A stretch of DNA of 64,000 nucleotides. Origin: Minisyncoccota bacterium. GTDB taxonomy: Bacteria > Patescibacteriota > Minisyncoccia > Phycocordibacterales > PALSA-1337. The stretch lies in the NCBI GenBank assembly GCA_041666915.1, contig JBAYFZ010000001.1:201086-265085 (forward strand), given 5' to 3'. The position numbers were made by a program, and so were the translations under genes. The notes beneath the pieces were generated by a model. It searched no databases, was not told the origin of the DNA, and saw nothing but the letters and a program-made list of their open reading frames with translations. Shown here piece after piece: positions 1 through 64,000 of this stretch (positions within the stretch are counted from its first letter, which is position 1; each line of letters starts with the position of its first letter).

Positions 1-416
1 AATACAGACGAGTCTATAATTATATGTTGTACGGGACATTGTAATTCATTAAAACTACTGAAGTTCGAGGTGAATAAATCTACTTTTTCAGTTAATTCCT
101 TGCTGGTATATACATGTATTCCAACTTCTCGGTCATGAAATCTCCAATAATTAAATATTCTATTCTTAAAATAATCAAAAAATTCTCTATGTGAAAGCTT
201 TGTCTTAAATAATTTATTAAGTGTTTCTTTATCCGCTTCACGATTTACAATAAATGCTATATCCAAATCTGAATACTTATCATGTGTCCCCGCCACACGA
301 GAACCGTGAAGCCAACACGAATTCACATACGATAAAGACTCCAGATTGGAGAGTATCCAGAGTAAGAATGGTCGATATTCATTTACGGGCAACTTAGATA
401 ATATACTTGTCTTCAT
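1..416 (-). CDS. Minimal nucleotidyltransferase (Pol-beta superfamily) domain protein, partial; runs off the window start
   Basis: The reverse-strand ORF starts at ATG 416-414 (MKTSILSKLPVNEYRP...). It contains LHGSRVAGTHDKYSDLDIAFIV, which fits the hG[GS]x9-13Dh[DE]h nucleotidyltransferase signature. It is absent from the ORF track because it is truncated at the window edge. Confidence 0.5.
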   Translation of the reverse strand, partial: MKTSILSKLPVNEYRPFLLWILSNLESLSYVNSCWLHGSRVAGTHDKYSDLDIAFIVNREADKETLNKLFKTKLSHREFFDYFKNRIFNYWRFHDREVGIHVYTSKELTEKVDLFTSNFSSFNELQCPVQHIIIDSSV

Positions 417-1359
417 GATTTATGATATTTAAATTTCTTCCTGATATAAACGCCCTGATATTATCGACTAATATTTTAGATATCTTGGTCTCAGACATCA
501 TTGTCTTAAAACCTATATGCGGTGTAAGAATGACATTATTAAAACTAAGTAAGGAATCATCTATTTTGATTGGTTCTCTTTCAAATACATCTAGTCCAGC
601 CGCAAAAATCTTTTTGCTCTTAATATTACTTACCAAAGCTTCAGTATCTATAACCGCACCTCGACTTGTATTTACAAGCACTACCCCATCTTTCATCAGA
701 TTAAACTCTCTCCGAGCGATTAGATGCTTTGTATTTTGATTCAACGGCACATGCAATGAAATGTAATCTGATTTACTGAGCAACTGTTCCAACTCATCTC
801 TATTACTCTTACTATCAATTGAAATAATATTCATATCAAATCCACTACGCGCTATTTCAGAGACTCTTTTACCTATCCTTCCGTATCCTATAATTCCAAG
901 CGTTTTACCCTTCAATTCTAGTCCCCTGTAAAGATGTGGATCCCAAATACCAGCACGTAATTCAGATACAGCCTTATAATATAATCTTGATGATGCAATC
1001 AATAGACCGATAACGTGTTCAGCAACCGCCTGTGTACAATAATCAGGTATATTTGCCACCACAATTCCATTTTTATCTGCAGCATCTATATCAATAAAAT
1101 CAAAACCAGACCCGAATACACAAATTAATTTTGTTTTATTGAGTTTTCCGATGATAGAATCGTCTAGTCTATATTTATTGACAATAATAACTTCCGCATT
1201 AGATATGCGGTGTAAAACCTCCTCATCCGAAACTGGGTCTGAATTATATTCAACAAACGAATCACAAAATGAAGTCAATATATTTTTGTCATCTTGTAGA
1301 ATCTTAGCATTATCAATGGATACAATTTTTGATATCTTCATATTATTTAAAATAGGCAA
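394..1359 (-). CDS. D-isomer-specific 2-hydroxyacid dehydrogenase (glycerate/phosphoglycerate dehydrogenase family)
   Basis: The 321 aa product has an NAD-binding Rossmann motif GIIGYGRIGKRV and the family core LNQNTKHLI...VNTSRGAVID... Confidence 0.8.
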   Translation of the reverse strand: MPILNNMKISKIVSIDNAKILQDDKNILTSFCDSFVEYNSDPVSDEEVLHRISNAEVIIVNKYRLDDSIIGKLNKTKLICVFGSGFDFIDIDAADKNGIVVANIPDYCTQAVAEHVIGLLIASSRLYYKAVSELRAGIWDPHLYRGLELKGKTLGIIGYGRIGKRVSEIARSGFDMNIISIDSKSNRDELEQLLSKSDYISLHVPLNQNTKHLIARREFNLMKDGVVLVNTSRGAVIDTEALVSNIKSKKIFAAGLDVFEREPIKIDDSLLSFNNVILTPHIGFKTMMSETKISKILVDNIRAFISGRNLNIINHEDKYII

Positions 1360-1485
1360 TCAATAGCTTCCTTCTTTTTAGACCTTTCTTTATCAATTGA
1401 TTCTCCTTCCACATTGTCCATCACCGTCACATGTGTTTTCGGGCATAGTTTTTCCTTTCGTTTTAAAACTACAATCGTCTACTTT

Positions 1486-1560
1486 CTTTGAGTATATCAT
1501 ACACATACGAGTTAAAATCCTGATAAAAAAAGGTTAAAGAAACGATAAAAAAGCGTTAAA
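1486..1560 (-). repeat. Copy C of a dispersed promoter-like repeat (TTTCTTTAACCTTTCTT-ATCAGGATTTTAACTC-TATGTGTATG), pointing at the dehydrogenase gene
   Basis: The reverse complement matches the copies at 10754-10821 and 39279-39336 almost base for base. This includes the downstream TATGTGTATG. Confidence 0.5.
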
Positions 1561-2107
1561 GAAACAATGAAGATTTTGATTCTGTAATGTGGCTACAAAT
1601 AACGATAAAATCTACTTTTACCTCGAGAAGTTGCTAAAAACATGTAAAAAGTGAGAGTAAAAAGGGGTATGTGAGGGTGTTTTTGGGTCAAAAATAATTT
1701 TTATGTAAACATAAATATTTACAGCGTGATAGTTTATACCAATCACTAACAAGTTACCTACGTATAGGTATTTTATGTTTTAAATATGGAAATCGATAAT
1801 CCAAATGCTATATTTCCTATAATAATCAAGGATATCTTATCCAAAGCCTTTTACCTTTTCAAAGATTTATTTGACGCATTTATAGGAACAAAAAAGGACG
1901 AGCGAAGTCGGTAAGAAACAAAAAATTTCAAATATTTGAGAGATGTGCTAGATTTATTCCCTTAATGGATAAATCACCCAACAAAGAAGCGATCGCTTTT
2001 TTCACCGAATGTATAGGCATGGGTGGTGTCCTCATGCTGATCGTTGGATTTTTTCTCCTCAGGATTCTAGAGACTTTTGGAATAGTGAAGGTGAATTTGT
2101 GGAATTA

Positions 2108-2143
2108 AAAAACTGCAAAATCCTTTTGGGATCATGCAGTTTT
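2108..2143 (-). terminator. Rho-independent terminator downstream of the ABC transporter gene
   Basis: The hairpin is AAAACTGCA-loop-TGCAGTTTT, followed by a U-run on the minus strand. Confidence 0.5.
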
Positions 2144-2160
2144 CGTGAATTTAAAATACG

Positions 2161-3978
2161 TTAGGCCAGAATCACTTGATTGTGTACCAAACGTCGATAA
2201 TAACCATCTTTTTGTACAAGTTCCTCGTGAGAACCTTGCTCAACAAGCTTCCCTTCATCAAAGACAAATATTTTGTCGACATCTTTCACTGTCGCCAAAC
2301 GATGAGCAATGATGATGGTCGTCTTTCCAACAGAAGCTTCTCGGATACTTTCCCGAATAATAGCTTCATTTTCAGTATCAAGACTTGAAGTAGCCTCATC
2401 AAAGATCAATATTTGCGGATTCTTGATGAGTGCTCGAGCAATACCGACCCTTTGCCTCTGACCGCCAGACAATTTGAGACCACGTTCACCGACCAAAGTA
2501 TCCCAACCATTTTCAAGCTTATTGGAAAATTCCGATACGCGTGAGAGTTTGGAAATATGGTCAAGTTGTTCGTTGGTAACTTTATCAGCTGACCCATTCA
2601 GACCAAAGGTGATGTTGTAGCGCATAGAACCGTCGAACAGTGCTACGTCTTGCGGTACCAAACCAATATTGCGACGAAGCTCTCGGTAATCGAGCATCCG
2701 TATGTCAACTCCGTCTATCAGTACATGACCAGCCTGAGAATCGTACGCCCTAAGAACAAGTCCTATAAGCGTTGATTTCCCTGCTCCAGATGGACCAACA
2801 AACGCATAACGTTTACCGGGATCTAGAACGAGAGAGATGTCCTGAAGAGCTGGTATCTCCTGATGCTCTTTCGTGGAAGTTTCTTCACCTTCATCGTCAT
2901 TTAATGAATCCTTATCTGTGCGCTTACGATAAGTGAAACTGACGTGACGAAACTCAATTCTCCCTTGCAGATTTTCAATGGGTACCGGCTTATCGGGCAT
3001 TAGAATATCTGGCTGATAATCCAAAAACCTGAAATATTTACTAACAGGTGCTAGATTTTTCATCAGATTACGTTGGACGTGACTAATGTTAGTCAAAGTC
3101 CCTAATGCCGAACCAATCCATATGACAACTGCTACAAATGTTCCTGGTGTAATCGTTCCTTTACGGGCCAAGTAGGCACTAATAGCAATACATAATGTCT
3201 GGGAGATTATCAAAAAGAATTGTCCCCCATAGAAACAAACACCGTAGGATAACCACACTGGCTTACCTTGCAATCCTTCAGTATTCTTTTCTTCGTCACA
3301 CTCTCTTCGCACACGCTCTTCTTGGGCATTAGCAAAGACAAGATCTGCATTTTCTATCACCTCGCCACGTTTCTTTGAAACAGTATTGGATAAAGTGTCC
3401 AATTTTCGTAACCGTGGAGAAAAAGAAGTATTGTACTTCACGGTATAGATGGCATAGCAGATAATTACAAAGATTACACAAGCACCGATAATCGGTACTT
3501 TCACTAGAAGAAGTCCTAGTGGTATGAAAACCATGAGAATAGTCGGAACAAGTTCGTATATTCCCATATTTACAATACCAGCAACGGCAGCTTCTCCTTT
3601 GCTCATAATACTTCGTTTGATGATCGAGTGTCCTGCATGATGTTGGCCCATAGATATGCTGAAAAACTTTTCCAGAGATATCCGTGAGAGATGCCTGTAC
3701 AATTCATAATCCAAATTATGAATTTCAAAACGTTCTCGAAAGAGAGCGAGACTGTTCCTTGTACATCCGAGTAATCCCCAAAGACAGATAGCTATGATCA
3801 GGGTTTGAGTCTCGTCGGTTTTTGACGATGAGACCGACGTTACGATCATTCCAAAGATCATTGGGAATATCGCGATTATCGCTTGAATGACAAGGATAAG
3901 GCCGAGAATACTGATGATTTTACGATGATATGGAGCACATAAGCCCCAAATCCGTTTTAGAGTTTGTACTTTTTTCAC
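2161..3978 (-). CDS. ABC transporter, fused permease/ATPase (type I exporter, MsbA-like)
   Basis: The 605 aa product has an N-terminal 6-TM domain. It carries Walker A GPSGAGKST, the ABC signature LSGGQRQR, and Walker B ILIFDEATSSLD. Confidence 0.9.
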   Translation of the reverse strand: MKKVQTLKRIWGLCAPYHRKIISILGLILVIQAIIAIFPMIFGMIVTSVSSSKTDETQTLIIAICLWGLLGCTRNSLALFRERFEIHNLDYELYRHLSRISLEKFFSISMGQHHAGHSIIKRSIMSKGEAAVAGIVNMGIYELVPTILMVFIPLGLLLVKVPIIGACVIFVIICYAIYTVKYNTSFSPRLRKLDTLSNTVSKKRGEVIENADLVFANAQEERVRRECDEEKNTEGLQGKPVWLSYGVCFYGGQFFLIISQTLCIAISAYLARKGTITPGTFVAVVIWIGSALGTLTNISHVQRNLMKNLAPVSKYFRFLDYQPDILMPDKPVPIENLQGRIEFRHVSFTYRKRTDKDSLNDDEGEETSTKEHQEIPALQDISLVLDPGKRYAFVGPSGAGKSTLIGLVLRAYDSQAGHVLIDGVDIRMLDYRELRRNIGLVPQDVALFDGSMRYNITFGLNGSADKVTNEQLDHISKLSRVSEFSNKLENGWDTLVGERGLKLSGGQRQRVGIARALIKNPQILIFDEATSSLDTENEAIIRESIREASVGKTTIIIAHRLATVKDVDKIFVFDEGKLVEQGSHEELVQKDGYYRRLVHNQVILA

Positions 3979-4089
3979 AAGTCAAAGATCTTTCTTTTGT
4001 TGATGTTAATTTTTTCACGTACGCACGTACGCAAAAATTCTGTGTAACATTATATCACACATTTTATAAAAATCAAGTTTTCTATCACC

Positions 4090-4797
4090 CTAAACCCTCT
4101 CATACAACCCACTCACTTCCCTATGCAAAATCTCTGTTATAGAATCTACAGATTGACCATTGGGGATATTGATTTCACCACCAACATTGATGAAAAACTC
4201 TCTTCGAAGCCACTTACGTTCACCCAGGCGGAATGAGACAGGAATGATATGGACACCAGTCTTTTGTTGGAGGACAGCGGCACCTTTTTTGAATGGACCA
4301 ACTTGGTCGCCATAGGTGATCTTCCCTTCCGGATAAATAACGATATTACCACCAATATGGATGATCTCTACAGCTTTCTCAATATTCTTTTCAATACCCA
4401 AACCAGGGGTTACAGTGAATACCCCAAATAATGAATAAATAAAATCAACAACACCTATTTTAGCGAGAAAATTCAGAGATCTAGTATTGAACTTGGTAAC
4501 AGCCATGAATCGCAAAGGTAGATGATGGGTGAATACACCTAGAACTAGACGAAAGAGAAAACTGTCGTAAAAAGAGACGTGGTTTGTAATGATGACAAAA
4601 GGCCCCTTCGTGCGTGGGAATATTTCTTGGCCACGTATACGGACTTTGAGCGTGCTGTGGAACAACAAGAAAAGCAACGGCCACGTGACGTATTGAGTAA
4701 TTTTGGCAAACTCGTTTATGATCCTCTCTTTTGAGACAGCTTTTTTCGTAGTTGGTATTTCGAACGTATCAGCGATATTTTCCGCAACAGTTGACAT
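4090..4797 (-). CDS. plsC: 1-acyl-sn-glycerol-3-phosphate acyltransferase
   Basis: The HxxxxD motif (NHVSFYD) and the PEG motif (IYPEGKI) are both present. Confidence 0.75.
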   Translation of the reverse strand: MSTVAENIADTFEIPTTKKAVSKERIINEFAKITQYVTWPLLFLLFHSTLKVRIRGQEIFPRTKGPFVIITNHVSFYDSFLFRLVLGVFTHHLPLRFMAVTKFNTRSLNFLAKIGVVDFIYSLFGVFTVTPGLGIEKNIEKAVEIIHIGGNIVIYPEGKITYGDQVGPFKKGAAVLQQKTGVHIIPVSFRLGERKWLRREFFINVGGEINIPNGQSVDSITEILHREVSGLYERV

Positions 4798-4848
4798 GAT
4801 AGATAATTATAGCACTATTCTTATTTTAAATTTGGTCTTGTGGATAAT

Positions 4849-7062
4849 TTAAGCGGGCTCCTCGACCGTGCTCGGAGCAGGCCACTTTTCCACAATCAAC
4901 ATTTTCTTGTTTGAAATAGGCATTTCTGACCAAATCTCCTCTGTGATATATGGCATGAATGGATGCAGTGCCTTCAGGATCGTAGCGAAGATTTCCATGA
5001 GCAATTGTTTTCTAGAGAGGATTTCCTCGGCTGTACCCTCAGAAATAACTTTCTTACTTTCTTCTATGATGAGATCAGCATAGTTGTGCCAAGCATAATG
5101 ATAGAGTTTTTCTCCAGCTAGATAATATCTAAAATTGTCCATATCTGAAGTAACGTCAGTCATGAGAGCTTTCATTTCATTCAATAATTTCAGATCAGCT
5201 GGTGCATAGGCTTTGAAATTGCTATCAAATGTAAAAGGTAAAGTCCCTTCAATGATCTTTCCACCAGGACCGATGCCTTCCAAGGTTGAGAAGACGAATC
5301 TGGCAACATTCCATAGTTTATTTGCGAACTTTTTGTAAGCCGAGACTTTGTCATCAGATAGAGCTAGAGAAGTTCCAGGAGTATTGCCTATGACCAATCC
5401 CATCCTGAAGGCATCTGTACCAAATTTAGAAGTGAGGTCTAGAGGGTTGATAACATTTCCTTTACTCTTACTCATCTTCAGACCTTTTGCATCCAAAACA
5501 AGCCCGTGTAAATAAACAGTTTTGAAAGGAATCTTTCCCGTAACATAAAGCCCCATCATTATCATCCTAGAAACCCAGAAGAAAATGATTTCTCCAGCTG
5601 TTTCCATGACATCTGTAGGATAGTAATTTTTGAAATCTTCTCCATTTGGAAAACCGAGTGTAGCAAAAGGCCATTGGCATGAAGAAAACCAAGTATCAAA
5701 AGTATCGTTATCTTTTTCCAAAGCACCGTCGCATTTTTTACAATTGGTTAGTTTGTCTTCTAGATCAACAAAACCTTCTCCGCAACTCTTACAAATCTTG
5801 GCAGGTATAGGTATACCCCAAACGATCTGTCTAGAAATATTCCAATCCATTATATTCTCTAGCCAATGAAGAGTGATCTTTTGATAATGATCTGGTATAT
5901 AAGTAATGTCACCAGAATTAATCTTTTCTAGAGCTTTCTCTGCCAAAGGTTTCATTTTGACGAACCACTGACTGCGAATCTGAGGTTCAATGAGAGTTCC
6001 GCATTTGTAGCAAGTACGAACTACGTGTTTGTAACCAGTATCAATCTTTTCAACCAAACCTTTTGATTTCAATTTTTCAATGATAAGCGGACGAGCCTTC
6101 TTGATATGTTGGCCAGCGAATTCTCCTGCAATAGGCAAAAGTTTACCCATTTCATCTATAATCTGCTCTTTATCAAGGTTATGACGCTCGGCAATGCCGA
6201 AGTCCACAGGATCATGCCAAGGAGTGATGGTCATGACACCTGTACCGAATTCCATATCTATAGCTGTATCCTTGATGATGGTGGCGGTGATGGGACCGTT
6301 TATCCATTCAAGTTCTATTTTCTGTCCTTCTTTGTAATTTGCATAACGCTTGTCATCCGGATGCATAACGACATATTTGTCACCAAATTTTGTTTCTGGT
6401 CTAGAAGTACCGATGACGAATGGGCCATATTTCAAGAAATAGAATTCTTCGGTTCTCTCTTCATCTTTTATTTCCAAATCAGAAAAAGCCGTCTGATGTT
6501 TTGTACACCAACTGACTATGCGCTTGCCACGATAAAGTAGGTTATCATCAGAGAGTTTTTTGAAAGTTCCGTAAACAGTCTTGACTACATCTGGATCTAG
6601 TGTGAATTTTTGACGTGACCAATCGCAGGAAGCGCCCATTTTCCTAACTTGAGATGTGATATTGGAAGAATTGGTCAAAGTAAAATCCAAGATTTCCTGA
6701 TATAACTTTTTTGGTTCAATATCAAAACGAGTTCTACCTTCTTTCTCCAACTTTTTTTCATAAACTACTTGAGTTTCAAATCCAGCATGATCCAAACCTG
6801 GCAACCAAAGAGTTCTAAAACCAGACATACGCTTGTAGCGAGTCATGATGTCTTCAACCGTCATAACTAGTCCGTGGCCAGCATGAAGAGAACCGTTGGC
6901 ATTGGTTGGGGGCATGATAATAGTAAAAGGCTTGGCATCCTTTGCAGTGATTCCACTTTTTACACATTCATCAGGGTTAAAAAAACCACTTTTTTCCCAC
7001 TTCGTGTATATTCTCTCCTCGGTCTCTTTTGGGTCGTAAGGCTTTAGGAATTTTCCGTCCAT
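4849..7062 (-). CDS. valS: Valyl-tRNA synthetase (short form, no C-terminal coiled coil)
   Basis: HIGH region PPTNANGSLHAGHG, RYKRMSGF..LWLPGLDHAGFETQ, DTFDTWFSS and KMSKSKGN are all present. This pattern is ValRS-specific rather than IleRS or LeuRS. Confidence 0.8.
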   Translation of the reverse strand: MDGKFLKPYDPKETEERIYTKWEKSGFFNPDECVKSGITAKDAKPFTIIMPPTNANGSLHAGHGLVMTVEDIMTRYKRMSGFRTLWLPGLDHAGFETQVVYEKKLEKEGRTRFDIEPKKLYQEILDFTLTNSSNITSQVRKMGASCDWSRQKFTLDPDVVKTVYGTFKKLSDDNLLYRGKRIVSWCTKHQTAFSDLEIKDEERTEEFYFLKYGPFVIGTSRPETKFGDKYVVMHPDDKRYANYKEGQKIELEWINGPITATIIKDTAIDMEFGTGVMTITPWHDPVDFGIAERHNLDKEQIIDEMGKLLPIAGEFAGQHIKKARPLIIEKLKSKGLVEKIDTGYKHVVRTCYKCGTLIEPQIRSQWFVKMKPLAEKALEKINSGDITYIPDHYQKITLHWLENIMDWNISRQIVWGIPIPAKICKSCGEGFVDLEDKLTNCKKCDGALEKDNDTFDTWFSSCQWPFATLGFPNGEDFKNYYPTDVMETAGEIIFFWVSRMIMMGLYVTGKIPFKTVYLHGLVLDAKGLKMSKSKGNVINPLDLTSKFGTDAFRMGLVIGNTPGTSLALSDDKVSAYKKFANKLWNVARFVFSTLEGIGPGGKIIEGTLPFTFDSNFKAYAPADLKLLNEMKALMTDVTSDMDNFRYYLAGEKLYHYAWHNYADLIIEESKKVISEGTAEEILSRKQLLMEIFATILKALHPFMPYITEEIWSEMPISNKKMLIVEKWPAPSTVEEPA

Positions 7063-7083
7063 ATGAAGATATTAGCATATTGT

Positions 7084-7169
7084 GTCATTCCCGCGAAGGC
7101 GGGAATCCATGAAGACAATTAAAGGAATTTTTTGGTAATATCCTGGATTCCCGCCTTCGCGGGAATGAC
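7084..7169. repeat. Inverted-repeat element, copy 1 (TIR GTCATTCCCGCGAAGGCGGGAATCCA ... TCCTGGATTCCCGCCTTCGCGGGAATGAC)
   Basis: Read directly from the sequence. Each TIR is itself a hairpin (CCCGC-GAAG-GCGGG). The element sits between the valS start and the stop of the Gly/Tyr-rich gene. Confidence 0.85.
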
Positions 7170-7176
7170 GCAAGGA

Positions 7177-7698
7177 TTAGTATCTGTGGCCGTATCCTCC
7201 ATAATAAGTATTCAAATGAGCACTACCTATAGGACCACCGTAGTTATAATAGTTGTATCCACCGTTATAGATTCCAGTACCAAATGGGCCACCATAATAA
7301 GCACTGCCAACAGGACCGCCGTAATTGTAATAATTGTATCCACCATTGTAAATTCCAGTACCATAAGGATTGCCGTAGTAAGAACTACCATAATAAGTAT
7401 TATCATAGCCACCGTAATAATCGTTGTAACCACCATAGTCATATCCACCGTAATATGATCCGTAATAACTAGAGTCATAATAACTTACACTAGAATAATC
7501 ACTGTAGTAACTATCGGAATAGCTTCCATAATAACCACTGTCGTAACTATCGTAACCTCCATCATATCCACCATAATCACTGTAATAACCTCCGTAATCG
7601 TAATATTGAGCCTCTGCTTGGCTAGGAATAGCCATAAACAAGCCAAATATGGCAATAACAATGATTCCGGCTAGGGTGAATTTATTGGAAGATTTCAT
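7177..7698 (-). CDS. Secreted Gly/Tyr/Ser/Asp-rich low-complexity protein
   Basis: The signal peptide is MKSSNKFTLAGIIVIAIFGLFMAIPSQAEA. About 140 aa of YGGY/YYG repeats follow. There is an exact tandem duplication GTGIYNGGYNYYNYGGP(V/I)GSA. Confidence 0.6.
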   Translation of the reverse strand: MKSSNKFTLAGIIVIAIFGLFMAIPSQAEAQYYDYGGYYSDYGGYDGGYDSYDSGYYGSYSDSYYSDYSSVSYYDSSYYGSYYGGYDYGGYNDYYGGYDNTYYGSSYYGNPYGTGIYNGGYNYYNYGGPVGSAYYGGPFGTGIYNGGYNYYNYGGPIGSAHLNTYYGGYGHRY

Positions 7699-7767
7699 AC
7701 AAAAAGTGTACTACTATTTTATAAAATGTCAAGGTTTTTGGATTCTCTAATGGTAAAACCCGACCAA

Positions 7768-7795
7768 GAAAAAACCCCGCTTTCGCGAGGCTTCT
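7768..7795 (-). terminator. Putative terminator downstream of the cold-shock gene
   Basis: On the minus strand the hairpin is CCTCGC-GAAA-GCGGGG, followed by TTTTTTC. The stem has one mismatch. Confidence 0.35.
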
Positions 7796-7829
7796 TCTAT
7801 TCTTATTAAGCCGTTAGGCCTAAAAAGTA

Positions 7830-8030
7830 TTATACGCGCTTTACATCCTGTGCGTTTGGTCCTTTTTGACCGTCAACGACATTGAAAGTAACAGCATCAC
7901 CTACTTTGAGTTCAGCAAAAGTGACACCGGAAAGATCGTTTGAGTGAAAGAAGAGATCTTTTGTCTCACCTTCACGAGCGATGAATCCGAATCCTTTCTC
8001 TGTCAAAGTCTTGATTGTTCCTGATTGCAT
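7830..8030 (-). CDS. Cold-shock protein (CspA family)
   Basis: The 66 aa product contains the RNP-1 motif KGFGFI and FFHSNDL. Confidence 0.9.
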   Translation of the reverse strand: MQSGTIKTLTEKGFGFIAREGETKDLFFHSNDLSGVTFAELKVGDAVTFNVVDGQKGPNAQDVKRV

Positions 8031-8076
8031 GGTTTTTGATTTTAAAATATAAATTGAAGAAGTTCGACTCGTTTCT

Positions 8077-9102
8077 TTGTGTAGACATCATAGCATAGAT
8101 GGTGATATTAACCTAATATGTTTGAGGTTTCTCATCAACTGGCGAATCGGGGCTTATCTTTGTTATACTATTCATATGATTTACACACATTCTTACCGTG
8201 GTATCGTTTGGCTCGATATGGAATCCCCTTCAGATGAAGAAGTTTCCAGTTTAATAAAACGTTATGGACTCCATCCTCTAGTTGGAGAGGAACTCAAGAT
8301 TTCTAGTTCTATAGCCAAGATTGATTTCTTTGATGATTACATCTTTATCGTTCTTACCCTACCAGTCCGCAAGCGTACAAAAAATGGTGGCTATGAGATT
8401 GTAGATCGTGAGATAGATTTTGTCATCGGTAAAAATTTTCTTATTACCTCAAGAGAAGATACTATTGAACAATTGGAGTATTTCGGTAAGATTTTTGATA
8501 CCAATTCTATTCTCAATAAAGATGAAAAGATTGAACACGCCGGTTATCTTTTCTACTATATGGTCAAACGTATATACGCCGGCATGGTTGAAGATTTGAA
8601 AAATATTCAGGATTCACTGGCTTCAGCAGAAAAAGGTATATACCAAGGCGATGAACGCAAAATGGTTGAGGTTTTATCAGCTCTCAGTCATGAACTTATT
8701 GATATCAAGCAAACTGCCAGAATGCATCGTGAAGTTTGGGAGAAAATGGTGGACTATGATGAGAAAAATTTCTTCGGAAAAGACTTCAATTCTTACGTAC
8801 ACGATATTCGCAATGAATTTAACATCATTCATGAACTTATCATAAATACCCATGAACTCTTGGCGGATCTACGCGAGACCAACGATTCCCTTTTAAATGC
8901 CAAGCAAAATGAGACGATCAAAATGTTGACCACTATCACCGTGATCTTCTATCCAGCCACACTCATTGCTTCCATATTCACTATTCCAGCTTTAGGCATC
9001 CCTATTTTGAATAATTCAAATAGTTGGGGTATCCTCATGATCATCTCTATTGTCTGTACCGGCGGTTTTTGGTATCTACTTAAAAAGAAGAACTGGATCT
9101 AG
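8077..9102 (+). CDS. CorA-family divalent cation transporter with non-canonical signature; likely true start at ATG 8218 (MESPSDEEV)
   Basis: It has the CorA N-terminal domain layout and two C-terminal TM helices. The position of the canonical YGMNF motif reads IFTIPALG instead. The upstream extension (MCRHHS...) is likely not translated. Confidence 0.55.
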   Translation: MCRHHSIDGDINLICLRFLINWRIGAYLCYTIHMIYTHSYRGIVWLDMESPSDEEVSSLIKRYGLHPLVGEELKISSSIAKIDFFDDYIFIVLTLPVRKRTKNGGYEIVDREIDFVIGKNFLITSREDTIEQLEYFGKIFDTNSILNKDEKIEHAGYLFYYMVKRIYAGMVEDLKNIQDSLASAEKGIYQGDERKMVEVLSALSHELIDIKQTARMHREVWEKMVDYDEKNFFGKDFNSYVHDIRNEFNIIHELIINTHELLADLRETNDSLLNAKQNETIKMLTTITVIFYPATLIASIFTIPALGIPILNNSNSWGILMIISIVCTGGFWYLLKKKNWI

Positions 9103-9146
9103 TAAAAACCTATGAATTTGATGCATTTCTTCGTTGCTTCGCTCGT

Positions 9147-10625
9147 TTGCTCCATCGCAGTATTAAACTATACAGCTCAGTCGCAAACATCGCTTGCGCC
9201 TCGAACTGCATTCAAATTCATAGGTTTTTGAAAAATAACATGATAAATAACATTCAAATATTTAACACCCTTTCTCGCAAAAAAGAGATTTTCAAGCCTA
9301 TAAACAAAGGCGTAGTCGGAATGTACCACTGTGGACCAACCGTCTATGATCGTATTCACATTGGTAATTTCCGCGCTTTTATAGTTCCAGACATTTTACG
9401 AAGAATGTTTGAATACAACGGTTATGAGGTCAAACAGATCATGAACATTACTGATGTTGGCCATTTGGTCAGTGATGGTGATGAAGGAGAAGATAAAATG
9501 ACAAAAGGTTTGAAGCGTGAAGGCAAACCTATCACCCTAGAAGCAATGTTGGAATTATCTTCTAAATACGCCGACCAGTTTTTGGAAGATTTGAAATCAT
9601 TGAATATAGAGCCGGCTCAAAAATATCCTAGAGCTAGCGAACATATCATTGAAGATATTGAGATAGTCAAACAACTTGAGACAAAAGGTTTCGATTATGC
9701 TCTGGATGATGGTATGTATTTTGATACTGCCAAATTCCCTTCTTATGGCAAGCTCGGAAACATTTCCATTGAAAGCCTCAAGGAAGGTGCTCGCATAACG
9801 ACTAATTCAAACAAACGTAATCCCGCAGATTTCGTCTTATGGAGATTTGACCCGAAGATTGGTTGGGATAGTCCTTGGGGTAAAGGTTTTCCTGGTTGGC
9901 ATATAGAATGTTCGGCAATGTCAGCGAAATATTTGGGACAACCATTTGATATCCATACTGGAGGAATTGATCATATTCCTGTTCACCACAACAATGAAAT
10001 AGCTCAATCTGAAGCGGCTTACGATAAGCCTCTGGCCAATTACTGGATGCACAATGAGTTTCTCATCATTGGCGGAGACAAAATGTCCAAGTCTTTGGGT
10101 AATTATGTAACTTTAGAGACCCTGAAAGAAGAAGCTATCTCACCTCTTGCATATCGTTATTGGTCATTGACTGCACATTATCGTTCACCAGTTAATTTCA
10201 CCTACGAAGCTGTCCGTGGTTCTCAAAATGCCCTCATAAAACTTATGAAGACGATCGTAAGTTATCCAAAAGATGGTCAGATTATTCCTGAATACAAAGA
10301 AAAATTTTTGACTCTTATTAATGATGATTTGAATTTGCCACAAGCTATCGCTCTAGCTTGGAATCTAATCGCTGATTCCAATCAAAAAGATGCTGACAAA
10401 AGAGCAACTTTGATTGATTTTGATAGAGTTTTTGGTCTGAAATTGGATTCTATCCCTGAGACAAAAGAAGAAGTCCCTCCAGAAATACAAGCTTTGGCAG
10501 AAACGCGTGAAGAGGCTCGTAAAGAGAAAGATTGGGTAAAGGCTGATGCCATCCGAAAAGAGATTGAGAATAGGGGCTTTACAGTCAAAGATACGGCTGA
10601 GGGGATTGAAATCGTTAGGATATAG
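9147..10625 (+). CDS. cysS: Cysteinyl-tRNA synthetase; likely start at ATG 9240 (MINNIQIF)
   Basis: MYHCGPTVYDRIHIGNFR contains the HIGH motif, and KMSKSLGN is present. The overall architecture fits CysRS. Confidence 0.9.
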   Translation: MLHRSIKLYSSVANIACASNCIQIHRFLKNNMINNIQIFNTLSRKKEIFKPINKGVVGMYHCGPTVYDRIHIGNFRAFIVPDILRRMFEYNGYEVKQIMNITDVGHLVSDGDEGEDKMTKGLKREGKPITLEAMLELSSKYADQFLEDLKSLNIEPAQKYPRASEHIIEDIEIVKQLETKGFDYALDDGMYFDTAKFPSYGKLGNISIESLKEGARITTNSNKRNPADFVLWRFDPKIGWDSPWGKGFPGWHIECSAMSAKYLGQPFDIHTGGIDHIPVHHNNEIAQSEAAYDKPLANYWMHNEFLIIGGDKMSKSLGNYVTLETLKEEAISPLAYRYWSLTAHYRSPVNFTYEAVRGSQNALIKLMKTIVSYPKDGQIIPEYKEKFLTLINDDLNLPQAIALAWNLIADSNQKDADKRATLIDFDRVFGLKLDSIPETKEEVPPEIQALAETREEARKEKDWVKADAIRKEIENRGFTVKDTAEGIEIVRI

Positions 10626-10632
10626 TCGCTGT

Positions 10633-10747
10633 GTCATTCCCGCGAAGGCGATTTAGCAAAATCGTGTCGAATGGACCGGTGAATCCATGAAGACAAATAA
10701 ATGGATTTTTTGGTAATATCCTGGATTCCCGCCTTCGCGGGAATGAC
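10633..10747. repeat. Inverted-repeat element, copy 2, with a 31-bp nested insertion in the left TIR
   Basis: The left end reads GTCATTCCCGCGAAGGCG-[ATTTAGCAAAATCGTGTCGAATGGACCGGT]-GAATCCATGAAG, and the right TIR is canonical. The element begins 8 bp after the cysS stop. Confidence 0.85.
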
Positions 10748-10753
10748 AACAGA

Positions 10754-10821
10754 ATTTCTTCATTATTTCTTAATAACTTCTTTATCGTTTCTTTAACCTT
10801 TCTTAATCAGGATTTTAACTC
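10754..10821 (+). repeat. Promoter-like repeat, copy A (doubled TTTCTTTAAC unit), directly abutting element copy 2 and upstream of the ORF starting at 10836
   Basis: Sequence identity to 39279-39336 and to the reverse complement of 1486-1560. Confidence 0.5.
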
Positions 10822-10835
10822 GTTTTGATATCGTA

Positions 10836-11132
10836 ATGTCGTACACATTATCATTTATCAAAACAAATATGTCCTTAGAACAAAAAGATCTTGAGTTAAT
10901 AGAAAGTCTAATCTACAAAAATAGTGACGATATAGCAATATCCATAGCTAGAAGCTTTGAACGACTAGAAAAACGTGGCGATGACAGTGAGTCACGCATC
11001 TATTCACGTCTTTCTGAAATAGAAGACCGTATAGAATCCAGTCGACAAGATATGTCGGATACTATTGGTGACATAAAAGAGGAGATACGAGATACCATGA
11101 GGTTCAAAACTCTTGCTGAAGTTAACAATTGA
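10836..11132 (+). CDS. Hypothetical acidic coiled-coil protein
   Basis: The 98 aa ORF has no recognisable motif. It lies downstream of the promoter-like repeat. Confidence 0.4.
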   Translation: MSYTLSFIKTNMSLEQKDLELIESLIYKNSDDIAISIARSFERLEKRGDDSESRIYSRLSEIEDRIESSRQDMSDTIGDIKEEIRDTMRFKTLAEVNN

Positions 11133-11174
11133 AAACCGTGAGCCTCTGTGGTATAAATTACGGCGGAGGTAAAT

Positions 11175-11282
11175 ATGAGTCAAAAATCTAATGATTGTAA
11201 CGGAGCAATTTTTGTCATAGTCATTGGTATTGTAGTTACTCTGGTGTATTTATCACTTTCGAGTTTAAAGGTAACTGGCTAA
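11175..11282 (+). CDS. Small hydrophobic peptide (35 aa), possible membrane toxin-like peptide
   Basis: The sequence is MSQKSNDCNGAIFVIVIGIVVTLVYLSLSSLKVTG. A strong SD (GGAGGT) precedes the ATG with a 7-nt spacer. Twin terminators follow. It is below the ORF-track length cutoff. Confidence 0.35.
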   Translation: MSQKSNDCNGAIFVIVIGIVVTLVYLSLSSLKVTG

Positions 11283-11293
11283 GACAAAATTCA

Positions 11294-11360
11294 AAATGGC
11301 GGTCATTCTTTGACCGCCATTTTTCTAACAAAAAAGTGACGAAAAATCCGTCACTTTTTT
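11294..11360. terminator. Back-to-back rho-independent terminators between the small peptide ORF and lexA
   Basis: The first is AATGGCGGTCA-TTCTT-TGACCGCCATTTTT (11294-11325). The second is AAAAAGTGACG-loop-CGTCACTTTTTT (11330-11360). Confidence 0.65.
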
Positions 11361-11382
11361 GTGGGCGCTGATCATTGATTAC

Positions 11383-11946
11383 TTAATACTTCCTAACAAC
11401 CCCTTTTACAATAGCGGCAACCTTGAGATCCTGCTCCGGATATATCGGTCTATACTTTTTATTGGCTGGTTCTAGATAGATGACATTTCCCTGTTTACGG
11501 AAATATTTCATAGTCCAACCACCATCAACCTCGGCAATGACAATATCACCTGGTTTTGGTTCTCCTTTGCGCTCTGCTATGACCAAATCGCCCTCTTGGA
11601 TACCAGCATCAATCATAGAGTCGCCTTTTACCTCTAATAAATACGTAGCGGATTTATCTTTTATAAGATAATCCTCTATGTTCATGGTGTCAGTCATCTG
11701 TTCATCCATTGTTGTAGGAAAACCAGCTTCTACCAAACCAAGCAAAGGTATCTCACCGATAAGCCTGTTTGGCACAAGCCTGCCTCTAGAATCTTTGTCC
11801 AAAACACCTTCATCAACTAGTTTATTTATAAGTTTGTAGACAGAATTTTTGGATTTGAAACCAAGTAAAGACATAATCTCGGTATAACTAGGCATACGCT
11901 TTGTTCGTTTATAAAAAGAGATTATTTTGTTTTTATAATTTTCCAT
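11383..11946 (-). CDS. lexA: LexA repressor (S24 peptidase)
   Basis: There is an N-terminal wHTH. The Ala-Gly cleavage site is VEAGFP, the Ser nucleophile is in GDSM, and the catalytic Lys is near the C-terminus. The length is 187 aa. Confidence 0.85.
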   Translation of the reverse strand: MENYKNKIISFYKRTKRMPSYTEIMSLLGFKSKNSVYKLINKLVDEGVLDKDSRGRLVPNRLIGEIPLLGLVEAGFPTTMDEQMTDTMNIEDYLIKDKSATYLLEVKGDSMIDAGIQEGDLVIAERKGEPKPGDIVIAEVDGGWTMKYFRKQGNVIYLEPANKKYRPIYPEQDLKVAAIVKGVVRKY

Positions 11947-11985
11947 AAATTAAATAATAAAGTGATACGGTATAAATTTTTTAAA

Positions 11986-12192
11986 TTAAAACATGAAGGT
12001 TGATACGAAACTCAAAGATTTACCAAACCAGTTGGATTGGATCTTGGAGAGCCTAGCAAGCTGAGCCATCAAAAATTTGTGTCTTTGAGATTGTTGTCTG
12101 TATGAAAGACCTTTGATGATGCGTAGGTCAATCTCTCTATTGAGTCTTTCTATCTCACTACGAATTGTTTTGATGGCTTGATGCTTACTCAT
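11986..12192 (-). CDS. Hypothetical 68 aa protein immediately upstream of lexA (co-oriented)
   Basis: The ORF is MSKHQAIKTIRSEIERLNREID..., with no clear family. It is preceded by the palindrome at 12233-12252. Confidence 0.4.
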   Translation of the reverse strand: MSKHQAIKTIRSEIERLNREIDLRIIKGLSYRQQSQRHKFLMAQLARLSKIQSNWFGKSLSFVSTFMF

Positions 12193-12232
12193 GGCTTTGT
12201 ATGATTAATGTTCTCTATTGCCATATCATTAT

Positions 12233-12252
12233 AGGTGAACGATAGTTCACCT
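12233..12252. promoter_or_regulatory. Perfect palindrome AGGTGAAC-GATA-GTTCACCT (GAAC-N4-GTTC, LexA/Cheo-box-like) upstream of the ORF68-lexA pair
   Basis: Read directly. It lies 41 bp upstream of the ORF68 start codon. Confidence 0.45.
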
Positions 12253-12310
12253 GCAAGCAAAAACTGTGGATAACTACATAGTACTCCGGAGGTGTAACCT
12301 CCGGAGAAAA

Positions 12311-13591
12311 TTAGTTGATGAAAGTCAAAGCTTTACCACGCTTGTCACCTCTGCCTGTACGACCAATACGGTGTACGTAGTCATCATAAGTAGCAGGTAA
12401 TTCGTAGTTGATAACATGACTTACATCAGCAATATCAAGACCGCGAGCAGCTACGTCAGTAGCGACCAAGATCTGGACACTTCCCTCCTTGAACATCCTT
12501 AGAGCCTGTTGGCGCTTGGAGTGATTTTTGTTGCCGTGAATAGACTCAGCTTTGAAACCTTTTTCTATGAGCAATTTTGAAAGTCTTTCTACACCATGTT
12601 TGGTGCGACCAAAGACTAGGACTCTACTAAATTCTTTTTGAGCCAAAAGGTTGCGTAAAACATCCAATTTATCTTTTCCAGCAGTACGAACAACGTCTTG
12701 TTCAACATTTCTAGCAGTATCTCCTGTCTTTACAGAGATTCGGACTGGTTCTTTGAGGAATTCACCGATCAGTTTTTCAATAGAAGGAGAAAGTGTTGCA
12801 GAGAAAAATAGTGTTTGGCGGACTTTGGCCATCTGGGACATGACAAGTCTCATGTCACCGATGAATCCCATATCCAACATGCGGTCAGCTTCGTCCAAAA
12901 CGATAGTACTGAAAATAGCTGGATTGATACGTTTTCTATCAATAAGATCTTTGAGACGACCAGGTGTTCCAATGATAAAATTGTAAGGATAGCGAAGATC
13001 AGAAATCTGTTTATTGATAGACATTCCACCAACACAACAGACAGAGAAAATCTTCATACCTTTACTAAAACTTTTGAATTCTTGATCAATCTGCAAAGCG
13101 AGCTCTCTTGTAGGGACGATAATAAGAATGTGTTCAGAAGGTTTCTGAATAACTTTGTTTATAAGAGGGATAAGAAAAGCGGCAGTCTTACCTGTACCAG
13201 TATTTGCAATACCTACGAGGTCTGCACCTTTCAAAATATGAGGAATGGAGCGATCTTGAATAGGAGCTGGAGCGGTATAACCTTTTGTAACAATAGCCTG
13301 TTTGATGCGTTCATCAATGAGAAAATCACCGAAAGCATGTTCGGGTTTGTAGATTTGTGCCTCTTCCGTTACGACAACTTTGTTAACGAAGCGTGCTGGA
13401 TTGAGATATTCTCCTGTAGAACCTTTGTTACCACGGCCTCTCCCTGAGAATTTTGGGCGACCTCCGGCAGTGCCAGGAGATCGTCTATGCTGGCCAGAAA
13501 AGGGTTTTCCTCCTCTTGGCGCGTTTCTAAAATTTGTATACACAGTTGCCCTAGTATAATCCATATTCTTTTCCTTGTCAAGGGTTTGCAT
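12311..13591 (-). CDS. DEAD-box ATP-dependent RNA helicase with an N-terminal RGG-rich tail
   Basis: Helicase motifs GTGKTAAF, PTRELA, VLDEADRMLDMGF, SAT and HRIGRTGRG are all present. Confidence 0.9.
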   Translation of the reverse strand: MQTLDKEKNMDYTRATVYTNFRNAPRGGKPFSGQHRRSPGTAGGRPKFSGRGRGNKGSTGEYLNPARFVNKVVVTEEAQIYKPEHAFGDFLIDERIKQAIVTKGYTAPAPIQDRSIPHILKGADLVGIANTGTGKTAAFLIPLINKVIQKPSEHILIIVPTRELALQIDQEFKSFSKGMKIFSVCCVGGMSINKQISDLRYPYNFIIGTPGRLKDLIDRKRINPAIFSTIVLDEADRMLDMGFIGDMRLVMSQMAKVRQTLFFSATLSPSIEKLIGEFLKEPVRISVKTGDTARNVEQDVVRTAGKDKLDVLRNLLAQKEFSRVLVFGRTKHGVERLSKLLIEKGFKAESIHGNKNHSKRQQALRMFKEGSVQILVATDVAARGLDIADVSHVINYELPATYDDYVHRIGRTGRGDKRGKALTFIN

Positions 13592-13636
13592 CCGTACAAC
13601 GTTCGAGACTTCGTTATAACTACACGAGAGATGAAA

Positions 13637-14047
13637 TTATGGGGTTTTTGGCATCTTGTTTTCATCCATATAGAACACTTCCCAAACATGACCATCTAGA
13701 TCTTGAAAACTTTTGGTGTACATCCAATCCAAATCTTCTGGTTCATGATTAATCTTACCACCAGATTCTATTGCCCTATTAAATACATCATCAACTTCTT
13801 CTTTACTTTCTACCGATAAAGCCAATAACGCCTCTGTCACCTCTTTTGCATTAGCAATCTTTTTCTTGGTAAAAGTCTTAAAGAATTTTTCAGTAACAAG
13901 CATTGCAAAAATATGTTCACTTATGACCAAACATCCCGCTTTTTCATCAGTAAATCTTGGATCAAAACTATACCCAAGATTACTAAAAAATTCCATGGAT
14001 TTACCCAAATCTTTGACTGGTAGATTGACAAATATTTTTGTTATCAT
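13637..14047 (-). CDS. VOC/glyoxalase-bleomycin resistance family protein
   Basis: The 136 aa product starts MITKIFVNLPVKDLGKSMEFFSNLGY, a typical VOC N-terminus. The betabetaalphabeta-like pattern repeats twice. Confidence 0.65.
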   Translation of the reverse strand: MITKIFVNLPVKDLGKSMEFFSNLGYSFDPRFTDEKAGCLVISEHIFAMLVTEKFFKTFTKKKIANAKEVTEALLALSVESKEEVDDVFNRAIESGGKINHEPEDLDWMYTKSFQDLDGHVWEVFYMDENKMPKTP

Positions 14048-14201
14048 GGTGTCAAAAAGTTAATCTCTAATAAATAGACCTTTTATTTATATACGAACGA
14101 ACCACCTATTTGGTTGCAAAATCACCATTTATAGAAGTTACAAAAGGTGAATGTTTATCCATTGTGTTATTATGGCATTTTGACGAGGTGTCGCCTTCGC
14201 T

Positions 14202-14987
14202 TTAATAAGCTACGGCGACCGAAGCGGACTTTGATAAATATCTCTTCCTTTTATCTTCCTCAAACTTTTCTATAGCATATCTGAGCATCGTTCTAGGCAT
14301 GATCTTGTAATTCCTATCCAAAAACTCACATAAGGTTGACTCCGACTTCTTACCGACTTCGCGTAACATCCAACCAACCGCTTTGTGGATGAGATCATGT
14401 TTATCGTCCAAAAGTATTTCTGCTAAACGTAAAGAATCTTTGAAGTCACTTTTTCTTATAAATGAAAAAGTAGAAATTATAGCGATTCTCCTATCCCAAA
14501 GATTTTTTGATACAACTAATTTATATAAAATAGATCTGTCGTTATCAATCAGCCAATTTCCTAAAATATAAGGCGCGGAAGTGTCCACCAAATCCCAGTT
14601 GTTTATATTTTTACGATTATTTAAATAAAATTTAGCAATTTGATCTTTTTCTTTTTGATCAGCTTTTTTGTATTTCAAGACTAAGATAGCCAGTGCCGTA
14701 AAACGATATTCGTGAATATTACTGGAAAGAAGTTTGGAAATTTCAACCAAAGAAAGTTCTTGATATTTCCCTGCCACACTTCTTTGCTGTGGCACCATAA
14801 TACCTAAAAATTTATCCCCTTCTGCATATTCACCTTTACCAGTCTTGAAATATCTTTGTAGGAGTTTGGCTTTGGTAGGATCGGCTAGAGTTTTTAATTC
14901 TTTTGTAATATCGGTGGATTTCATCTCTGGATTATAGCATTTCATCAATCCGCCAACTGGTGGACCGACCTTGACACCTATTACCAA
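14202..14987 (-). CDS. DNA alkylation repair enzyme (AlkD/AlkC-like HEAT-repeat glycosylase family); likely start MKCYNPEM at 14946
   Basis: LQRYFKTGKGEYAEGDKFLGI, NNWDLVD and VGWMLREVGK match the DNA_alkylation family signature. Confidence 0.7.
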   Translation of the reverse strand: MVIGVKVGPPVGGLMKCYNPEMKSTDITKELKTLADPTKAKLLQRYFKTGKGEYAEGDKFLGIMVPQQRSVAGKYQELSLVEISKLLSSNIHEYRFTALAILVLKYKKADQKEKDQIAKFYLNNRKNINNWDLVDTSAPYILGNWLIDNDRSILYKLVVSKNLWDRRIAIISTFSFIRKSDFKDSLRLAEILLDDKHDLIHKAVGWMLREVGKKSESTLCEFLDRNYKIMPRTMLRYAIEKFEEDKRKRYLSKSASVAVAY

Positions 14988-15060
14988 AGGAGTAGATTTT
15001 AAATGGAATAAAACTGTCCCGTCACAGTGCGGGGCATAACAAAGAAAGTGAGTTAGTTCT

Positions 15061-16107
15061 ATGACAACAGCAAATAATACAGTCTCAAAAGAGGCTCCTC
15101 CGGTAGAAAACCAAATACACGACCTGTTCTCGCGCGAGATTCGCCCTATACAAAATTGGAATGAATGGTTGGAACGTTGGCAATCCGCTAAGACGTATGA
15201 GGAAATGCTTGGCCTTTTACACAGAGGTTACAAAGTCATATCTTTTGACCCTCAAAAACATGGCGATAAAAAATACTGTCCAAACGATCGTGATCTCTTT
15301 TATCTAACCATTGCAGATGGTTGGACAAGTAGTTCTTTATTAGAAAAACCCACTGAACATCCTAGCTGGGCATTTAGAATGAAAAGAGAAAACAACAATG
15401 AAGCTGAAGATCTGAGTATTAGCGAAATACGTCAATTGCTTGCTACCAAAGCTTTTGAAATGCTCTGTGCTAATTTCTTTAACATCGGACCATACATATA
15501 CAACGGTGAGGAAAATTGGCGTTGGATAACATTGGTTTCAGAAAAGAAACTTTTTACGATTGTCCAGAACTTTTTTCGTGTTGAAACACGATTCAGTGAA
15601 CTTCAAGTTCGTAATATAGATATAGGCGATAAAGATCTTAGGCACGAGAATGCCAAGAAATTCTTACTCCGTCTAGCTAATTTCATGTGGGCATGGGAAG
15701 AAGACCCAATTAGAGAATGGGATTCTTGTGGAGTAGAGAAAGAAAGAAAAAATCTCATGATACGTTCCACGATATCTTCGGCGATGTTTTGGATGATTGA
15801 AGTTCTTTGTTGTATAAAGGAACTTCGGCTATTAGACAAGCATATCCTGAAATTAGACGACAATTGTTTAATGAAAATGAAGGAAATAGCCTTCAGAAGT
15901 AAGTTCTGCGCACATTCTGAATATGTCATGAAGGAACGCAATGTTATGAGTATTGAAGAAGCTTGTCTTCTAGGCTCAGCACCAGCGTGGCTTTTTAAAA
16001 AACATCAGATCATGAAAGCTGAAGATAAGAGGCTTAAAAAAATCAGGAAAGCTGAACAAGTCAAAGAGTTAGCGGAACAACAATTGAAAAAATTGCAAAA
16101 ACGATAG
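15061..16107 (+). CDS. Hypothetical protein (348 aa), Cys/Trp-rich, with a K-rich C-terminal helix
   Basis: It is a long ORF with a terminator downstream. No recognisable motif was found. Confidence 0.45.
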   Translation: MTTANNTVSKEAPPVENQIHDLFSREIRPIQNWNEWLERWQSAKTYEEMLGLLHRGYKVISFDPQKHGDKKYCPNDRDLFYLTIADGWTSSSLLEKPTEHPSWAFRMKRENNNEAEDLSISEIRQLLATKAFEMLCANFFNIGPYIYNGEENWRWITLVSEKKLFTIVQNFFRVETRFSELQVRNIDIGDKDLRHENAKKFLLRLANFMWAWEEDPIREWDSCGVEKERKNLMIRSTISSAMFWMIEVLCCIKELRLLDKHILKLDDNCLMKMKEIAFRSKFCAHSEYVMKERNVMSIEEACLLGSAPAWLFKKHQIMKAEDKRLKKIRKAEQVKELAEQQLKKLQKR

Positions 16108-16126
16108 TAGTCACCAACTAAACACA

Positions 16127-16155
16127 AGCGGAACCCAAAAGGTTCCGCTTTTTTC
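16127..16155 (+). terminator. Rho-independent terminator (AGCGGAACC-CAAAA-GGTTCCGCTTTTTT); second palindrome TCAAGGTCCGACCTTGA follows
   Basis: Read directly. It lies between convergent genes. Confidence 0.6.
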
Positions 16156-16178
16156 ATCAAGGTCCGACCTTGATGATA

Positions 16179-17081
16179 CTATCTAAACACCATTTCCCCA
16201 TCAAGTTTCAGATTGAAAACCAATTCTCCTTTTGAGGTGAAATGATAACTTTGTACCTCACTCATCATCTTGGAAAAATCATTTTCTTGTGAACCTTCGC
16301 AATACATGAGTGTAGACATCATCCTTTCAAAAGAAATCTTACTGCCATTTACTATATATTCACCACCGACACCATTACAATCGGTCTTAGCTGAGAAATT
16401 GTTACCTTTGAATGTCAGAACAAATCTCGTTGGATCTTTTGGAACTACAATCTTGCCATCTTTATAGACCGTACTTATCCAACTCCAATCCTTCATATCC
16501 AAAGTTATTTTGGCAGGATCAGCTTCACCTTCAAAATTTTGAACAACTTCACCCAACTGCATGGTCTTTGGATCTAATAATATAGATATGCTTTTTCCTA
16601 TTGAAGGTTGTACAGCGAAACTTTCCCCTTCTTTTCTATCAGCATAATTAACAACAATAATATTACCCTTACCCATTTCGGTTGTTTGTGGAGCAATACG
16701 ATCTCCTAGAAGGAATCCCTCTGAACCAACATACCCCCTAGGGGTATTCAAAGCTACAACTAAATAATAGAAAGTACCCGTACCACCAGAATTTTGAGTC
16801 AAGAGAAAAGCGATGTCTTCGCGACCATCACCATTAAAATCGTGTCGGACTTCATTACCAAAGTACCTCGTAACCATTTTTGAAGCCGATACTGGAGTTA
16901 TCTCTATTTCAGACACCCCATTTACAAGTGTGATACTTTTACCATCAATGATGTAAGTTGCATCCTTTGGGTCAGCGTTACCGTTTTGTAAACCTTCTGG
17001 AGCGGTAGAAAGACGAACAGTAAAGACCGCAACGACGATAACTACTATAGCGATAATTGAAATTAAAGAAGGTTTTTTCAT
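16179..17081 (-). CDS. Secreted/anchored protein with an FG-GAP-like calcium-binding loop and a C-terminal META/HslJ-like domain
   Basis: N-terminal TM/signal is MKKPSLISIIAIVVIVVAVF. The FG-GAP-like loop is HDFNGDGREDIAF. The C-terminus has the TDCNGVGGEY...LMYCEG pattern typical of the HslJ/META domain. Confidence 0.45.
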   Translation of the reverse strand: MKKPSLISIIAIVVIVVAVFTVRLSTAPEGLQNGNADPKDATYIIDGKSITLVNGVSEIEITPVSASKMVTRYFGNEVRHDFNGDGREDIAFLLTQNSGGTGTFYYLVVALNTPRGYVGSEGFLLGDRIAPQTTEMGKGNIIVVNYADRKEGESFAVQPSIGKSISILLDPKTMQLGEVVQNFEGEADPAKITLDMKDWSWISTVYKDGKIVVPKDPTRFVLTFKGNNFSAKTDCNGVGGEYIVNGSKISFERMMSTLMYCEGSQENDFSKMMSEVQSYHFTSKGELVFNLKLDGEMVFR

Positions 17082-17098
17082 AGGGTTAGTATACTACA

Positions 17099-17809
17099 TC
17101 AATCCACATAAGCCTCTACGATACCTATATGATTTGATAAATGTAATTTGTCGGCCAAATGCGGAAACATGGTCCTATTCGAAAGACCAATACACAAATC
17201 ATCTAATTTATTCAAACCCGGATATGGTAATAGAGTATAAACTAGATCACTACCTTGAATATGTACTCCGTTCACAAAAAGCGGTAACTCATATAGTACA
17301 TAATCTGTTAGTCTATCTAATTCCTCTTGGGACATTTTTGAAATACTCTCTACTCGATCACTTCTTCCAGACACTACGATATCTGTCATAAAATCATGAA
17401 ATTCTTTATTATTTACAAATTCGTCTTTTATCGCCTGTAAATTATATTTGTAAATCTCATTCTGAGTTACATCACCCCATCTCACTACTCGAACTTTATT
17501 CCGATCTTCTGATGATAAAGTGGCAATAATTTCTTGGATCTCTTCATTCTTCTTGTCACCAATCTTTGTAGCTTTCCTCAAAGCACGCTTAGGACTTCGC
17601 TTATCCAATACCTCCAAATTAACTGTATGCAACGCATCAGGTATTACGATTAAAACACCATCTTTGGTATTAGCAATAGCCCATTTAATATACTTTTCAA
17701 TGTTATCTTTAAAAAAATATTTATTTCCAAGACTTATACCTAACCATATATTATGACGTTTATCTCTTATTTCTTCTGGAGTTATATTCAAATAAGTATT
17801 AATCCTCAT
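17099..17809 (-). CDS. tRNA-dependent cyclodipeptide synthase (CDPS, AlbC/YvmC family)
   Basis: The 236 aa product has WLGISLGNKYF (compare AlbC LIGISAGNSYF and YvmC LVGISPFNSRF, which hold the catalytic Ser). It also has YVLYELPLF (compare AlbC YVLAEAPLF, Y178/E182). Size and motif spacing fit a CDPS. Confidence 0.7.
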   Translation of the reverse strand: MRINTYLNITPEEIRDKRHNIWLGISLGNKYFFKDNIEKYIKWAIANTKDGVLIVIPDALHTVNLEVLDKRSPKRALRKATKIGDKKNEEIQEIIATLSSEDRNKVRVVRWGDVTQNEIYKYNLQAIKDEFVNNKEFHDFMTDIVVSGRSDRVESISKMSQEELDRLTDYVLYELPLFVNGVHIQGSDLVYTLLPYPGLNKLDDLCIGLSNRTMFPHLADKLHLSNHIGIVEAYVD

Positions 17810-17955
17810 AAACTTAGTATACTACGAAAGATGTTTTTATTGAAAAAAATGATAATTTGCGAGACTTGCCAAGTGTTGACTTACGTATCATAATATAGTA
17901 ATCTAAATACCAGATAGAAACATAAACAATAAACCTTAAAGAGAAAGGATCCTCC

Positions 17956-18813
17956 TTGAAAAAACAGAAAATAACTAGTCGTTATGAGTTCAAAAACGGC
18001 CGTGGAACAAAAATTGGAACAATAGTGGTGCTAAACATAATTGCACTAATAGGCATCATCTATTACCTAATAATTCAATCATCAAACCATGAGCCTGAGA
18101 TTGAATCTTATATTCGCTCACAAATTACACAGAAAGACGTAGCTCCGGGTTTCGAACCAGCCTTCATCTACTTCAAACGCCCTAACATGACAAATGAGAT
18201 GTTCTGTTGTGTTGGAACAATATTCAGTGATAAAAATAGTGTTATACAAATAGCCACAGCTGAACATGTCTTTCGGACTGATATACACTCATCGCAAATA
18301 TTAAGTGTACGTACCCTACGTCAAAAAATGAATCCGCCCGTAGCCTACATCAATCGTATTATTGCAACAGGTAAAGAACTCGGTGGACCAGATCATGATG
18401 AACGTGATATTGTTGTTGCCTCGTTAGGATCGGAACCTGTTGTTCTTAAACCATATTCCGGATTCTTATATAACGAAATTGGTCAAAACTTCTGGGGTAA
18501 TGTCGTTATAGGTAAAACTAAAATTACACGTTTACGTTCATTATTATCAGGTGAATACGTAAATACACTTGGCTATGTACAAAGCAGGCAAGGAACAAAC
18601 ATTTCTAACTTTGTTCTTATTGAAAAACATGTTAGGCAAGGTGAGAGCGGTACTGGTTACGTTGATGATTTTGGTGGTTTATGGGTTGTACATTCTGGTA
18701 CAGAAGATAAAAACGAGGAAGCTGAAATCTGTAAAGAAGGTAAACGTATAACAGGTAGACGTATTACCGGTGTCGCTACAGTTTCTGGACCACTCTTCGG
18801 ACATTACAAATAG
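17956..18813 (+). CDS. Membrane-anchored protein with a trypsin-like serine protease-like triad pattern
   Basis: The N-terminal TM is GTIVVLNIIALIGIIYYLII. Candidate triad residues lie in IATAEHVF (His), DERDIVVASL (Asp) and QGESGTGYV (compare GDSGGP). The assignment is weak. Confidence 0.35.
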   Translation: MKKQKITSRYEFKNGRGTKIGTIVVLNIIALIGIIYYLIIQSSNHEPEIESYIRSQITQKDVAPGFEPAFIYFKRPNMTNEMFCCVGTIFSDKNSVIQIATAEHVFRTDIHSSQILSVRTLRQKMNPPVAYINRIIATGKELGGPDHDERDIVVASLGSEPVVLKPYSGFLYNEIGQNFWGNVVIGKTKITRLRSLLSGEYVNTLGYVQSRQGTNISNFVLIEKHVRQGESGTGYVDDFGGLWVVHSGTEDKNEEAEICKEGKRITGRRITGVATVSGPLFGHYK

Positions 18814-18836
18814 AGTGTTGCAGAGTAACAATCTCA

Positions 18837-18882
18837 AGACCTCACACGAAAAGGCATCACGCTTTTAATGTGAGGTCTTTTC
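18837..18882. terminator. Hairpin AAGACCTCACA-loop-TGTGAGGTCTTTT between convergent genes (member of the recurring GACC(C)TCA terminator family)
   Basis: Read directly. Confidence 0.5.
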
Positions 18883-19521
18883 TTATTTCTTAAAATATTC
18901 TGAAACTGTCGTTACCAAATCTTCTGGTTTTTCAACAATCTTAAAAGGTTCTCCACGAATAAGAGTTTCCCTATCATGAAAACCCCAAGTAACTCCAATA
19001 GAACCCATCTTTACATGCTTTGCTTCGCGCATATCACCAAGAGTATCCGTGATGAAAACACATTTATTTGAATCAATATTATATTTAGAAAAAACCATCT
19101 TCATTTTCTCAACCTTACTCGTGTGCACATCATTTCCCATCACTTCTACAAAAAACGGTGCTAGATTATATTTTTCCAAAAGTCCTTGTATCGGAGCTGT
19201 AAGTGTAGAAGAAATCACTATGAGTGTATATGATTTTGCTAACTCTTTTATAACTTTTTCTATACCAGGAATAGTCAGAACTCGTTCTTTTATTCTTGGA
19301 ATATACTCTGCAAAAAAATCAATATCGTGACGACATTTTTCATCATGTTTTGTATCTGCTTTTTGCCAATCATTAATATTTCCTTCAAAACCTTTTTTAT
19401 AATCAGCTTCTGTTGCATTAGGACAGATCATCTTTTTCACCTCAAAGGCTGTAGCAAAAGAATCTACTATAACTCCATCAAAATCAAAGAGAATAAAGTT
19501 GGTATGCATTGATAATTTCAT
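18883..19521 (-). CDS. HAD-superfamily hydrolase (phosphatase/beta-PGM-like)
   Basis: Motif I is FDFDGVIVDS. The C-terminal ITDTLGDMREAK provides the metal-binding Asp motif. Confidence 0.8.
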   Translation of the reverse strand: MKLSMHTNFILFDFDGVIVDSFATAFEVKKMICPNATEADYKKGFEGNINDWQKADTKHDEKCRHDIDFFAEYIPRIKERVLTIPGIEKVIKELAKSYTLIVISSTLTAPIQGLLEKYNLAPFFVEVMGNDVHTSKVEKMKMVFSKYNIDSNKCVFITDTLGDMREAKHVKMGSIGVTWGFHDRETLIRGEPFKIVEKPEDLVTTVSEYFKK

Positions 19522-19528
19522 ATATGAT

Positions 19529-20077
19529 CTAATTCCAAATAATATTCAATTTCGGCCACTTTTCTTTCCAGCGCTTACTCACCACTCTATCGTTGTATGC
19601 CCCAGCATCAGAACATCTAGGATTCATCCGTACAACCAAATTCACCAAATCATCAATCCCGAACGAAGCATGGAGTCGTAGTTCCCCATTATTATCCATA
19701 GACACCGCTATACATGTTGGTATTTCTACCCAATCAGCTAAAGCGTCCTGCGTATCTTTATATGACCCTCTATTGTGCCATTTATGGGTATAAGCTTGAT
19801 TGACAATCTCCCAATCTACACCAGTTTTTTCCTTGGCTTCCAGAGATAGTTGACTATCTTTATTTTCATCAATATTGTTTTTGTCAAAATATATGAGATC
19901 AATATCCCTTGTCGGCACCTTCTCATTTTTATATCCATGCAGATAATCCCAAACTTTATTTCTCACAAACCCTGCACCAATCATCCAATCTGGCAAATTC
20001 AATTTTTGAGCAACGTGCAAAATATCCATCATCCATTTATCATCTTCAATAATTTTTAGAATGTCTTGTTCGGTCAT
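19529..20077 (-). CDS. Nucleotidyltransferase family protein (NTP_transf_6/PF06042-like)
   Basis: WMIGAGFVRNKVWDYLHG...TRDIDLIYFD shows a GxG...DxD nucleotidyltransferase fold pattern. The length is 182 aa. Confidence 0.45.
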   Translation of the reverse strand: MTEQDILKIIEDDKWMMDILHVAQKLNLPDWMIGAGFVRNKVWDYLHGYKNEKVPTRDIDLIYFDKNNIDENKDSQLSLEAKEKTGVDWEIVNQAYTHKWHNRGSYKDTQDALADWVEIPTCIAVSMDNNGELRLHASFGIDDLVNLVVRMNPRCSDAGAYNDRVVSKRWKEKWPKLNIIWN

Positions 20078-20101
20078 TAGATTATGTTGTTGTAGACTTG
20101 C

Positions 20102-20716
20102 ATGGTTATGAATAGTTTATGTTATCATTTTAATACCAACATGTCCCTACTCACTGAACAAAGTAACAAATTCAAGAGCCTCGCGGATGACTTACTCGCC
20201 TCATCAAAATTACCCCAGATTTTAGAAAAATATGGTCAAGTCAGGTTCGTCGGTTCTTACTCGGCAGGATTGATGATGCATGGTGACATTGACATTCACA
20301 TCCTCCGCGACAAAGAGTTTACTAAACAAGAAACGTTGAATATGTTCAATGAAATTGTTGCTTCCACCAAATTCAACAGTTATTACATTGGTGACTGGAA
20401 TGACAGTAATGTTCACCCCAAATTTCCTTATGGATATTACATCGGTTTGAAGACACGGATTGGCGATATTAGATGGAAAATTGATATTTGGTTTGTGAGT
20501 ATTGCTGAGCAGAATCGATTCAATAAGGAAAATATGGATGTAACGAAGCTCACCCTATCTGACGAGCAACGAGAAGCTATTCTAACATTCAAAAAATACC
20601 GACAAGAAAACGGTGTCAAAATATCTGGACAAGAGATTTATGAAATGGTTATAAACAAAGGAATCAACAAACTAGAAGAATTCAAACATTTATTGAAAGA
20701 TCACGTTTCAAAATAA
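20102..20716 (+). CDS. Minimal nucleotidyltransferase-fold protein with a helical C-terminal domain; likely start MSLLTEQS at 20141
   Basis: VRFVGSYSAGLMMHGDIDIHIL fits hG[GS]...DhDh. It is divergently arranged with the previous nucleotidyltransferase gene. Its 3' end overlaps the convergent NUDIX gene. Confidence 0.45.
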   Translation: MVMNSLCYHFNTNMSLLTEQSNKFKSLADDLLASSKLPQILEKYGQVRFVGSYSAGLMMHGDIDIHILRDKEFTKQETLNMFNEIVASTKFNSYYIGDWNDSNVHPKFPYGYYIGLKTRIGDIRWKIDIWFVSIAEQNRFNKENMDVTKLTLSDEQREAILTFKKYRQENGVKISGQEIYEMVINKGINKLEEFKHLLKDHVSK

Positions 20717-21188
20717 GCGCTCTTTTCATAATCCTCTCTCCAACTTCACCCCAATCAAAATACTTTTTGTAATCAGCTGGATCAATCAAATTGATCTCTG
20801 TAATATCTCCATCTGGATCTGACTCAAATGGTCCATAAGGCTCTACTATACAAACTGAACGAGTCTGTCGCACGATCCTATCCGGTTCATAGATGTCTTG
20901 ATAGCCGATAAACTTTTGACTTAATACTTTCATATTCGTTTCTTCTTTTACCTCTCGCACAACAGCTTCTTCATATGTTTCTCCTTGTTCAATACCTCCT
21001 CCCGGTGGAGTCCAATACCCTTTTTCGGATGCATAGACAACAACGAGTTTGCCCTTATAGAAACAAAAAGCATGGACAGCTTGAAGTATTTTTCCATCGA
21101 GATCCTTCAACGGATTATCTTCACGATAAATGAGGTTGAGTTTTTGGCCAGAACGATTAATGTGAGAGAATTTTATTTCCATATGCAT
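20682..21188 (-). CDS. NUDIX hydrolase
   Basis: The Nudix box is PPGGGIEQGETYEEAVVREVKEETNM. Confidence 0.85.
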   Translation of the reverse strand: MHMEIKFSHINRSGQKLNLIYREDNPLKDLDGKILQAVHAFCFYKGKLVVVYASEKGYWTPPGGGIEQGETYEEAVVREVKEETNMKVLSQKFIGYQDIYEPDRIVRQTRSVCIVEPYGPFESDPDGDITEINLIDPADYKKYFDWGEVGERIMKRALILKRDLSINV

Positions 21189-21505
21189 ATGTAAGATATC
21201 TTGATTTTTAAATGACCGTGGTTATCTACAACTTTTGCTGGCTGTGTGGGACGAAGTTGGAACATGTTTATAGAGGAATGGAGGGGGTTAAGGCAAGGTA
21301 TTCACAACCTACCAGACACAGGTGAAATCATTTGAAGTAAATACTGATTAGTATCCAGAGAAGGATTGTCATTATATTTTTGATTTTGATAAATATTTTC
21401 TAATTACATTAGCTGACCTTCGCGGGTTCGTATATTTCTACACCTTACCCCACAAGACTTTTCCAATGTTTTTTAGTTTATCATTTTGACACTCCTCGGA
21501 ATATT

Positions 21506-22123
21506 TTACGCAAAAAGTTTTGCGGCTACAGAAACAATAAAGGCTAGGAGGCCCAGCACGAACAATGTAAAGCGTTTTTGAGATAACATTTCAATTTGGT
21601 ACTTTACGATTGCATGCTTTTCCTTCAGTGGTCCTGAAAAAGTACTGTCAAGCATTCTTTGAATTTTTAAACCTTGGTTCTCCGCAAAAAGTTTCCTTGG
21701 ATACTCATGCTGGCTTTTATTTTCTTTCTCCCAAAGCAGTCTTTCAGATTCCAATATATCTTTTACATTTCTAGTTTTTTCTTCTAAAGCCTTTTTATTT
21801 TCTTCATTGCTTAGAGTTACTTTTATGAACTGTAATAATGATGGAGTATAAAATTCCTTCATTATCTTATCCAAATCAGATTCAAAATCTGATTTCCATT
21901 TATCTTTCTGACTATCAAAGATACTTTTTCTCAGAGACTCCCTGTACTTAGCGTACAACGTAAGAAGTAGGCACAGAACAAGAAGAACGATTGAGACAAT
22001 AGTAGAAATCTTGAAATAGACAGTTTGCCCCGTCTGAAGGGAATATAAAACCACAAAGGCAGCCAACAGGGCTATCGATGCTGTGATTAAGACATTATCA
22101 ATCTTCTCAATTTGATCTTTCAT
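21506..22123 (-). CDS. Hypothetical membrane protein (N-terminal 2 TM, coiled coil, C-terminal TM)
   Basis: Assessed by hydrophobicity pattern only. Confidence 0.4.
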   Translation of the reverse strand: MKDQIEKIDNVLITASIALLAAFVVLYSLQTGQTVYFKISTIVSIVLLVLCLLLTLYAKYRESLRKSIFDSQKDKWKSDFESDLDKIMKEFYTPSLLQFIKVTLSNEENKKALEEKTRNVKDILESERLLWEKENKSQHEYPRKLFAENQGLKIQRMLDSTFSGPLKEKHAIVKYQIEMLSQKRFTLFVLGLLAFIVSVAAKLFA

Positions 22124-22419
22124 ATTAATTTAATGCTTTCTTCATTATGGGTCTTATAAAAATGCTCTTCGGACTCCGAACCTTTCTGCGAAATTGCTGG
22201 CAGGGCTGGACGATGTTCGAACATTTCGCAATATAAATGAGTATGCAGTCAAGGCAATATACCACTTCTTCAGAAGCGTCTGTGAGTCCCCTTCCTTTAC
22301 AATATCTGATTGGTTTCTGTTATATCATTCGGGAAGTATCGACGATATATGGAATTGAAAAAAGACGGCAAAAATTGCCGGGACAAGCAACTTTTACAGT
22401 GAACCGTTACTTGTTTTGT

Positions 22420-22863
22420 TTAAATTACTTCAACTCTCCTCTTAATTTCATAAACAGTTGCAAACGGAAATATGAATGACCCTTTAATCATTTCTGGCTT
22501 ACCATTAATCTCAATGATTGTTTTACGAGCGTATGGTTTTGAAGAATTCTTTCCGTAAATAGACTCAAACATAAGAGGGTTACTAATTTTGTTATTTATC
22601 TCAAAAGAGTCATAAATCTTTACAGACTTTCCTTTCAAAATTCCCTCTATTACATTCTGCTCCATATGGTCTGGCATATCTGCAAAAGTTATGTTTGACC
22701 AAAACTTCATTTGGAAGTTTAGATTATATCGTCTAGCTAATTTCCTAAGACGTAACGACCTTAGCAATTTAGGCCCCATAACAGGAATTGAAAAGATTGG
22801 AAGTAAAATCAGACCAACAATACAAATAGCACCAAATACTTTTATGTTTTCTAAGGATATCAT
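22420..22863 (-). CDS. Hypothetical membrane-anchored protein (operon member 4)
   Basis: It has an N-terminal TM (FGAICIVGLILLPIFSIPV). It lies 2 nt downstream of the previous gene. Confidence 0.4.
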   Translation of the reverse strand: MISLENIKVFGAICIVGLILLPIFSIPVMGPKLLRSLRLRKLARRYNLNFQMKFWSNITFADMPDHMEQNVIEGILKGKSVKIYDSFEINNKISNPLMFESIYGKNSSKPYARKTIIEINGKPEMIKGSFIFPFATVYEIKRRVEVI

Positions 22864-22864
22864 C

Positions 22865-23143
22865 TTATTCTATATTATTCTTCATCCACTCATTCACTTC
22901 TTTAGATACTCCGTATGTCCCCCAATGTTTAACGATCTGAATGACCAATAATTTATCATTAGCATCAAGGAAGCCTTTTAGCTCATCCCTAATTTCACCA
23001 GCAGTTTTTTTACTTTTTACAAACCATACGGAATATAATGGCTTTGCCCACCATGAATAAGACTTAATCTTTGCTATAAGATTAACATAATCCTGTCGTG
23101 TTTCTGGTTGACCTAGATCATATGAAATAAGGTAGGTATTCAT
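22865..23143 (-). CDS. Small alpha/beta protein with Cas2-like secondary-structure pattern (operon member 3)
   Basis: The 92 aa product has YLISYDL..., LYSVWFVKS and KLLVIQI, resembling the beta1-alpha1-beta2-alpha2-beta3 order of Cas2/VapD-like ferredoxin folds. This is a resemblance only. Confidence 0.3.
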   Translation of the reverse strand: MNTYLISYDLGQPETRQDYVNLIAKIKSYSWWAKPLYSVWFVKSKKTAGEIRDELKGFLDANDKLLVIQIVKHWGTYGVSKEVNEWMKNNIE

Positions 23144-23148
23144 TATTA

Positions 23149-23790
23149 TTATTTTATTTCTGAAGTCACAGATACTGGGTTTGTAGATCCAACATCCCTG
23201 ATTTCTTCGATACTTGCCAACTCCACCCCCGTCTCCGAGTCCGTTTGTGGAATTTTTGATAAAATCAGATTCAACATCTCTTGTTTTTTCACCAGTTCAA
23301 TATTTTGCTTTTGAAGTTTACCATTTTCGTCAATAAGTTTCTCAGCAAATTTCACCACACGTTCACGATTAAAGGCACTCTGATCTCTATCGTTTTTTAT
23401 TTCCGCAAGTTCTTTCTGATGTTCAACTCTTTCGGCATTTAATTTTTCTTGATTTTTTTCATCATCCCATAATTTATTCGCTTTATTCCTAATCATTTCT
23501 TGTATATCATTAAGTCTTCCCCTCGCTCCAAAAAAATTGAATTCTTCAATTGAAAAGAAAAGGTACGTAAATACTTTCCTAAAGAAGATAAGCGCACAAA
23601 GTGTAATCGCTGGCCAAATTGTTGCGTTAATTAAGCTTATTAAATGATCGTATGTTAGACCGAAATGAGCAATCGGGATTAATATTGCACCAACTAAAAC
23701 AACAAAGATAACATATGGTAGTAGATCAACAAATTTAGTGGCGAGATTATTCATTCCGATATGGAAATTTACATAACAAAACCTTACCAT
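23149..23790 (-). CDS. Hypothetical membrane protein with a C-terminal coiled coil (operon member 2)
   Basis: It has 3 N-terminal TM helices followed by a K/E-rich coiled coil. Confidence 0.4.
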   Translation of the reverse strand: MVRFCYVNFHIGMNNLATKFVDLLPYVIFVVLVGAILIPIAHFGLTYDHLISLINATIWPAITLCALIFFRKVFTYLFFSIEEFNFFGARGRLNDIQEMIRNKANKLWDDEKNQEKLNAERVEHQKELAEIKNDRDQSAFNRERVVKFAEKLIDENGKLQKQNIELVKKQEMLNLILSKIPQTDSETGVELASIEEIRDVGSTNPVSVTSEIK

Positions 23791-23890
23791 ATTATTTGCA
23801 GAAAAGGAAGGTTTTTAAGAAAATTTCTTCAACTATTAAAATTCCCAATTATTAGTTACAACTACTCCAAATGTAGCCATCAACGATAAA

Positions 23891-24487
23891 TTAAACAATA
23901 GTCGGCTGACACGTCTTAAATGCGAGGACCTCAGAATTGCGCATCAAAATGGTCTTGTTTGTAGTATACGACAAACCTTTGTTTGGCTGATTCTCAAAAC
24001 CAAGATAGACACAACTTACCTTTCGCGCACGAACTTCTTTGATGGCTGGTTGCAGATCAGAATCGGAACTAGCCAATATAATTTCTTTTACAGATTCGTC
24101 ACAAGCCATTGTTACCATATCAACAGCAATTTTTACATCCACACCCTTTTCTTTAAAAACCAAGACTTTCTTTCCATTCAGACCTTCTTCCATTTGCCCC
24201 CTGACGCGTCCACGTAAAACCACTTCAAAACCCTGATTTTCCAGATGAGTCTTCAACAAACGTTGCTCTTCTATGAGTTGCTGGGATTTTTCCCTGCTTC
24301 CTTCATGTACTTTAATCTGGGCAAAATAGAAGATCTTACGATCAATAACAAAACCTTCCAAGACTTTCACAAATAATCCACGAAAATCAAATTCATGCCA
24401 TACTGGTTTGTTGTTTTTAGTCTCACTGAAAACGGCCCTTATTTTGCCCTTGAGATTCTCCCCATCAATTAACAGGACTGTTTCCAT
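23891..24487 (-). CDS. NYN-domain (LabA-like) putative RNase (operon member 1)
   Basis: LIDGENL, KGVDVKIAVDMV and ILASSDSDLQPAIK match NYN/LabA catalytic motifs. Confidence 0.65.
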   Translation of the reverse strand: METVLLIDGENLKGKIRAVFSETKNNKPVWHEFDFRGLFVKVLEGFVIDRKIFYFAQIKVHEGSREKSQQLIEEQRLLKTHLENQGFEVVLRGRVRGQMEEGLNGKKVLVFKEKGVDVKIAVDMVTMACDESVKEIILASSDSDLQPAIKEVRARKVSCVYLGFENQPNKGLSYTTNKTILMRNSEVLAFKTCQPTIV

Positions 24488-24675
24488 GGGGGTATTCTAC
24501 CATATCAATAACGCAAAACCCCAGCGGACCTTGCGGCTGGCTGGGGCGTGTATATCATTATAGTATACCCAAGTATATCTAAAGTCAATACCCATTACAT
24601 TATGGATTTACCACCCAGATTTGCGCCTTTTTTGAAAGAGAGTAGGATTCGGGGTGATTAATTAAACCGCAAACC

Positions 24676-26073
24676 ATGCCCACATATTTTGTTTACTGCC
24701 GCAAATCTACCGAAGCCGAGGATAGGCAGATTTTATCAATTGATTCTCAGATCAATGAACTCAAACAGCATGCCATAAAGAAAGGAATCAAAATTGTAGC
24801 TGTTCTGACCGAGGCCAAATCAGCCAAGGCACCGGGACGTCCGGTGTTTAATTCTCTAATGGAACGGTTGTACCGTGGTGAAGCTGATGGAATCCTGTGC
24901 TGGAAATTGGACCGTCTTGCTCGTAACCCTGTTGATGGTGGTGCTATCATCTGGGCCATGAAGGAACATGGGGTAAAAATTATTACCCCTTTACAGACAT
25001 ACGGACAATCCGAAGACAATGTCGTCTGGATGTACCTGGAATTTGGCATGGCACAGAAATACGTTGATGACTTGAGCCGAACCGTAAAACGGGGTTTGCG
25101 GGCGAAAGCGGAATCTGGTTGGTTTCCAAGCGTTACCCCGCCAGGATACATGAATTGTGAGAACGACGAGGGACGCAATGTTATCGCCAAGGATCCCAAA
25201 CGATTTGATATTATCCGAAAGTGCTGGGACTTAATGCTTACTGGAAAGTACACACCTCCAGAAATCAGAGAAATTGCCAATACCGCATGGAGGTATACAA
25301 CAAATCATGGAAATCCTCTGGGGCGTAGCACCATTTACAACATCTTTTCAAATCCCTTTTACCATGGCACTTATGAATATCCAAGAGGAAGTGATAACTG
25401 GCACACTGGTCGGCATACCCCTATGATAACAGAGGAAGAATTTGATACGGTCCAACACATTTTATCACGATCTCGCCATATGCCACGAAACCGCAAGGTG
25501 TTTGCCTTCACTGGAATCATCCGGTGCGGTGGATGCCAAGGCGCTGTGACAGCAGAGGAAAAGCATCAGATTATATGCCCAGTCTGTAAATTGAAGTTCG
25601 CTTACCGCTCCAAAGAGCAGTGTCCACGATGCCAGACAGCTATCGCAAACATGGTAAAACCAGTCCACCTCACTTACACCTACTACCACTGTACCAAATC
25701 TTCCAATCCCGCCTGTACCGAGCTCGGAGTTGAGCGAAAAGAATTGGAACGTCAGATCATTCGCCACCTTGAAGGTGTGCATCTTCCCGATTTTCACAAC
25801 CACTGGGTTAACACCTGTTTTGGACGTTTGAGCACAAAACCGGATACCACCAGCATGTTGGCAGTCATTACCCAATCATTCCCCAATAGCAGTCCAGATG
25901 TTCAACGAGAAATTGTTACATCAATATTTTCAGCAATAGTTCTGAAGGATAGGGAGATTGGCGTTTCGCTCAAAATTCCCTTTTCATTCCCTAACAAGGC
26001 TGAGGTGCCCACCCCGCTTGACCAAAAATCCTTTACTCAAAAGACGTTGCAGGAGCACATGTCCAGATCGTGA
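24676..26073 (+). mobile_element. Large serine recombinase (phage-type serine integrase/transposase)
   Basis: The N-terminal resolvase domain is YFVYCRKSTEAEDRQ...LDRLARN. A recombinase domain and a Cys-rich zinc ribbon (CGGCQG...CPVCK...CPRC) follow. Local GC is about 47-50% against about 33-35% around it. Confidence 0.8.
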
Positions 26074-26352
26074 CGATTGGTAACCTAAAGCCGACGAAAG
26101 TCCCCTTACAGAAGGAAAACTACCAGTGGCAGCATATTGCTGACGTAAAACTTGAAGAGCTTCCTTTTCTGGTTCGGTGAGTAAATCTTGAACTGCTTTT
26201 TCCTCTTGATTTTTCACACTAGCAGCAATGTGGCAGAGACCAAGGAACCGTACACCCATGTCATGAATTTCTTCATCAGTAGATTCTATTCCTGATTTTC
26301 GTTGGATTTTACGCAGATGCTTAAACGTGCGAGTGGAAAGTATTGGGATCAT
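25984..26352 (-). CDS. Small wHTH protein with a LexA-N-terminal-like DNA-binding domain (possible excisionase/regulator); start uncertain, 3' end overlaps the recombinase gene
   Basis: LTEPEKEALQVLRQQYAATGSFPSVRGLSSALGYQSSRSGHVLLQRLLSKGFL resembles the LexA_DNA_bind fold. Confidence 0.35.
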   Translation of the reverse strand: MIPILSTRTFKHLRKIQRKSGIESTDEEIHDMGVRFLGLCHIAASVKNQEEKAVQDLLTEPEKEALQVLRQQYAATGSFPSVRGLSSALGYQSSRSGHVLLQRLLSKGFLVKRGGHLSLVRE

Positions 26353-26421
26353 TTTCCCAATTTAGCAATATCCTGGCATCATAAACAAGCCTGGACGCCG
26401 ATGGTGTTTACTTTTGGACCC

Positions 26422-26468
26422 CTGTTTACTTGCCTGTACCGTTTATTACCTAGGATCAAAGTAAACAG
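26422..26468. other. Candidate serine-integrase att site: 9-bp perfect inverted repeat CTGTTTACT ... AGTAAACAG with a 29-bp spacer; a third direct TGTTTACTT copy lies at 26405
   Basis: Read directly. The 47-bp size and symmetric arms fit serine-integrase att sites. It lies between the recombinase islet and tRNA-Gln. Confidence 0.3.
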
Positions 26469-26536
26469 ACATGAAAAAAATGGCTTAACAAAAGCCCAGT
26501 TACGAACATCAAATATCCAAGAACTGTATCAGTGTG

Positions 26537-26607
26537 CTGGGGGACAGGGACTCGAACCCCGATAATCAGGACCAAAACCTGATGTCCTACCATTAGACGA
26601 TCCCCCA
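26537..26607 (-). tRNA. tRNA-Gln (anticodon TTG)
   Basis: The cloverleaf was folded by hand: acceptor UGGGGGA/UCCCCCA, D stem GUCU/GGAC, anticodon stem UCAGG/CCUGA with loop UUUUGGU, and T arm CGGGG-UUCGAGU-CCCUG. CCA is not encoded. Confidence 0.8.
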
Positions 26608-26724
26608 ATATTCTGTTATACCTTTGATCCAGCCTGTAATCTTACGATTCAAATCTGAACTTGTTCTTATATTAACCCGTAAAAGGCCGATATACAAGGT
26701 TACATTTAAAACTGAATACTTCTA

Positions 26725-27777
26725 TTATTTTGAAACTCCTTCACAAATCTTTACCACCGCTATCTCCAATGGCAAAACTTCTATCTTGGATCTACCGACG
26801 GCATCCACAGCATCTAGAAGAGACGCCAAAACAACAGGCGTAATACCCTTCTTCATTGCTATCTGTTCTATAAAAACCCAATCATCTGCCGAGACCCTCT
26901 CCTTAACCTCAGATTTAGAACTTACAGAATGTTGAACGAGTAGAATGAAGCGAGCTTTCTCTAAAACTAAAGTACCAAACAATCCCATACTGATACCGAC
27001 TTTCTCAACACCAAGGAGAACCTTCAGAGCGTTGTCGGCATTCTTTTCTACTAAAGCCGTAATAAAAGAATTTACCAGACCGGCTTTCGGAGAACCAGTG
27101 ATAGCTTCTACTTCTTCGCGAGTAATTTTTTTCATGCCTCGAGCACGGTCGAGAGGAGCACTAGAAGCAGACAAAACTTTTTCCAACATTCCCAAAGAAT
27201 CACGGAATGAACCGTCACCTAGAAGTGCGATGAGATCTCCTGCACCAGAATCAAGTTCGTAACCTTCTTTCTTGGCAACTTCTATAGCCATCTTACGGAC
27301 TATTTCTTTTGCTGGTTTACGGAATGAGAAAGTTTGACAGCGTGAGATTATGGTATCAGGGACTTTATCCAGATCCGTTGTCGCTAGGATGAATATAACG
27401 TGTTTGGGAGGCTCTTCTAGGGTCTTCAAGAGAGCATTCCAAGCTTCTTTGGAAAGCATGTGGACTTCGTCAATAATATAAACTTTAAAAGGTGAAGAGA
27501 AAGGTAAAACCGAGACATGTTCTCGGAGTGAACGGATGTCATCTATACCTCGGTTTGAAGCGGCGTCTATTTCATAAATATCTTCTTCGCTAGCCAAAAC
27601 AGATTTTGCCAAGATGCGTGCAACTGAAGTTTTACCAGTTCCTCTAGAACCGGAAAAAAGAAAAGCGTGGGCAACACGTTTATTGGCTATAGCATCTTTC
27701 AAAGCCGAGACGATATGGTCTTGACCGATGACCTCTGACCACTTGCTAGGGCGATAGGTTCTATATAATACCGACAT
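26725..27777 (-). CDS. dnaX: DNA polymerase III gamma/tau subunit (short form)
   Basis: YRPSKWSEVIGQDHIVSALKDAI...AHAFLFSGSRGTGKTSVARILAK. The clamp-loader AAA+ fold is present. Confidence 0.85.
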   Translation of the reverse strand: MSVLYRTYRPSKWSEVIGQDHIVSALKDAIANKRVAHAFLFSGSRGTGKTSVARILAKSVLASEEDIYEIDAASNRGIDDIRSLREHVSVLPFSSPFKVYIIDEVHMLSKEAWNALLKTLEEPPKHVIFILATTDLDKVPDTIISRCQTFSFRKPAKEIVRKMAIEVAKKEGYELDSGAGDLIALLGDGSFRDSLGMLEKVLSASSAPLDRARGMKKITREEVEAITGSPKAGLVNSFITALVEKNADNALKVLLGVEKVGISMGLFGTLVLEKARFILLVQHSVSSKSEVKERVSADDWVFIEQIAMKKGITPVVLASLLDAVDAVGRSKIEVLPLEIAVVKICEGVSK

Positions 27778-28312
27778 GGAACGATTATAACATAAAGGAA
27801 GACCGCTGTTCTGGCAAACAGCGGTCTTGGTGCCTTTGAGACACCATTTCAGTTTTGGGCTATTTTTTAATTACCAGCGTTGACCACGAACCTTATCGTG
27901 CGCCAGATTCTTCAAGGTGAATATTTGGCCATGATGCAATTTCTTGCGTGGCCTGATTTCTCTCCCTGAAAATCGCTGAAACGAACCCATATTACCAACT
28001 ACTTCTAACCAAATGTTCATGGTAGCTCCAAAGAGAATGCATTCCACGAACTGGACCAAGTTATATGTAGTCTTCATAATCTAACTCCGTTCAAAACATT
28101 ACACCCATAGGAAAAAATATGCAAGTATGAAAAAACCCGAGCAACCTTAGTTATCCACCTCCACTTTTGACTTTACACTCCAATCATTGTATACTAGGTT
28201 TCAGATTAGGCTCTCGTTCGTTGACAAAACGACAGAGTTTCTCCAAACAAAAACAGCTTCAGTATTGTACATATTGTGTGTAATACAAAGCGCAAAAGAA
28301 AGTGAGTAAGTT

Positions 28313-29305
28313 ATGAAAAAATTAATTGACACGATGATTACTATATTCATCGTAACCATCCTTGCTTCCCTTGCGCTAGACGTAAGAGGAGCTGGTTCAA
28401 CATCCAGTATCGTCATAGATTCATCTGGGTTACCCAACAAACTGCCAATGGGTGACGAGTCAACATTCAAAAGTTATATCGTAGGTAAAAACAACCTCGG
28501 AATGAACGTCTGGGTTAGTTTGGGATTCCAAAATGATAATGATAATTGGACACCTTCCAGCTGTGGAAAATTTTCATATGGATACGATTCCTATGATGAT
28601 TTTCTAAATGATGTAACCAATGCTGCAGTGAAAGTACTTGAAAGATACTACACAAATGGTATAGCCTATCCTCCTGGGAGAAAGTTATACGCAATGCTTG
28701 AAGTTACATACTTCAACGACAGACCCGATACCCCATCATATCCAATAGGTCTATGGGTATACAGAGAGGTTGGTACTTTGGAAATGGTTACTCCTATGAC
28801 ATTCAAGGAAGTATTCTCTCTTCCATCAACTGCTACAACAAATCTAGTTGAAAAAGCAGTGATTGCAATACCCGCTCTTGAATATCTAAACATCACCGTA
28901 GAGATGCCAACCGGTGTAGGGACATTCAGTTGGTCCAATTCTGTCGTCAAAACTTCGGCATTGTGGCCAAGTAACCCTTCAAACCAAACAAGGCCTGGTT
29001 ATCTATCTATGGACAAATGGCTTTGTGTTGGCAATTATCCAGCAAGGATCACGATCAGGACAACCAACGGGTCGCTAGCGGTATACACTCATTATGGTGA
29101 CAGGATAAAACCGCCAAAAATGAGCATGCCTGACAGCAAAAATCTTGCAATCAATACCCCCAGAGGTTCAAATACTAAAATCTTTTCATCAACCGATTTG
29201 AAGAACTGGACATTGTTCGGTACTACAAATTCAGGTGGAGTAAATAACATTACACTACCAGTAAATGGCAACGGAAAGACGTTTTATAAGGCTTCTTGCG
29301 AGTAA
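28313..29305 (+). CDS. Secreted hypothetical protein (330 aa)
   Basis: The signal peptide is MKKLIDTMITIFIVTILASLALDVRGAG. No family was recognised. Confidence 0.5.
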   Translation: MKKLIDTMITIFIVTILASLALDVRGAGSTSSIVIDSSGLPNKLPMGDESTFKSYIVGKNNLGMNVWVSLGFQNDNDNWTPSSCGKFSYGYDSYDDFLNDVTNAAVKVLERYYTNGIAYPPGRKLYAMLEVTYFNDRPDTPSYPIGLWVYREVGTLEMVTPMTFKEVFSLPSTATTNLVEKAVIAIPALEYLNITVEMPTGVGTFSWSNSVVKTSALWPSNPSNQTRPGYLSMDKWLCVGNYPARITIRTTNGSLAVYTHYGDRIKPPKMSMPDSKNLAINTPRGSNTKIFSSTDLKNWTLFGTTNSGGVNNITLPVNGNGKTFYKASCE

Positions 29306-29337
29306 GATTGATTGTGAGCAAAATGTATGGAATACAC

Positions 29338-29375
29338 AAACCCTCAACACGATGAATGTTGAGGGTCTTTTGTTA
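29338..29375. terminator. Hairpin AAACCCTCAACA-loop-TGTTGAGGGTCTTTTGTT between convergent genes
   Basis: Read directly. It belongs to the same stem family as the terminators at 18837, 61680 and 63358. Confidence 0.5.
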
Positions 29376-29381
29376 AAGACA

Positions 29382-32300
29382 TCAGAACGTTGTTTCTGCT
29401 TCACCTCCGAAAGAACTGAAAACATTCAAAATAGCTGTTGCAGTTTTTTCTGGATAGGTAACTTGATCGCCACCAGAAGTACAAGTAATCTTGAAAAGAT
29501 AAGTACCCCTAACCGAAGTATTCATACTACTTACATTAGAATTCGCATCTACATTATCATCTGTTAAAACACTACCCCATCCATCTGGATCATTAGAAAT
29601 TGAACGTGAACAATTGTAACCCTCTGTATTAGTAGGACTCCAAGCCGGTAAAGTATTTTGCCATGCCAAACCAAAGCTATATCCTTTCTTTACAGTATAT
29701 TCAGTCCTTTTGGAACTATCGGCAGTGCTACCATTACTACCAATCCAGAGATTGAGTACTGGTTCTACGACTGGTGTAGATATTCTTACATCTTGCCATG
29801 AACTACAGTTATTGGTTTCATCTGACTCTGTGACCGTGCCGGCAAAAGAAAAGTCTTGACTATCAGCACAGACTTTTACAGACTTGACACCATCTGAAGT
29901 AAAAGTATACCGGCCTAAGATAGGTGCATTTTCACCACTTCCCAAACCATCAGGAGAGATGGCTACCATAGGAATAACGTCCGCTACAGTACCACCACCA
30001 CTTGTCTGCTCTGCTACTTGGAAGAAGTTCCTAAATGAAGAATCTACACTGACACCACCAATATTTGAAATATTTGCATAAAAATAAATCAGCGAATCTT
30101 TAGCCCCACCAGAAGAAGTTAGCATGACCGCAGTAAGATCTGGTAATGAAGTTACAGGCGCAGTCACCTTCACTGAAGTCGTAGCATATTCAGTGGTACT
30201 CCAATACGTATCACTTTGTGGATAACCGGTAATTTGGGTGGTCTGTCTAATCGCAACATCTGCTATATAATCCCCTGCCGTAGGATAATTACAATAATAA
30301 ATATTTGACAAAGAACTGACACTCCATACAGGATCAGTATTATGGCATTTGAATGCGTAATACATATTGTTTACACCCCAAGATGAAGCTGTAAGTTTAA
30401 CATTAGTCATACCACCAACCTCTCCAGTGGAAGGCGTGGCAGACAAACTAGGAATAGCTATGTGAACATCGGTACTTGCATTAGCAGTACCCCCCGGTCC
30501 TATACAGGTCACACTAAATGAACTATCTGTATACATAGCACCAGTACCAGCAAAAATAGTATTATCATAATTATACGGTGACATAGTACCCGTTGGAATA
30601 AAATATCTGTCACATGATGTTGTATTTTGGGAAGAACCAAAGAAAAATGTTCCTTGACCCTTCAAAACATAACTAGGGTTGACTGTCATCTCAACCGTAG
30701 GAGGTGGGTTGGCCGTAACAGTTACAAAAGCGCGGTCTGAAGAAGGCCAAGGAACAGTCCATGTACAAGTCATATCAAAAGTAGTTGTTACATTCAGAAT
30801 ACTGGTCTGTAAACCGGTAGTATTGACAAGAGGTACTTCTGTACCTTTTGTATAAGGTGCAGGCCAATTATCACCTGCAAAACATTTGTCTGGATTTTGA
30901 CTAGTTGACCAAAACAGATTGGTGTAATTACCAGTGTTAACTGAACTAGGTGTAGCTGTTATGATAACATTTCCATTTGGAGGACTATTGACCAAAGTCA
31001 CCGTCACACTATCGCTTGCAGATCCTTCAGGACCAGTACAAGTTATTTCATAAGTCTTTGTAGCTGTTATAGGACCAGTACTTACACCAACATAATTTGA
31101 TGTACCAGTATAACTTGCTGGCCAAGAAGCTCCTGTAACACATGATGTGGTATTTTCAGATACCCAAGAAAGTTGGGATGAAGAATTGTAGGTCACCGAC
31201 AAAGGGTTTGCACTTAGATCAACAGTCGGGGTACCTGTAGGCGGAGGACTGGCTTGAGAAGAACCGACCGTGATGACTGTCACAGGCGTTGCAATTATTC
31301 CCGATTGCGTAACTTTGGCAGAAGCTGTATATGTACCATTTGTTGTATAAGTACAAGAAAAAGAATTTGAAGATTGTGAAAGACTCCACATATCAATATC
31401 CTTACATTTAAACTGATAAGTGATAGCACCGATAGCAGTTCCACCTGTACGTGTAGCGGTGAGAGTATTATCCAAAGTCGCACTACCACTAGAAGGACTT
31501 GCAACAAGAGACGCCGTGAGAGCTGGAGTATTAACATCAAAAGGAATAGCGTGTGTACCAAACTGATGTGGTAACCACTGCCACCCTACTCCATCTACAT
31601 AATCAAAAGTATTACCCCAATCTTGACCATTCAAAATATGAGAACCTGCAGTGACACCGTACGTATCATAAAAAATTAAATTACCTACACAAGAATAAAC
31701 AGCCTGAACCACACTTTCTTGAGGTCCACCATCAACATCCGCAGAAATACTTAGGGCTGTATTACTATTGAAATTACAACCACCACTAACATCAGATACG
31801 GATCCAGAAGCGATTATTGATTCTCCAAAATCATAAGTGGATTTATTGAGGCCTAGATTGTAAACATAAGTATAACCAGCAACGTTATAGATCTTTGTAT
31901 CTGCTTTAACCATATCCACACCACCAAACATATACAAACCAAAAACCAAAAATAATACAAATATACTTTTCAACTTTTTATTTATATGTACTCGCAACAT
32001 GATGACTATCATTATCAATATAAATCCAACAATTATTGTGATAGTTTCAGCTACAGGCCAACTGGCTTTTACTTCCACAGGCGTTGTTACTTTTGCTTCT
32101 TTCGTATCCAAGATTTGTGACTTGCCACCTGATTTGGCTTCAAAAGATATATTAGCCTTAGGATCATTACAACCTGTTACTATTGGTACAAGAGCATTGA
32201 TAACCAAATTGTTTACACCCATCATCTGTTGACCACAGACAACTCCTTCTCGGTTAGTTACAGTGACTTTGATTACTTGATTTTCAAGACTTGTACCAGC

Positions 32301-33257
32301 ACCCAAACGTGAATCTGGAAAAGTATCAGCCGATGGTGTCAAGAAAATTTGTAATTTTGCAGTATCTCCTGTTTTATATGAAGATTTGTCAAAAACGATA
32401 TTTTGAATAGTACCACTTGCACCACGTAGAACGTAATGGAATCTGGCTGTATTGGAAGTAGTGGTACTACTGGTCAATGAAAAAAGTAGATCGTATGATT
32501 GTGGTTGCAGAGCTTTTGGTAATTCAAATGACAATGTAGAGGTACCAGCTTTTACTGTAACTGCCGTGACTACAGGTTCAGTCTGATTTACTTTATTACC
32601 ATAAATAGTTCTGTTATAGGTTTCAAAAACTGGCTTGAGAATAGTAAAATCACTAAATATTTTACAGTTAGCTATCAATACCTCATTTTGATTTATATCT
32701 ACACCCTGATTTGGTTTATACCCTTTTTGTGGTTTTTCGCCTTTTACACTTAGACTACATGTGTCTGATATGATCTCAATTCTTGGTAGCTTGTTACTTT
32801 GCAAAGTGACATCTCCTAGACTTGCCAAAGCCAAAGGAAGACCTCTATCATTGTTACTTTTAATCCAGAGTTGATATATACCACCAGAAAGTGCTACTGG
32901 TGATGTATATATAATGTTTTTCTGAATTGTTTGATTTGGACCCAACTCTATAATTTCGTCGTATACCTTTTCATCTGCGGTACTTCCAAACGGAGGTTTA
33001 GTCAGTACTACAGAATATTTGATACCTGATTGAACTCCTTCGCGATTGGAGAGATCAAAAGAGAGCCTAAGGGTATTTTCTCTTTGAGAGACTATTCTGG
33101 CATTATAGATATTGACAGTAGCAACTGTAGCGCTGATCGCTTTTGAAGAAGTGGAGGTGTTGGACGGTATACTTTGCGCAGAGACGTCACTTCCAAAGAA
33201 CAATACACCTAATGTAAAGAATGCTAACGAGATATTCTTTTTCATTTCTATATTCAT
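29382..33257 (-). CDS. Giant Ser/Thr-rich surface protein (1291 aa) with Ig/PKD-like repeats, an internal TM plus signal-peptide-like segment, and a conserved C-terminal domain
   Basis: The N-terminal signal peptide is MKKNISLAFFTLGVLFFGSDVSAQS. The internal segment is ITIIVGFILIMIVIM-LRVHINKKLKS-IFVLFLVFGLYMFGGVDMVKA. It has repeated Y(Q/A)FKC...YTASAKV modules. Its C-terminal 120 aa are homologous to the C-terminus of the next gene. Confidence 0.7.
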   Translation of the reverse strand: MNIEMKKNISLAFFTLGVLFFGSDVSAQSIPSNTSTSSKAISATVATVNIYNARIVSQRENTLRLSFDLSNREGVQSGIKYSVVLTKPPFGSTADEKVYDEIIELGPNQTIQKNIIYTSPVALSGGIYQLWIKSNNDRGLPLALASLGDVTLQSNKLPRIEIISDTCSLSVKGEKPQKGYKPNQGVDINQNEVLIANCKIFSDFTILKPVFETYNRTIYGNKVNQTEPVVTAVTVKAGTSTLSFELPKALQPQSYDLLFSLTSSTTTSNTARFHYVLRGASGTIQNIVFDKSSYKTGDTAKLQIFLTPSADTFPDSRLGAGTSLENQVIKVTVTNREGVVCGQQMMGVNNLVINALVPIVTGCNDPKANISFEAKSGGKSQILDTKEAKVTTPVEVKASWPVAETITIIVGFILIMIVIMLRVHINKKLKSIFVLFLVFGLYMFGGVDMVKADTKIYNVAGYTYVYNLGLNKSTYDFGESIIASGSVSDVSGGCNFNSNTALSISADVDGGPQESVVQAVYSCVGNLIFYDTYGVTAGSHILNGQDWGNTFDYVDGVGWQWLPHQFGTHAIPFDVNTPALTASLVASPSSGSATLDNTLTATRTGGTAIGAITYQFKCKDIDMWSLSQSSNSFSCTYTTNGTYTASAKVTQSGIIATPVTVITVGSSQASPPPTGTPTVDLSANPLSVTYNSSSQLSWVSENTTSCVTGASWPASYTGTSNYVGVSTGPITATKTYEITCTGPEGSASDSVTVTLVNSPPNGNVIITATPSSVNTGNYTNLFWSTSQNPDKCFAGDNWPAPYTKGTEVPLVNTTGLQTSILNVTTTFDMTCTWTVPWPSSDRAFVTVTANPPPTVEMTVNPSYVLKGQGTFFFGSSQNTTSCDRYFIPTGTMSPYNYDNTIFAGTGAMYTDSSFSVTCIGPGGTANASTDVHIAIPSLSATPSTGEVGGMTNVKLTASSWGVNNMYYAFKCHNTDPVWSVSSLSNIYYCNYPTAGDYIADVAIRQTTQITGYPQSDTYWSTTEYATTSVKVTAPVTSLPDLTAVMLTSSGGAKDSLIYFYANISNIGGVSVDSSFRNFFQVAEQTSGGGTVADVIPMVAISPDGLGSGENAPILGRYTFTSDGVKSVKVCADSQDFSFAGTVTESDETNNCSSWQDVRISTPVVEPVLNLWIGSNGSTADSSKRTEYTVKKGYSFGLAWQNTLPAWSPTNTEGYNCSRSISNDPDGWGSVLTDDNVDANSNVSSMNTSVRGTYLFKITCTSGGDQVTYPEKTATAILNVFSSFGGEAETTF

Positions 33258-33300
33258 ATATTTTACCTCGATTCAACTCCAATTGTGAACAATGAAATAA

Positions 33301-34581
33301 TCATCTCTCCCCGCCACCACCCGAGGAACTGATCACTTCCAACACAGCTGAAGCTGTTTGTGTATCATCGGGACTTCCTCCTTTATTTTCACATAGTATC
33401 TTAAAGACGTATGTACCAGTATCTGTGGTATTCATTGGAGAGAAAGTTCTACCATCAGAATTGACATTACCATCCCACACAGAAGACCAATTAGAACCAC
33501 TAGCAGTTGGTATCAAAGTATTACACTGGTAACCTTTACCAGTATTTTGATTGAATTTTGGATTTAATGCATTACCCCATTTCAAACCAAAGGTATAACC
33601 TTTCTTAACTGTATATGAATTTTTATTGGCACTATTACCGGTACCGCCAATCCAGAGATTGAGTAAAGAATCCGTAGTGGTAATCTCTTTTGTAGGTGTT
33701 GACGTTACACCCTCTCGTACAACCTTTGCTGAAGCTGTGTAATTACCAATATCTAGACCGGAATAATCACAATCTGCATAAACTTTGAAAGTATCTGTGG
33801 TAGTAATAGGGGTACTCCATGAAGAATCTGTTTCCTTACATTTGAATTGATAAGTGATGGGACCTACAGCCGTACCACCAGAAACACTAACAATGAATGT
33901 TCTACGGAGACTCCTCAAGCCTATCTGATAATCAACAGTCATGACCGTACTCAAAGTTGGAGTTGAGACTGGATTTGGAGTAAGTGGCAACGATGAATAA
34001 TCTGGATTGAATTGCAACCAACCGATAACATTTCCTCCCCAAGCATATCCGCGTAACATCTTGGTTGAAGCACCACCAACAATAACATCGTCCATATGTA
34101 CGCCCGATGATCCTCCGGCAGTAGAAGGATGATTTGCTCCTGCCAACTCTATCCAACCATCCCAACCATCAGTCCTACTGACCATACTGCTACAATCACC
34201 ATTTGCTGTACCTGCACAAGCACGTGCCCAACCTCTCACTTCTCCAGTCGTTGAATCTATATTTGCAGGAACTCCAGAAGCACCATTTGAAGGATAGCCT
34301 GATAAACCACCAAATTTTATCCAACCAATGTTAGACGACCAAGCGTAACCCGTGATATCACCACTCACCGAACCAACAACTACGGGAGTATTGTTCGGAG
34401 CAAGATCCACCCAACCGATATTTGACGACCAAGCCCAATTTCCTAAACTAACAGAATCTGCCCTAACAGATGTAGCAGGTTTTGTGATAATAGTAAGAAT
34501 CGTAACCGTAATAAACAAAATCAATACTGTCGTAATGGTAGCTAAGACATTTCTCCTCATTATTGAAGTGTTATTAGGCAT
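33301..34581 (-). CDS. Surface protein (426 aa) with 3x (Y/W)AW(S/G)xN(I/V)GW repeats, a PKD-like module and the shared C-terminal domain
   Basis: The TM/signal is MRRNVLATITTVLILFITVTILTIIT. The three repeats are WAWSSNIGWVDL, YAWSSNIGWIKF and YAWGGNVIGWLQF. The C-terminus NLWIGGTGN...GTYVFKILC aligns with NLWIGSNGS...GTYLFKITC of the giant protein. Confidence 0.65.
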   Translation of the reverse strand: MPNNTSIMRRNVLATITTVLILFITVTILTIITKPATSVRADSVSLGNWAWSSNIGWVDLAPNNTPVVVGSVSGDITGYAWSSNIGWIKFGGLSGYPSNGASGVPANIDSTTGEVRGWARACAGTANGDCSSMVSRTDGWDGWIELAGANHPSTAGGSSGVHMDDVIVGGASTKMLRGYAWGGNVIGWLQFNPDYSSLPLTPNPVSTPTLSTVMTVDYQIGLRSLRRTFIVSVSGGTAVGPITYQFKCKETDSSWSTPITTTDTFKVYADCDYSGLDIGNYTASAKVVREGVTSTPTKEITTTDSLLNLWIGGTGNSANKNSYTVKKGYTFGLKWGNALNPKFNQNTGKGYQCNTLIPTASGSNWSSVWDGNVNSDGRTFSPMNTTDTGTYVFKILCENKGGSPDDTQTASAVLEVISSSGGGGER

Positions 34582-34689
34582 AAGAATCTATATTTTTTAA
34601 AAAATTAAAAGAAATAATATCATGTCAATAATAACATTATTACGCACCACCAACAAAGTCATTTGGGGATAAGTATGGCTTTATTTGGG

Positions 34690-35718
34690 CTATTTTTCTA
34701 ATTTTAAATATTCTTTTACAACCTTTTCAACTTCTTTAGAATTCTTACAATTCATAAGTTCAACACGAAGCTCTTTTGCACCATCCCAACCAGAAACATA
34801 AGCTTTGAAGTGTTTCTTCATAACATCAAAATTCTTCATCTTGACACTACCCTTTTTGAAAGTTTTTTCAAAGAGTTTTGTATGTTCAACCATGATTTTT
34901 AACCGAACCTGTTTTGTTGGCGTCTTTTCTGAAGAAAAATCAGTAATTTCACTAAATTTTGGATCCTTGGAAAAAAACCATGGTCTACCAAATATGCCCC
35001 GACCGATCATAACTCCATCACAACCATACTTTCTGACCATTTCTTGTGCCATTTCTAGAGAATTAACATCTCCATTTCCTATTATCAAAGTCTCTGGAGA
35101 TATTTCATTTCTCATTTTAATAATCTCTGGCATAACATCCCAATGAGCTTTCACCAAAGATAACTCTTTTGTAGTGCGCAGATGAACAGTTAGAGCTGGA
35201 AGCTTTTGCTCCAAAAGCAATCTAATCCAATCCAAATCTATTTTTGTATAACCAATCCTAGTTTTAACTGAAATTGGGATAGAAGATCCTTCCCTAGCCA
35301 TTTTTAGTACTTCAAGAGCTATTTTTGAATTTTTAATCAATGAAGATCCGCCTCCTTGTTTCAAAACTGCCCGATCTGGGCAACCCATGTTGAGATCCAA
35401 ACCATCAAAACCAAGTTTACTAACCAATTCTGCAGTACCCTTCATGACTTCTGGATGTCCTGTAAAAAGTTGAGCTACAATAGGTTTTTCTTTCTTAGAA
35501 AATTCCAAATTATGTAACAATTGTTTCCTCCCTTTGGACATGAGTCCATCTGCTGAGACGAATTCTGTCCACATAACATCAGGTTTACCGTACTTAGCTA
35601 TCATCTGGCGAAAAGCGTAATCTGTAACATTGGCCATTGGTGCTAACACAAAAAACGGCTTACCCAAGCCTTTCCAGAAGTTCTTCTCTTTTTTCTTATC
35701 CAAAACCTTCATAGTCAA
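34690..35718 (-). CDS. tRNA-dihydrouridine synthase
   Basis: The TIM-barrel Dus motifs are MANVTDYAFRQM, LDLNMGCP and the catalytic Cys region. Confidence 0.85.
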   Translation of the reverse strand: MTMKVLDKKKEKNFWKGLGKPFFVLAPMANVTDYAFRQMIAKYGKPDVMWTEFVSADGLMSKGRKQLLHNLEFSKKEKPIVAQLFTGHPEVMKGTAELVSKLGFDGLDLNMGCPDRAVLKQGGGSSLIKNSKIALEVLKMAREGSSIPISVKTRIGYTKIDLDWIRLLLEQKLPALTVHLRTTKELSLVKAHWDVMPEIIKMRNEISPETLIIGNGDVNSLEMAQEMVRKYGCDGVMIGRGIFGRPWFFSKDPKFSEITDFSSEKTPTKQVRLKIMVEHTKLFEKTFKKGSVKMKNFDVMKKHFKAYVSGWDGAKELRVELMNCKNSKEVEKVVKEYLKLEK

Positions 35719-35787
35719 CTCACTTTACCGTTTTTGACGAATAATGGGAAGGAATGTTAGTAGTGCAAAGTTGCAAATTTTTTTGTT

Positions 35788-35930
35788 GTCATTCCCGCGA
35801 AGGCGATTTAGTAAAATCATGTCGTATGGACCGGTGAATCCAGGATTACTACGAGATAATAGTTTGTTATAATTTATTTGAAGACAGATTTTGTGGTGAC
35901 ATCCTGGATTCCCGCCTTCGCGGGAATGAC
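35788..35930. repeat. Inverted-repeat element, copy 3, with the same 31-bp nested insertion variant as copy 2
   Basis: The left end reads GTCATTCCCGCGAAGGCG-[ATTTAGTAAAATCATGTCGTATGGACCGGT]-GAATCCAGGAT, and the right TIR is canonical. It ends 8 bp before the stop of the carboxypeptidase gene. Confidence 0.85.
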
Positions 35931-35938
35931 ACGCAACA

Positions 35939-36901
35939 TTATTCCGAAATCTTCGCCAACAACTTAACTACATCCCCATCTCTCGCATTACTTCCCAAAA
36001 CGATGACGGCATAAACATCTTTTTTATCACCCATCTCAAACAACATTGCACCAGTTTGATCCGCTTCATCTGTATAACCATTTTTACCACCTAAATAATT
36101 TGACCAACTTAAAAAATGTGCTGGATTCGTCCAAGTATGTGAACGCATAACTTTTGTCTTTGTTTCTGTAATCGCCATTATTTCCGGTTCATTGATTCGT
36201 ATCCAATCTAGTATGACTGCAATATCATTTACCGTTGATCTACTACTAGCCGACAAACCAGAAGGTTCGTAGAATGTAGTCCTATACGCACCTATAGATT
36301 GAACAAAATCATTCATAGTTTTAATAAATTTCACACGACCGTAACTTTTGGCCAGAGCTTCAGCCGCATCATTGGAAGAATCCATGAGGAGTGGGTAGGA
36401 CAAATCACCAGCCCTAAATGTTTCGCCAATTTTAAATTGAGCAGTATTACCGTAAGTGTTGATTATTTCTCTTGTAATCTGAACCTTTGTCTCACCGTCA
36501 ATCAATCTTTTGGCAACAACAGCGGTAACCAATTTCGTAAGTGAAGCGATAGGTAAAAGCTTGTTGGGATTGCTTTCTGCAATAACTTTTCCTGTTTTTA
36601 GATCTTTTACCATATAAGCATCTGCTGAAATGGTATTTATAGAGCCATTTGGTAATGAAAGCGTCGCTGCTGACATCAAACCTTCTTCTTCACTAGCTGT
36701 ATAACGGACTGTACGTTTCAAGCCAGAGATAGAAGTCCCATCTATGGGTTGAGATACAATAGAATCGGCAAGAAACGATAGATTAATATTTGCTAGTTTG
36801 GGTATAACCGATACAACAAACAATCTTCCTACAAAGGCAATCAGAATACCACAAGCAACAGCAGTTATACCTCCAAAAACTACATAAAAGAAATGCTTCA
36901 T
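35939..36901 (-). CDS. Serine-type D-Ala-D-Ala carboxypeptidase (PBP5/6-like, peptidase S11)
   Basis: SxxK is ASLTKL, an SxN-like motif is present, and the KTG-like motif is KNGYT. There is an N-terminal TM. Confidence 0.7.
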   Translation of the reverse strand: MKHFFYVVFGGITAVACGILIAFVGRLFVVSVIPKLANINLSFLADSIVSQPIDGTSISGLKRTVRYTASEEEGLMSAATLSLPNGSINTISADAYMVKDLKTGKVIAESNPNKLLPIASLTKLVTAVVAKRLIDGETKVQITREIINTYGNTAQFKIGETFRAGDLSYPLLMDSSNDAAEALAKSYGRVKFIKTMNDFVQSIGAYRTTFYEPSGLSASSRSTVNDIAVILDWIRINEPEIMAITETKTKVMRSHTWTNPAHFLSWSNYLGGKNGYTDEADQTGAMLFEMGDKKDVYAVIVLGSNARDGDVVKLLAKISE

Positions 36902-36911
36902 TGGAAGTATT

Positions 36912-37775
36912 CTACTTTATCTCACGATAAAAGACATTAGATCCATACCTAATATCTATATACTCCATATTAATATTCTTGGTCACCACCATACGATTCC
37001 AGAAAGAAATGAGATTTGAGAGTTGGTCTTTCAGTGGACGAAATCCATTAAAATAAACAACCGTGTCATTTGCATACATCTCATATTCACCATTATCTTT
37101 AACGAGGATAGCGAGTACTTTTATACCAGCATTACGTGCTCCATTATAAAAATCTTGCAAAAGAGAAAATTTGAGAGAAGAAGTAGCATATAAACCAATA
37201 ACAGAATCGCTGGATGTGGCAATTTCTGATAGAGCTGGAATAAAATAACGATTGTAAACTAAACTCGAAGAAGATACTTTATCAAAAATATAACCAGACC
37301 AATCTGCCAGATAACAATCATCAGTTTCATTCAAATAAAATGTCTCGTCAGAAAAATCAGGTAATCCAGCACAAACAATAGCTGAAGGATTCTTTTCTAT
37401 AACATCAATCTTTAATCCCTGAAAACCGTCACGACTTATCGTCAATGATTTTACGCTTGGCAAAACTTTTTCTATTGAAGAAACAACTTTATTATGCGGG
37501 TATATAAAAATATTTGATTTAGAAAACAATCCCATATATGAACCCTGCAATGAATCCTTGGCCAAAGCTTGTAGAGGTACAGAAATATTGATATTGGCAC
37601 TATTTACTCTTATATCTTTAATAGTAAAAACATTCAGATAACTCAAACCCGAGAAACAATACAGCCATAAAGCTATACAAAAAATGGAGAGGGCGATCTC
37701 AATAGTAACGCGAGCATTCTTGCGTTCAATAAACTTTTTTGATTGATAGGAAGTAAGACGACTGTGAGGACGCAT
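36912..37775 (-). CDS. FtsQ/DivIB-like cell-division protein (TM plus POTRA-like domain)
   Basis: It has a cytoplasmic N-terminus, a TM (IALSIFCIALWLYCF) and VFTIKDIRVNSANINI, a POTRA-like start. The assignment is weak. Confidence 0.35.
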   Translation of the reverse strand: MRPHSRLTSYQSKKFIERKNARVTIEIALSIFCIALWLYCFSGLSYLNVFTIKDIRVNSANINISVPLQALAKDSLQGSYMGLFSKSNIFIYPHNKVVSSIEKVLPSVKSLTISRDGFQGLKIDVIEKNPSAIVCAGLPDFSDETFYLNETDDCYLADWSGYIFDKVSSSSLVYNRYFIPALSEIATSSDSVIGLYATSSLKFSLLQDFYNGARNAGIKVLAILVKDNGEYEMYANDTVVYFNGFRPLKDQLSNLISFWNRMVVTKNINMEYIDIRYGSNVFYREIK

Positions 37776-37823
37776 GAAGTAATAATAACACAGTAATTTG
37801 TGTCACCTGTCATGCTTTTTGTT

Positions 37824-37942
37824 GTCATTCCCGCGAAGGCGGGAATCCAGGATTATTACGAGCGGAGAGTCTGTTAAATTATTTTAAAATATATGCTATT
37901 TATTGTGGTTATATCCTGGATTCCCGCCTTCGCGGGAATGAC
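37824..37942. repeat. Inverted-repeat element, copy 4
   Basis: Canonical TIRs flank an AT-rich spacer. It ends 7 bp before the serS stop. Confidence 0.85.
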
Positions 37943-37949
37943 AGCGCAG

Positions 37950-39236
37950 TTATTCTAATCTGATTGAATCTTTCCCAAAATACTTGACCAAGACTTCTGG
38001 AATCTTGATACTACCGTCAGCTTGTTGATAATTTTCTACGAGAGAAACGAGAATACGAGGCGTAGGAATAGCAGTTGAATTTAATGAATGTGCATAACGC
38101 ATAACACCTTCTGTGTCACGGTACTTTATATTGAGTCTGCGAGTCTGAAAATCGTGGAAATATGAAGCTGAACCAATTTCGCGATACTTTTGTTCTTTTG
38201 GAACCCAAAGTTCAACATCGTATTTCTTAACCTGACCTTGACCAAGATCACCACCGCAATTGACTACAGTATGATAAGGAATATTCAAAGATTCAATGAA
38301 TTCTTCAATATTTCTATTGACCTCTTCATGATGCTTGACTGATGTCTCATGGTTGGCTTCACAGATGATAACTTGTTCAAACTTATAAAATTCCTGAACT
38401 CTAATAAGTCCCCGAACATCTTTGCCGTGCGCACCAGCTTCGCGACGATAACAAGGAGAAAATCCCAAATATTTTTTTGGAAGTTCACTTGCAGTAAAAA
38501 CTTCGTCACTATGAAAACCCATGATAGGAACTTCAGCTGTACCAGCTAGATAGTCACCATCTTGAGTCTTGTAAAGATCTTCTTCGCCTTGTGGCAAATA
38601 TCCTGAACCGAGAAAATTGAGCTTACGCAAGACAATAGGAGGAATGATCGGATTAAATCCTTTTTTACTAAAAAATTCCAAGGCATAATTCCAAATAGCA
38701 AAAGATAATCTTGCACCATCACCCATGAGAAAATATCCACGAAAACCGTGAACTTTTGCTCCCCTATCAAAATCAACCATCTTCAAATTTGTCATAAGGT
38801 CAACATGATCCTTTGGTTCAAAAGGAAATTTTGGACATTCACCCCAAGTCTTGATCTCTTTGTTATCAGCATCACTATCTCCTTCTGGTACAGACATATC
38901 GGGAATATTTGGAACACGAAGCATAGCAGATTGCCAATCCTTCATAACTTCTTTCAAAGCCTCTTCATCTTTTTCCATAGCAGTCTTTACAATCTTCATC
39001 TCATCAATGAGTTTTTGTCTTTCTTCTGGAGATTTTGCACTAGCAATCTTTTCGCTAGCGGAATTTTGCTCGGCACGACGCTTTTCCGTAGAACCCATGA
39101 GTAAACGACGTTTGTCATCTAGAGCAATAAGTTCTTCAACTACAAAATTGAGATGCTTCTTTTTTGCAGCTGCAGTTATAAGCTCTTTGTTCTCACGTAT
39201 AAATTTGATGTCTAACATAATAATTAAGTCTAACAT
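37950..39236 (-). CDS. serS: Seryl-tRNA synthetase; likely start MLDIKFIREN
   Basis: An N-terminal coiled-coil arm is present. Class II motif 2 is FRREAGAHGKDVRGLIRVQEF. Motif 3 lies near the C-terminus. Confidence 0.9.
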   Translation of the reverse strand: MLDLIIMLDIKFIRENKELITAAAKKKHLNFVVEELIALDDKRRLLMGSTEKRRAEQNSASEKIASAKSPEERQKLIDEMKIVKTAMEKDEEALKEVMKDWQSAMLRVPNIPDMSVPEGDSDADNKEIKTWGECPKFPFEPKDHVDLMTNLKMVDFDRGAKVHGFRGYFLMGDGARLSFAIWNYALEFFSKKGFNPIIPPIVLRKLNFLGSGYLPQGEEDLYKTQDGDYLAGTAEVPIMGFHSDEVFTASELPKKYLGFSPCYRREAGAHGKDVRGLIRVQEFYKFEQVIICEANHETSVKHHEEVNRNIEEFIESLNIPYHTVVNCGGDLGQGQVKKYDVELWVPKEQKYREIGSASYFHDFQTRRLNIKYRDTEGVMRYAHSLNSTAIPTPRILVSLVENYQQADGSIKIPEVLVKYFGKDSIRLE

Positions 39237-39278
39237 AATGAGGTCAGACCTAACAAATAGCGATATCCAACCTAGCTA

Positions 39279-39336
39279 AATTTCTTCATTATTTCTTTAA
39301 CCTTTCTTCATCAGGATTTTAACTCATATGTGTATG
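39279..39336 (+). repeat. Promoter-like repeat, copy B, 38 bp upstream of dprA
   Basis: It is identical in core to copies A and C, including the downstream TATGTGTATG. Confidence 0.5.
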
Positions 39337-39373
39337 CTTATCTGTATTATTTCTAACCACAGGACCAATCGTC

Positions 39374-40447
39374 ATGCAAACTATCCGCATTACAAAAGAA
39401 CAATTCCCTTATCTCTTGAGACAAATTGAAAAGCCACCCGAATATTTGGATTGCGCTGGAGCTTTACCACCCGGTGAAGAATATCGATACCTTTGTGTTA
39501 TAGGTTCTAGAGAATTTAGTGAATATGGTGCAGAGGTTTGCAGACATTTAATAAATGGTTTGAAAAATTACCCCATAGTCATAGTCTCTGGTATGGCCAT
39601 AGGAATAGACTCTATTGCTCACGTATCAGCTCTAGATGCTGGGATGAAAACTATAGCTTTCCCTGGTTCAGGCCTTTCAAAAAATGTTATTTCTCCAAAT
39701 AGACATATCGCTCTTGCAAATAGGATTATAGAAACTGGTAATACCCTGCTCTCACCTTTCAAAAAAGATCAGACTGGAACAATATGGACTTTTCCTGTCC
39801 GTAATCAACTAATGGCGGGATCTTCACATGCCACTCTTATAATAGAAGGGCGTGAAGGCTCTGGAACACTCCTTACCGCTAATTATGCTCTAGAATTCAG
39901 CCGTGAAGTCCTCATTGTACCCGGTTCTATATTCTCAGATCTTTCCTATGGTCCACATAAGTTATACAAGGAAGGCGCTATTCCCGTAACTTCGTCAGAA
40001 GAAATTTTGGAAGCTTTGAAATTTGAGCTTCCAGAGAAACCGCAAAAGATTGAATTCAACAAAAAAGTAAATACGGGAGTAAATGCTGGAATAATTTTTG
40101 ACAAAGATACTATTAGTTGCAAGATTCCAGTTGACACTTATTATTCACCAGAAAATGAATATTTTTATCAAACAAAATATGAAGTAGGAAGCGAGGAAAA
40201 AGATGCGGAAGAGAATGCGACAGTTTCTAATCCAATCTCCCAACCAAATCTTTCTTCTAAAGCTTTTGAAGGGCTTTTCAAGGAGGAAATGCTTGTGATT
40301 AAGATTCTTCAATATGCACCGTGTTCAGGTTCTGATCTTGTCCAAAAGACTTCATTTAATGTGAGCCAGCTAAATATTATTTTATCAGAGCTTGAGTTAA
40401 AGGGGTTAATTAAACAAAACGGGGAGTTTTATTCAATAAGGAGATAA
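39374..40447 (+). CDS. dprA: DNA-processing protein A (Smf), with a C-terminal winged helix
   Basis: GSREFSEYGAEV...IVSGMAIGIDSIAHVSALDAG matches the DprA Rossmann signature. Confidence 0.85.
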   Translation: MQTIRITKEQFPYLLRQIEKPPEYLDCAGALPPGEEYRYLCVIGSREFSEYGAEVCRHLINGLKNYPIVIVSGMAIGIDSIAHVSALDAGMKTIAFPGSGLSKNVISPNRHIALANRIIETGNTLLSPFKKDQTGTIWTFPVRNQLMAGSSHATLIIEGREGSGTLLTANYALEFSREVLIVPGSIFSDLSYGPHKLYKEGAIPVTSSEEILEALKFELPEKPQKIEFNKKVNTGVNAGIIFDKDTISCKIPVDTYYSPENEYFYQTKYEVGSEEKDAEENATVSNPISQPNLSSKAFEGLFKEEMLVIKILQYAPCSGSDLVQKTSFNVSQLNIILSELELKGLIKQNGEFYSIRR

Positions 40448-40480
40448 AATTTTGCAAAATAATATTATCATGCAATACTT

Positions 40481-42847
40481 ATGACACACATGAAATTACT
40501 CATTGTGGAATCCCCTTCAAAATCAAAGACCATCTCCAAATATCTTGGGGACTGTTTTGTTGTCCGTGCTTCAGTAGGACATGTTAGAGATCTACCAAAA
40601 TCTAGCAAAAAAGCTATAGATATAGAAGGTGGTTTCATTCCTCATTATGAAGTTGTAGCAAAAAAAGAAGATGTCATCGCCGACATCACCATGCAAGCCG
40701 AAAAAGCCAATGAGATCATACTCGCAACCGACCCCGACCGTGAAGGAGAAGCTATTGCTTGGCACATAGCTGAAGTCTTGAAAGACCGCCTAGGTGCAAA
40801 AATAGCAAAGAAAATGAGTCGTGTCACCTATCATGAAATCACAAAAGAAGCCGTCCTAGAGGCCCTAGAACACCCAAGAGAGATAGATCAGCACCTTCGT
40901 GAGGCTCAGGAGGCTCGTCGTGTCCTAGATCGTATTGTAGGTTACGACCTATCTGGTCTCGTCTGGAAAAAAGTTCGCTACGGACTTTCTGCTGGTCGTG
41001 TCCAATCCCCAGCTCTACGTATCATAATGGAACGCGAACGTGAGATTCGTGCTTTCAAACCAGAAACATATTGGGCTATAGCCGGACAATGGAAAACTCC
41101 TATTGGAGAAAAACTTTCTTTGACTTGCGTAGAAGAACCACGTGACAAAAAACAAGTTGACACCATCCTAGAAACTGCCAAAAAAGAAAAATGGCATATC
41201 GTAGATATAGAAGAATCTGAACAAAAGAGATCTCCTCGTGCCCCATTCATCACTTCTACTCTCCAACAAGCCGCCAGTTCACGCCTAGGATTTTCTCCTT
41301 CTAGAACTATGGGTATTGCCCAGAAACTTTATGAGTCTGGTTACATTACTTATATGCGTACAGATTCTACAAACCTAGGTAAACAAGCCTTGGAGCAAAT
41401 AGGTAAAGTTGTAGAAAAACAATACGGTAAAGACTATCTCTCATTCCGTACTTACAATGCAAAGAGTAAGAATGCCCAAGAAGCTCACGAAGCTATCCGT
41501 CCTTCTCATTTTGATAAAGAAAATGCTGGCCACAATGACGAGCAAAAGAAACTTTATCGTCTCATCTGGCAAAGAGCCGTCTCCTCACAGATGGCGGATG
41601 CTCGCATGGCACGAACAAAAATAATTGCAAATGTAAATGTTGGCACAATACCAAATTTTGAAGCCAATGGTTCAAGAGTTTTGTTTGATGGCTGGCTCAA
41701 AGCTGATCCAGAATCAAATGGTGAAGAAACGACCTTACCAAAATGTAGTAAAGATGAAAATCTAGATCTCATCTCTATAGATTCAGAAGAAAAACAGACC
41801 CAGCCACCTCCTAGATACACCGAAGCTGGCCTTATCAAAGAATTGGAAAAGCGAGGTATCGGTCGCCCCTCTACTTACGCTTCTATTTGTAAGACCATAG
41901 AAGACCGTGGTTATGTTTCCAAAGAAAATAAAGCTTTGAGACCAACCGATACTGGTGATGTTGTCTCATCATTCTTGGAAGAATATTTCCCTTCTTATAT
42001 TAGCGATTCGTTCACAGCTGAAATGGAAGATCATCTGGATGAGATTGCAAATGGAACCAGAACCTATGAAAAAACTCTTTCTGATTTCTACAAACCATTC
42101 CACAAAGAAGTTTTGTCAAAAGAAAAATTAGCAAAAGCAACCAACCTCGGTCTTTCAGATCCAAAATTCAAATGTCCAAAATGTGGTACATCACCTATGG
42201 AGATAAAATTAGGTAAGAATGGCAAATTCTTGTCTTGTACACGCTATCCAGATTGCGAGGGTGCTCTCACCTTAGATGGTACCGAATTCAAAAGTGACAC
42301 ACCTATCGGCAATGATCCTACGACCGGTTTACCTATTTACGTATTGAATGGCAGATTTGGTCCTTATGTTCAACTTGGTGCAAGGTTACCTAAAGTTAAG
42401 AAAACTAAAAAACCAAGAGTAAAGAAAATCAAAAAAGATAAATCTTCTTCAGAAGCAAAATCACCCGCAAATGATTCGTCTGCAATCTCGACTGAAACTG
42501 AAGTAACCAAGACTCCAGCCGAAATAATTAAGCCTACCGAAGAAGCACCTGCACCAGTAGCACCAAAACCAAAGATGGCTTCTATTCCAAAATACATGGA
42601 TCCTTCCAAGGTCACGGTTGCTGACGCTCTTAAATTTTTGAGTCTACCTAGAACTCTCGGCATAGATCCAAAAACAGGCAAAGATGTTGTAGCTTCGGCT
42701 GGACGTTTTGGTCCTTATATAGTTTCTGATGGCAATTACAGAACAATCAAAACTCCTGATATTGTTTACGATATTACCTTGGAGAGAGCATTGGAGATGC
42801 TTGCGGTACCAAAGATGGTGAGAGGAAAAAGGAAAATTACTAATTAA
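40481..42847 (+). CDS. topA: DNA topoisomerase I with a Lys-rich linker and C-terminal GRFGPY repeats; likely start MKLLIVESPSK at 40490
   Basis: The Toprim motif LLIVESPSKSKTISKYLG, a catalytic Tyr region, Zn-ribbon Cys pairs and GRFGPY repeats are all present. Confidence 0.9.
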   Translation: MTHMKLLIVESPSKSKTISKYLGDCFVVRASVGHVRDLPKSSKKAIDIEGGFIPHYEVVAKKEDVIADITMQAEKANEIILATDPDREGEAIAWHIAEVLKDRLGAKIAKKMSRVTYHEITKEAVLEALEHPREIDQHLREAQEARRVLDRIVGYDLSGLVWKKVRYGLSAGRVQSPALRIIMEREREIRAFKPETYWAIAGQWKTPIGEKLSLTCVEEPRDKKQVDTILETAKKEKWHIVDIEESEQKRSPRAPFITSTLQQAASSRLGFSPSRTMGIAQKLYESGYITYMRTDSTNLGKQALEQIGKVVEKQYGKDYLSFRTYNAKSKNAQEAHEAIRPSHFDKENAGHNDEQKKLYRLIWQRAVSSQMADARMARTKIIANVNVGTIPNFEANGSRVLFDGWLKADPESNGEETTLPKCSKDENLDLISIDSEEKQTQPPPRYTEAGLIKELEKRGIGRPSTYASICKTIEDRGYVSKENKALRPTDTGDVVSSFLEEYFPSYISDSFTAEMEDHLDEIANGTRTYEKTLSDFYKPFHKEVLSKEKLAKATNLGLSDPKFKCPKCGTSPMEIKLGKNGKFLSCTRYPDCEGALTLDGTEFKSDTPIGNDPTTGLPIYVLNGRFGPYVQLGARLPKVKKTKKPRVKKIKKDKSSSEAKSPANDSSAISTETEVTKTPAEIIKPTEEAPAPVAPKPKMASIPKYMDPSKVTVADALKFLSLPRTLGIDPKTGKDVVASAGRFGPYIVSDGNYRTIKTPDIVYDITLERALEMLAVPKMVRGKRKITN

Positions 42848-42856
42848 ATTACTGTT

Positions 42857-42990
42857 GTCATTCCCACGCCTCCTGTGTCATTCCCGCGAAGGCGGGAATC
42901 CATGTTTACCACAAACGGTCTCGTATTATCTTCAAATACTAAAAACATTATCTCGTAATAATCCTGGATTCCCGCCTTCGCGGGAATGAC
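42857..42990. repeat. Inverted-repeat element, copy 5, with an extra truncated TIR fragment (GTCATTCCCACGCC) at its left end
   Basis: Read directly. It lies between convergent topA and parB, and the parB stop is at 42998. Confidence 0.85.
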
Positions 42991-42997
42991 ACAGCGA

Positions 42998-43972
42998 TTA
43001 AACCGAGAAATTTTTCAGTGAGTAAAGTTCTTCATTATCCTCTTTCTCAATCTCTTTTGCTGACCTATCATCCATAGGAATAACTGAATCCGTTGTTTCT
43101 GTCTTCGCAAGTTGACTAAATTTACCTGATTCTGATTTTATAAGTTTCTCCAATAGTCCACGTAGATCATCTGGACTAAAGAAATCAATCGTAACAGTAC
43201 CACCAGCCTTATTATTCTTTTCAATACGCACACGTGTACCCAAAGACTCGGTAAAATTCTTCTCCATTTCAATAATCTGTGGATCCAAATATTTTTCTTT
43301 GTTGCGAATCTTGTCTGTAGCAACTCTTCTAGACATAGATTCAGCTTCACGGACCGTGAGCTTATTTGCCATTATTTCTTTGAACAAAACTAGCTGTTCT
43401 TCTGGCCTATCAGCAAGCATGAGCAATGGACGAGTGTGACCTTCAGAAATCCTACCTTCTTCAAGAGCGGTGATCATCTCATCTGGCAATAACAAAATAC
43501 GCATTGAGTTGGAAACATATTCACGGCTCTTGCCCACTTTGTCTGCAATCTGAGCTTGCTTGAGTTTGAATTCTTTTGCCAAACGTTCAAAAGATCTAGC
43601 GCGGTCTACAGGATTAAGGTCTTCCCTTTGGAGATTTTCAATGATAGCCATCTCCAATTTTAGCTGAGGGTCTTCTTCACCACTTCGGATAAGTACTGGC
43701 ACCGAAGCCAATCCTGCCAACTTGGAGGCTCTCAAACGACGTTCCCCTGAAATAAGTTCATATTCTACGGTCATTCCGCCAGTTTCGTGGAAAACTTCCT
43801 TTCTGGTGACAACCAATGGTTGCAAAACACCGTACATGCGGATAGATTCTGATAAAGCTTTAAGAGCGACTTCGTCGAATTCGCGTCTTGGTTGATAAGG
43901 ATTGGGACTGATCTTCTCTACTTCAACCCAGAAGATCGCATCGCTAACATAAGGTGTTGCCATGTATGACAT
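42998..43972 (-). CDS. parB: ParB/Spo0J chromosome partitioning protein
   Basis: The ParB box is KISPNPYQPRREFD...LQPLVV. The GERRLRA motif and a C-terminal dimerisation domain are present. Confidence 0.85.
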   Translation of the reverse strand: MSYMATPYVSDAIFWVEVEKISPNPYQPRREFDEVALKALSESIRMYGVLQPLVVTRKEVFHETGGMTVEYELISGERRLRASKLAGLASVPVLIRSGEEDPQLKLEMAIIENLQREDLNPVDRARSFERLAKEFKLKQAQIADKVGKSREYVSNSMRILLLPDEMITALEEGRISEGHTRPLLMLADRPEEQLVLFKEIMANKLTVREAESMSRRVATDKIRNKEKYLDPQIIEMEKNFTESLGTRVRIEKNNKAGGTVTIDFFSPDDLRGLLEKLIKSESGKFSQLAKTETTDSVIPMDDRSAKEIEKEDNEELYSLKNFSV

Positions 43973-44031
43973 TGTAACACCTTTGATTTATTTCTAAAAT
44001 ACTATAAACTGGTTCATGGTGGTATTTATAT

Positions 44032-44113
44032 GCCGGAGTGGCGAAATTGGTCTACGCGCACGACTCAAAATCGTGTGGAGAAATCCATGTGGGTTCGAGT
44101 CCCACCTCCGGCA
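44032..44113 (+). tRNA. tRNA-Leu (anticodon CAA), type II with a long variable arm
   Basis: Hand-folded: acceptor GCCGGAG/CUCCGGC, anticodon stem CACGA/UCGUG with loop CUCAAAA, variable arm UGGAGAAAUCCAU, and T arm GUGGG-UUCGAGU-CCCAC. A36A37A38 is present. Confidence 0.8.
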
Positions 44114-44121
44114 CCGTAATT

Positions 44122-44775
44122 ATGCAGTATATCCATATCAAAAAATGGGTGCCTGATTTGGCATACGTTGTCGGTCTTTTGGTAACTGATGGTTGCCTTT
44201 CTTCTGATGGACGTCATGTAATCTTCACTTCAAAAGATATTGAGGCTGTAAACAATGTCCTCAAAATTCTTGGTGCCACAAATTCAGTTGGTAAGACGAT
44301 AAACGAGAGATCTGAAGCGTATCGTATTCAAATTGGAAGCATTGAACTTTATCGCTGGTTAGAAAGTATAGGATTAACACCTCACAAATCTCTAACTATA
44401 GAATCAATCAAAGTACCAGATGAATACTTCATAGATTTTCTAAGAGGACACCTAGATGGAGATGGTTCAATCACAACTTACTTGGATAAATATAATACAA
44501 AGAAAAATAAAAAATATGTATATCAAAGACTTTGGGTACGATTTATTTCAGGAAGTCAAAAACATATAATATGGTTACGTAAACAAATTACAAAGATTAT
44601 TGGTGTCAAAGATCGTATACATATAACAAAACCTAATAATATTGGTAACTCAATTTATGTGATAAAGTTTGGAAAGAAAGAATCAATAAAATTACTTAGT
44701 AAGATATACTATTCCAATACATTACCCTGTCTGACAAGAAAACGAACAATTTACAAGAAATTTAAAAATTCATGA
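44122..44775 (+). mobile_element. Free-standing double-motif LAGLIDADG homing endonuclease
   Basis: The two LAGLIDADG motifs are YVVGLLVTDGCLSSDG and FIDFLRGHLDGDGSI. The ORF-track start at 44038 would read through the tRNA, so the start is taken as ATG 44122. The stop overlaps the miaA start (ATGA). Confidence 0.7.
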
Positions 44776-45641
44776 AAACCAAACTGATTGTAATCCTAGG
44801 TCCTACAGCATCCGGCAAAAGTAACCTTGCTGTACAAATAGCCAAAAAAATTGGTGGCGAAGTTATTTCTGCTGATTCTAGACAAGTTTATAAAGGTTTA
44901 AATATTGGAACAGGTAAAATTACTAGTGTTGAAATGCAAGGAATTCCTCATCACCTTTTGGACGTTGCCGACCCAAAAGAAACTTTTACTGTAGCTGATT
45001 ACGTAAAATTGGCAGAAAAAGCCATCGCAGATATTACAAAGAGAAACAAAATTCCAATAATTTGTGGTGGAACTGGTTTTTATATTCAAGCTCTAGTTGA
45101 TGGCTTATCTATACCCGAAGTACCTCCAAATGAAGAATTAAGAAAGGGACTTTCAACAAAAACTATCTCTGAATTAAATAAAATCTTAGAGAGACTTGAC
45201 CCTGCAAGATTTGAAACTATTGATAAAGATAATCCTCGTAGACTTATCCGAGCTATAGAGATAGCTACAGCACTAGGTAGTGTTCCTCTTCTAGAAAAAA
45301 CATATAAATATGATACCAGATTCATAGGGATTGATATGCCGATGGATATATTGAAAGAAAGAATTCACAAAAGGTTACTTAGTCGTATCAAAAATGGAAT
45401 GATAGAAGAGATTCGCAATCTTCATGACAACGGGCTTTCGTGGGAAAGAATGGAGGATCTTGGTTTGGAATACAGATATGTTTCAAGACATCTCCAAGGA
45501 ATGATTACAGAAAAAGAAATGCTGGAACAACTGGAAATGGAAATTTGCCATTATGCCAAAAGACAAATGACGTGGTTTAAGAGAGATAAGAAGATTGAGT
45601 GGTACAAGAGTGGTGAAGAGGCGCTATTGGCTTTCAAGTAA
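44772..45641 (+). CDS. miaA: tRNA dimethylallyltransferase
   Basis: The P-loop is IVILGPTASGKSNLAV, followed by SADSRQVYKGLNIGTGK. Confidence 0.9.
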   Translation: MKTKLIVILGPTASGKSNLAVQIAKKIGGEVISADSRQVYKGLNIGTGKITSVEMQGIPHHLLDVADPKETFTVADYVKLAEKAIADITKRNKIPIICGGTGFYIQALVDGLSIPEVPPNEELRKGLSTKTISELNKILERLDPARFETIDKDNPRRLIRAIEIATALGSVPLLEKTYKYDTRFIGIDMPMDILKERIHKRLLSRIKNGMIEEIRNLHDNGLSWERMEDLGLEYRYVSRHLQGMITEKEMLEQLEMEICHYAKRQMTWFKRDKKIEWYKSGEEALLAFK

Positions 45642-45693
45642 ACAAAAAAGAGGAGCCGAAACTCCTCTTGTGATTCAAACGATCTAATAATTT

Positions 45694-46326
45694 TCAACCT
45701 TCTTCTGGTGTCTTTTTTGGGTCTTCTGTGTTTAGACAATAGATTACCCAGAATATCATACCCACCACCATAGCAATCATGTAGACGATAAACAATATTG
45801 GTATGTATGCAGTACCAAGAAACAATGCTGTGAAGACGCTCATTGTCAGATCTAGGACAATCACTGTTCCTAATGGTCCAATATTATTTGTAGACCATCC
45901 AGAATCTTCTTTTTCGGCAAAGTAATAACTGGTCCCAATAAAACCAAGAGTAAAAAACCAACCGGGAATAAGAAATATATCCCACAGACGACTCACGGCA
46001 AAAGGTAATTCAATATCCCACCAAATCAATTCCAAAATTGAAACTGATGGGGCACTGCCATTGATTTGAACGTACAAAACCCACCCCAAAGCGTAAACAA
46101 AAGCGAAGAAGATGATCAGGCAAGTCCTAAGACAAATCATATCGCCATAGTCATCTTTACATAACCATCGCACAATCTTCACCAATCTACCCTTAATCGA
46201 CTGCCATTTTCTTTTCAATTTTTCTCTCATAAGACTCTCCTCGTATTTTATTTGTTTTTCTTGAAAGTACGAATGCACTTTCTCTGCAGTCATATAACAC
46301 CTAAAAGAGGGTTTGGTCAAGACCAT
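45694..46326 (-). CDS. Hypothetical multi-pass membrane protein
   Basis: It has four predicted TM segments and no family motif. Confidence 0.4.
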   Translation of the reverse strand: MVLTKPSFRCYMTAEKVHSYFQEKQIKYEESLMREKLKRKWQSIKGRLVKIVRWLCKDDYGDMICLRTCLIIFFAFVYALGWVLYVQINGSAPSVSILELIWWDIELPFAVSRLWDIFLIPGWFFTLGFIGTSYYFAEKEDSGWSTNNIGPLGTVIVLDLTMSVFTALFLGTAYIPILFIVYMIAMVVGMIFWVIYCLNTEDPKKTPEEG

Positions 46327-46332
46327 CAGATT

Positions 46333-46719
46333 CTATTGGTCAAAATCCATTTGCTCCTTTGGAATACCTTTTAATATTCCATAATCTACCACCTCCTTTA
46401 TTTTATCTTTTTCGTTTCGCTTAAATTGAAAAACCTTTCCATATTCTCCATCATCAGCACCAAAAGCTACTATAAGCTCATTCTTATCATCTTCTTTATA
46501 CCCATCCATATACCAAGGAATATTTGAGTCGTCATAATGTTTAACCATTAACTTTTGCATCTCTCCAACTTGCTCTAATGTGACTGAGACTTCATCAATA
46601 CTTATCCAAACATCTCTTTCTAAATTTTCTATAATTTTAGCTCCGAGCTTGTCCAAAACACTTTGGTCAACAAAAGCTCCCCTGACTACTCTCATTTTGT
46701 ATTTAGTTTCTAATTTCAT
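46333..46719 (-). CDS. Hypothetical protein (128 aa)
   Basis: ORF only. Confidence 0.35.
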   Translation of the reverse strand: MKLETKYKMRVVRGAFVDQSVLDKLGAKIIENLERDVWISIDEVSVTLEQVGEMQKLMVKHYDDSNIPWYMDGYKEDDKNELIVAFGADDGEYGKVFQFKRNEKDKIKEVVDYGILKGIPKEQMDFDQ

Positions 46720-46813
46720 ATCCCCAAAATTACATTGATAAATTCAATCTTTTATACAAGTCCTAATATCTCTAACTCTATCTAAAAGTAATCCCATACA
46801 GATCAACAAAATT

Positions 46814-46887
46814 TGGCGGGCCCACCAGGACTCGAACCTGGAACCTCGCTTTTGGAGAGCGATGCTTTACCATTAAACTATAGGCCC
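46814..46887 (-). tRNA. tRNA-Trp (anticodon CCA), CCA end encoded
   Basis: Hand-folded from the reverse complement: acceptor GGGCCUA/UGGGCCC, anticodon stem UCGCU/AGCGA with loop CUCCAAA, and T arm CCAGG-UUCGAGU-CCUGG. Confidence 0.75.
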
Positions 46888-46894
46888 CAACACC

Positions 46895-47548
46895 TTAAAT
46901 ATAGAGCCTTATAAACTTTTTTGCAAACGCCAAAATCACTCGAGCTAAATGTGAATCAAAATATGTTACTCTGACACAACCTTTATACCCTTTCTTAGAA
47001 AACAGATGATTACTTTTCTTCATATACGGATTGGTAAATTGCACCAATGATATACCAAGAGTGTCAGACCAAAACGAAAGTATCTCTTTTCTGTTGTGAT
47101 AATCATGTAAATGTACACAAATTCTTAATTTATCTCTATTAATGTCAAAGATATTGCCAAGCATTTTTATAAAAGCACGAACCAATTCTGGATCTGAGTT
47201 AGTAAAAGATATACCTCTGCCATCTTTTGTCCCTTCGCACCAATACATCATAGAAAGAGCGACCATTGAAGTAATTTTATCTTTTTGAACATTCTCAAAT
47301 AATTTATCCGCGATAATATCAGCTTTAATTAGACGCTCTAATTTTTTCTCATGAAGTTTAGCATGTCCTTTAGCCATGTTTATTTTGGTATTTAACTTTA
47401 CACGAGCATCTCCTACAGAACTCAAAATAACATCTTTCGTCCATAAAGATGCCGTACTTTTTGAGATACCAAAACGTTTAGAAATCTCACTCAAAGAATA
47501 ACCTTGGTTGCGTAAAGTTCGTGCATCATTTTTATGAATCGTCTTCAT
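46895..47548 (-). CDS. Hypothetical protein with an N-terminal resolvase-type HTH, inserted between rpmG and tRNA-Trp
   Basis: The HTH is GYSLSEISKRFGISKSTASLW. The remainder (YWCEGTKDGRG...) was not recognised and could be a degenerate homing-endonuclease-like domain. Confidence 0.35.
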   Translation of the reverse strand: MKTIHKNDARTLRNQGYSLSEISKRFGISKSTASLWTKDVILSSVGDARVKLNTKINMAKGHAKLHEKKLERLIKADIIADKLFENVQKDKITSMVALSMMYWCEGTKDGRGISFTNSDPELVRAFIKMLGNIFDINRDKLRICVHLHDYHNRKEILSFWSDTLGISLVQFTNPYMKKSNHLFSKKGYKGCVRVTYFDSHLARVILAFAKKFIRLYI

Positions 47549-47620
47549 TCGACGATTATATCAGATATAACAAAAACGATTCTCACTCATGTAGAATCGT
47601 TTAAATTATAAAATAAAATA

Positions 47621-47776
47621 CTATTTCTTGGCTTCCTTGAAAACGACGTGCTTTCTCAATTTGGCACTGTATTTCTTGAGTTCTATCTTCTTTTCAACAG
47701 TCTTCCTGTTCTTGCGAGACCAATAAACCTCGCCAGTTAACTTGTTTTTGAGCTGTATAAGTTTGTCTTGTGACAT
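47621..47776 (-). CDS. rpmG: 50S ribosomal protein L33
   Basis: The 51 aa product is MSQDKLIQLKNKLTGEVYWSRKNRKTVEKKIELKKYSAKLRKHVVFKEAKK. Compare E. coli L33 ...[29 protein letters not shown]. It is below the ORF-track cutoff. Confidence 0.85.
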   Translation of the reverse strand: MSQDKLIQLKNKLTGEVYWSRKNRKTVEKKIELKKYSAKLRKHVVFKEAKK

Positions 47777-47823
47777 GATTGTATTACTATTTAGAACCCA
47801 TAATATATCCTATAAACGAAAAA

Positions 47824-47851
47824 CCCGCAAGCTGCTTATGCAACTTGCGGG
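47824..47851 (-). terminator. Rho-independent terminator (CCCGCAAG-loop-CTTGCGGG plus U-run on minus strand) after the 150 aa secreted-protein gene
   Basis: Read directly. It is a near-paralogue of the hairpin at 48395. Confidence 0.55.
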
Positions 47852-47874
47852 GTGAAACGTATCAATCAGAAGCT

Positions 47875-48327
47875 TTAATTCTTGCCGTTAACAATAGCGA
47901 CTGTAGTCGCATTATTGTTAATATTTGTTAATGGGTAGATATAAGTCGTACCGACCCACTCAACAATCTTGAGGTATCCACTATTGGAATATTCACCCTC
48001 AAAATAAAACTTCTCATTGATACGGTAAAAATTGCGAACTTCGTTCGTCTGCTGACCATTTTTATTGGTCTTATTGACAAGGACGTTCATCTCTCTTATG
48101 TCATACGGTTCCACTTTGATTGGTTTCGTAAGATACAAGAAGTTGGTATACCCGATGGCGGTTGGATTGTATCCACCTTTGGGTATAACTGGCTTAGCCA
48201 AGTTTTCTTCATTGATCTGTTCATTGGTTTGCGCACCGACGTTGGTCGTAAACAATATGACAATAATCATTAGAATCTTCGCGATTGTTTTCATTTGTTT
48301 CCTTTCTAACAATACCCTATCACACAT
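47875..48327 (-). CDS. Secreted hypothetical protein (150 aa)
   Basis: The signal peptide is MKTIAKILMIIVILFTTNVGAQT. Confidence 0.45.
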   Translation of the reverse strand: MCDRVLLERKQMKTIAKILMIIVILFTTNVGAQTNEQINEENLAKPVIPKGGYNPTAIGYTNFLYLTKPIKVEPYDIREMNVLVNKTNKNGQQTNEVRNFYRINEKFYFEGEYSNSGYLKIVEWVGTTYIYPLTNINNNATTVAIVNGKN

Positions 48328-48394
48328 ATATCACATTTGTCAAACAGCAATGCCGTAGATTCAACTTTTTCTTTCTCAATCTTATAAAAACAAA

Positions 48395-48425
48395 CCCCGT
48401 AAACTGCTTTCGCAATTTACGGGGG
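48395..48425 (-). terminator. Rho-independent terminator (CCCCGTAAA-loop-TTTACGGGG) after the 350 aa secreted-protein gene
   Basis: Read directly. Confidence 0.55.
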
Positions 48426-48445
48426 TGAAATCAAATTAGGGTTGA

Positions 48446-49498
48446 TTAGCCCTTGCCACCACTCTCATTGTTATTTAACGGTTGCATATTCTTTTCGTGG
48501 TCAAAACGAATAAGAATTGTCCCTTGTGGCTTGACTGAAAATTTAACGGGTTCAATGTATGGATTAAACTCCTTCCAATCGGCATTTGGATTTTCTGCCA
48601 AAGCTTCTGAGGATATAACCGACACTTTAACCGGATAACGTTTGAGACCAGCCCGAAACGTCACCTGTACTATAATTTCTTTTAAGAACGAGTACGACGC
48701 ACGGATAATCTGATCCGTATCTTCGTAATCAATACTAAACGTATCGGCAGGAACCGATCGAATACCTTTAATCGTTGGGTTAAACCCACCAGCCGAGACA
48801 TTTTCCGTCGACTTACGATTTCCAGTACCGAGGTCATAGATAATTCGTGAACCATTATTCATAACCAGATTGAATTCCCCATTTCTGGAGACCAATTCTT
48901 TTGTAAGAAAAATGATTCCGCGATCCATCCAATAACCATCACCTTGTCTGAAACTATAGAACCCGTTTTGATTACCATTTTCATCCTTAGTAACGATGTA
49001 AGCATCTGTCATACCAGGAATGACGAACGGGATTCCATAATAATCCAGTTCAACCTTGCAGGCGTCCGAAGGAACTCCCCATCCACCTTTTTGAGGCTCT
49101 AACATAAACTCCTTCTGTCCTGAAAATAAGGCAAAAGAAGTAGAATAACCATCCGACAATGCAATCTCGCGACTATTGTACGAGATGTACGATGTCAACT
49201 TATCGTCAGTAGTTGCATCAAACCGCAAGACCTGAGATCTGGCGACATAGGCCATACGATCAGGGTCCGCATCCTTATAAGGGTAGTCCACGGATTGATA
49301 ACTGTTTCCCTGTACCGACGATCCGTAAACCTGAACGTTAATTCTCCCCACCATTGTCAAGGCGTAAGCCTTGAGAACTTCCTCTGAAGCTAGTGGGATC
49401 TTTTCAGGGATCGCAGTTACAGCCTGTTGGGTTGGGGTTTGAGCAGAGATGCTTAACACGAAAGTTAGCATCATTATTATTGATGACACGATCTTCAT
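48446..49498 (-). CDS. Secreted hypothetical protein (350 aa)
   Basis: The signal peptide is MKIVSSIIMMLTFVLSISAQT. Confidence 0.45.
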   Translation of the reverse strand: MKIVSSIIMMLTFVLSISAQTPTQQAVTAIPEKIPLASEEVLKAYALTMVGRINVQVYGSSVQGNSYQSVDYPYKDADPDRMAYVARSQVLRFDATTDDKLTSYISYNSREIALSDGYSTSFALFSGQKEFMLEPQKGGWGVPSDACKVELDYYGIPFVIPGMTDAYIVTKDENGNQNGFYSFRQGDGYWMDRGIIFLTKELVSRNGEFNLVMNNGSRIIYDLGTGNRKSTENVSAGGFNPTIKGIRSVPADTFSIDYEDTDQIIRASYSFLKEIIVQVTFRAGLKRYPVKVSVISSEALAENPNADWKEFNPYIEPVKFSVKPQGTILIRFDHEKNMQPLNNNESGGKG

Positions 49499-49539
49499 AC
49501 TTTTTCCTTTTTTTGGTTTTTTGTTTGGTTTTTACAACA

Positions 49540-49851
49540 TCATTTAATGACTGGCTGAGCACGATACTCAACCGTCACCCTATTAGTCAGACTGGACTTA
49601 GACTCCAACACGACAGGTGTTTGAGTCTTAACAACTGCAGGACTAATCTGCAAAGTCGCTGGTACTATAGGGGCATCCTTCATCTTACAATTAGAGGTAG
49701 CGATCCCGAGGACCGATGCCATAATTATCAAACTAAAGATACAAATCCAAATATTTGAATCTTTGGATTTTTCCGTACTTTCAATATTTTTTCGCATAAC
49801 TTTGTTTCCAAGTTTTTTCATCCAACAAAAACCATATCTTCTCGCACACAC
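49540..49851 (-). CDS. Small secreted/anchored hypothetical protein (103 aa)
   Basis: It has an N-terminal hydrophobic segment. It is co-oriented with the two upstream secreted-protein genes. Confidence 0.35.
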   Translation of the reverse strand: MCARRYGFCWMKKLGNKVMRKNIESTEKSKDSNIWICIFSLIIMASVLGIATSNCKMKDAPIVPATLQISPAVVKTQTPVVLESKSSLTNRVTVEYRAQPVIK

Positions 49852-50014
49852 GAAAAGATAAAACTACGGCTTATCTTAGCCGTAATTCACAATATGTGGT
49901 TTTCAAGGAATGAAAATAGGCTTTTGAGCCTTTGTTTAATCTCCTAGTAGACTAGCATACATAAGCCCTATATGTCAAGTAGTATGAAAAAGCTACTCGG
50001 CGTACAATAAACCG

Positions 50015-51196
50015 ATGAAAAACCCTTTAACTTGGCTGTCCCGTCGTCGTTTTCCATACGAACCCCTCATCAAGGTTGAGATATCAAAAAGTAGACTTAC
50101 TCACAATTTGAACGAGTTCAAAAAACTAGCTCCAGAAAATAAAATCGCTCCTGTTTTGAAAAGTAACGCCTATGGACATGGATTGTTGGAAATCGCTAAC
50201 CTTCTAGAATCAGAAATAAAAAAGAGTGGGATAATGAAAAAACACCTCCCCTTCTTCGTTGTTGATTCATATTTTGAAGCAGTAGCATTACGAGCAAAAG
50301 GGATCAAAACTCCTCTGTTGATTATCGGATACACCCGACCAGAAACTATATTAACTTCACATCTTTCCCATATCAGTTACACCATCTCAAATCTGGAATC
50401 ATTACAAGCTATAAAAAATTGCAAGCACACAATTTCCATTCATTTGAAAATAGATACCGGAATGCATCGTCAAGGGATACTACCAAGTGAAATAGATCAG
50501 ACTATTCAATATCTCAAAAATAGTCCTAGGGTATCACTAGATGGTATCTGTTCTCATCTATGCGATGCTGATAATCAAGATTCAAAATTTACAAAAAATC
50601 AAATTTCTATATGGAATAATGCTGTCAAAAAAATAAAAAATGAATTCCCTAACATTAAATACATTCATCTAAGTGCTACCGATGGACACAAATATTCTCC
50701 TATTATAGAAGCTAACGTTTCCAGACTTGGTTTGGGTCTTTATGGTATTACAGAAAAATTTAACGCTGAACTAGACCTTCAACCTGTCTTAGAGATGAAG
50801 ACTATCATTACAGGGATAAAAAAACTAAGACAGGGAGAAACTATAGGCTACAACAATACTTTCAAGGCAGAACGAGATATGACCGTAGCCACGATACCCG
50901 TCGGATATTTTGAAGGTGTAGATCGTAAATTATCTAATATTGGCGCTATTGAAGTTGTCCACGGATCAACAAATCAGAAAACAATCTGCCCCATCATAGG
51001 CAGAGTCAGTATGAATATTACGAGTATAGATATTTCTGGTATAAGTGATGTCTCTATTGGTACTGAGGTTATAGTGATCAGTAACAATCCTTCAAATAAA
51101 AATTCTATTCAATCTATCTCCAAACTCTGTGGAACTATTGAGTACGAAAGAGCTGTTCATATTCCTGAACATTTAAAAAGGGTCATAAGTTGCTAA
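50015..51196 (+). CDS. alr: Alanine racemase
   Basis: The PLP-Lys motif is VLKSNAYGHG. A fold-type III C-terminal beta-domain is present. Confidence 0.85.
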   Translation: MKNPLTWLSRRRFPYEPLIKVEISKSRLTHNLNEFKKLAPENKIAPVLKSNAYGHGLLEIANLLESEIKKSGIMKKHLPFFVVDSYFEAVALRAKGIKTPLLIIGYTRPETILTSHLSHISYTISNLESLQAIKNCKHTISIHLKIDTGMHRQGILPSEIDQTIQYLKNSPRVSLDGICSHLCDADNQDSKFTKNQISIWNNAVKKIKNEFPNIKYIHLSATDGHKYSPIIEANVSRLGLGLYGITEKFNAELDLQPVLEMKTIITGIKKLRQGETIGYNNTFKAERDMTVATIPVGYFEGVDRKLSNIGAIEVVHGSTNQKTICPIIGRVSMNITSIDISGISDVSIGTEVIVISNNPSNKNSIQSISKLCGTIEYERAVHIPEHLKRVISC

Positions 51197-51235
51197 ACAA
51201 GCCAAATAATATTAGAATCATTGGGTTCGCCAAAA

Positions 51236-51319
51236 GCGCAGGTGGCAGAGCGGTCAATTGCAATGGACTGTAAATCCATCGCCCTATGGGCTACGAAGGT
51301 TCAAATCCTTCCCTGCGCA
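51236..51319 (+). tRNA. tRNA-Tyr (anticodon GTA), type II
   Basis: Hand-folded: acceptor GCGCAGG/CCUGCGC, anticodon stem AUGGA/UCCAU with loop CUGUAAA, a long variable arm, and T arm GAAGG-UUCAAAU-CCUUC. Confidence 0.8.
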
Positions 51320-51324
51320 CTACG

Positions 51325-51350
51325 AAAAAACCGAGTTTTACTCGGTTTTT
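51325..51350 (+). terminator. Rho-independent terminator after tRNA-Tyr (AAAACCGAG-UUUUA-CUCGGUUUUU)
   Basis: Read directly. Confidence 0.65.
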
Positions 51351-51450
51351 GAGTGGGCGCAGAGCGACGTGCCTGAGTACGTCGCAGTAAAAAAATCCTT
51401 CCCTCAAAATTTTCTTTTGCTTCTTTTTGAAGTTGGTGTATCATTCCTAA

Positions 51451-51768
51451 ATGGAAATAATTTATTGGAATGAAAAAGTACAAGAATTTATAGACGGTCT
51501 CGATAAGATCACATCCTCCCGCGTAAAAAAGACGATAAATTCTCTGGAAAAATTCGGACATTTATTAGGAATGCCTGATTCTAAAAGCTTAGGTAAGGGA
51601 TTATTTGAACTTAGAACTCTCGGTAAAAATCAAATAAGAATTTTGTATATATTCCATGACAATAAGGTTTATATTATTCACGGTTTTATCAAAAAAGCTT
51701 GGAAAATAAGTATAAAAGACATTAGTTATGCTAGGAGAATTCAGAATGAGGTCGTTGGATTTGCATAA
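51451..51768 (+). CDS. Type II toxin, Gp49-like/HigB-like (RelE/ParE superfamily)
   Basis: The 105 aa product has GKGLFELRTLGKNQIRILYIFHDNKVYIIHGFIKKAWKISIKDISYA, matching the Gp49 (PF05973)-like pattern. Confidence 0.7.
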   Translation: MEIIYWNEKVQEFIDGLDKITSSRVKKTINSLEKFGHLLGMPDSKSLGKGLFELRTLGKNQIRILYIFHDNKVYIIHGFIKKAWKISIKDISYARRIQNEVVGFA

Positions 51769-51794
51769 TATACCGTATATGCTATATTAGTACC

Positions 51795-52064
51795 ATGATG
51801 AAAACGCACAAACAAGTCATGGAAGAATTTCTTAGGGATCCAGAAAATAAGAAAGCTTATGATAGTCTTGAAGTTGAATTCAAAATTCACGATGCACTTA
51901 TAGAAGCCCGAATCCAAAAGAAACTCACTCAAAAACAGTTAGCTTCAAAACTGGGGATTACCCAATCAGCTCTTGCACGTTTTGAATCTGGCAGAACAAA
52001 TCCCACTCTTTCTTTTCTCCAAAAAATTACTTCTGGATTGGGTTTGAAACTTACCATAATTTAG
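51795..52064 (+). CDS. XRE-family HTH antitoxin (HigA-like)
   Basis: The HTH is LTQKQLASKLGITQSALARFESGRTNPTLSFLQKI. It follows the toxin immediately. Confidence 0.7.
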   Translation: MMKTHKQVMEEFLRDPENKKAYDSLEVEFKIHDALIEARIQKKLTQKQLASKLGITQSALARFESGRTNPTLSFLQKITSGLGLKLTII

Positions 52065-52090
52065 ATTATTATAGTCAATAGTAGTTACCA

Positions 52091-52118
52091 CAAAAAAACC
52101 GAGACATCCTCGGCTTTT
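52091..52118. terminator. Bidirectional terminator (CCGAG-ACATC-CUCGG flanked by A- and U-runs)
   Basis: Read directly. It lies between convergent genes. Confidence 0.55.
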
Positions 52119-52143
52119 TGTTTCTATTTTCTTTATTATTATA

Positions 52144-53106
52144 TTATTTCTGTGCCAATGAATGTGTTGGTAGACCTTCGGCGTAAATACGCTGAACTTC
52201 TGAAGCAGTAAGACTCTTGCCTGCGAACATGACTTCATCGTAATAACCACCGGCTACCCAGTCATTGTTATAGGAAAGCAAAATATATTTAACATTAGTC
52301 ATATTACCCGTCGCAAAGACATCAGAAGCCGTTACCTGTTTTCCATTTATATACAAAGAATAACTAGAAGTCGTAGTATCAATTTTCTTTACTGATACAG
52401 CAAGATGAGCCCACTGATTTGATTTGATACTAAAAGCAACATCCCCTAGATAAGCAGAAACAAATGGCCTAATCGTATTGACACTTGAAACTGAATCATA
52501 TTGTGCATATAAAGCAAAAGTCGAAGCGTTATCAGCATTACCAACACCAAACATCATACCCGTAAAACTTGTTCTATGACTTGTTGGTTTAAACCAAAAA
52601 CTAAAAGAATAATCTCCGTTACTAAAATTAATTAAATCGGAAGTTGAGACAAACTTAAGTCCATCAACAAAAGGAGATGCTGCTATATTACCGAAATTAT
52701 TACCCCTTTTATACAAATCTGTATCTCCTGTAAAAGGAGATCCACCAAAAGACGAACTCAAATACACACCATTGATACACGTAAATGCAACTGAAGGACA
52801 AGGACCATTTACACCAACACTCTTTCCCAAATTAGGTACAGAATATAAACCAGCAGAGGTCCAACTTGCATTATCAAAATCAAAGTAAACCAAAGCATCA
52901 TCATACAGAGCCGACTTTGTGTTGTTGGCAAAAGTTTTGCCAGCTGCAACATATGCAGTGGCTCGAACATTACCCAGAGTAACCAACGTTATTGATGCCA
53001 ACGTTCCAATAATAGAAATAACCACCAAAAGTTCAATAAGAGTAAAACCTGAACTTCTGTGTTTGCTTGTAAAGTTAATGATTTTCATATGCTGTTGATT
53101 ATACAA
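52144..53106 (-). CDS. Type IV pilin-like protein (prepilin N-terminal methylation motif) with a LamG/concanavalin-like C-terminal domain
   Basis: G|FTLIELLVVISIIGTLASI has Glu at +5. Downstream is a beta-rich domain (DYSFSFWFKPTSH...), a LamG-like signature. The likely start is MKIINFTSK. Confidence 0.65.
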   Translation of the reverse strand: MYNQQHMKIINFTSKHRSSGFTLIELLVVISIIGTLASITLVTLGNVRATAYVAAGKTFANNTKSALYDDALVYFDFDNASWTSAGLYSVPNLGKSVGVNGPCPSVAFTCINGVYLSSSFGGSPFTGDTDLYKRGNNFGNIAASPFVDGLKFVSTSDLINFSNGDYSFSFWFKPTSHRTSFTGMMFGVGNADNASTFALYAQYDSVSSVNTIRPFVSAYLGDVAFSIKSNQWAHLAVSVKKIDTTTSSYSLYINGKQVTASDVFATGNMTNVKYILLSYNNDWVAGGYYDEVMFAGKSLTASEVQRIYAEGLPTHSLAQK

Positions 53107-53141
53107 TAATACTTAATTAAATAATAATCTATAGTTATCCA

Positions 53142-53945
53142 CTACTTACATAAACTCTTGATTTCAACCACAATCTGATCCAATGACGTAGAAGCCTTCA
53201 CCAGAAACTTATTGGCACCCAAATCCTTTGCTTTTTCAATATCAGAAGACTTGCTTAGATTGGATAATACCATTCTTGGCACTTTTTGTAGAGCAGAATT
53301 ATCTTTGATTTTCTGTAAAATATCAAAACCGCCCATACCAGGCAAAAGAAGGTCAATAACTATCACATCTGGTACTCTGGATTCTAAAGATTTGATAGCT
53401 TCTTCGCCACTCATAGCATGAACCAGATCAAAACCAGAAGAAACCAATTTTTTTGACAAAATCGTACCTATCAACTTGTCATCTTCTATCCACAAAATCT
53501 TCTTCTTTGTTATTGGAGAAAGTTCTGATTCATCAACAGTAGCTTGTGGATAATCAAAAAATTCATTTATATTTTTCAAAATTTCTACAGGTTTAGTGGG
53601 TGGTGAAATGATGATCTGAGCATTACTATCTCTAGGAATACTATTCATATTTATAACCGCTCCAGATGTAGAAAGTAAAATAACAGGAATTTTTGACAGT
53701 AACGGCTCTGCTTGTTTCCTTTTCAAAATTTGATATCCATCAGTATCCGGCAGAGTAACATCCAATATAATGAGGTGCGGTAATATATCATACACATTCT
53801 TCAAACCTTCTTCGCCATTTTTGATAAGGAAAACACTTTCATAACCATCTGCTTTTAGAGTATCAAGCAATTGTTTTCCAAAAGATTCGGAACTTTCTAT
53901 AATGACGATTTTTTCCTTCTTAAAAGAAAGAGTGTTCGTAGCCAT
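53142..53945 (-). CDS. Tandem-receiver (REC-REC) response regulator without an output domain
   Basis: There are two CheY-like domains. The phospho-acceptor Asp positions are in ILDVTLPDTDG and VIDLLLPGMGG, and conserved Lys positions follow. Confidence 0.7.
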   Translation of the reverse strand: MATNTLSFKKEKIVIIESSESFGKQLLDTLKADGYESVFLIKNGEEGLKNVYDILPHLIILDVTLPDTDGYQILKRKQAEPLLSKIPVILLSTSGAVINMNSIPRDSNAQIIISPPTKPVEILKNINEFFDYPQATVDESELSPITKKKILWIEDDKLIGTILSKKLVSSGFDLVHAMSGEEAIKSLESRVPDVIVIDLLLPGMGGFDILQKIKDNSALQKVPRMVLSNLSKSSDIEKAKDLGANKFLVKASTSLDQIVVEIKSLCK

Positions 53946-53978
53946 ACCACTATTTTAGCATATAACAAAAATAAAGGT

Positions 53979-56066
53979 TTACTTCTTTTTCTTGATTATT
54001 GCAATACCAAATTTCTCCTCCAAAACGAACAATTCATCTCGTATTAGAGCCGCGGTTTCAAAATCAAGATTTTTGACTGCTTCAGCCATTTGCTCCTCCT
54101 TTTGCTTAAAAAGTAACTTCGGATTGGTCTTACCCAATTCTTCATCTATAAGGATCAACTCATGTACAGCTTTTTCATGTTCAGTCCTCAAATGATCCGT
54201 AATATCATGAATATTTTTTATAATAGTCTTAGGAGTGATGTTATGTTTGGTATTATAAGCAACCTGAATAGCGCGTCTACGATCGGTCTCTTTGATTGCC
54301 CTATCTATTGAACCAGTGACATTGTCTGCATAGAGAATAACTTTACCAGCAGAATTACGAGCTGCTCTACCGATAGTTTGAATAAGAGAAGTCTCTGAAC
54401 GCAAAAAACCTTCTTTATCTGCGTCAAGAATACCTATAAGAGAAACTTCTGGCAGATCCAATCCTTCACGAAGCAAGTTAACCCCAACCAAACATTCATA
54501 TTTTCCCCTTCTAAATTCTGTAAGAATAGTAATTCTTTCCATAGTTTTTATATCACTATGTAAATAAGTAGTTTTTATACCCTTCTCTTTCAAAAATTCA
54601 GAAAGATCCTCTGCCATTTTCTTTGTAAGCGTAGTAGCAAGGACACGATCACCTTTTTTTATTGTCTTTTCCGTTTCATTTATAAAATCAAAAATCTGAC
54701 CTTTATATTTTCCGCTTTCGCGAATAGGTCTGATTTCAACTTCTGGGTCTATAAGTCCAGTTGGTCTGATAACTTGTTCTACTATTTGCTTACTAGTCTC
54801 ATGCTCATAATCAGAAGGTGTAGCAGAAGTGTAGATCATCGGACCAACCCTTTCCAAAAATTCTGCAAAATTAAGCGGGCGATTGTCTTTGGCAGAAGGT
54901 AGACGAAAACCGTGTTCAACAAGGGTTTCCTTACGAGAAGCATCACCAGCGAACATGCCTCGGATTTGTGGTATAGCCACATGTGACTCATCAATAATAG
55001 TCAAAAAATCTGGTACTTTTTTAGCATTTGGACCAGCCCCGAGCGTAATTGATGGAAAATATGAGAGTAAAGTATCTGGCGGTTCGCCTGGCATTTTGCC
55101 AGAAAAATGACGAGAATAATTTTCAATACCATTCGTATATCCAACTTCACGAATCATAGAAAGATCGTATTTGACTCTGCGCTTCAATCTTTCTACTTCC
55201 AAAGTCTTACCTTCCTTCTCCATAACTTTCAATCTATCAGCCAATTCGGCCTGAATAGTTTTGACGGCTTTTTCACTCTGTTCAGGACTACTGATAAAAT
55301 GTTTGGCTGGAAAAATGAAGATGGTGCGACCCTCGTCCCGATGTTCAACATCAGAATCACGAACAGCTCTAGAAACAGGGTCCAATTCTACAATATGACT
55401 GATAACGCCACCATCAAATTCTATTCTGAAAATAGTCTTTTCATTGACCGGCATAATTTCTAAAGTATTTCCAAGTGCACGAAATTGACCAGAATTGATA
55501 TCTGCGTTTGTACGAACAAAATGAATATCTATAAGTTTACGGATAAGTTCTGAACGAGACAATTCCATACCTACTTTTATCTTCAAATTTACTTTTTCAT
55601 ATTCTTCTGGACTTCCCAGACCGTAAATACAAGAAACCGATGCAACTATGATCACATCTTTTCTTGTAAGCAAAGCTTGTGTGGAGGCGTGGCGAAGTCT
55701 CTCAATCTCTTCGTTGATCATCGCTTCTTTTTCTATATAAGTATCAGTTGCTGGCATATACGCCTCTGGCTGATAGTAGTCATAATAAGAGACGAAATAA
55801 TGAACAGCGTTATTTGGAAAAAATTCTTTGTATTCTTGAGCGAGTTGAGCAGCCAAAGTCTTGTTATGAGCAATAACTAGAGTAGGTTTACCATAAGAAG
55901 CAATAACATTGGCCATGGTAAAAGTCTTACCTGAACCGGTAACACCGAGCAGGGTTTGCCTATCAAAAGACTTCTCCAAGCCCTCTATAAGGCCTTTTAT
56001 AGCCTTTGGCTGGTCTCCAGCGGGTTTGAATGGAGTAGCTAGCTTGAATGGTGATTTACCTGACAT
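53979..56066 (-). CDS. uvrB: Excinuclease ABC subunit B
   Basis: GVTGSGKTF is present, together with the helicase motifs, beta-hairpin region and C-terminal UvrB/UvrC interaction helix. The length is 695 aa. Confidence 0.9.
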   Translation of the reverse strand: MSGKSPFKLATPFKPAGDQPKAIKGLIEGLEKSFDRQTLLGVTGSGKTFTMANVIASYGKPTLVIAHNKTLAAQLAQEYKEFFPNNAVHYFVSYYDYYQPEAYMPATDTYIEKEAMINEEIERLRHASTQALLTRKDVIIVASVSCIYGLGSPEEYEKVNLKIKVGMELSRSELIRKLIDIHFVRTNADINSGQFRALGNTLEIMPVNEKTIFRIEFDGGVISHIVELDPVSRAVRDSDVEHRDEGRTIFIFPAKHFISSPEQSEKAVKTIQAELADRLKVMEKEGKTLEVERLKRRVKYDLSMIREVGYTNGIENYSRHFSGKMPGEPPDTLLSYFPSITLGAGPNAKKVPDFLTIIDESHVAIPQIRGMFAGDASRKETLVEHGFRLPSAKDNRPLNFAEFLERVGPMIYTSATPSDYEHETSKQIVEQVIRPTGLIDPEVEIRPIRESGKYKGQIFDFINETEKTIKKGDRVLATTLTKKMAEDLSEFLKEKGIKTTYLHSDIKTMERITILTEFRRGKYECLVGVNLLREGLDLPEVSLIGILDADKEGFLRSETSLIQTIGRAARNSAGKVILYADNVTGSIDRAIKETDRRRAIQVAYNTKHNITPKTIIKNIHDITDHLRTEHEKAVHELILIDEELGKTNPKLLFKQKEEQMAEAVKNLDFETAALIRDELFVLEEKFGIAIIKKKK

Positions 56067-56120
56067 ATTCTCACAATAACATCAAAATCGGGTTATGACC
56101 ACATATCAACATGGCCCCTA

Positions 56121-57218
56121 TTATTTAATGTACTTAGAAACATTCGCCACCATTCCTGATATTGCCAAAGTGATAATAAGCGCAGTTCCTCCGTGACTGA
56201 CGAATAACAACGGAACTCCTGATAATGGTATAAGTCCTATCATAGCCGAAATATTCATGAAAGATTCTGTAATAATGAGTACACCTATACCCATGACCAT
56301 GAGCCCACCGAAAACATCTGGTGACCTATTCCCTATTCTGAAAATACTAGCAATCAAAAGTAAATACAAACCAATAAGAGCAATACTACCTAGAAAACCG
56401 AATTCTTCAGCTGTTACAGCAAAAATGGAGTCATCGGTCGGTTGAGGTAAATAACCGAACTTTTGAATACTTTGACCAAAACCTCTTCCAGTCAATTGTC
56501 CTGAACCTATCGCAATCAAAGATTGATTGATCTGATAACCAGAACCTTGAGTATCTGAACCGCGATTCAAAAATGTCTTGACTCTATCTAGAGCGTATGG
56601 ACGAATCAAGACAACTCCACCAACCATTATGCCCATAAGGACCATTATAAGAATAATTTGTCTAAACCGTATACCAGCTATAAAAAGCATCGCAAGTCCA
56701 GTGGTTGCAATGATGACCAAAGTATCTGTATCTCTCTGAATCAATAAGAGTGTACCTAGCACAGCCATAATGACTAAATAAGGTAGAGTTCCAAATTTGA
56801 AACCTTCAATCTTATCCTTTATAAAATAAATCCAAGCCGCCATATAGATAATAAAAGCAATCTTCAACAATTCTGATGGTTGAAAAGATAATGGGCCGAT
56901 GGCAAGCCAACGCGAAGCCCCATTGAAATGAATAGTCAAACTAGGAATAAAAAGAAGTAGGTTAACTAAAATCGCTCCAATAAGTATAAAAAGTGCTGAT
57001 TTGCGTAACCAAGAATAATGAATTTTGGAAAAAACAAGAAAAGCGATAATGCCGAGGATTAGACTTATAGTTTGTTTAATCGCAACAGTTTCAAAAGAAG
57101 CACCATCTTGTGCCAAAAGTCCCATTGAGACAGATAGAAAAACGACAAAACCAGCCAACGTCAATGTGCTAACGGAGATGAGAAAAAAACGGTCAATTTT
57201 TGAAAAGAATGAAATCAT
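56121..57218 (-). CDS. SEDS-family peptidoglycan glycosyltransferase (FtsW/RodA)
   Basis: It is a 10-TM protein with the SEDS pattern. Confidence 0.75.
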   Translation of the reverse strand: MISFFSKIDRFFLISVSTLTLAGFVVFLSVSMGLLAQDGASFETVAIKQTISLILGIIAFLVFSKIHYSWLRKSALFILIGAILVNLLLFIPSLTIHFNGASRWLAIGPLSFQPSELLKIAFIIYMAAWIYFIKDKIEGFKFGTLPYLVIMAVLGTLLLIQRDTDTLVIIATTGLAMLFIAGIRFRQIILIMVLMGIMVGGVVLIRPYALDRVKTFLNRGSDTQGSGYQINQSLIAIGSGQLTGRGFGQSIQKFGYLPQPTDDSIFAVTAEEFGFLGSIALIGLYLLLIASIFRIGNRSPDVFGGLMVMGIGVLIITESFMNISAMIGLIPLSGVPLLFVSHGGTALIITLAISGMVANVSKYIK

Positions 57219-57245
57219 TTTTATAAAATAAAAATCTAACCAAAA

Positions 57246-57779
57246 TTACTCTTGTTGTGCCTTTTTGAAATTTTCTATCTCAGCTTTGACTTGTCCATAT
57301 TCTGGCAGATCTTCAATCTTTGAAATACCCATATGAGACAAAAGAGCCAAGGTTGGTTTGTAGAGAAAACTACGAGCGTCTACGGGATTATCTACACGTT
57401 CCACAAGTCCTCTGATGAGAAGGTTTCGCAAAATAAATTGCGAATTGACACCACGTATATAATCTATATCTGCGCGAGAAATAGGTCCTTGATACAAAAT
57501 GATTGAAAGTGTTTCCAAACCAGCTTTACCCAAATCACGGGTCAGTTCTTCTTTTGTAATATCTTCTATCAAAGATGAAAGCTCCTTGGCTGTTCCAAGC
57601 ATCACTTCTTCATCATCACGAACCAAAGAAAGTCCACGACCCTTCAGGTTTTGCTCTAATTGATCCAACCCTTGAACGATCGCAGAATTATCAACCTTCA
57701 ATAAAGATGCCAACTTTTTTATAGATATTGGTTCCGCTTTCCAAAAAAGTAAGGCTTCAATTTTTTGTGATAATTCCAT
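57246..57779 (-). CDS. scpB: Segregation and condensation protein B
   Basis: IEALLFWKAEPISIKKLASLL and the tandem winged-helix pattern are present. Confidence 0.8.
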   Translation of the reverse strand: MELSQKIEALLFWKAEPISIKKLASLLKVDNSAIVQGLDQLEQNLKGRGLSLVRDDEEVMLGTAKELSSLIEDITKEELTRDLGKAGLETLSIILYQGPISRADIDYIRGVNSQFILRNLLIRGLVERVDNPVDARSFLYKPTLALLSHMGISKIEDLPEYGQVKAEIENFKKAQQE

Positions 57780-57823
57780 GGGATTATTGTAACATTTCTT
57801 TTGTCATTTTCGCTTTTTTTGTT

Positions 57824-57941
57824 GTCATTCCCGCGAAGGCGGGAATCCAGGATTATTACAAGATAACATCTATTTAATATTTAAATATAATACGAGATTG
57901 TCTGTGGTTATACACTGGATTCCCGCCTTCGCGGGAATGAC
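57824..57941. repeat. Inverted-repeat element, copy 6 (between scpB start and scpA stop)
   Basis: Canonical TIRs are present. A partial TTGTCATTTTCGC lies just upstream at 57802. Confidence 0.85.
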
Positions 57942-57946
57942 ACATC

Positions 57947-58678
57947 TTAGTATCTCGGCACCCCAACCTCTTTCGTCTCCATCTGAATATCGCCGAAGGT
58001 CTTCTCTTGACTAACATGTACTATCCCTTGTTTGACCAATTCAAGCATGGCAAGAAAACTAACGATGACATTCACACGATTTTCCTTGTGTTCTTTGGTA
58101 AATTCCTTGAAACTCATACGGAGATGACTGGTAATACGAGTCGTGAGAGTCCCTATCATATCTTCAAGACTTATAACTTTTTTAATCAAAACTTTTGGTG
58201 CATTCTCCTTCTTTGGTAAACGGTTGATAAGGTCCTTCAATGAATACAAAGCTTTTTCTAAGGTAAATTCTGGTTCTGGTGTAAAAACTGGGATGATAGG
58301 TTTAGATTGTGATGGTGAAAAGATAACTTGCTCACCAAAAAGTTTGCTTACATTTAAGCTAGCATCTTTAATTCTCTTGTAAATCTTCAAGCGCGTCTCA
58401 AGATCGTGGATATCTACTTGTTCTTCTTGGGTCAAAGCCAATTCTGGAAGTAATGATTTTGATTTGATGAGGAGTAACGTTGAAGCAACCAAAATAAAGT
58501 GAGCTGACTCACCTATTTCTACATTTCCCATGTCTCTCACATGCAAAATAAAATCATCCGTGACTTTCGCCAAAGAAATATCACTAATAAAAAGTTTACG
58601 TTTTTCTATAAGATCCAACAATAGATCCAGAGGACCTTCAAATGATTGTGTTTTTATAGTAAACGACATTTTAAACAC
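57947..58678 (-). CDS. scpA: Segregation and condensation protein A
   Basis: FEGPLDLLLDLIEKRKLFISDISLAKVTDDF matches ScpA. Confidence 0.8.
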   Translation of the reverse strand: MFKMSFTIKTQSFEGPLDLLLDLIEKRKLFISDISLAKVTDDFILHVRDMGNVEIGESAHFILVASTLLLIKSKSLLPELALTQEEQVDIHDLETRLKIYKRIKDASLNVSKLFGEQVIFSPSQSKPIIPVFTPEPEFTLEKALYSLKDLINRLPKKENAPKVLIKKVISLEDMIGTLTTRITSHLRMSFKEFTKEHKENRVNVIVSFLAMLELVKQGIVHVSQEKTFGDIQMETKEVGVPRY

Positions 58679-58686
58679 TAGGACTA

Positions 58687-59634
58687 TTACAAGACTCCTA
58701 TCTTAGCTTTTACATCCAAAAGCTTTTTTCCAGCTACTTCATTGGCTTTCAAACTTCCCTTTTTCAATACTTCAATAATAAAGTCTTGATTCTTGGCCAA
58801 TTCTTCGCGCTTTTCTCGGAGAGGTTTGATGAAAGCATCAATATCTTCTATCAAAGATTCTTTCAAGATCTTGTACTTGCCTGAGTTTTTTGCATAAAAA
58901 TCTTTTAATTCGGAATCGGTTTTGAAAAGTTTGTGAATAGCATAGACATTTTCTGGAATACCTGCACCAGAATCAGTCACAATACTCATGACAGCCTTTG
59001 TGATCTCCTCACGAGTAGCAAAAAGTGGAATTGTATTGTTATAACTCTTGGACATTTTGCGACCATCAATACCTGGGACTGTAGCAACATTTTCCAAAAT
59101 AAGAGATTCTGGTAATTTGAAAGTCTCTCCGAAGATATGATTGAATTTCTCTGCGATATCGCGGGCATACTCTATATGTTGTTTCTGATCCTGTCCTACT
59201 GGCACAACATCTGTACCATAAAGCAAAATATCGGCAGCCATAAGTACTGGATAATTGAAAGTTCCTACATTGATCTCTTTGTTTTTAGCCTCAGCGTCTT
59301 TGAAAGCATGTGCACGCATGAGGTATGGCATTGTTACTATTGTGTCAAAAATCCAAGCGAGCTCGGTATGAGCCGAGACGTCTGATTGTTTGAAGATTGT
59401 AGTAGTTTCAGGATTAAGCCCTATAGCCAAATAATCAATAACAAGATCCGTAATAAACTTCTCCATTTTTGATCTATCTTGAATAAAATTCAAAGCGTGA
59501 TAATTAGCAAGAAAGATAAAACAATCATAGTTATTTGATTTTTGTAAATCGACAAACTGTTTCATTGCTCCAAAATAATTACCAATATGTGGTCGTCCAG
59601 TTGGTTGTACACCAGAAAGTATTATTTTTTTCAT
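58687..59634 (-). CDS. trpS: Tryptophanyl-tRNA synthetase
   Basis: SGVQPTGRPHIGNYFGA carries the HIGH motif, and KMSKS is present. Confidence 0.9.
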   Translation of the reverse strand: MKKIILSGVQPTGRPHIGNYFGAMKQFVDLQKSNNYDCFIFLANYHALNFIQDRSKMEKFITDLVIDYLAIGLNPETTTIFKQSDVSAHTELAWIFDTIVTMPYLMRAHAFKDAEAKNKEINVGTFNYPVLMAADILLYGTDVVPVGQDQKQHIEYARDIAEKFNHIFGETFKLPESLILENVATVPGIDGRKMSKSYNNTIPLFATREEITKAVMSIVTDSGAGIPENVYAIHKLFKTDSELKDFYAKNSGKYKILKESLIEDIDAFIKPLREKREELAKNQDFIIEVLKKGSLKANEVAGKKLLDVKAKIGVL

Positions 59635-59730
59635 AGACTGATTATAACAAATAAGGTCAGTGGTGCACAGTCTCGGAAGAGTCCTGCCATATTCTTTTCA
59701 TGAATCCGAGTATTTCTCCAACTTTTTGTT

Positions 59731-59867
59731 GTCATTCCCGCGAAGGCGGGAATCCAGGATATAACCACTAAATACAGATATCAAAAAACATAGTTCAGTT
59801 ATTTAAATCACTTTATAAAACTATTATCTCGTAATAATCCTGGATTCCCGCCTTCGCGGGAATGACA
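59731..59867. repeat. Inverted-repeat element, copy 7 (between trpS start and dnaJ stop)
   Basis: Canonical TIRs are present. It ends 3 bp before the dnaJ stop codon. Confidence 0.85.
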
Positions 59868-59870
59868 CAA

Positions 59871-60977
59871 CTAAATTCCTTCTCGTTTCAAATCTTCAAT
59901 AGCCTTCCTTGCATCCTTTGACAACCTCTTTGGCATTTCAACATTTATCTTTATAAGCAAATCACCTCTCCTGTCACCACTTGGAACGCCTTTGCCTTTT
60001 ACACGAAGAATGTCACCATTATTGGTTCCTTCTGGAATTTTGACGACAATATCACCGTCAAGAGTTTTGAATGTAACTTCACCACCAATCAAAGCTTGAG
60101 TAAGTTTGATTTTTAGTTCCGCAACAAGGTTGTGACCTTCTTTACGAATATGAGAATGTTGTTTGACATGAATCTTTACATAAAGATCACCACTAACACC
60201 AAAAGGTATAGCTTCACCCATTCCTGTGAGACGCATGGACTGACCATCTTCTATACCTTCAGGAATCTTGACGGCAATTTCTTGAGCTCTTTCTTTGACG
60301 CCAGTACCATGACAAGTTCCACATTTGGAAGAAGGTACGTGACCTAGGCCGTGACAATTGTCACAAACTCTGGTTGTATTGAAAACTCCAATGAATGACC
60401 TGCGGGTTTCATTTATCTTGCCTCTACCATTACAAGTGTCACATTTGTGCATAGAAGAACCTTTTTCAGCTCCACTACCTTGGCAAGTCAAACATTTTGA
60501 TGATTTTGTAACCAAGAGATCTTTTTCAACGCCAAAAATAGATTCTTCAAAAGAAATGAGTAAGTCAACAGAAATATCACGACCCCTCTCATCTGCGGCT
60601 CGTCTTGAACTAGATCTTCCACCTTGACCAAAGAATTCTCCAAAGATATCACCTAGATCAAATTCAAATCCTTGACCATTGCCTTGCTGAAATCCAGAGA
60701 AATCAAAACCACCAAAACCTCCTTGTGGGTTGAAACCACCACCATTGAAACCAGCTCCACCAGGTCCAGCTGAACCATAGGTATCGTATTGCTGGCGTTT
60801 ACCATCATCTGACAATATAGAATAAGCCTCACTGGCTTCTTTGAACTTTTGAGAAGCGGTGGGGTCATTTTTAGTTTTATCTGGATGATATTGATGCGCC
60901 AATTTTCTAAAGGCCTTTTTTATATCGTCCTTGGAAGCACCTTTTTCAACACCTAATGTTTTGTAATAATCTTTCAT
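59871..60977 (-). CDS. dnaJ: Chaperone DnaJ
   Basis: The J domain carries HPD (HQYHPDK). A G/F-rich region and four CxxCxGxG zinc-finger repeats follow. Confidence 0.9.
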   Translation of the reverse strand: MKDYYKTLGVEKGASKDDIKKAFRKLAHQYHPDKTKNDPTASQKFKEASEAYSILSDDGKRQQYDTYGSAGPGGAGFNGGGFNPQGGFGGFDFSGFQQGNGQGFEFDLGDIFGEFFGQGGRSSSRRAADERGRDISVDLLISFEESIFGVEKDLLVTKSSKCLTCQGSGAEKGSSMHKCDTCNGRGKINETRRSFIGVFNTTRVCDNCHGLGHVPSSKCGTCHGTGVKERAQEIAVKIPEGIEDGQSMRLTGMGEAIPFGVSGDLYVKIHVKQHSHIRKEGHNLVAELKIKLTQALIGGEVTFKTLDGDIVVKIPEGTNNGDILRVKGKGVPSGDRRGDLLIKINVEMPKRLSKDARKAIEDLKREGI

Positions 60978-61111
60978 ATTTGACGATTAATGTTTGCCAT
61001 GTTATCATACTTTTAGCCGTTTTACAAGTCTTTATGACTTGAAACACTGGTCTTTGAATTAATTTAAAAATGGTCTAACAGAAACTTAAACCAAAAACTA
61101 AAGGATTTATT

Positions 61112-61375
61112 ATGACAAAATTCTTGGTTAAAAATCAAGATGGCAAAGTGCTTGCAGAAATTAAGTTTTCTGGGCACTGCACTATTGAACCTCAAGAGAT
61201 GGGTAGTATCGTATGCGAAACACCTGTTCCAGAAAATGGCTTTCAAAACTTTGAAGTTGGTCGCACAAGAACTCTTGAACCGAAACCTCATTTCACTATC
61301 AGAGAGGTCTCAGAAAAACAATCCAAAGAAAAACAATTGAGAAACATTCTTACAAAAAAGACACGCAGGACGTAG
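61112..61375 (+). CDS. Hypothetical protein (87 aa)
   Basis: ORF only. Confidence 0.3.
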   Translation: MTKFLVKNQDGKVLAEIKFSGHCTIEPQEMGSIVCETPVPENGFQNFEVGRTRTLEPKPHFTIREVSEKQSKEKQLRNILTKKTRRT

Positions 61376-61437
61376 GTTGGTTTTAGAAAGGAAACCGAGG
61401 TAAGCCTAAACAAGAAAACCTAAAACATTGAAATGTT

Positions 61438-61653
61438 ATGCTATTAAGATCAGATCTATCAATAACTTGCTTCCATAGAACAAAGAAAAGGGCTCGAATG
61501 ATTGAAGATGAGGTGAAAACAGGGACTGTCCGTTGTTATGGGTGTAAAAATCACATACCCAAAGAGACAGTAGCGATGAAAATGGTTGATTCGCGTGGTA
61601 AGACAATCCACTGGTTCCACAATATAAAATGTTTCAACCTATACCACCGCTAA
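61438..61653 (+). CDS. Hypothetical protein (71 aa) with a Cys/His cluster (possible zinc ribbon)
   Basis: CYGCKNH...HWFHNIKC. Confidence 0.3.
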   Translation: MLLRSDLSITCFHRTKKRARMIEDEVKTGTVRCYGCKNHIPKETVAMKMVDSRGKTIHWFHNIKCFNLYHR

Positions 61654-61677
61654 CCCAATTCTCAGCCAGTAATCTCA

Positions 61678-61762
61678 CAAAGACCCTCACACTTTCTCCA
61701 ACGAAAGCAGTGAGGGTCTTTTTTATCACTCCGAAAAAACGTCGAACTTTTCGACGTTTTTT
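61678..61762. terminator. Twin-terminator module (AAGACCCTCAC-loop-GTGAGGGTCTTTTTT, then AAAAAACGTCGAA-CTT-TTCGACGTTTTTT)
   Basis: Read directly. A near-identical module lies at 63356-63424. Confidence 0.6.
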
Positions 61763-61765
61763 ATA

Positions 61766-62776
61766 TTATGATACTAATAGGTTAGTCACCAAAGCCACCA
61801 TCACCTCTTTTTCTTTTGGATCACTTTCTGCAATAAGGAGTGCTAGGGCAACCAAAGTATTATCATTAATTTTCTTTTCTCCGTTTGGACGGATCAAGAT
61901 GCCATTGATCTGTAAAAATGAAATGAACAAGAAAGAACCGACTCGTTTATTACCATCAGAGAAAGGATGATCTTTGATAATAAAGTACAATAAATGTGCA
62001 GCTTTTTCTTCAAGACTTGAATACAATTCTTTACCACCAAACGTTTGATAAATTGTTTTCAAGATACCTTGGAATGAGCCGTCGCGCTCAGAACTGAACA
62101 ATTCCCCAGCCTCAGCTTTTCCAATCAAATTTTCCTTCAATCTATCAACAGCTGGTCGGACAAATTCATAGTCAAAGCGTCGCTTTTCCTTACCTTTACT
62201 CTTTTTCAATAAAATTCCGCCTTCATCATACTCTTTAAGAAGTAACCAAGCATTTGAATAACCGTCAATAACGGATAATAAACCGTCAACTTCATTTTTG
62301 TTGAGTTCTCGTCTCTGAATTGTACGTTGAATAAACTTAATTTTTTGATCAAGATCTTTGAGAATCTTTTCAGGAAGTTGTTTGATACGGTCAGTATTCA
62401 TCACAATACCCTTCATAAGATACTCTCTTAGAGTCTTGGTAGCCCAGATACGGAATTGAGTTGCTTGTTTAGAATTAACGCGATAGCCGACAGAAAGAAT
62501 AGCGTCGAGATTATAGAATTTAACCTTGTATTTCTTACCATCTTCGGCAGTATGTTCCAAAATGGAACTGACTGAATTTTCATTCAATTCTCCAGAATCA
62601 AATATGTTTTTAAAATGTTTCGTAATCGCCGGTCTTTGGATTCCAAAAAGTTTAGCAATCTGGTCTTGAGTTCCCCAAATAGTCTCCTTCCCAACATCCG
62701 CTCGTAACTCAACTCCACCCTTCTGACCACTGTAAATAATCAACTCCCCTGTATTTTTGACTTCTTTTTTGTTCAT
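61766..62776 (-). CDS. RhuM-like N-terminal domain fused to a Fic (AMPylase/DOC family) domain
   Basis: The Fic motif is HPFSDGNKRVGS (HPFx[DE]GNGR). The N-terminal ...VKFYNLDAILSVGYRVNSKQATQFRIWATKTL matches the Virulence_RhuM family pattern. Confidence 0.75.
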   Translation of the reverse strand: MNKKEVKNTGELIIYSGQKGGVELRADVGKETIWGTQDQIAKLFGIQRPAITKHFKNIFDSGELNENSVSSILEHTAEDGKKYKVKFYNLDAILSVGYRVNSKQATQFRIWATKTLREYLMKGIVMNTDRIKQLPEKILKDLDQKIKFIQRTIQRRELNKNEVDGLLSVIDGYSNAWLLLKEYDEGGILLKKSKGKEKRRFDYEFVRPAVDRLKENLIGKAEAGELFSSERDGSFQGILKTIYQTFGGKELYSSLEEKAAHLLYFIIKDHPFSDGNKRVGSFLFISFLQINGILIRPNGEKKINDNTLVALALLIAESDPKEKEVMVALVTNLLVS

Positions 62777-62990
62777 ATGTTTATAAAATTAATTAATAAT
62801 TATTTCCTGTAACAAAAAACCGCCTCTCACTCCTTTTCGACGGTTTTTCGTTCGCTAGAAATTGAAATTTGTTACTACAATTTTACGCTTGTTAAAAAAT
62901 ACCACAACTTGACATAATAGTAACTACAATGTTAATGTTTTATTAAACAGTTAAAGGGTTAATACCCTTTATTCAAGGCATTGGAATGCT

Positions 62991-63326
62991 TTGGAAATTA
63001 AACTTAGAAGATGCACATTTATGAGAGTCTTATTATTGTTCCTTGATACCGTTGATTATAATCGAGAAGCTTCAAAGATTGTCAATCTACCACAAAATAT
63101 CAATCCGTTTATTGGAATGACAATCCACACTGAAAATGACCTCAGTCTTGTCGTTAAAAAAGTGGAAGCGTCTATTGATCAGAAAGATACACCGGAAGAA
63201 CCATCAATTACATTAATATTGGAAGATGAGCTTATTGATGACGCAAAAGAAATCGAGCAACGTAAAAAAATACTCGATATCAATTTTGAAGTTCTTAAAG
63301 AGACTGGCTGGGAAACAAATTTCTAA
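62991..63326 (+). CDS. Hypothetical acidic protein (111 aa)
   Basis: ORF only. Confidence 0.3.
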   Translation: MEIKLRRCTFMRVLLLFLDTVDYNREASKIVNLPQNINPFIGMTIHTENDLSLVVKKVEASIDQKDTPEEPSITLILEDELIDDAKEIEQRKKILDINFEVLKETGWETNF

Positions 63327-63355
63327 CTTTCACCGAAGAATGACCTTCACCATCA

Positions 63356-63424
63356 CAAAGACCCTCATCACCGAGGGTCTTTTTTATCATTCCGAAAAAA
63401 CGTCGAAAAGTTCGACGTTTTTTC
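63356..63424. terminator. Second copy of the twin-terminator module
   Basis: AAGACCCTC-ATCACC-GAGGGTCTTTTTT ... AAAAAACGTCGAA-AAG-TTCGACGTTTTTT. Confidence 0.6.
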
Positions 63425-63458
63425 ATGGTAGTTTTTTCGGCTAGGTCGGACCTAGCTA

Positions 63459-64000
63459 TTACTTCTTCTCCTTAAATTCGGCATCTTTCACATTATCACC
63501 TCCCTCTTTACCGTCACCTGAATTACCAGCCGGCTCCGAATTCCCAGTCTGATTATTCTGCTTGTCCTTCGAAGCTTCAGCGTAGAAGGAACCAATCTTC
63601 TGAATCTCTGTAGAAAGAGCTTCGGTTGCCTTTTTGATAGCTTCTTTATCTGGATTGGAATTATCTTTAGCAGTCTTCAAATCTGCAATCTTATCTTCAA
63701 TTGACTTACGAAGTTCGGCTGGAACTTTTTCACCAGCATCCTTCAAAGCTTTTCCTGCGGTATAAACAAGTTGTTCCGCAATATTTTTTGCTTCAACCGC
63801 TTCATGCTTGGCTTTATCTTCAGCTTCATGAGCAGCAGCTTCTTGCTTCATCTTTTCTACCTCTTCTTTTGAAAGTCCCGAGCTAGCAGTGATCTTGATA
63901 GAATTCGCTTTTCCAGTAGCTTTATCTTTTGCGGTAACATTCAAGATACCGTTTGCATCAACATCAAATGAGACTTCCACTTGAGGCATACCACGAGGTG
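63459..64000 (-). CDS. dnaK: Chaperone DnaK (Hsp70), C-terminal part; gene continues beyond the window end
   Basis: The substrate-binding-domain end VSFDVDANGILNV and the helical lid with a G-rich acidic tail are present. Confidence 0.85.
   Translation of the reverse strand, partial: PRGMPQVEVSFDVDANGILNVTAKDKATGKANSIKITASSGLSKEEVEKMKQEAAAHEAEDKAKHEAVEAKNIAEQLVYTAGKALKDAGEKVPAELRKSIEDKIADLKTAKDNSNPDKEAIKKATEALSTEIQKIGSFYAEASKDKQNNQTGNSEPAGNSGDGKEGGDNVKDAEFKEKK

Follow-up and report, generated by a model that had tools for sequence, protein, structure and literature searches.

A stretch of 64,000 nucleotides from a Candidatus Paceibacterota genome (the window) holds seven short elements with inverted-repeat ends, all of them intergenic and each placed a few nucleotides beyond a stop codon. 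The locus raises the question of what these repeats are, whether they belong to a mobile family, and how they came to lie so close to the ends of genes.

The seven elements

The 30-mer GTCATTCCCGCGAAGGCGGGAATCCAGGAT has 12 matches in the 64-kb window at up to 3 mismatches, with 0 expected from 100 shuffles, and an 18-nt core is found 12 times without mismatch. These 12 intact ends and two interrupted left ends make up seven elements of 86 to 143 bp, the ends of which are perfect inverted repeats of 27 to 34 bp. The terminal repeat is treated below as a Neisseria Transformation Sequence (NTS). The window total of 12 intact and two interrupted NTS compares with 0.00-0.01 expected by chance. A seven-copy inverted-repeat family in intergenic DNA, as proposed from the sequence-only reading that preceded this work, is therefore upheld.

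The first doublet (7084-7169, 86 bp) has its left NTS at 7084-7110 (+, a CCAT variant) and its right NTS at 7143-7169 (-). It lies 7 nt past the stop of a 173-aa gene (7177-7698, -) and 21 nt from the start of a 737-aa tRNA-synthetase gene (4849-7062, -; Pfam tRNA-synt_1). It has a short spacer in common with the second doublet (10633-10747, 115 bp), in which the left NTS is split by a 30-nt insert (10651-10680) and the right NTS is at 10721-10747 (-), 7 nt past the cysS stop (10625). The third (35788-35930, 143 bp) likewise has a split left NTS, with the insert at 35806-35835, and a right NTS at 35904-35930 (-); it is 8 nt past the stop of an S11 peptidase gene (35939-36901, -). The fourth (37824-37942, 119 bp; NTS at 37824-37850, +, and 37916-37942, -) follows the serS stop (37950) by 7 nt. 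The fifth (42857-42990, 134 bp) has full NTS at 42877-42903 (+) and 42964-42990 (-), with a truncated 5' half-NTS at 42857-42868 ahead of the full left copy, and separates the convergent genes topA (stop 42847; 9 nt) and parB (stop 42998; 7 nt). The sixth (57824-57941, 118 bp; NTS at 57824-57850, +, and 57915-57941, -) is 5 nt past the scpA stop (57947), and the seventh (59731-59866, 136 bp; NTS at 59731-59757, +, and 59840-59866, -) is 4 nt past the dnaJ stop (59871). The fifth and seventh are inverted relative to the majority. Neither the rest of the window nor some 18 kb of adjoining contig contains further copies.

Each NTS unit reads (T/C)GTCATTCCCGCGAAGGCGGGAATCCAG and forms a hairpin with an 8-bp stem, ATTCCCGC/GCGGGAAT, and a folding energy of -8.9 kcal/mol as DNA. 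The GAAG loop is as previously described, the stem being slightly longer than the CCCGC/GCGGG given before. TTTTTGTT, said to precede the left repeat usually, is found there in four of the seven copies. The spacers had been called AT-rich and different between copies; they are AT-rich, and the interiors of all seven are related and can be aligned, each having a direction given by its differing End 1 and End 2 sequences.

The insert is the same in the second and third elements, at the same NTS position and with 3 mismatches, and is not repeated elsewhere in the window or in the fetched loci of other genomes. One interrupted end is thus joined to two different spacers, indicating that the family is mosaic. 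The interruptions, the half-repeat of the fifth element, the orientation of the interiors and the lack of further copies are details that had previously been missed. The flanks of the seven copies, compared as had been proposed, contain no direct repeat that could be a target-site duplication. An Rfam scan found no family matching the elements and only four tRNAs, and a literature search on peptide translations of the repeat returned nothing.

The ends match the Neisseria Transformation Sequence

On sequence grounds, the hairpin at the element ends is the NTS, or Ssn-related motif (SRM). The published NTS consensus is CGTCATTCCCGCGMAVGCGGGAATCYRG, with one mismatch allowed by its authors (Chenal et al., Nat Commun 2025, PMC11893778). 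An exact fit is seen for the copy at 7143-7170 (-); each of the other 11 has a single deviation, T for C at position 1. The degenerate SRM pattern, HGTCWYN(0-2)YYVSBRHN(0-5)WNVSBRGN(0-2)RNCYNB (PMC11893778), is matched by all 12 intact ends and by nothing else in the window. The reading of the terminal repeat as a MITE end has to be corrected in that it is not particular to this genome, being a repeat already described and found in many phyla.

Covariation in the stem is seen across 150 distinct variants of other genomes, with 39 compensatory against 11 broken combinations at pair 5-20, 20 against 5 at pair 4-21, and 17 against 8 at pair 8-17. The repeat owes its orientation to its flank positions, GTC and the 3' CC, at which conservation is 81-97%.

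Ssn is a GIY-YIG nuclease of 94-97 aa that binds and cuts the NTS hairpin as single-stranded DNA only, on one strand, with a nick a few nucleotides 5' of the hairpin (PMC11893778). Binding and cleavage have been shown for the enzymes of N. meningitidis, N. elongata, N. wadsworthii and Wolbachia, and 81% of genomes with over 200 SRM carry a cognate ssn, a single-domain GIY-YIG gene (cd10448) that is often flanked by the motif (PMC11893778). In the window, conservation runs 3-4 nt past GTC (TGT/TGTT ... ACA/AACA), extending the inverted repeat. This boundary agrees with cleavage by SsnA some 3 nt upstream of the 28-nt NTS, which is our reading of the oligonucleotide lengths in that paper.

Distribution of the repeat and its association with ssn

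The exact 26-mer is present in the genomes of at least 120 species from many phyla, with G+C contents of 33-73%, and in 76 viral contigs. Only a block of about 27 nt is conserved among genomes, and its flanks are not. As in the window, the commonest arrangement elsewhere is an inverted pair with the 5' ends outward (91 pairs with spacers of 150 nt or less). A truncated half-NTS in tandem upstream of a full NTS is found in many genomes.

An all-against-all BLASTP of the ORFs within 600 nt of the motif at 120 loci revealed no dominant gene family. Genes for Ssn (Pfam GIY-YIG), recognised by motif search and tblastn, lie directly beside NTS in 11 fetched loci. They are enclosed by two inverted NTS in 7 of the 10 loci of one set and also in loci L284, L285 and L290. 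Where both ends are present, the NTS-ssn-NTS unit is 360-380 bp, and one such unit is located between phage large terminase and portal genes. The Ssn family is very large: its proteins, about 97 aa long, fall into at least 7942 clusters. NCBIfam gave no match for Ssn, and a PDB search with Ssn gave only a weak match to UPF0213.

The 24 contigs, from many samples, that encode one identical Ssn protein all have it at the same cytochrome b / Rieske locus, a fixed and not a jumping one. Identical Ssn in differing contexts, sought as a direct sign of movement, was not seen among these 24 contigs.

The search for an autonomous partner that had been suggested has yielded a candidate, NTS-ssn-NTS, known from other genomes and a phage. 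The window and its 18-kb flanks, about 82 kb of the 450,810-bp contig, contain neither ssn nor any other GIY-YIG gene. The annotated and scanned genes of the window include no RAYT, HUH/Y1 transposase or IS110-type gene, and the sole recombinase is a large serine recombinase encoded beside a tRNA gene and separated from the nearest element by 9.7 kb.

The elements as probable non-autonomous NTS doublets

We conclude, with a probability of roughly 70%, that the elements are non-autonomous NTS doublets gained recently in a Candidatus Paceibacterota genome. NCBI lists identical proteins, and others of at least 90% identity, under Candidatus Paceibacterota. That they form a dispersed, copy-related family, as first suspected, is borne out by the common oriented interior, the different gene contexts, the presence of both orientations and their absence from most relatives. 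Among 80 syntenic relatives (SerS 56-85% identical), 77 have no NTS in the same neighbourhood and only 3 have any NTS near serS. Other contigs encoding identical DnaJ or Fic proteins either represent the same place or are broken at the repeat, and no pair of close strains with an empty and a filled site was found.

Each element would consist of two inverted NTS around a short AT-rich core and would be a gene-less, non-autonomous derivative of the NTS-ssn-NTS unit of about 370 bp. The NTS family may have entered this lineage recently and then multiplied. An Ssn encoded at another genomic locus would help to make the copies or to retain them, perhaps acting while the DNA is single-stranded during replication or as incoming transforming DNA. 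In so compact a genome, copies would survive only in the small neutral strip after stop codons. A further use, by analogy with Neisseria, may be to tag DNA for cleavage by Ssn in natural transformation. Genes for DprA and a type IV pilin-like protein are present in the window.

Movement of the elements is inferred from these patterns, and we know of no case of transposition by Ssn for any DNA. In vitro, Ssn cuts one strand orientation only (PMC11893778), so its known activity does not imply excision of an inverted doublet as a single strand by two simple cuts. A further point against the doublet reading is that folding of the single-stranded whole element favours one long stem of 31-34 bp, in which the individual NTS hairpins would be hidden.

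A stronger version is that NTS-ssn-NTS is a true autonomous mobile element, carried between phyla by phages, with a single-strand GIY-YIG nuclease of 97 aa as its 'transposase'. The doublets in the window would then be its MITEs, the boundaries TGTT/GTCATT ... AATGAC/AACA would be the Ssn nick sites (at the slash), and the tandem half-NTS would be footprints of copying. We offer this version only tentatively and think it rather less than an even bet. If true, NTS-ssn-NTS would be the smallest autonomous mobile element known.

Placement beside stop codons and a possible role in RNA

The neighbouring genes named before agree with the Pfam tables; they are housekeeping genes in conserved synteny. 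A terminal repeat within 3-8 bp of a stop codon had been reported; the proximity is real, with measured distances of 4-9 nt, and has a P of about 6e-6 under uniform placement. Such proximity does not extend to the repeat at large, as no more than 5 of the 218 copies from other genomes are within 12 nt of a gene end. For this reason it may reflect selection in a compact genome rather than the insertion preference that had been read into it.

A rival reading, for which the same placement speaks, is that the elements are kept mainly for what they do in RNA. A stable stem after the stop codon in operon transcripts could shield the upstream cistron from 3' exonucleases, make an RNase III site between cistrons, or slow terminating ribosomes. 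Such roles have been reported for E. coli REP sequences and for the Correia elements of Neisseria. As RNA, the element forms a perfect 31-bp stem (-63.6 kcal/mol, z = -9.7). Six of the seven copies are between co-directional genes, inside apparent operons, and the copy 21 nt from the next start codon requires read-through transcription. In some relatives the site after serS is occupied by other palindromes that fold strongly. However, most have no structure there, the gap after serS having a median of about 12 nt compared with 174 nt here, so the hairpin is not a conserved need of these operons. The occurrence of one specific 27-mer in unrelated phyla fits recognition by a protein and is not explained by RNA stability, the repeat elsewhere is not tied to stop codons, and the RNA form of the NTS is not bound by SsnA (PMC11893778). 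A role at mRNA 3' ends is possible, but it is unlikely to be the main reason that the elements are kept.

Recombination sites, terminators and other candidates

The elements might instead be recombination sites, either as targets of a recombinase, like the dRS3 used by the Piv-like transposase of Neisseria filamentous phages, or as homology patches for incoming DNA, as in the NIME hypothesis. Their ends do contain the dRS3 core, ATTCCC-N8-GGGAAT, a known integration target in Neisseria and a building block of NIMEs (PMC1797815). The mosaic copies, with their shared insert and their interrupted end on two spacers, and the tandem half-NTS of many genomes also fit such a role. We nevertheless judge it improbable, since the only recombinase in the window is the distant serine enzyme, with no gene of IS110/Piv type, and the flanks are not variable surface-protein genes.

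That the elements are rho-independent terminators or DNA-uptake signals which merely resemble repeats is scarcely credible: GC-rich hairpins do lie immediately downstream of genes, and inverted DNA-uptake sequences do sit in terminators in Neisseria, but here, in keeping with the earlier judgement that these are not classical terminators, no hairpin is followed by a T-run on the transcribed strand (AACAAAAA or similar follows the element), none is terminator-like in a terminator scan and six copies are within apparent operons, while a 27-mer common to many phyla cannot be a species-specific tag and the density is only about 1 NTS per 6 kb. Integron attC sites, considered because they too are imperfect palindromes right after cassette ORFs, are rejected, as the flanking genes are syntenic housekeeping genes, no intI is present and the sequence is that of the NTS; the element stems are also perfect, without the extrahelical bases of attC. 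CRISPR repeats are likewise rejected, the copies forming inverted pairs instead of direct repeats with spacers between them.

Significance

The NTS doublets of this window, in a reduced CPR genome, form a small set that is clean and well delimited, with one architecture and with close relatives that are without them. They are a good natural test case for a question that the 2025 Ssn paper did not settle, namely whether the hairpins are propagated by the nuclease, as an IS propagates its MITEs, or merely used by it. A NIME-type architecture, once held to be specific to Neisseria, is extended to the Patescibacteria, a group in which DNA uptake is regarded as central to the way of life. For annotation, the elements explain spurious small ORFs (with translations such as VIPAKAGIQ and WIPAFAGMT), breaks in short-read assemblies after these genes, and the long perfect stems found here right after stop codons.

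Comparison with known systems

Among the closest known systems is that of NTS/SRM and Ssn, with which the elements share the 27-28 nt sequence, the hairpin, the orienting flanks, and a multi-copy, intergenic presence across phyla, with the NTS-ssn-NTS architecture in the fetched loci. They differ in their host, a Candidatus Paceibacterota (CPR) from a group outside the discussion of Chenal et al., in occurring only as discrete doublets with a common oriented core 4-9 nt past stop codons, and in the lack of an ssn in the 82 kb examined.

Like classical MITEs such as the Correia elements of Neisseria, they are short, noncoding and multi-copy, with terminal inverted repeats, and are co-transcribed with neighbouring genes into long RNA stems. 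They differ in having no target-site duplication, in ends that form hairpins of their own, and in a candidate autonomous partner that encodes a 97-aa nuclease and not a DDE transposase. Units of this candidate kind, with matching terminal repeats around ssn, occur in other genomes and in a phage, and none was found in these 82 kb.

REPs and REPINs, with RAYT (IS200/IS605-like Y1 transposases), are also dispersed, intergenic inverted doublets of a short hairpin repeat, with a single-copy nuclease gene flanked by the same repeats and recognition presumed to be as single-stranded DNA hairpins. REPs are species-specific, whereas NTS are nearly identical across phyla. The partner of the NTS is a GIY-YIG nuclease and not a HUH tyrosine transposase, the gene enclosed elsewhere being GIY-YIG, and the window has no RAYT gene. 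Both NTS/Ssn and REP/RAYT have been discussed as domesticated elements (PMC11893778).

The dRS3-RS-dRS3 structure of NIMEs reportedly goes back to Parkhill in 2000. NIMEs are defined by 20-bp dRS3 (ATTCCC-N8-GGGAAT) inverted repeats around a 50-150 bp repeat of lower G+C (Bentley 2007, PMC1797815). Every element in the window has this form, with ATTCCCGCGAAGGCGGGAAT at both ends, inverted, around a low-G+C, AT-rich core of 32-82 nt. Parts are combined mosaically in both, and isolated dRS3-RS-dRS3 units also exist in Neisseria (PMC1797815). NIMEs, however, form long arrays near variable surface-protein genes and were thought in 2007 to be confined to Neisseria (PMC1797815), whereas the elements here are isolated single units, not arrays, beside housekeeping genes in an unrelated phylum. 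The elements are thus best read as comparable to single units of Neisseria NIMEs, or to REPINs or MITEs: this kind of selfish or domesticated repeat was known already, and what is new is the example in an uncultured member of the Paceibacterota.

Seven NTS doublets in the window

The 30-mer GTCATTCCCGCGAAGGCGGGAATCCAGGAT was found 12 times in the window at 3 or fewer mismatches and not once in 100 dinucleotide-preserving shuffles, so the family of inverted-repeat elements proposed by the sequence-only reading is real. Its 18-nt core has 12 exact matches. The proposed seven copies were all recovered, with inverted repeat copies at both ends of each, and all seven are intergenic as claimed. They are 86 to 143 bp in length and are named here by their start positions: e7084 (7084-7169), e10633 (10633-10747), e35788 (35788-35930), e37824 (37824-37942), e42857 (42857-42990), e57824 (57824-57941) and e59731 (59731-59866). 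The left ends of e10633 and e35788 were missed by the pattern search because both are interrupted by a 30-nt insert. No further copies were identified in the window by a search with up to 7 errors or by one with the published degenerate motif, and the approximately 18 kb of the same contig outside both window ends contains no copy of the repeat.

A full-text search with parts of the repeat sequence led to Chenal et al. 2025 (PMC11893778), in which the Neisseria Transformation Sequence (NTS) is defined as CGTCATTCCCGCGMAVGCGGGAATCYRG, containing the older dRS3 repeat ATTCCC-N8-GGGAAT, along with a wider class, the Ssn-related motifs. The degenerate published pattern fits 12 of 12 intact window ends. 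The strict NTS consensus is matched exactly by one of these, the other 11 differing at the first base only. The hairpin of each end has the GAAG loop that had been described, with a stem that is 8 bp, ATTCCCGC/GCGGGAAT, rather than the shorter CCCGC/GCGGG.

Alignment shows that the seven copies form a single family whose interior has an orientation. End 1 consists of an NTS followed by GGATTATTACGAGATAA, and End 2 of TTGTGGTTATATCC followed by an NTS in reverse complement; e59731 and e42857 are reversed relative to the other five. A short spacer is common to e7084 and e10633. The interrupted End 1 is joined to this short spacer in e10633 and to a long spacer in e35788, and the family is therefore mosaic. 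The insert itself (ATTTAGCAAAATCGTGTCGAATGGACCGGT, at 10651-10680 and 35806-35835, with 3 differences between the two copies) lies at the identical site in the 3' half of the left-NTS stem, and occurs nowhere else in the window, nor in any locus fetched from another genome. Conservation extends 3-4 nt past the GTC, as TGT or TGTT at the left end and as ACA or AACA at the right. The flanks of the seven copies carry no target-site duplication. As a single strand, the whole element is predicted to fold into one perfect stem of 31-34 bp, and its predicted RNA fold has -63.6 kcal/mol (z = -9.7).

Distribution of the repeat

The exact 26-mer TCATTCCCGCGAAGGCGGGAATCCAG occurs in at least 120 stretches of other species' genomes in a scan of one genome per species, thus the repeat is not confined to the window. 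Its hosts include Zixibacteria, Planctomycetota, Nitrospirota, Dehalococcoidia, Patescibacteria, Gemmatimonadota, a Rickettsia endosymbiont and many alpha-, beta-, gamma- and deltaproteobacteria, with G+C from 33 to 73% among the matches listed. It is also carried by 76 viral contigs. Across genomes the conserved length is approximately 27 nt and the flanks are not conserved. Among 150 distinct 27-mer variants, the stem covaries, with 39 compensatory versus 11 broken changes at pair 5-20, 20 versus 5 at pair 4-21, and 17 versus 8 at pair 8-17. The commonest pairing of NTS in the fetched loci is that of the window, with 5' ends outward (91 pairs with spacers of 150 nt or less); there are also 29 opposite inverted pairs, 13 direct pairs and 160 singles.

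The element e42857 starts with a truncated 12-nt half-repeat, 20 nt ahead of the full repeat. In other genomes and viral contigs, 36 of 394 NTS (9%) are preceded on the same strand by such tandem truncated 5' halves, one to three per NTS, each being (C/T)GTCATTCCCGC(G) and a further 7-10 nt, repeated every 18-24 nt (mode 21). Downstream halves number only 10. Examples are in the fetched loci L115 (~7440-7510), L272 (~5090-5165), L250 (~80-150), L044, L018 (5764-5812) and L078 (394-444), and the half-repeat at 42857 of the window (42857-42903 together with the full NTS) is of the same kind. No mention of tandem half-NTS copies was found in the Ssn paper (Chenal et al. 2025, PMC11893778).

One NTS doublet lies on a 61.6-kb contig (CAMAPQ010000003.1) labelled MAG: Klebsiella pneumoniae; the 40% G+C of the fetched stretch suggests that this contig has been wrongly binned. 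Spurious long ORFs run through the NTS in L010, L015, L066, L016 and L101, giving the peptides VIPAKAGIQ and WIPAFAGMT, and the peptide SFPRRRES is upstream of Ssn in L097. Such strings are common in the hypothetical proteins of databases.

Position relative to stop codons

All seven elements lie next to a stop codon, as had been noted, at a distance of 4-9 nt rather than 3-8 nt, and the names given to the neighbouring genes agree with the Pfam tables for the source contig. Six copies are between co-directional genes and one is between the convergent topA and parB. Assuming uniform landing in pre-insertion gaps of 28-128 nt, the chance of all six co-directional copies being within 8 nt of a stop codon is ~6e-6. 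Elsewhere the NTS is not bound to stop codons: by a crude gene call, only 5 of 218 copies in other genomes have a gene end at 12 nt or less. The sequence TTTTTGTT, thought usually to precede the left end, does so in four of the seven copies. In mRNA sense, AACAAAAA is the flank away from the stop codon in four copies regardless of element orientation; this flank belongs to the site and not to the element.

Two other regions of the window were recorded. A predicted protein at 17099-17809 (-) in this Paceibacterota genome matches cyclodipeptide synthase (PF16715, E = 1.4e-20). A large serine recombinase (Resolvase, Recombinase and zinc ribbon) at 24676-26073 (+) is 460 nt from tRNA-Gln (26536-26607), in a 24-28 kb region with a G+C of 0.42-0.44 versus ~0.37, and this stretch may be the edge of an integrated element.

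Probable recent gain in the lineage

The window belongs to the ENA metagenome contig ERZ27249449:k141_1421082 (450,810 bp), and NCBI proteins that are identical to its own, or at least 90% so, carry the name Candidatus Paceibacterota bacterium. When metagenome contigs were scanned with the SerS protein, 80 relatives (56-85% identical) were recovered, in which the synteny parB-topA-dprA-serS-p287-(S11)-dus is strongly conserved. NTS-like sequence is in the fetched neighbourhood of just 3 of these 80, against three elements in the corresponding stretch of the window, and the gap after serS has an estimated median of ~12 nt in the relatives versus 174 nt in the window. The doublets were therefore probably gained recently by this lineage and are not an old conserved feature of these operons.

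The closest relative (L126, SerS 85% identical) has other palindromic elements at the sites orthologous to e37824 and e35788 (L126 5742-5847 and 7850-8050). One begins at the serS stop codon and is an inverted repeat of (GGGACTA)n heptamers. In the other, two GGCACCCCC-TTTTCCAAA-GGGGG hairpins are separated by 111 nt; this hairpin family recurs at L126 8557-8618 and in the fetched locus L175. In several relatives at a greater distance, serS is followed by yet other inserts that fold strongly, or by ordinary terminators. The strip after the stop codon has thus been repeatedly settled by, or is tolerant of, such elements.

Gene-bearing units with the same ends

The 94-aa GIY-YIG protein SsnA binds the hairpin only when the DNA is single-stranded and only on one of the two strands, and its cut lies a few nucleotides upstream of the hairpin; motifs adjoin 71% of ssnA homologues, and the NTS-ssnA-NTS arrangement has been likened to an insertion sequence (Chenal et al. 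2025, PMC11893778). In the fetched loci, a cluster of NTS spacers at 306-339 nt represents units containing a gene. By tblastn, a GIY-YIG ORF of ~96 aa (Pfam PF01541) is beside an NTS in 4 of 120 genome loci, two of which include one unit end only, and in 6 of 76 viral loci. Seven of the ten loci have the gene enclosed by two inverted NTS, as units of 360-380 bp, and a 361-bp unit is also present in three loci fetched around a further Ssn protein. Having the same ends and geometry, the window doublets therefore match these units, with a short AT-rich core replacing the gene.

A complete NTS-ssn-NTS unit is at 7786-8164 of a viral contig (L222; IMG/VR IMGVR_UViG_2851252389_000001), where it fills the space separating the genes for the large terminase (8189-9523) and the portal protein (6604-7764) in a phage packaging module. 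An identical Ssn protein, P0084, was found in 24 contigs from many samples (L284-L293; for example L284 2629-2989), always in a 361-bp unit between the cytochrome b and Rieske protein genes, a fixed insertion within a respiratory operon.

At E <= 1e-10 the Ssn family comprises at least 7942 clusters, almost all with a length of 96-97 aa and mostly on very short contigs. Short-read assemblies break at NTS repeats, and this may explain the presence of most Ssn genes on contigs of less than 3 kb. One Logan contig (L283, SRR6484324_193794) ends inside an NTS (last 24 nt), 4 nt after a dnaJ stop codon.

Between topA and dprA, at 3779-4097, a relative with SerS 75% identical (L127) has a small GIY-YIG ORF of another kind (~86-101 aa), which shares 41% identity with the Ssn query. 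The 30-nt inverted repeats on either side of it are not related to NTS, and in the window this position is without a gene.

Proposed origin and maintenance of the doublets

The window ends are NTS, the copies are interrelated, relatives lack them, and there are units that carry a gene between the same ends, including one in a phage. Ssn enzymes recognise the NTS hairpin in single-stranded DNA and nick 5' of it (Chenal et al. 2025, PMC11893778). The doublets are probably non-autonomous derivatives, which an Ssn encoded at another place in this genome would help to maintain or copy. The 3-4 nt by which the inverted repeat is extended would then mark the nick position; judged by published oligo lengths, the Ssn cut is probably ~3 nt upstream of the 28-nt NTS (PMC11893778). 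Selection in a compact genome could let copies survive only in the few nucleotides that follow a stop codon. The weak points of this model are that there is no ssn gene in the 82 kb examined (window and contig flanks), no target duplication and no empty site from a close strain, that the known enzyme cuts only one orientation, and that the one Ssn gene examined is fixed at one locus in its 24 contigs.

That the elements are retained mainly for a role in RNA, stabilising or processing operon transcripts or slowing termination, accords with the stable stem and the placement after stop codons. It leaves unexplained both a 27-mer common to many phyla and the relatives without the elements, and is improbable as the main reason; an RNA-level role is likely as a side effect. 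Somewhat less probable still is that they are recombination targets, as proposed for dRS3 and the Neisseria intergenic mosaic elements (NIMEs), which would suit the mosaic copies, the insert at a fixed NTS position and the tandem half-repeats, but there is no suitable recombinase nearby. Terminators or uptake signals are very improbable, both being contradicted by the sequence. No T-run follows any hairpin of the elements, as had been noted for most of them, and a terminator scan reports none.

Comparison with known systems

A 2025 publication already describes the repeat, the nuclease that partners it and how widely it is distributed (Chenal et al., PMC11893778). What is new is that the host belongs to the Paceibacterota, that the elements are single units of very regular form placed tightly after stop codons, and that there is evidence for their recent gain. 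The tandem truncated half-NTS copies and the NTS-ssn-NTS unit inside a phage packaging module may also be new observations. The architecture of a doublet with a core has reportedly been known in Neisseria since 2000. There, Ssn activity reduces the integration of NTS-bearing transforming DNA (Chenal et al. 2025, PMC11893778). Because the window encodes DprA and a pilin-like protein, a similar role of the doublets in handling incoming single-stranded DNA is conceivable by analogy. In the NIMEs, a single dRS3-RS-dRS3 unit has the same architecture as the window doublet (PMC1797815).

Follow-up and report, generated by a model that had tools for sequence, protein, structure and literature searches.

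The window, as we call the whole 64,000-nt stretch of DNA that was analysed, carries on its minus strand an open reading frame (17099..17809) that starts with ATG and encodes a 236-aa protein. On the basis of the ORF, HMM matches, residue mapping and a structure model with its fold matches, we annotate it as a cyclodipeptide synthase (CDPS) of the XYP subfamily. On the same strand, 17 nt downstream, lies a gene (16179..17081) whose 300-aa product has a hydrophobic anchor at its N terminus and a META domain at its C terminus (Pfam META, 51 bits). The META gene is convergent to a plus-strand gene for a 348-aa protein (15061-16107), and between the two a consensus scan detected a bidirectional terminator-like hairpin (16126..16150), which would stop transcripts from the CDPS and META genes. 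Upstream of the CDPS gene and divergent from it, a plus-strand gene (17956-18813) encodes a 285-aa protein that carries a membrane anchor at its N terminus; neither the 285-aa nor the 348-aa protein has a Pfam or NCBIfam match.

A tRNA-dependent CDPS had been proposed here by a sequence-only reading, and the particulars of that proposal hold. The ORF is as described, the putative catalytic-Ser loop WLGISLGNKYF spans residues 22-32, and YVLYELPLF spans residues 170-178. The AlbC strings to which these were compared, LIGISAGNSYF and YVLAEAPLF, are both present in the AlbC sequence (checked against PDB 3oqv_A). Size and spacing also agree, the Ser-to-Tyr distance being 144 residues versus 141 in AlbC and in ParcuCDPS. 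The profile and structure comparisons suggested as checks gave the same answer. The 236-aa protein matches Pfam PF16715 (E=1.4e-20, 74.4 bits, gathering 27) and NCBIfam TIGR04539 'tRNA-dependent cyclodipeptide synthase' (E=3.4e-26, 92.1 bits, cut-off 45), both over their cut-offs. When searched against the PDB with phmmer, it gave 18 sequence matches, all of them CDPSs and headed by the ParcuCDPS series (7QA*/7QB8, E about 1e-23 to 2e-23). An AlphaFold2 model built with 36 homologues as input (pLDDT 95.7, pTM 0.91) shows a single Rossmann-like domain of the class Ic aminoacyl-tRNA synthetase (aaRS) catalytic type, and every one of its 50 best Foldseek matches in the PDB is a CDPS structure.

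Direct reading of the 236 residues revealed neither of the ATP-binding signatures of class I aaRSs, HxGH and KMSKS. A SKMSQ string (residues 157-161) was considered as a relic KMSKS and rejected, since it lies N-terminal to the helix that carries Y170 and E174 and not at the KMSKS site. The basic patch of helix alpha4 is present: nine Lys/Arg residues fall within K70-K87, on a modelled helix spanning residues 73-96, and this patch would bind the tRNA acceptor arm.

To place the catalytic residues, we used an alignment anchored on ParcuCDPS, whose sequence the supplement of PMC5816076 provides. Its register was validated by recovery of the published pocket motifs GAYAWELY/FEWKYTR of ParcuCDPS and WGVAWHFL/INGDGSG of OGY49632.1. 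A direct MAFFT alignment of the clade to AlbC was discarded, since its C-terminal half was out of register and the published ParcuCDPS motifs were not recovered; the homologue P0037, considered as ParcuCDPS itself, proved to be a different protein. In the anchored alignment, the catalytic set of the window protein reads S26, N29, D58, Y170, E174, Y196 and P197, corresponding to S26, N29, D58, Y167, E171, Y191 and P192 of ParcuCDPS. The AlbC counterparts are S37, N40, Y178, E182 and Y202, with no entry for D58 and with H203 in place of P197. The Ser, Tyr and Glu that the sequence-only reading expected to survive alignment are thus all in place (S26, Y170 and E174). With N29, Y196 and P197, the protein belongs to the XYP subfamily (X40-Y202-P203 in AlbC numbering, as opposed to N-Y-H). 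The register of all seven residues therefore identifies an XYP-subfamily CDPS with a Ser-Asp dyad, a pair shown by mutagenesis to be essential in ParcuCDPS (PMC7613923).

These residues are strongly conserved. S26 (within GISLGN), Y170, E174 and Y196 are invariant in all 36 aligned relatives, and of the 16 columns that never vary in this alignment (36 sequences, sharing 41-82% identity with the window protein), seven are those of the catalytic residues. The same seven are found in all 38 full-length database homologues and in 38 of the 44 full-length proteins (>200 aa) from the related loci that we fetched. Family, fold, intact catalytic set and conservation in relatives together support, with high confidence, that the product of 17099..17809 is a tRNA-dependent CDPS.

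We then read the residues that line the two substrate pockets. The P1 pocket consists of W22, G24, V55, P57, W111, L177, F178 and L194 (WGVPWLFL). The residues by which ParcuCDPS selects His (Y55, E174 and Y189) are V55, L177 and L194 in the window protein, so it lacks the set of a His-incorporating enzyme. The same replacements have been engineered: when Y55V, E174L and Y189L were introduced in pairs, ParcuCDPS came to produce cyclo(Leu-Pro)/cyclo(Phe-Pro), with the use of His abolished and Leu or Phe allowed (PMC7613923). Because the window protein carries these P1 substitutions naturally, its top sequence match in the PDB is the E174L mutant chain rather than the wild type. Two characterised enzymes come nearest in P1, each with five of eight positions identical: one has LGLPWLFF and makes mainly cPM, with Pro assigned to P1, and the other is AlbC (LGVVLLFL), which accepts Phe in P1. 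Motifs of the xGxPW-like type accept Pro, Leu or Phe, depending on the enzyme. With all three His-selecting positions changed in this way, the likeliest P1 substrate is a hydrophobic amino acid, namely Leu, Phe or Pro, and His would not be expected. The prediction draws on a degenerate code, and Gondry et al. caution that its eight P1 positions, established with structures of NYH enzymes, may not hold for the XYP subfamily (PMC5816076).

The P2 pocket (I144, S147, G148, D151, G198, N200 and K201; ISGDGNK) matches those of characterised enzymes at two of seven positions at best. Two enzymes at that level, CDPS 92 (IKNSGIG) and CDPS 46 (INNTGIA), gave no product in E. coli (PMC5816076 data). With best characterised matches of 5/8 in P1 and 2/7 in P2, the window protein falls into none of the specificity groups of Gondry et al. 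2018 that have a predictable product, and motifs near-identical to WGVPWLFL/ISGDGNK are confined to that study's 'not classified XYP' sheet. Inspection of the specificity pocket, by which the sequence-only reading hoped to predict the product, points to a probably hydrophobic P1 site, whereas P2, and hence the product, gave no prediction. Position 4 of P2 (a pocket that includes residues 147-151 and 198-201), equivalent to AlbC 159, is Asp and lies inside a G-D-G conserved in the subclade; Lys or Arg is found at this position in the majority of characterised XYP enzymes. Within the close subclade the P2 motif (I.GDGNK) is constant and P1 position 6 is variable (L, H, S, N, Y or P), which hints that the first substrate may have diversified.

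A search of 1.84 billion proteins with a profile of the clade retrieved 1174 representatives (50% clusters) at E<=1e-3, 137 of them at E<=1e-30. Among GTDB species representatives, CDPS relatives occur at 44 loci, mostly in Patescibacteria; about 14 are from DPANN archaea (Woesearchaeota, Nanoarchaeota and unclassified archaea) and a few from MAGs labelled as other phyla. The close relatives in DPANN MAGs show 27-45% identity, most with the full catalytic set (loci L020, L022, L025, L026, L029, L030, L032, L039, L041-L043 and L045). Pocket motifs divide the relatives into several subclades. That of the window protein is essentially confined to Patescibacteria, and a different type, FGLAWI.H/IEN.GS., is common to CPR and DPANN genomes. 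This sharing of a pocket type suggests that CDPS genes may have been transferred between domains among ultra-small symbionts. Our literature search found no paper on such sharing; on CDPSs in Patescibacteria, CPR or DPANN it yielded the ParcuCDPS papers and the catalogue of 2018, and no others.

A more ambitious reading would have the WGV.W.F./I.GDG.. subclade make a cyclodipeptide of no characterised CDPS for use in the interaction between episymbiont and host, with the sharing of the wider clade between CPR and DPANN reflecting exchange of a trait useful to ultra-small symbionts. We consider this combination unlikely. One possibility under the new-product reading is a basic or otherwise polar P2 residue, as the conserved Asp replaces the usual Lys or Arg. 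A cyclodipeptide of an obligate episymbiont would be of ecological interest if it acted on the host.

Altogether, we consider it very probable that the gene encodes an active, stand-alone XYP CDPS and that it is native to the genome of a Candidatus Paceibacterota (CPR/Patescibacteria) bacterium. We infer its activity, and a mechanism of the ping-pong type, by analogy with AlbC and ParcuCDPS. A first aminoacyl-tRNA, its acceptor arm held by the basic helix K70-K87, would place its aminoacyl moiety in P1, where Tyr170 and Glu174 would hold it in position for transfer onto Ser26, polarised by Asp58. A second aminoacyl-tRNA, entering via P2, would then attack to give a dipeptidyl-enzyme, and Tyr196 would aid intramolecular cyclisation and release of the 2,5-diketopiperazine.

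It is improbable, in our judgement, that the protein is instead a homologue with the CDPS fold and motifs that makes no cyclodipeptide in its host, being silent or re-purposed, for example to bind aminoacyl-tRNA for some other end or to pass the aminoacyl group to another acceptor. In the assays of Gondry/Jacques, seven XYP CDPSs showed no activity in E. coli, among them CDPS 92 and CDPS 46, which have the P2 motifs least dissimilar to that of the window protein, and the Asp at P2 position 4 sets the window protein apart from the Lys/Arg of most characterised XYP enzymes. However, the inactivity of distant relatives in E. coli may stem from tRNA incompatibility or poor expression, and no other chemistry is known for the CDPS fold. 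Moreover, all residues needed for CDPS chemistry are strictly conserved in more than 70 relatives of 27-82% identity, and such conservation is the mark of selection on catalytic function.

The start region of the gene bears on its expression. No Shine-Dalgarno sequence precedes the CDPS ATG, and a scan for a sigma-70 consensus promoter on the minus strand upstream of the gene found none. Instead, a -10-like hexamer, TATACT (17816..17821, minus strand), lies 6 nt upstream of the ATG within the 12-mer GTAGTATACTAA. A second TATACT box (17088..17093, minus strand) is placed likewise 6 nt upstream of the META-gene ATG, just past the CDPS stop. The 12-mer thus precedes both start codons, and these are its only two occurrences in the window. 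The pattern of a -10 box without other signals was first spotted by eye and counted afterwards: a TATAAT box matching at least five of six positions exactly 6 nt before the ATG is found in 10 of the 43 ATG-start genes of the window, against about 0.3 expected from background frequency, and an SD-like 4-mer in only three of the 43. Boxes of this leaderless type also lie upstream of 4797, 7062, 27777, 47548, 53945 and 59634. The TATACT at 17816..17821 is the probable promoter of a leaderless transcript, a function assigned from its sequence and position. That the CDPS gene bears the start signal typical of its genome, apparently one for leaderless transcripts, argues for a native and expressed gene.

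Pfam and NCBIfam scans of the genes within about 6 kb of the CDPS, in which the 285-aa and 348-aa neighbours remained without a family, found no oxidase, P450, methyltransferase or prenyltransferase. With no recognisable tailoring enzyme next to it, the CDPS probably makes a cyclodipeptide that stays unmodified, and the most economical reading is that it works alone and releases this product as such. No conserved partner gene emerged from a comparison of 47 non-redundant CDPS loci, and no neighbour family occurs in more than five of them. Candidate tailoring enzymes do adjoin the CDPS elsewhere. SET-domain proteins lie beside it in about five loci, often overlapping the CDPS stop, and GNAT acetyltransferases in five (jointly L010 (=L003), L020, L027, L029 and L034, and L008, L025 (=L007), L032, L033 and L036). 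Next to the 82%-identical homologue, a class I methyltransferase (Methyltransf_25) is encoded 13 nt upstream. The META gene is missing at the locus of this homologue, so a functional link between META gene and CDPS is doubtful. META domains have no known enzymatic role in diketopiperazine chemistry.

Also improbable is a small biosynthetic cluster with the CDPS at its core, whose product would be modified or handled by the downstream META protein or the divergent 285-aa membrane protein: the META gene does share the strand, follows after 17 nt with the identical GTAGTATACTAA start-region motif and ends before a terminator-like hairpin, a gene for a META-like protein, with 45% identity across 131 aa, lies within 8 kb of a 65%-identical CDPS, and the methyltransferase, SET and GNAT neighbours suggest that tailoring occurs in the wider clade, but none of these recurrent partners is found near the window CDPS, the closest homologue's locus lacks the META gene, and the GTAGTATACTAA-type motif is a genome-wide promoter-type signal and no sign of co-regulation.

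On a larger scale, the sequence-only reading had placed the gene amid housekeeping genes, which describes the flanks and not the immediate surroundings. Accessory genes and genes of unknown function fill about 15 kb around the CDPS (~11400-26610), with CysRS/CorA on one side and DNA polymerase III delta' on the other. The stretch encodes an S24/LexA-like peptidase, a DEAD helicase, a glyoxalase, DNA-alkylation repair, the META protein, the CDPS, a HAD protein, two nucleotidyltransferases, NUDIX and NYN proteins and a serine recombinase. This large serine recombinase (24676-26073, plus strand) lies at one end, together with a LexA-type HTH protein (25984-26352, minus strand) and a tRNA-Gln gene (26536-26607, minus strand). 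The GC content of the stretch is slightly lower (0.34-0.365). No att-like direct repeat was found that would join the tRNA-Gln/serine-recombinase end to the opposite end. A comparable setting is seen at locus L004 (160-3286, 8001-8711), where the neighbours of a 65%-identical CDPS, all within 8 kb, include a serine recombinase with 37% identity to that of the window, a Rep-family protein, NUDIX genes and the 45%-identical META-like protein mentioned above. Gene content, the slight GC dip and this one analogous locus suggest that the accessory stretch may be an island. The L004 arrangement also hints that these CDPS genes may travel on integrative elements.

A CDPS in a reduced genome of this kind had been called unexpected, a view that the record does not bear out. 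An identical protein is already in NCBI as MFA6554112.1, 'MAG: tRNA-dependent cyclodipeptide synthase [Candidatus Paceibacterota bacterium]'. CPR CDPSs have been catalogued: Gondry et al. 2018 showed that cyclo(His-Pro) and cyclo(His-Glu) are the products of CDPS 90, an enzyme of Parcubacteria bacterium RAAC4_OD1_1, and about a dozen more CPR CDPSs appear in their Supplemental Data Set 4, along with one from an uncultured archaeon (PMC5816076). The same CDPS 90, under the name ParcuCDPS, was crystallised by Sutherland et al. 2022, who solved its structure and re-engineered its P1 pocket (PMC7613923). The value of the present finding as annotation is accordingly small, since the family, its occurrence in CPR and the protein name are on record.

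Compared with class Ic aaRSs such as TyrRS and TrpRS, the window protein lacks HIGH, KMSKS and an anticodon-binding domain; unlike these synthetases, CDPSs do not charge tRNAs but use those already charged. AlbC (the cyclo(Phe-Leu) synthase of Streptomyces noursei, PDB 3OQV/4Q24) is about 20% identical to the window protein and belongs to the NYH subfamily, with H203 where the window protein has P197. Its P2 motif (MAVNITP) is unrelated, and its gene is clustered with a cyclodipeptide oxidase, which the window gene lacks. ParcuCDPS (ETB63777.1, PDB 7QB8 and mutants) is closer in sequence, at about 26% identity, but differs in both pockets (GAYAWELY versus WGVPWLFL in P1, FEWKYTR versus ISGDGNK in P2). 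As its His-selecting residues are replaced by V/L/L here, neither cyclo(His-Pro) nor cyclo(His-Glu) would be expected from the window enzyme. The nearest counterparts in pocket type (WGV.W.F./I.GDG..) are OGY49632.1 from Buchananbacteria (WGVAWHFL/INGDGSG) and OGG79347.1 from Kaiserbacteria (WGVSWLFI/INGDGTE), which have 235-236 aa and the same catalytic set and stand in the 'not classified XYP' sheet with no known product (PMC5816076). They come from other species and have Ala or Ser instead of Pro at P1 position 4, and His or Leu, respectively, where the window protein has Leu at position 6; by motif type, length and catalytic set, the three clearly belong to one subclade. The window protein is an intact representative of this subclade with no known product, in a family where the specificity of about one-fifth of the members, and of more than a quarter of the XYP enzymes, is unpredictable. 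With a P1 pocket that naturally carries the three substitutions engineered into ParcuCDPS, it also offers a useful natural test of the pocket code.

Follow-up and report, generated by a model that had tools for sequence, protein, structure and literature searches.

To our knowledge, Cas2 is universal in CRISPR-Cas systems, in which no role has been established for its nuclease activity; a popular hypothesis derives Cas2 from a toxin of mobile elements. The Cas2 fold also occurs in the E. coli type V toxin-antitoxin system GhoS/GhoT, in which the RNase GhoS, encoded by the first gene, controls the small membrane toxin GhoT. BPSL1038 from Burkholderia pseudomallei is a stand-alone Cas2/VapD-like dsDNA endonuclease (PDB 7VXR; PMC10491678). 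VapD toxins belong to the type II systems VapXD, VapYD and VapWD and are frequent on mobile DNA, and their partners are exchangeable (PMC11980593). A 2012 paper already noted mobile elements on which Cas2 homologs stand alone beside resolvases or relaxases (PMC3506569), and toxins embedded in restriction-modification (R-M) systems, such as PrrC in EcoprrI, are a further point of comparison, together with the immunity-suicide coupling hypothesis (PMC3506569).

Here we describe a locus encoding a 92 aa protein of the same superfamily, C2L92. Its family, C2L, is a very large and essentially unstudied group of stand-alone Cas2-like proteins that keep an Asp/Ser site, and it behaves as the constant member of a two-gene cassette in which the partner gene is swapped; this cassette often lies inside restriction operons. 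A specific description of this family, or of a Cas2-like protein linked with LexA, was not found in the literature.

Layout of the locus

ORF calling on the window, i.e. the whole 64,000-nt stretch of DNA analysed, returned five minus-strand ORFs at exactly the coordinates given by the first-pass annotation (Table 1). The gaps measure 100 nt between NYN198 and CC213, 5 nt between CC213 and C2L92, 1 nt between C2L92 and TM147 and 296 nt between TM147 and TM205. CC213 and C2L92 are translationally coupled, and together with TM147 they form a tightly coupled operon, which is the functional unit at the locus. The terminator-like hairpin directly after TM147 is predicted to close this operon, and TM205, previously noted to follow it, would therefore be a separate transcription unit; TM205 was rejected as an operon member on account of this terminator and of its lack of recurrence beside C2L genes. 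The promoter-like site upstream of CC213 is weak evidence, because the number of such sites in the region was not above shuffled expectation.

Table 1. Features of the locus, with positions in the window.
Feature	Position	Strand	Remark
NYN198, NYN/LabA-type nuclease	23891..24487	-	neighbouring conserved cellular gene, outside the recurrent cassette
CC213, 2-TM coiled-coil membrane protein	23149..23790	-	proximal, exchangeable cassette gene
C2L92, stand-alone Cas2/VapD-superfamily protein (92 aa)	22865..23143	-	conserved distal cassette gene
TM147, orphan, N-terminal TM anchor	22420..22863	-	operon gene 3
TM205, orphan membrane and coiled-coil protein	21506..22123	-	outside the cassette
Intrinsic-terminator-like hairpin CGGCAATTTTTGCCG, then T-run	22366..22397	-	directly after TM147
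Promoter-like site TTAAAA, 16 nt spacer, AATAAT	23791..23818	-	in the NYN198-CC213 gap; consensus match only
Large serine recombinase (Resolvase, Recombinase and Zn ribbon)	24676..26073	+	context

The cassette is the most AT-rich stretch in the window (GC 0.31-0.35), with values of 0.40 for NYN198, similar to core genes, and 0.46 for the recombinase. The adjacency of a serine recombinase was borne out, since this gene starts 188 nt from NYN198 in divergent orientation, and in about 12 of 152 loci a related recombinase was found no more than 8 kb from the C2L gene. No att-like or tRNA-Gln duplications delimiting an integrated element were found. According to the precomputed Pfam annotations, no recognised defence gene lies within about 10 kb on each side of the cassette; in other genomes the C2L family is associated with mobile DNA and defence genes.

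The other operon proteins had been described as membrane proteins with coiled coils. This is correct for CC213, which combines a variable coiled coil and a tail rich in acidic residues and Ser with two TM helices, at about residues 23-41 and 50-68, whereas TM147 has one N-terminal TM helix and no evident coiled coil. Alignment of the CC213 family showed an invariant juxtamembrane motif, WP..L.FF(R/K)KV.T..FFS..EFNFFG..G.L; the NCBI start of CC213 is M13 (23754). The family is rare (7 clusters in 5.8 billion proteins), is without a Pfam, PADLOC or PHROG family, and in 14 loci its gene immediately precedes C2L, the gap being -4 to +18 nt. TM147 had no homolog in 216 loci or in phages and appears from these searches to be an orphan, lineage-specific protein; its AF2 single-sequence model was unusable (pLDDT 55). 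The phage collection held no match to either TM147 or CC213.

As previously noted from motifs, no named system was matched. A search of PADLOC-DB v2 with the locus proteins gave only partial or weak matches and no named or candidate system, the matches of CC213 and TM205 falling in coiled-coil regions of JetA and JetC.

Fold, conserved residues and relatives of C2L92

The AF2 model of C2L92 (pLDDT 92.2) predicts a Cas2/VapD-type fold with topology b-a-b-b-a-b-a (strands 2-9, 31-36, 39-44 and 64-69; helices 16-27, 48-56 and 81-90). The best Foldseek matches in the PDB were Cas2 proteins, and GhoS (2llz, E=2.6e-3, TM 0.57) and BPSL1038 (7vxr_B, TM 0.77/0.81, rmsd 2.5) were also recovered. The putative active-site residues are D9, at the end of beta1, and S38, in the beta2-beta3 turn. 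In an unbiased representative set D9 was conserved in 91% of the family, S38 in 94%, D63 in 96% and Y19 in 99%, and D9 and S38 were conserved across all partner classes. The model, its PDB matches and the conserved beta1 Asp support the Cas2/VapD-like assignment made in the first-pass annotation.

At the sequence level the family stands apart. C2L92 scored below the gathering threshold of the Pfam Cas2 profile PF09827 (E=0.0066, 17.1 bits vs 23.8), only 13 of 45 family members matched that profile at E<=0.1, and the PADLOC Cas2b match was weak (2.2e-5). C2L92 had no NCBIfam match, and the Pfam and NCBIfam searches gave no homology to GhoS or GhoT for either C2L92 or CC213. When PDB sequences were searched with the family profile, only a marginal Cas2 match was returned (E=1.1), with no homology to GhoS. 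C2L92 matched phrog_1090, a phage protein family without assigned function, over nearly its full length (E=4.6e-25, residues 1-91 on profile positions 1-88 of 90), and C2L homologs were present in 47 phage records, some of which label the relatives 'Cas2'. The family comprises about 1,400-4,700 clusters at 50% identity (4,694 at E<=1e-3), and in one fusion three C2L domains are joined to an HHH_3 DNA-binding domain. Therefore, the locus proteins are not all unknowns as had been assumed, the Cas2-like family being phrog_1090 and stand-alone Cas2 homologs having been noted in 2012 (PMC3506569).

BPSL1038, whose genome is without CRISPR, shares with C2L92 the Asp at the end of beta1, a Ser/Thr at the beta2-beta3 turn and, as judged from the model, the same topology with an appended alpha3 helix. 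However, its motif is D11(X20)SST, as compared with D9(X28)S38 and a single Ser in C2L, and searching PDB sequences with the C2L profile failed to recover 7VXR even at E<=10. Moreover, BPSL1038 is described as chromosomally conserved in Burkholderia, whereas C2L belongs to a partner-swapping mobile cassette. VapD belongs to the same superfamily with a catalytic Asp and Ser, the equivalence to C2L being inferred from fold position and not from structural superposition, and it is likewise found on mobile DNA, about half stand-alone, SOS-linked and with exchangeable partners. In contrast, VapD structures fell outside the top 50 PDB matches, C2L constitutes its own sequence family, and the upstream partners recorded in our census are CC213, 2-TM, PIN_8, PIN_12, DUF2188 and LexA/S24 proteins and not VapX, VapY or VapW; in the window, no second Cas2-like (VapW-like) gene is adjacent to C2L92. 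The locus resembles GhoS/GhoT in that a small Cas2-fold protein is encoded beside a membrane protein, CC213, but the two genes stand in the opposite order, CC213 has a coiled coil and far exceeds GhoT in size, and many C2L partners are not membrane proteins.

Partner exchange and restriction operons

C2L genes were found in temperate-phage lysogeny modules, small plasmids and defence islands. Viral contigs carry them alongside integrases and repressors of the CI type, Enterococcus and Staphylococcus phages have solitary, moron-like copies on their lysogenic strand, and small ColE1-type plasmids show the order HEPN (PD-T4-5/AbiD-like), C2L, PIN_8. A census of 152 C2L loci was then used to define the partners. 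In about 150 loci C2L was nearly always the downstream (distal) gene of a two-gene cassette; in about 86 loci it is separated from the partner by -4 to +18 nt. The proximal gene is exchangeable and encodes one of three membrane-protein families, PIN_8, PIN_12, DUF2188 or a LexA-type repressor (PIN_8 16, DUF2188 16, LexA/S24 15, CC213 14, small 2-TM 14 and PIN_12 11 loci). PIN nucleases and membrane proteins together account for over half of the classified partners, the latter type including proteins of 91-155 aa with 2-3 TM helices and a PycTM-like partner (L005); a WYL-like partner was also present. The small DUF2188 protein precedes C2L with 4-nt gaps, and the link to PIN_8 is kept in both gene orders. 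About 20 of the 152 loci had no coupled ORF upstream of C2L. A divergent Hyphomicrobium subfamily (L033-L083) shows fixed synteny in the his-gene region, which gave no functional clue.

The nearest-neighbour C2L shared the partner class in 55 of 73 cases, as against a shuffled mean of 11.4 and a maximum of 22, suggesting that C2L co-diversifies with its partner class; common ancestry of the loci could account for part of this clustering. We conclude with high confidence that the conserved core is a mobile two-gene cassette, made of an exchangeable proximal gene and a conserved distal C2L gene.

Defence genes near C2L elsewhere include R-M, Shedu SduA (downstream in 5 loci), GmrSD, OLD/AAA_15, PD-T4-5/AbiD-like and PIN genes. 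R-M or defence genes lay within 4 kb in 7 of 12 loci of the CC213 class, 7 of 13 of the small-2TM class and 5 of 9 of the PIN_12 class. In at least 8 loci the pair occupies a slot between the methyltransferase and restriction genes (Mod-X-C2L-Res), X being CC213, a small 2-TM protein, PIN_12 or PIN_8. In two such operons (L008 and L022) Mod and Res are 65% and 82% identical, while C2L is only 54% identical and X is unrelated, which shows the swapping of whole X-C2L pairs within a conserved methyltransferase/Res restriction operon.

This position between Mod and Res, seen in several genomes, recalls PrrC in EcoprrI, although PrrC is a single anticodon nuclease and not a two-gene polymorphic cassette, and the window copy has no adjacent R-M genes. 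We considered that C2L and its exchangeable partner might represent an undescribed polymorphic back-up cassette of R-M systems, inserted into a ParB-N6/N4-methyltransferase/Res operon between its Mod and Res genes and also placed next to genes of the BglII, EcoRI, MmeI and Shedu types. The Cas2-fold protein would be the constant sensor or controller, coupling failure of the first-line nuclease to suicide at the membrane or RNA level. We regard this as a speculative and rather improbable extension; if true, it would be a free-living counterpart to what Cas2 was once hypothesised to do within CRISPR-Cas, and the window copy would be a stand-alone version.

Proposed function and rival explanations

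The cassette is probably a conflict module of the toxin-antitoxin, abortive-infection or addiction type. In such a module the variable proximal proteins, here CC213, would be the effectors and C2L a nuclease-type controller or sensor that stays constant. If this control were abolished, by phage attack, loss of the element or failure of a linked R-M system, the effector, be it a membrane protein or a nuclease, would arrest the cell or kill it. A mobile conflict cassette with a proximal effector and a C2L controller is, in our opinion, the best overall explanation and may well be correct, short of being probable. Proximal proteins are preferred as effectors because the majority of them are of effector type (three membrane families including the PycTM-like one, PIN_8, PIN_12 and the plasmid HEPN), and a nuclease controlling a membrane toxin, following the logic of GhoS/GhoT, would account for partners of the membrane, PIN and HEPN types. 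This polarity, drawn by analogy, is itself proposed tentatively and with some doubt.

Several observations count against it. In type II toxin-antitoxin systems the toxin gene is usually downstream, which is the position of C2L, and ghoS precedes ghoT. C2L occurs by itself in the cultured phages and in the loci that lack a coupled upstream ORF, CC213 relatives also occur without C2L, sequence similarity to GhoS was not detected, and the window cassette has no recognised defence gene nearby. The DUF2188 and LexA/S24 partners resemble antitoxins or regulators and not effectors, and therefore fit the opposite polarity, with C2L as the toxin; a HicB-like antitoxin fold has been proposed for DUF2188 (PMC13621843).

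With the roles inverted in this way, C2L92 would be a VapD-like toxic nuclease acting on DNA and/or RNA and causing growth arrest or an SOS response, and the upstream gene would encode its antitoxin or regulator; for the window copy this would mean that C2L92 is sequestered or restrained at the membrane by CC213. The conserved Asp/Ser dyad matches the catalytic residues of VapD and BPSL1038 (PMC11980593; PMC10491678), C2L follows at 4-nt distance a small protein, DUF2188, proposed to resemble HicB antitoxins (PMC13621843), and the LexA/CI-type and WYL-like partners are of regulator types. Furthermore, the SOS response is induced by VapD toxins, of which about 50% are stand-alone (PMC11980593), and a toxin/addiction role was proposed in 2012 for stand-alone Cas2 homologs beside resolvases (PMC3506569). 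However, PIN nucleases and membrane proteins, the majority of the classified partners, are implausible antitoxins, and the solitary phage copies would need to be non-toxic. We consider this inverted arrangement rather unlikely.

Alternatively, C2L could be a single-gene accessory of mobile elements whose neighbours merely share operons in gene-dense islands. It might then serve as a defence or superinfection-exclusion nuclease, as a counter-defence factor (a decoy of host Cas1-Cas2 or an antitoxin mimic), or as a nuclease linked to SOS or DNA damage. Both the loci without a coupled upstream ORF and the solitary copies in cultured phages indicate that C2L can exist alone, and the repertoire of partners and neighbours is extremely diverse. 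The LexA partners, a Y-family polymerase downstream of C2L in L004, Vsr in L019 and the triple-C2L/HHH_3 fusion are also in line with this proposal. Against it stand the short gaps in about 86 loci, the co-diversification with partner class and the exchange of whole pairs, and the PIN_8 link maintained in both gene orders; a single-gene accessory is thus quite improbable.

The first-pass annotation had instead grouped NYN198, CC213, C2L92 and TM147, with TM205 possibly included, into one novel multi-gene defence or abortive-infection system. The genes share a strand and are closely spaced, and the identification of NYN198 as a NYN/LabA-type nuclease proved correct (Pfam NYN E=4e-15, 57 bits vs gathering 24.2). 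Its catalytic aspartates are intact: 34 orthologs show no variation at G9-E10-N11 of the DGxN motif, D117, D123 and S141-D142-S143-D144, and the conservation of D8 reaches at least 90%. NYN198 also gives partial matches to the PADLOC candidate HEC-09 (2.4e-9) and to a NYN defence profile, and as the NYN fold is PIN-like and C2L is often paired with PIN-like nucleases elsewhere, a local functional analogy is conceivable. However, NYN198 has more than 2,000 homologs in CPR genomes, the top 120 at 70-85% identity; these orthologs lie on thousands of CPR contigs in differing, unrelated contexts without C2L, CC213 or any other Cas2-like gene nearby. Apart from two distant matches in an alignment-based scan of IMG/VR, they were absent from viral contigs, the single-sequence scans for NYN198 and the recombinase having been too strict. 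NYN198 was rejected as a module member on these grounds and for its GC content, unlike that of the cassette, and it is a highly conserved cellular CPR gene unrelated to the cassette, which is why a four-gene defence system does not hold. When co-occurrence of the four genes was checked in other genomes, only CC213 recurred with C2L (14 loci); NYN198, TM147 and TM205 were found beside C2L in 0 of about 150 other loci. The closest CC213-C2L relative (L084, 79% and 67% identity) lies behind a BglII R-M system with no NYN gene, and a terminator precedes TM205. The comparative data have thus largely refuted the multi-gene system, which we judge very unlikely. The corrected annotation of the window is a three-gene operon with a two-gene mobile core, beside an unrelated conserved NYN gene.

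That C2L92 is a true Cas2 of CRISPR adaptation, or the remnant of a decayed CRISPR-Cas locus, has next to no probability and was rejected: the Cas2 fold, the beta1 Asp, the weak PF09827 and PADLOC Cas2b matches, the relatives annotated as Cas2 and one family member on a viral contig (L122) about 190 nt from an 11-repeat array are in its favour, but the window contains no CRISPR array and, among its annotated neighbours, no cas-type Pfam, L122 is the only one of the 152 loci with an array, no Cas1-sized family recurs among C2L neighbours, cas1 being essentially absent, the Pfam score is below gathering, and the family has its own conserved signature, an extra C-terminal helix and entirely different gene neighbourhoods.

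Finally, C2L has cultivable carriers, among them Enterococcus phage phiFL1A (gp05), Staphylococcus pseudintermedius phages and Klebsiella/Rahnella plasmids of 4-6 kb. These carriers bring the ancestral role of Cas2-like proteins outside CRISPR within direct experimental reach.

Gene organization of the locus

All five minus-strand ORFs described in the first-pass annotation were found at their coordinates, which are listed in the table. The intergenic gaps are 100 nt between NYN198 and CC213, 5 nt between CC213 and C2L92, 1 nt between C2L92 and TM147, and 296 nt between TM147 and TM205. An intrinsic-type terminator-like hairpin lies directly 3' of TM147, thus closing the operon before TM205. 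On the opposite strand, 188 nt from NYN198, a gene encodes a large serine recombinase with Resolvase, Recombinase and Zn-ribbon domains that matches the phrog_95 integrase. It is followed by the gene of a 122 aa LexA-type protein, which shares 90 nt with the 3' end of the recombinase gene and adjoins tRNA-Gln. No CRISPR array was found in the window. The contig is part of a CPR genome (Candidatus Paceibacterota) that measures at least 450 kb, and assemblies from two other samples carried identical proteins in the same gene order. The GC content was 0.40 (core-like) for NYN198, 0.31-0.35 for the cassette described below and 0.46 for the recombinase.

Coordinates of the features discussed (window positions unless a locus is named)
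Feature	Position	Strand	Description
Cyclodipeptide synthase	17099-17809	-	236 aa, PF16715
Nucleotidyltransferase	19529-20077	-	Divergent pair
Nucleotidyltransferase	20102-20716	+	Divergent pair
TM205	21506-22123	-	Membrane and coiled-coil protein
Hairpin	22366-22397		Terminator-like
TM147	22420-22863	-	Single N-terminal TM helix
C2L92	22865-23143	-	92 aa Cas2-like protein
CC213	23149-23790	-	Membrane protein with coiled coil
NYN198	23891-24487	-	NYN/LabA-type protein
122 aa protein	25984-26352	-	LexA-type wHTH as sole domain, no S24 peptidase
tRNA-Gln	26536-26607		
Divergent C2L gene	L064:7998-8360		~119 aa subfamily
CC213 element	L094:2124-4872		Contig of 5.0-5.4 kb
C2L with CRISPR array	L122:3610-4900		IMGVR_UViG_3300008495_000083
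DUF2188-C2L pair	L207:4729-5448	-	Metagenomic lineage
Mod-[X]-[C2L]-Res			L008, L022, L176, L140, L174, L181, L142, L147

The window holds a mobile two-gene cassette, CC213 and C2L92, extended by the orphan TM147. CC213 consists of two TM helices, a variable coiled coil, an acidic tail and an invariant juxtamembrane motif, WP...FF(R/K)KV.T..FFS..EFNFFG. Searches of CC213, TM147 and TM205 against Pfam, NCBIfam, PHROG and PADLOC returned no family match except coiled-coil noise, and the CC213 family is rare, with 7 clusters in 5.8 billion proteins. CC213 relatives also exist without C2L, the family of stand-alone Cas2-like genes that includes C2L92; one of them shares an element of 5.4 kb with a Rep gene and a serine recombinase related to that of the window. 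On the contigs L094 and L095 (5.0-5.4 kb), a CC213 homolog is accompanied by a Rep of rolling-circle type (REP_ORF2-G2P) and by a large serine recombinase 34% identical to that of the window, which suggests that CC213 genes are carried by small integrative or replicative elements.

The NYN/LabA assignment of NYN198 proved bona fide (Pfam 4e-15). Over 34 orthologs the mean column identity was 79%, with G9-E10-N11, D117, D123 and SDSD invariant and D8 at least 90% conserved. More than 2,000 homologs were found, the best 120 having the same length and 70-85% identity. The ortholog contexts are unrelated, with neither C2L nor CC213 nearby, and essentially no orthologs occurred in IMG/VR viral contigs. 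This conservation, the unrelated contexts, the near-absence from viral contigs and the core-like GC identify NYN198 as a conserved cellular CPR gene that neighbours the cassette by chance. In some CPR genomes integrases adjoin its homologs, the gene context being variable despite the unusual conservation.

Fold and family of C2L92

The Cas2 profile matches of C2L92 were weak (Pfam, 17.1 bits, below gathering; PADLOC Cas2b, 2.2e-5). With 45 homologs as input, AlphaFold2 gave a model with a pLDDT of 92.2 and a b-a-b-b-a-b-a topology. Its best PDB matches were Cas2 proteins from various CRISPR types, GhoS (the antitoxin of a type V system) and BPSL1038. The last of these, a stand-alone dsDNA endonuclease of Cas2/VapD type that has been characterised by experiment (PMC10491678), gave the highest TM-score (0.77/0.81) and bears the same appended C-terminal helix as C2L92. 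The confident model and its matches thus confirmed the Cas2-like fold guessed earlier for the 92 aa protein.

C2L92 matched phrog_1090, which has no assigned function, over its full length (E=4.6e-25), and a C2L profile search of 1.84 billion representatives returned 4,694 clusters at E<=1e-3, a number that falls to 1,437 at E<=1e-10; almost all are about 90 aa long. In 142 unbiased representatives with 30-59% identity to C2L92, conservation was 96% for Y8, 91% for D9, 99% for L10, 99% for Y19, 94% for S38, 96% for D63 and 94% for W86. D9 is located at the end of beta1 and S38 in the turn between beta2 and beta3; as judged from topology, they would correspond to the catalytic Asp and Ser/Thr whose positions are known in VapD (PMC11980593) and BPSL1038 (PMC10491678). 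The constant component of the cassette is a member of the Cas2/VapD superfamily in which the Asp/Ser site is conserved.

The profile search also returned domain fusions and tandems (P0173, P0105, P0127, P0189): a 324 aa protein joins three domain copies to an HHH_3 DNA-binding domain, one tandem pair also matches ChrB_N, and internal domains occur in proteins of 510 aa and 1,507 aa. In Hyphomicrobium genomes, a divergent, longer subfamily (L033-L083) has a fixed place in the region of the histidine-biosynthesis genes, downstream of an HTH-like ORF.

VapD toxin-antitoxin systems and BPSL1038 are relatives that have been characterised. C2L92 differs from CRISPR Cas2 in lacking cas1 and an array, and in its sub-gathering Pfam score; its partners differ from those of VapXD, VapYD and VapWD, and no kinship with GhoS or BPSL1038 was detected at the sequence level. 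Stand-alone Cas2 homologs of mobile elements, encoded next to a resolvase or relaxase, were noted in 2012, with a proposed toxin or addiction role (PMC3506569), and integron cassettes with Cas2-like genes were mentioned in 2013 (PMC3710099). In the literature we found no description of phrog_1090 as a partner-swapping cassette, of membrane-protein partners of C2L, CC213 included, or of a C2L slot inside restriction operons.

Partner exchange at C2L loci

About 150 non-redundant C2L loci were collected from genomes, metagenomes, viral contigs, phage records and plasmids. At most of them C2L is the second, distal member of a gene pair with translational coupling, the two genes lying -4 to +18 nt apart; 20 loci have no coupled upstream ORF. 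The proximal genes belong to unrelated families: PIN_8 (16 loci), DUF2188 (16), LexA/CI-type HTH-S24 (15), CC213 (14, directly upstream), a 2-TM family of 91-120 aa (14), PIN_12 (11), a PycTM-like protein and others. Full LexA/S24 repressors are among the commonest partners elsewhere; the LexA-type protein of the window has the wHTH only. CC213 was the sole neighbour of C2L92 to recur; NYN198, TM147 and TM205 never did. The four-gene defence system proposed by the first-pass annotation is not supported.

At the sequence level, C2L proteins group by partner class: in 55 of 73 cases the nearest-neighbour C2L was of the same class, while the expected number was 11.4 and none of 500 shuffles exceeded 22. 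The pair also occupies a slot in a conserved restriction operon, between a ParB-N6/N4 methyltransferase (Mod, ~700 aa) and a Res helicase-endonuclease (~900 aa), where the proximal gene X is CC213, a small 2-TM protein, PIN_12 or PIN_8, four unrelated families. Between L008 and L022, Mod is 65% and Res 82% identical, whereas C2L is just 54% identical and X is unrelated, which indicates that the X-C2L pair is the unit of exchange.

A search with a limited set of queries placed restriction-modification or other defence genes within 4 kb at 7 of 12 CC213-class, 7 of 13 2-TM-class and 5 of 9 PIN_12-class loci, and at about 31% of all loci. These neighbours include BglII, EcoRI-like, MmeI, GmrSD and OLD/AAA_15 genes, and Shedu SduA lies downstream of C2L in five loci. 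About 12 loci have a serine recombinase related to that of the window no more than 8 kb away. C2L was found on 103 plasmids; on ColE1-type plasmids of 4-6 kb the sole cargo is [HEPN PD-T4-5/AbiD-like]-[C2L]-[PIN_8]. This cassette occurs in Klebsiella and Rahnella, and the Klebsiella pC51_006 protein is, like phiFL1A gp05, a homolog from a cultivable source. Temperate phages of Enterococcus (phiFL1-3 gp05) and Staphylococcus pseudintermedius carry C2L, annotated as Cas2 in some records, on the lysogenic strand in the immunity/early region near the integrase.

No Cas1-sized family recurred near C2L genes, and just one of 152 loci, L122, had a CRISPR array. On this 5.9 kb viral contig C2L lies ~190 nt upstream of an 11-repeat array (repeat GTTAAATTAAATAATCCCCTGATGGGGACGGAAAC), with no cas1 in the 3.6 kb upstream. 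The DUF2188-class loci L198-L216 belong to one metagenomic lineage, in a region rich in toxin-antitoxin-type genes; their neighbours are an HTH-Panacea (SocA-like antitoxin domain) gene, a 136 aa gene without assignment and a ParB-methyltransferase.

Possible role of the cassette

We infer a role in biological conflict, with the cassette acting as a toxin-antitoxin, abortive-infection or addiction module. In the polarity that we tentatively favour, since most partners are of effector type (membrane proteins, PIN, HEPN), the variable partners may be the effectors and C2L would serve as a constant nuclease-type controller or sensor. GhoS and GhoT follow such a logic, a membrane toxin being controlled by a Cas2-fold RNase. 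The reverse arrangement, with C2L as a VapD-like toxin, appears somewhat less probable; it is consistent with the downstream position of C2L, with the DUF2188 and LexA partners, which resemble antitoxins or regulators, and with the SOS induction triggered by VapD toxins (PMC11980593). That C2L acts alone, as its lone copies in phages might suggest, is improbable.

Elsewhere in the window, a precomputed Pfam call assigns a cyclodipeptide synthase (CDPS), an enzyme uncommon in CPR genomes. Two nucleotidyltransferase genes of different kinds, one NTP_transf_6 and the other a weak Pol-beta-type match, diverge next to a NUDIX hydrolase gene and could represent a further small accessory module.
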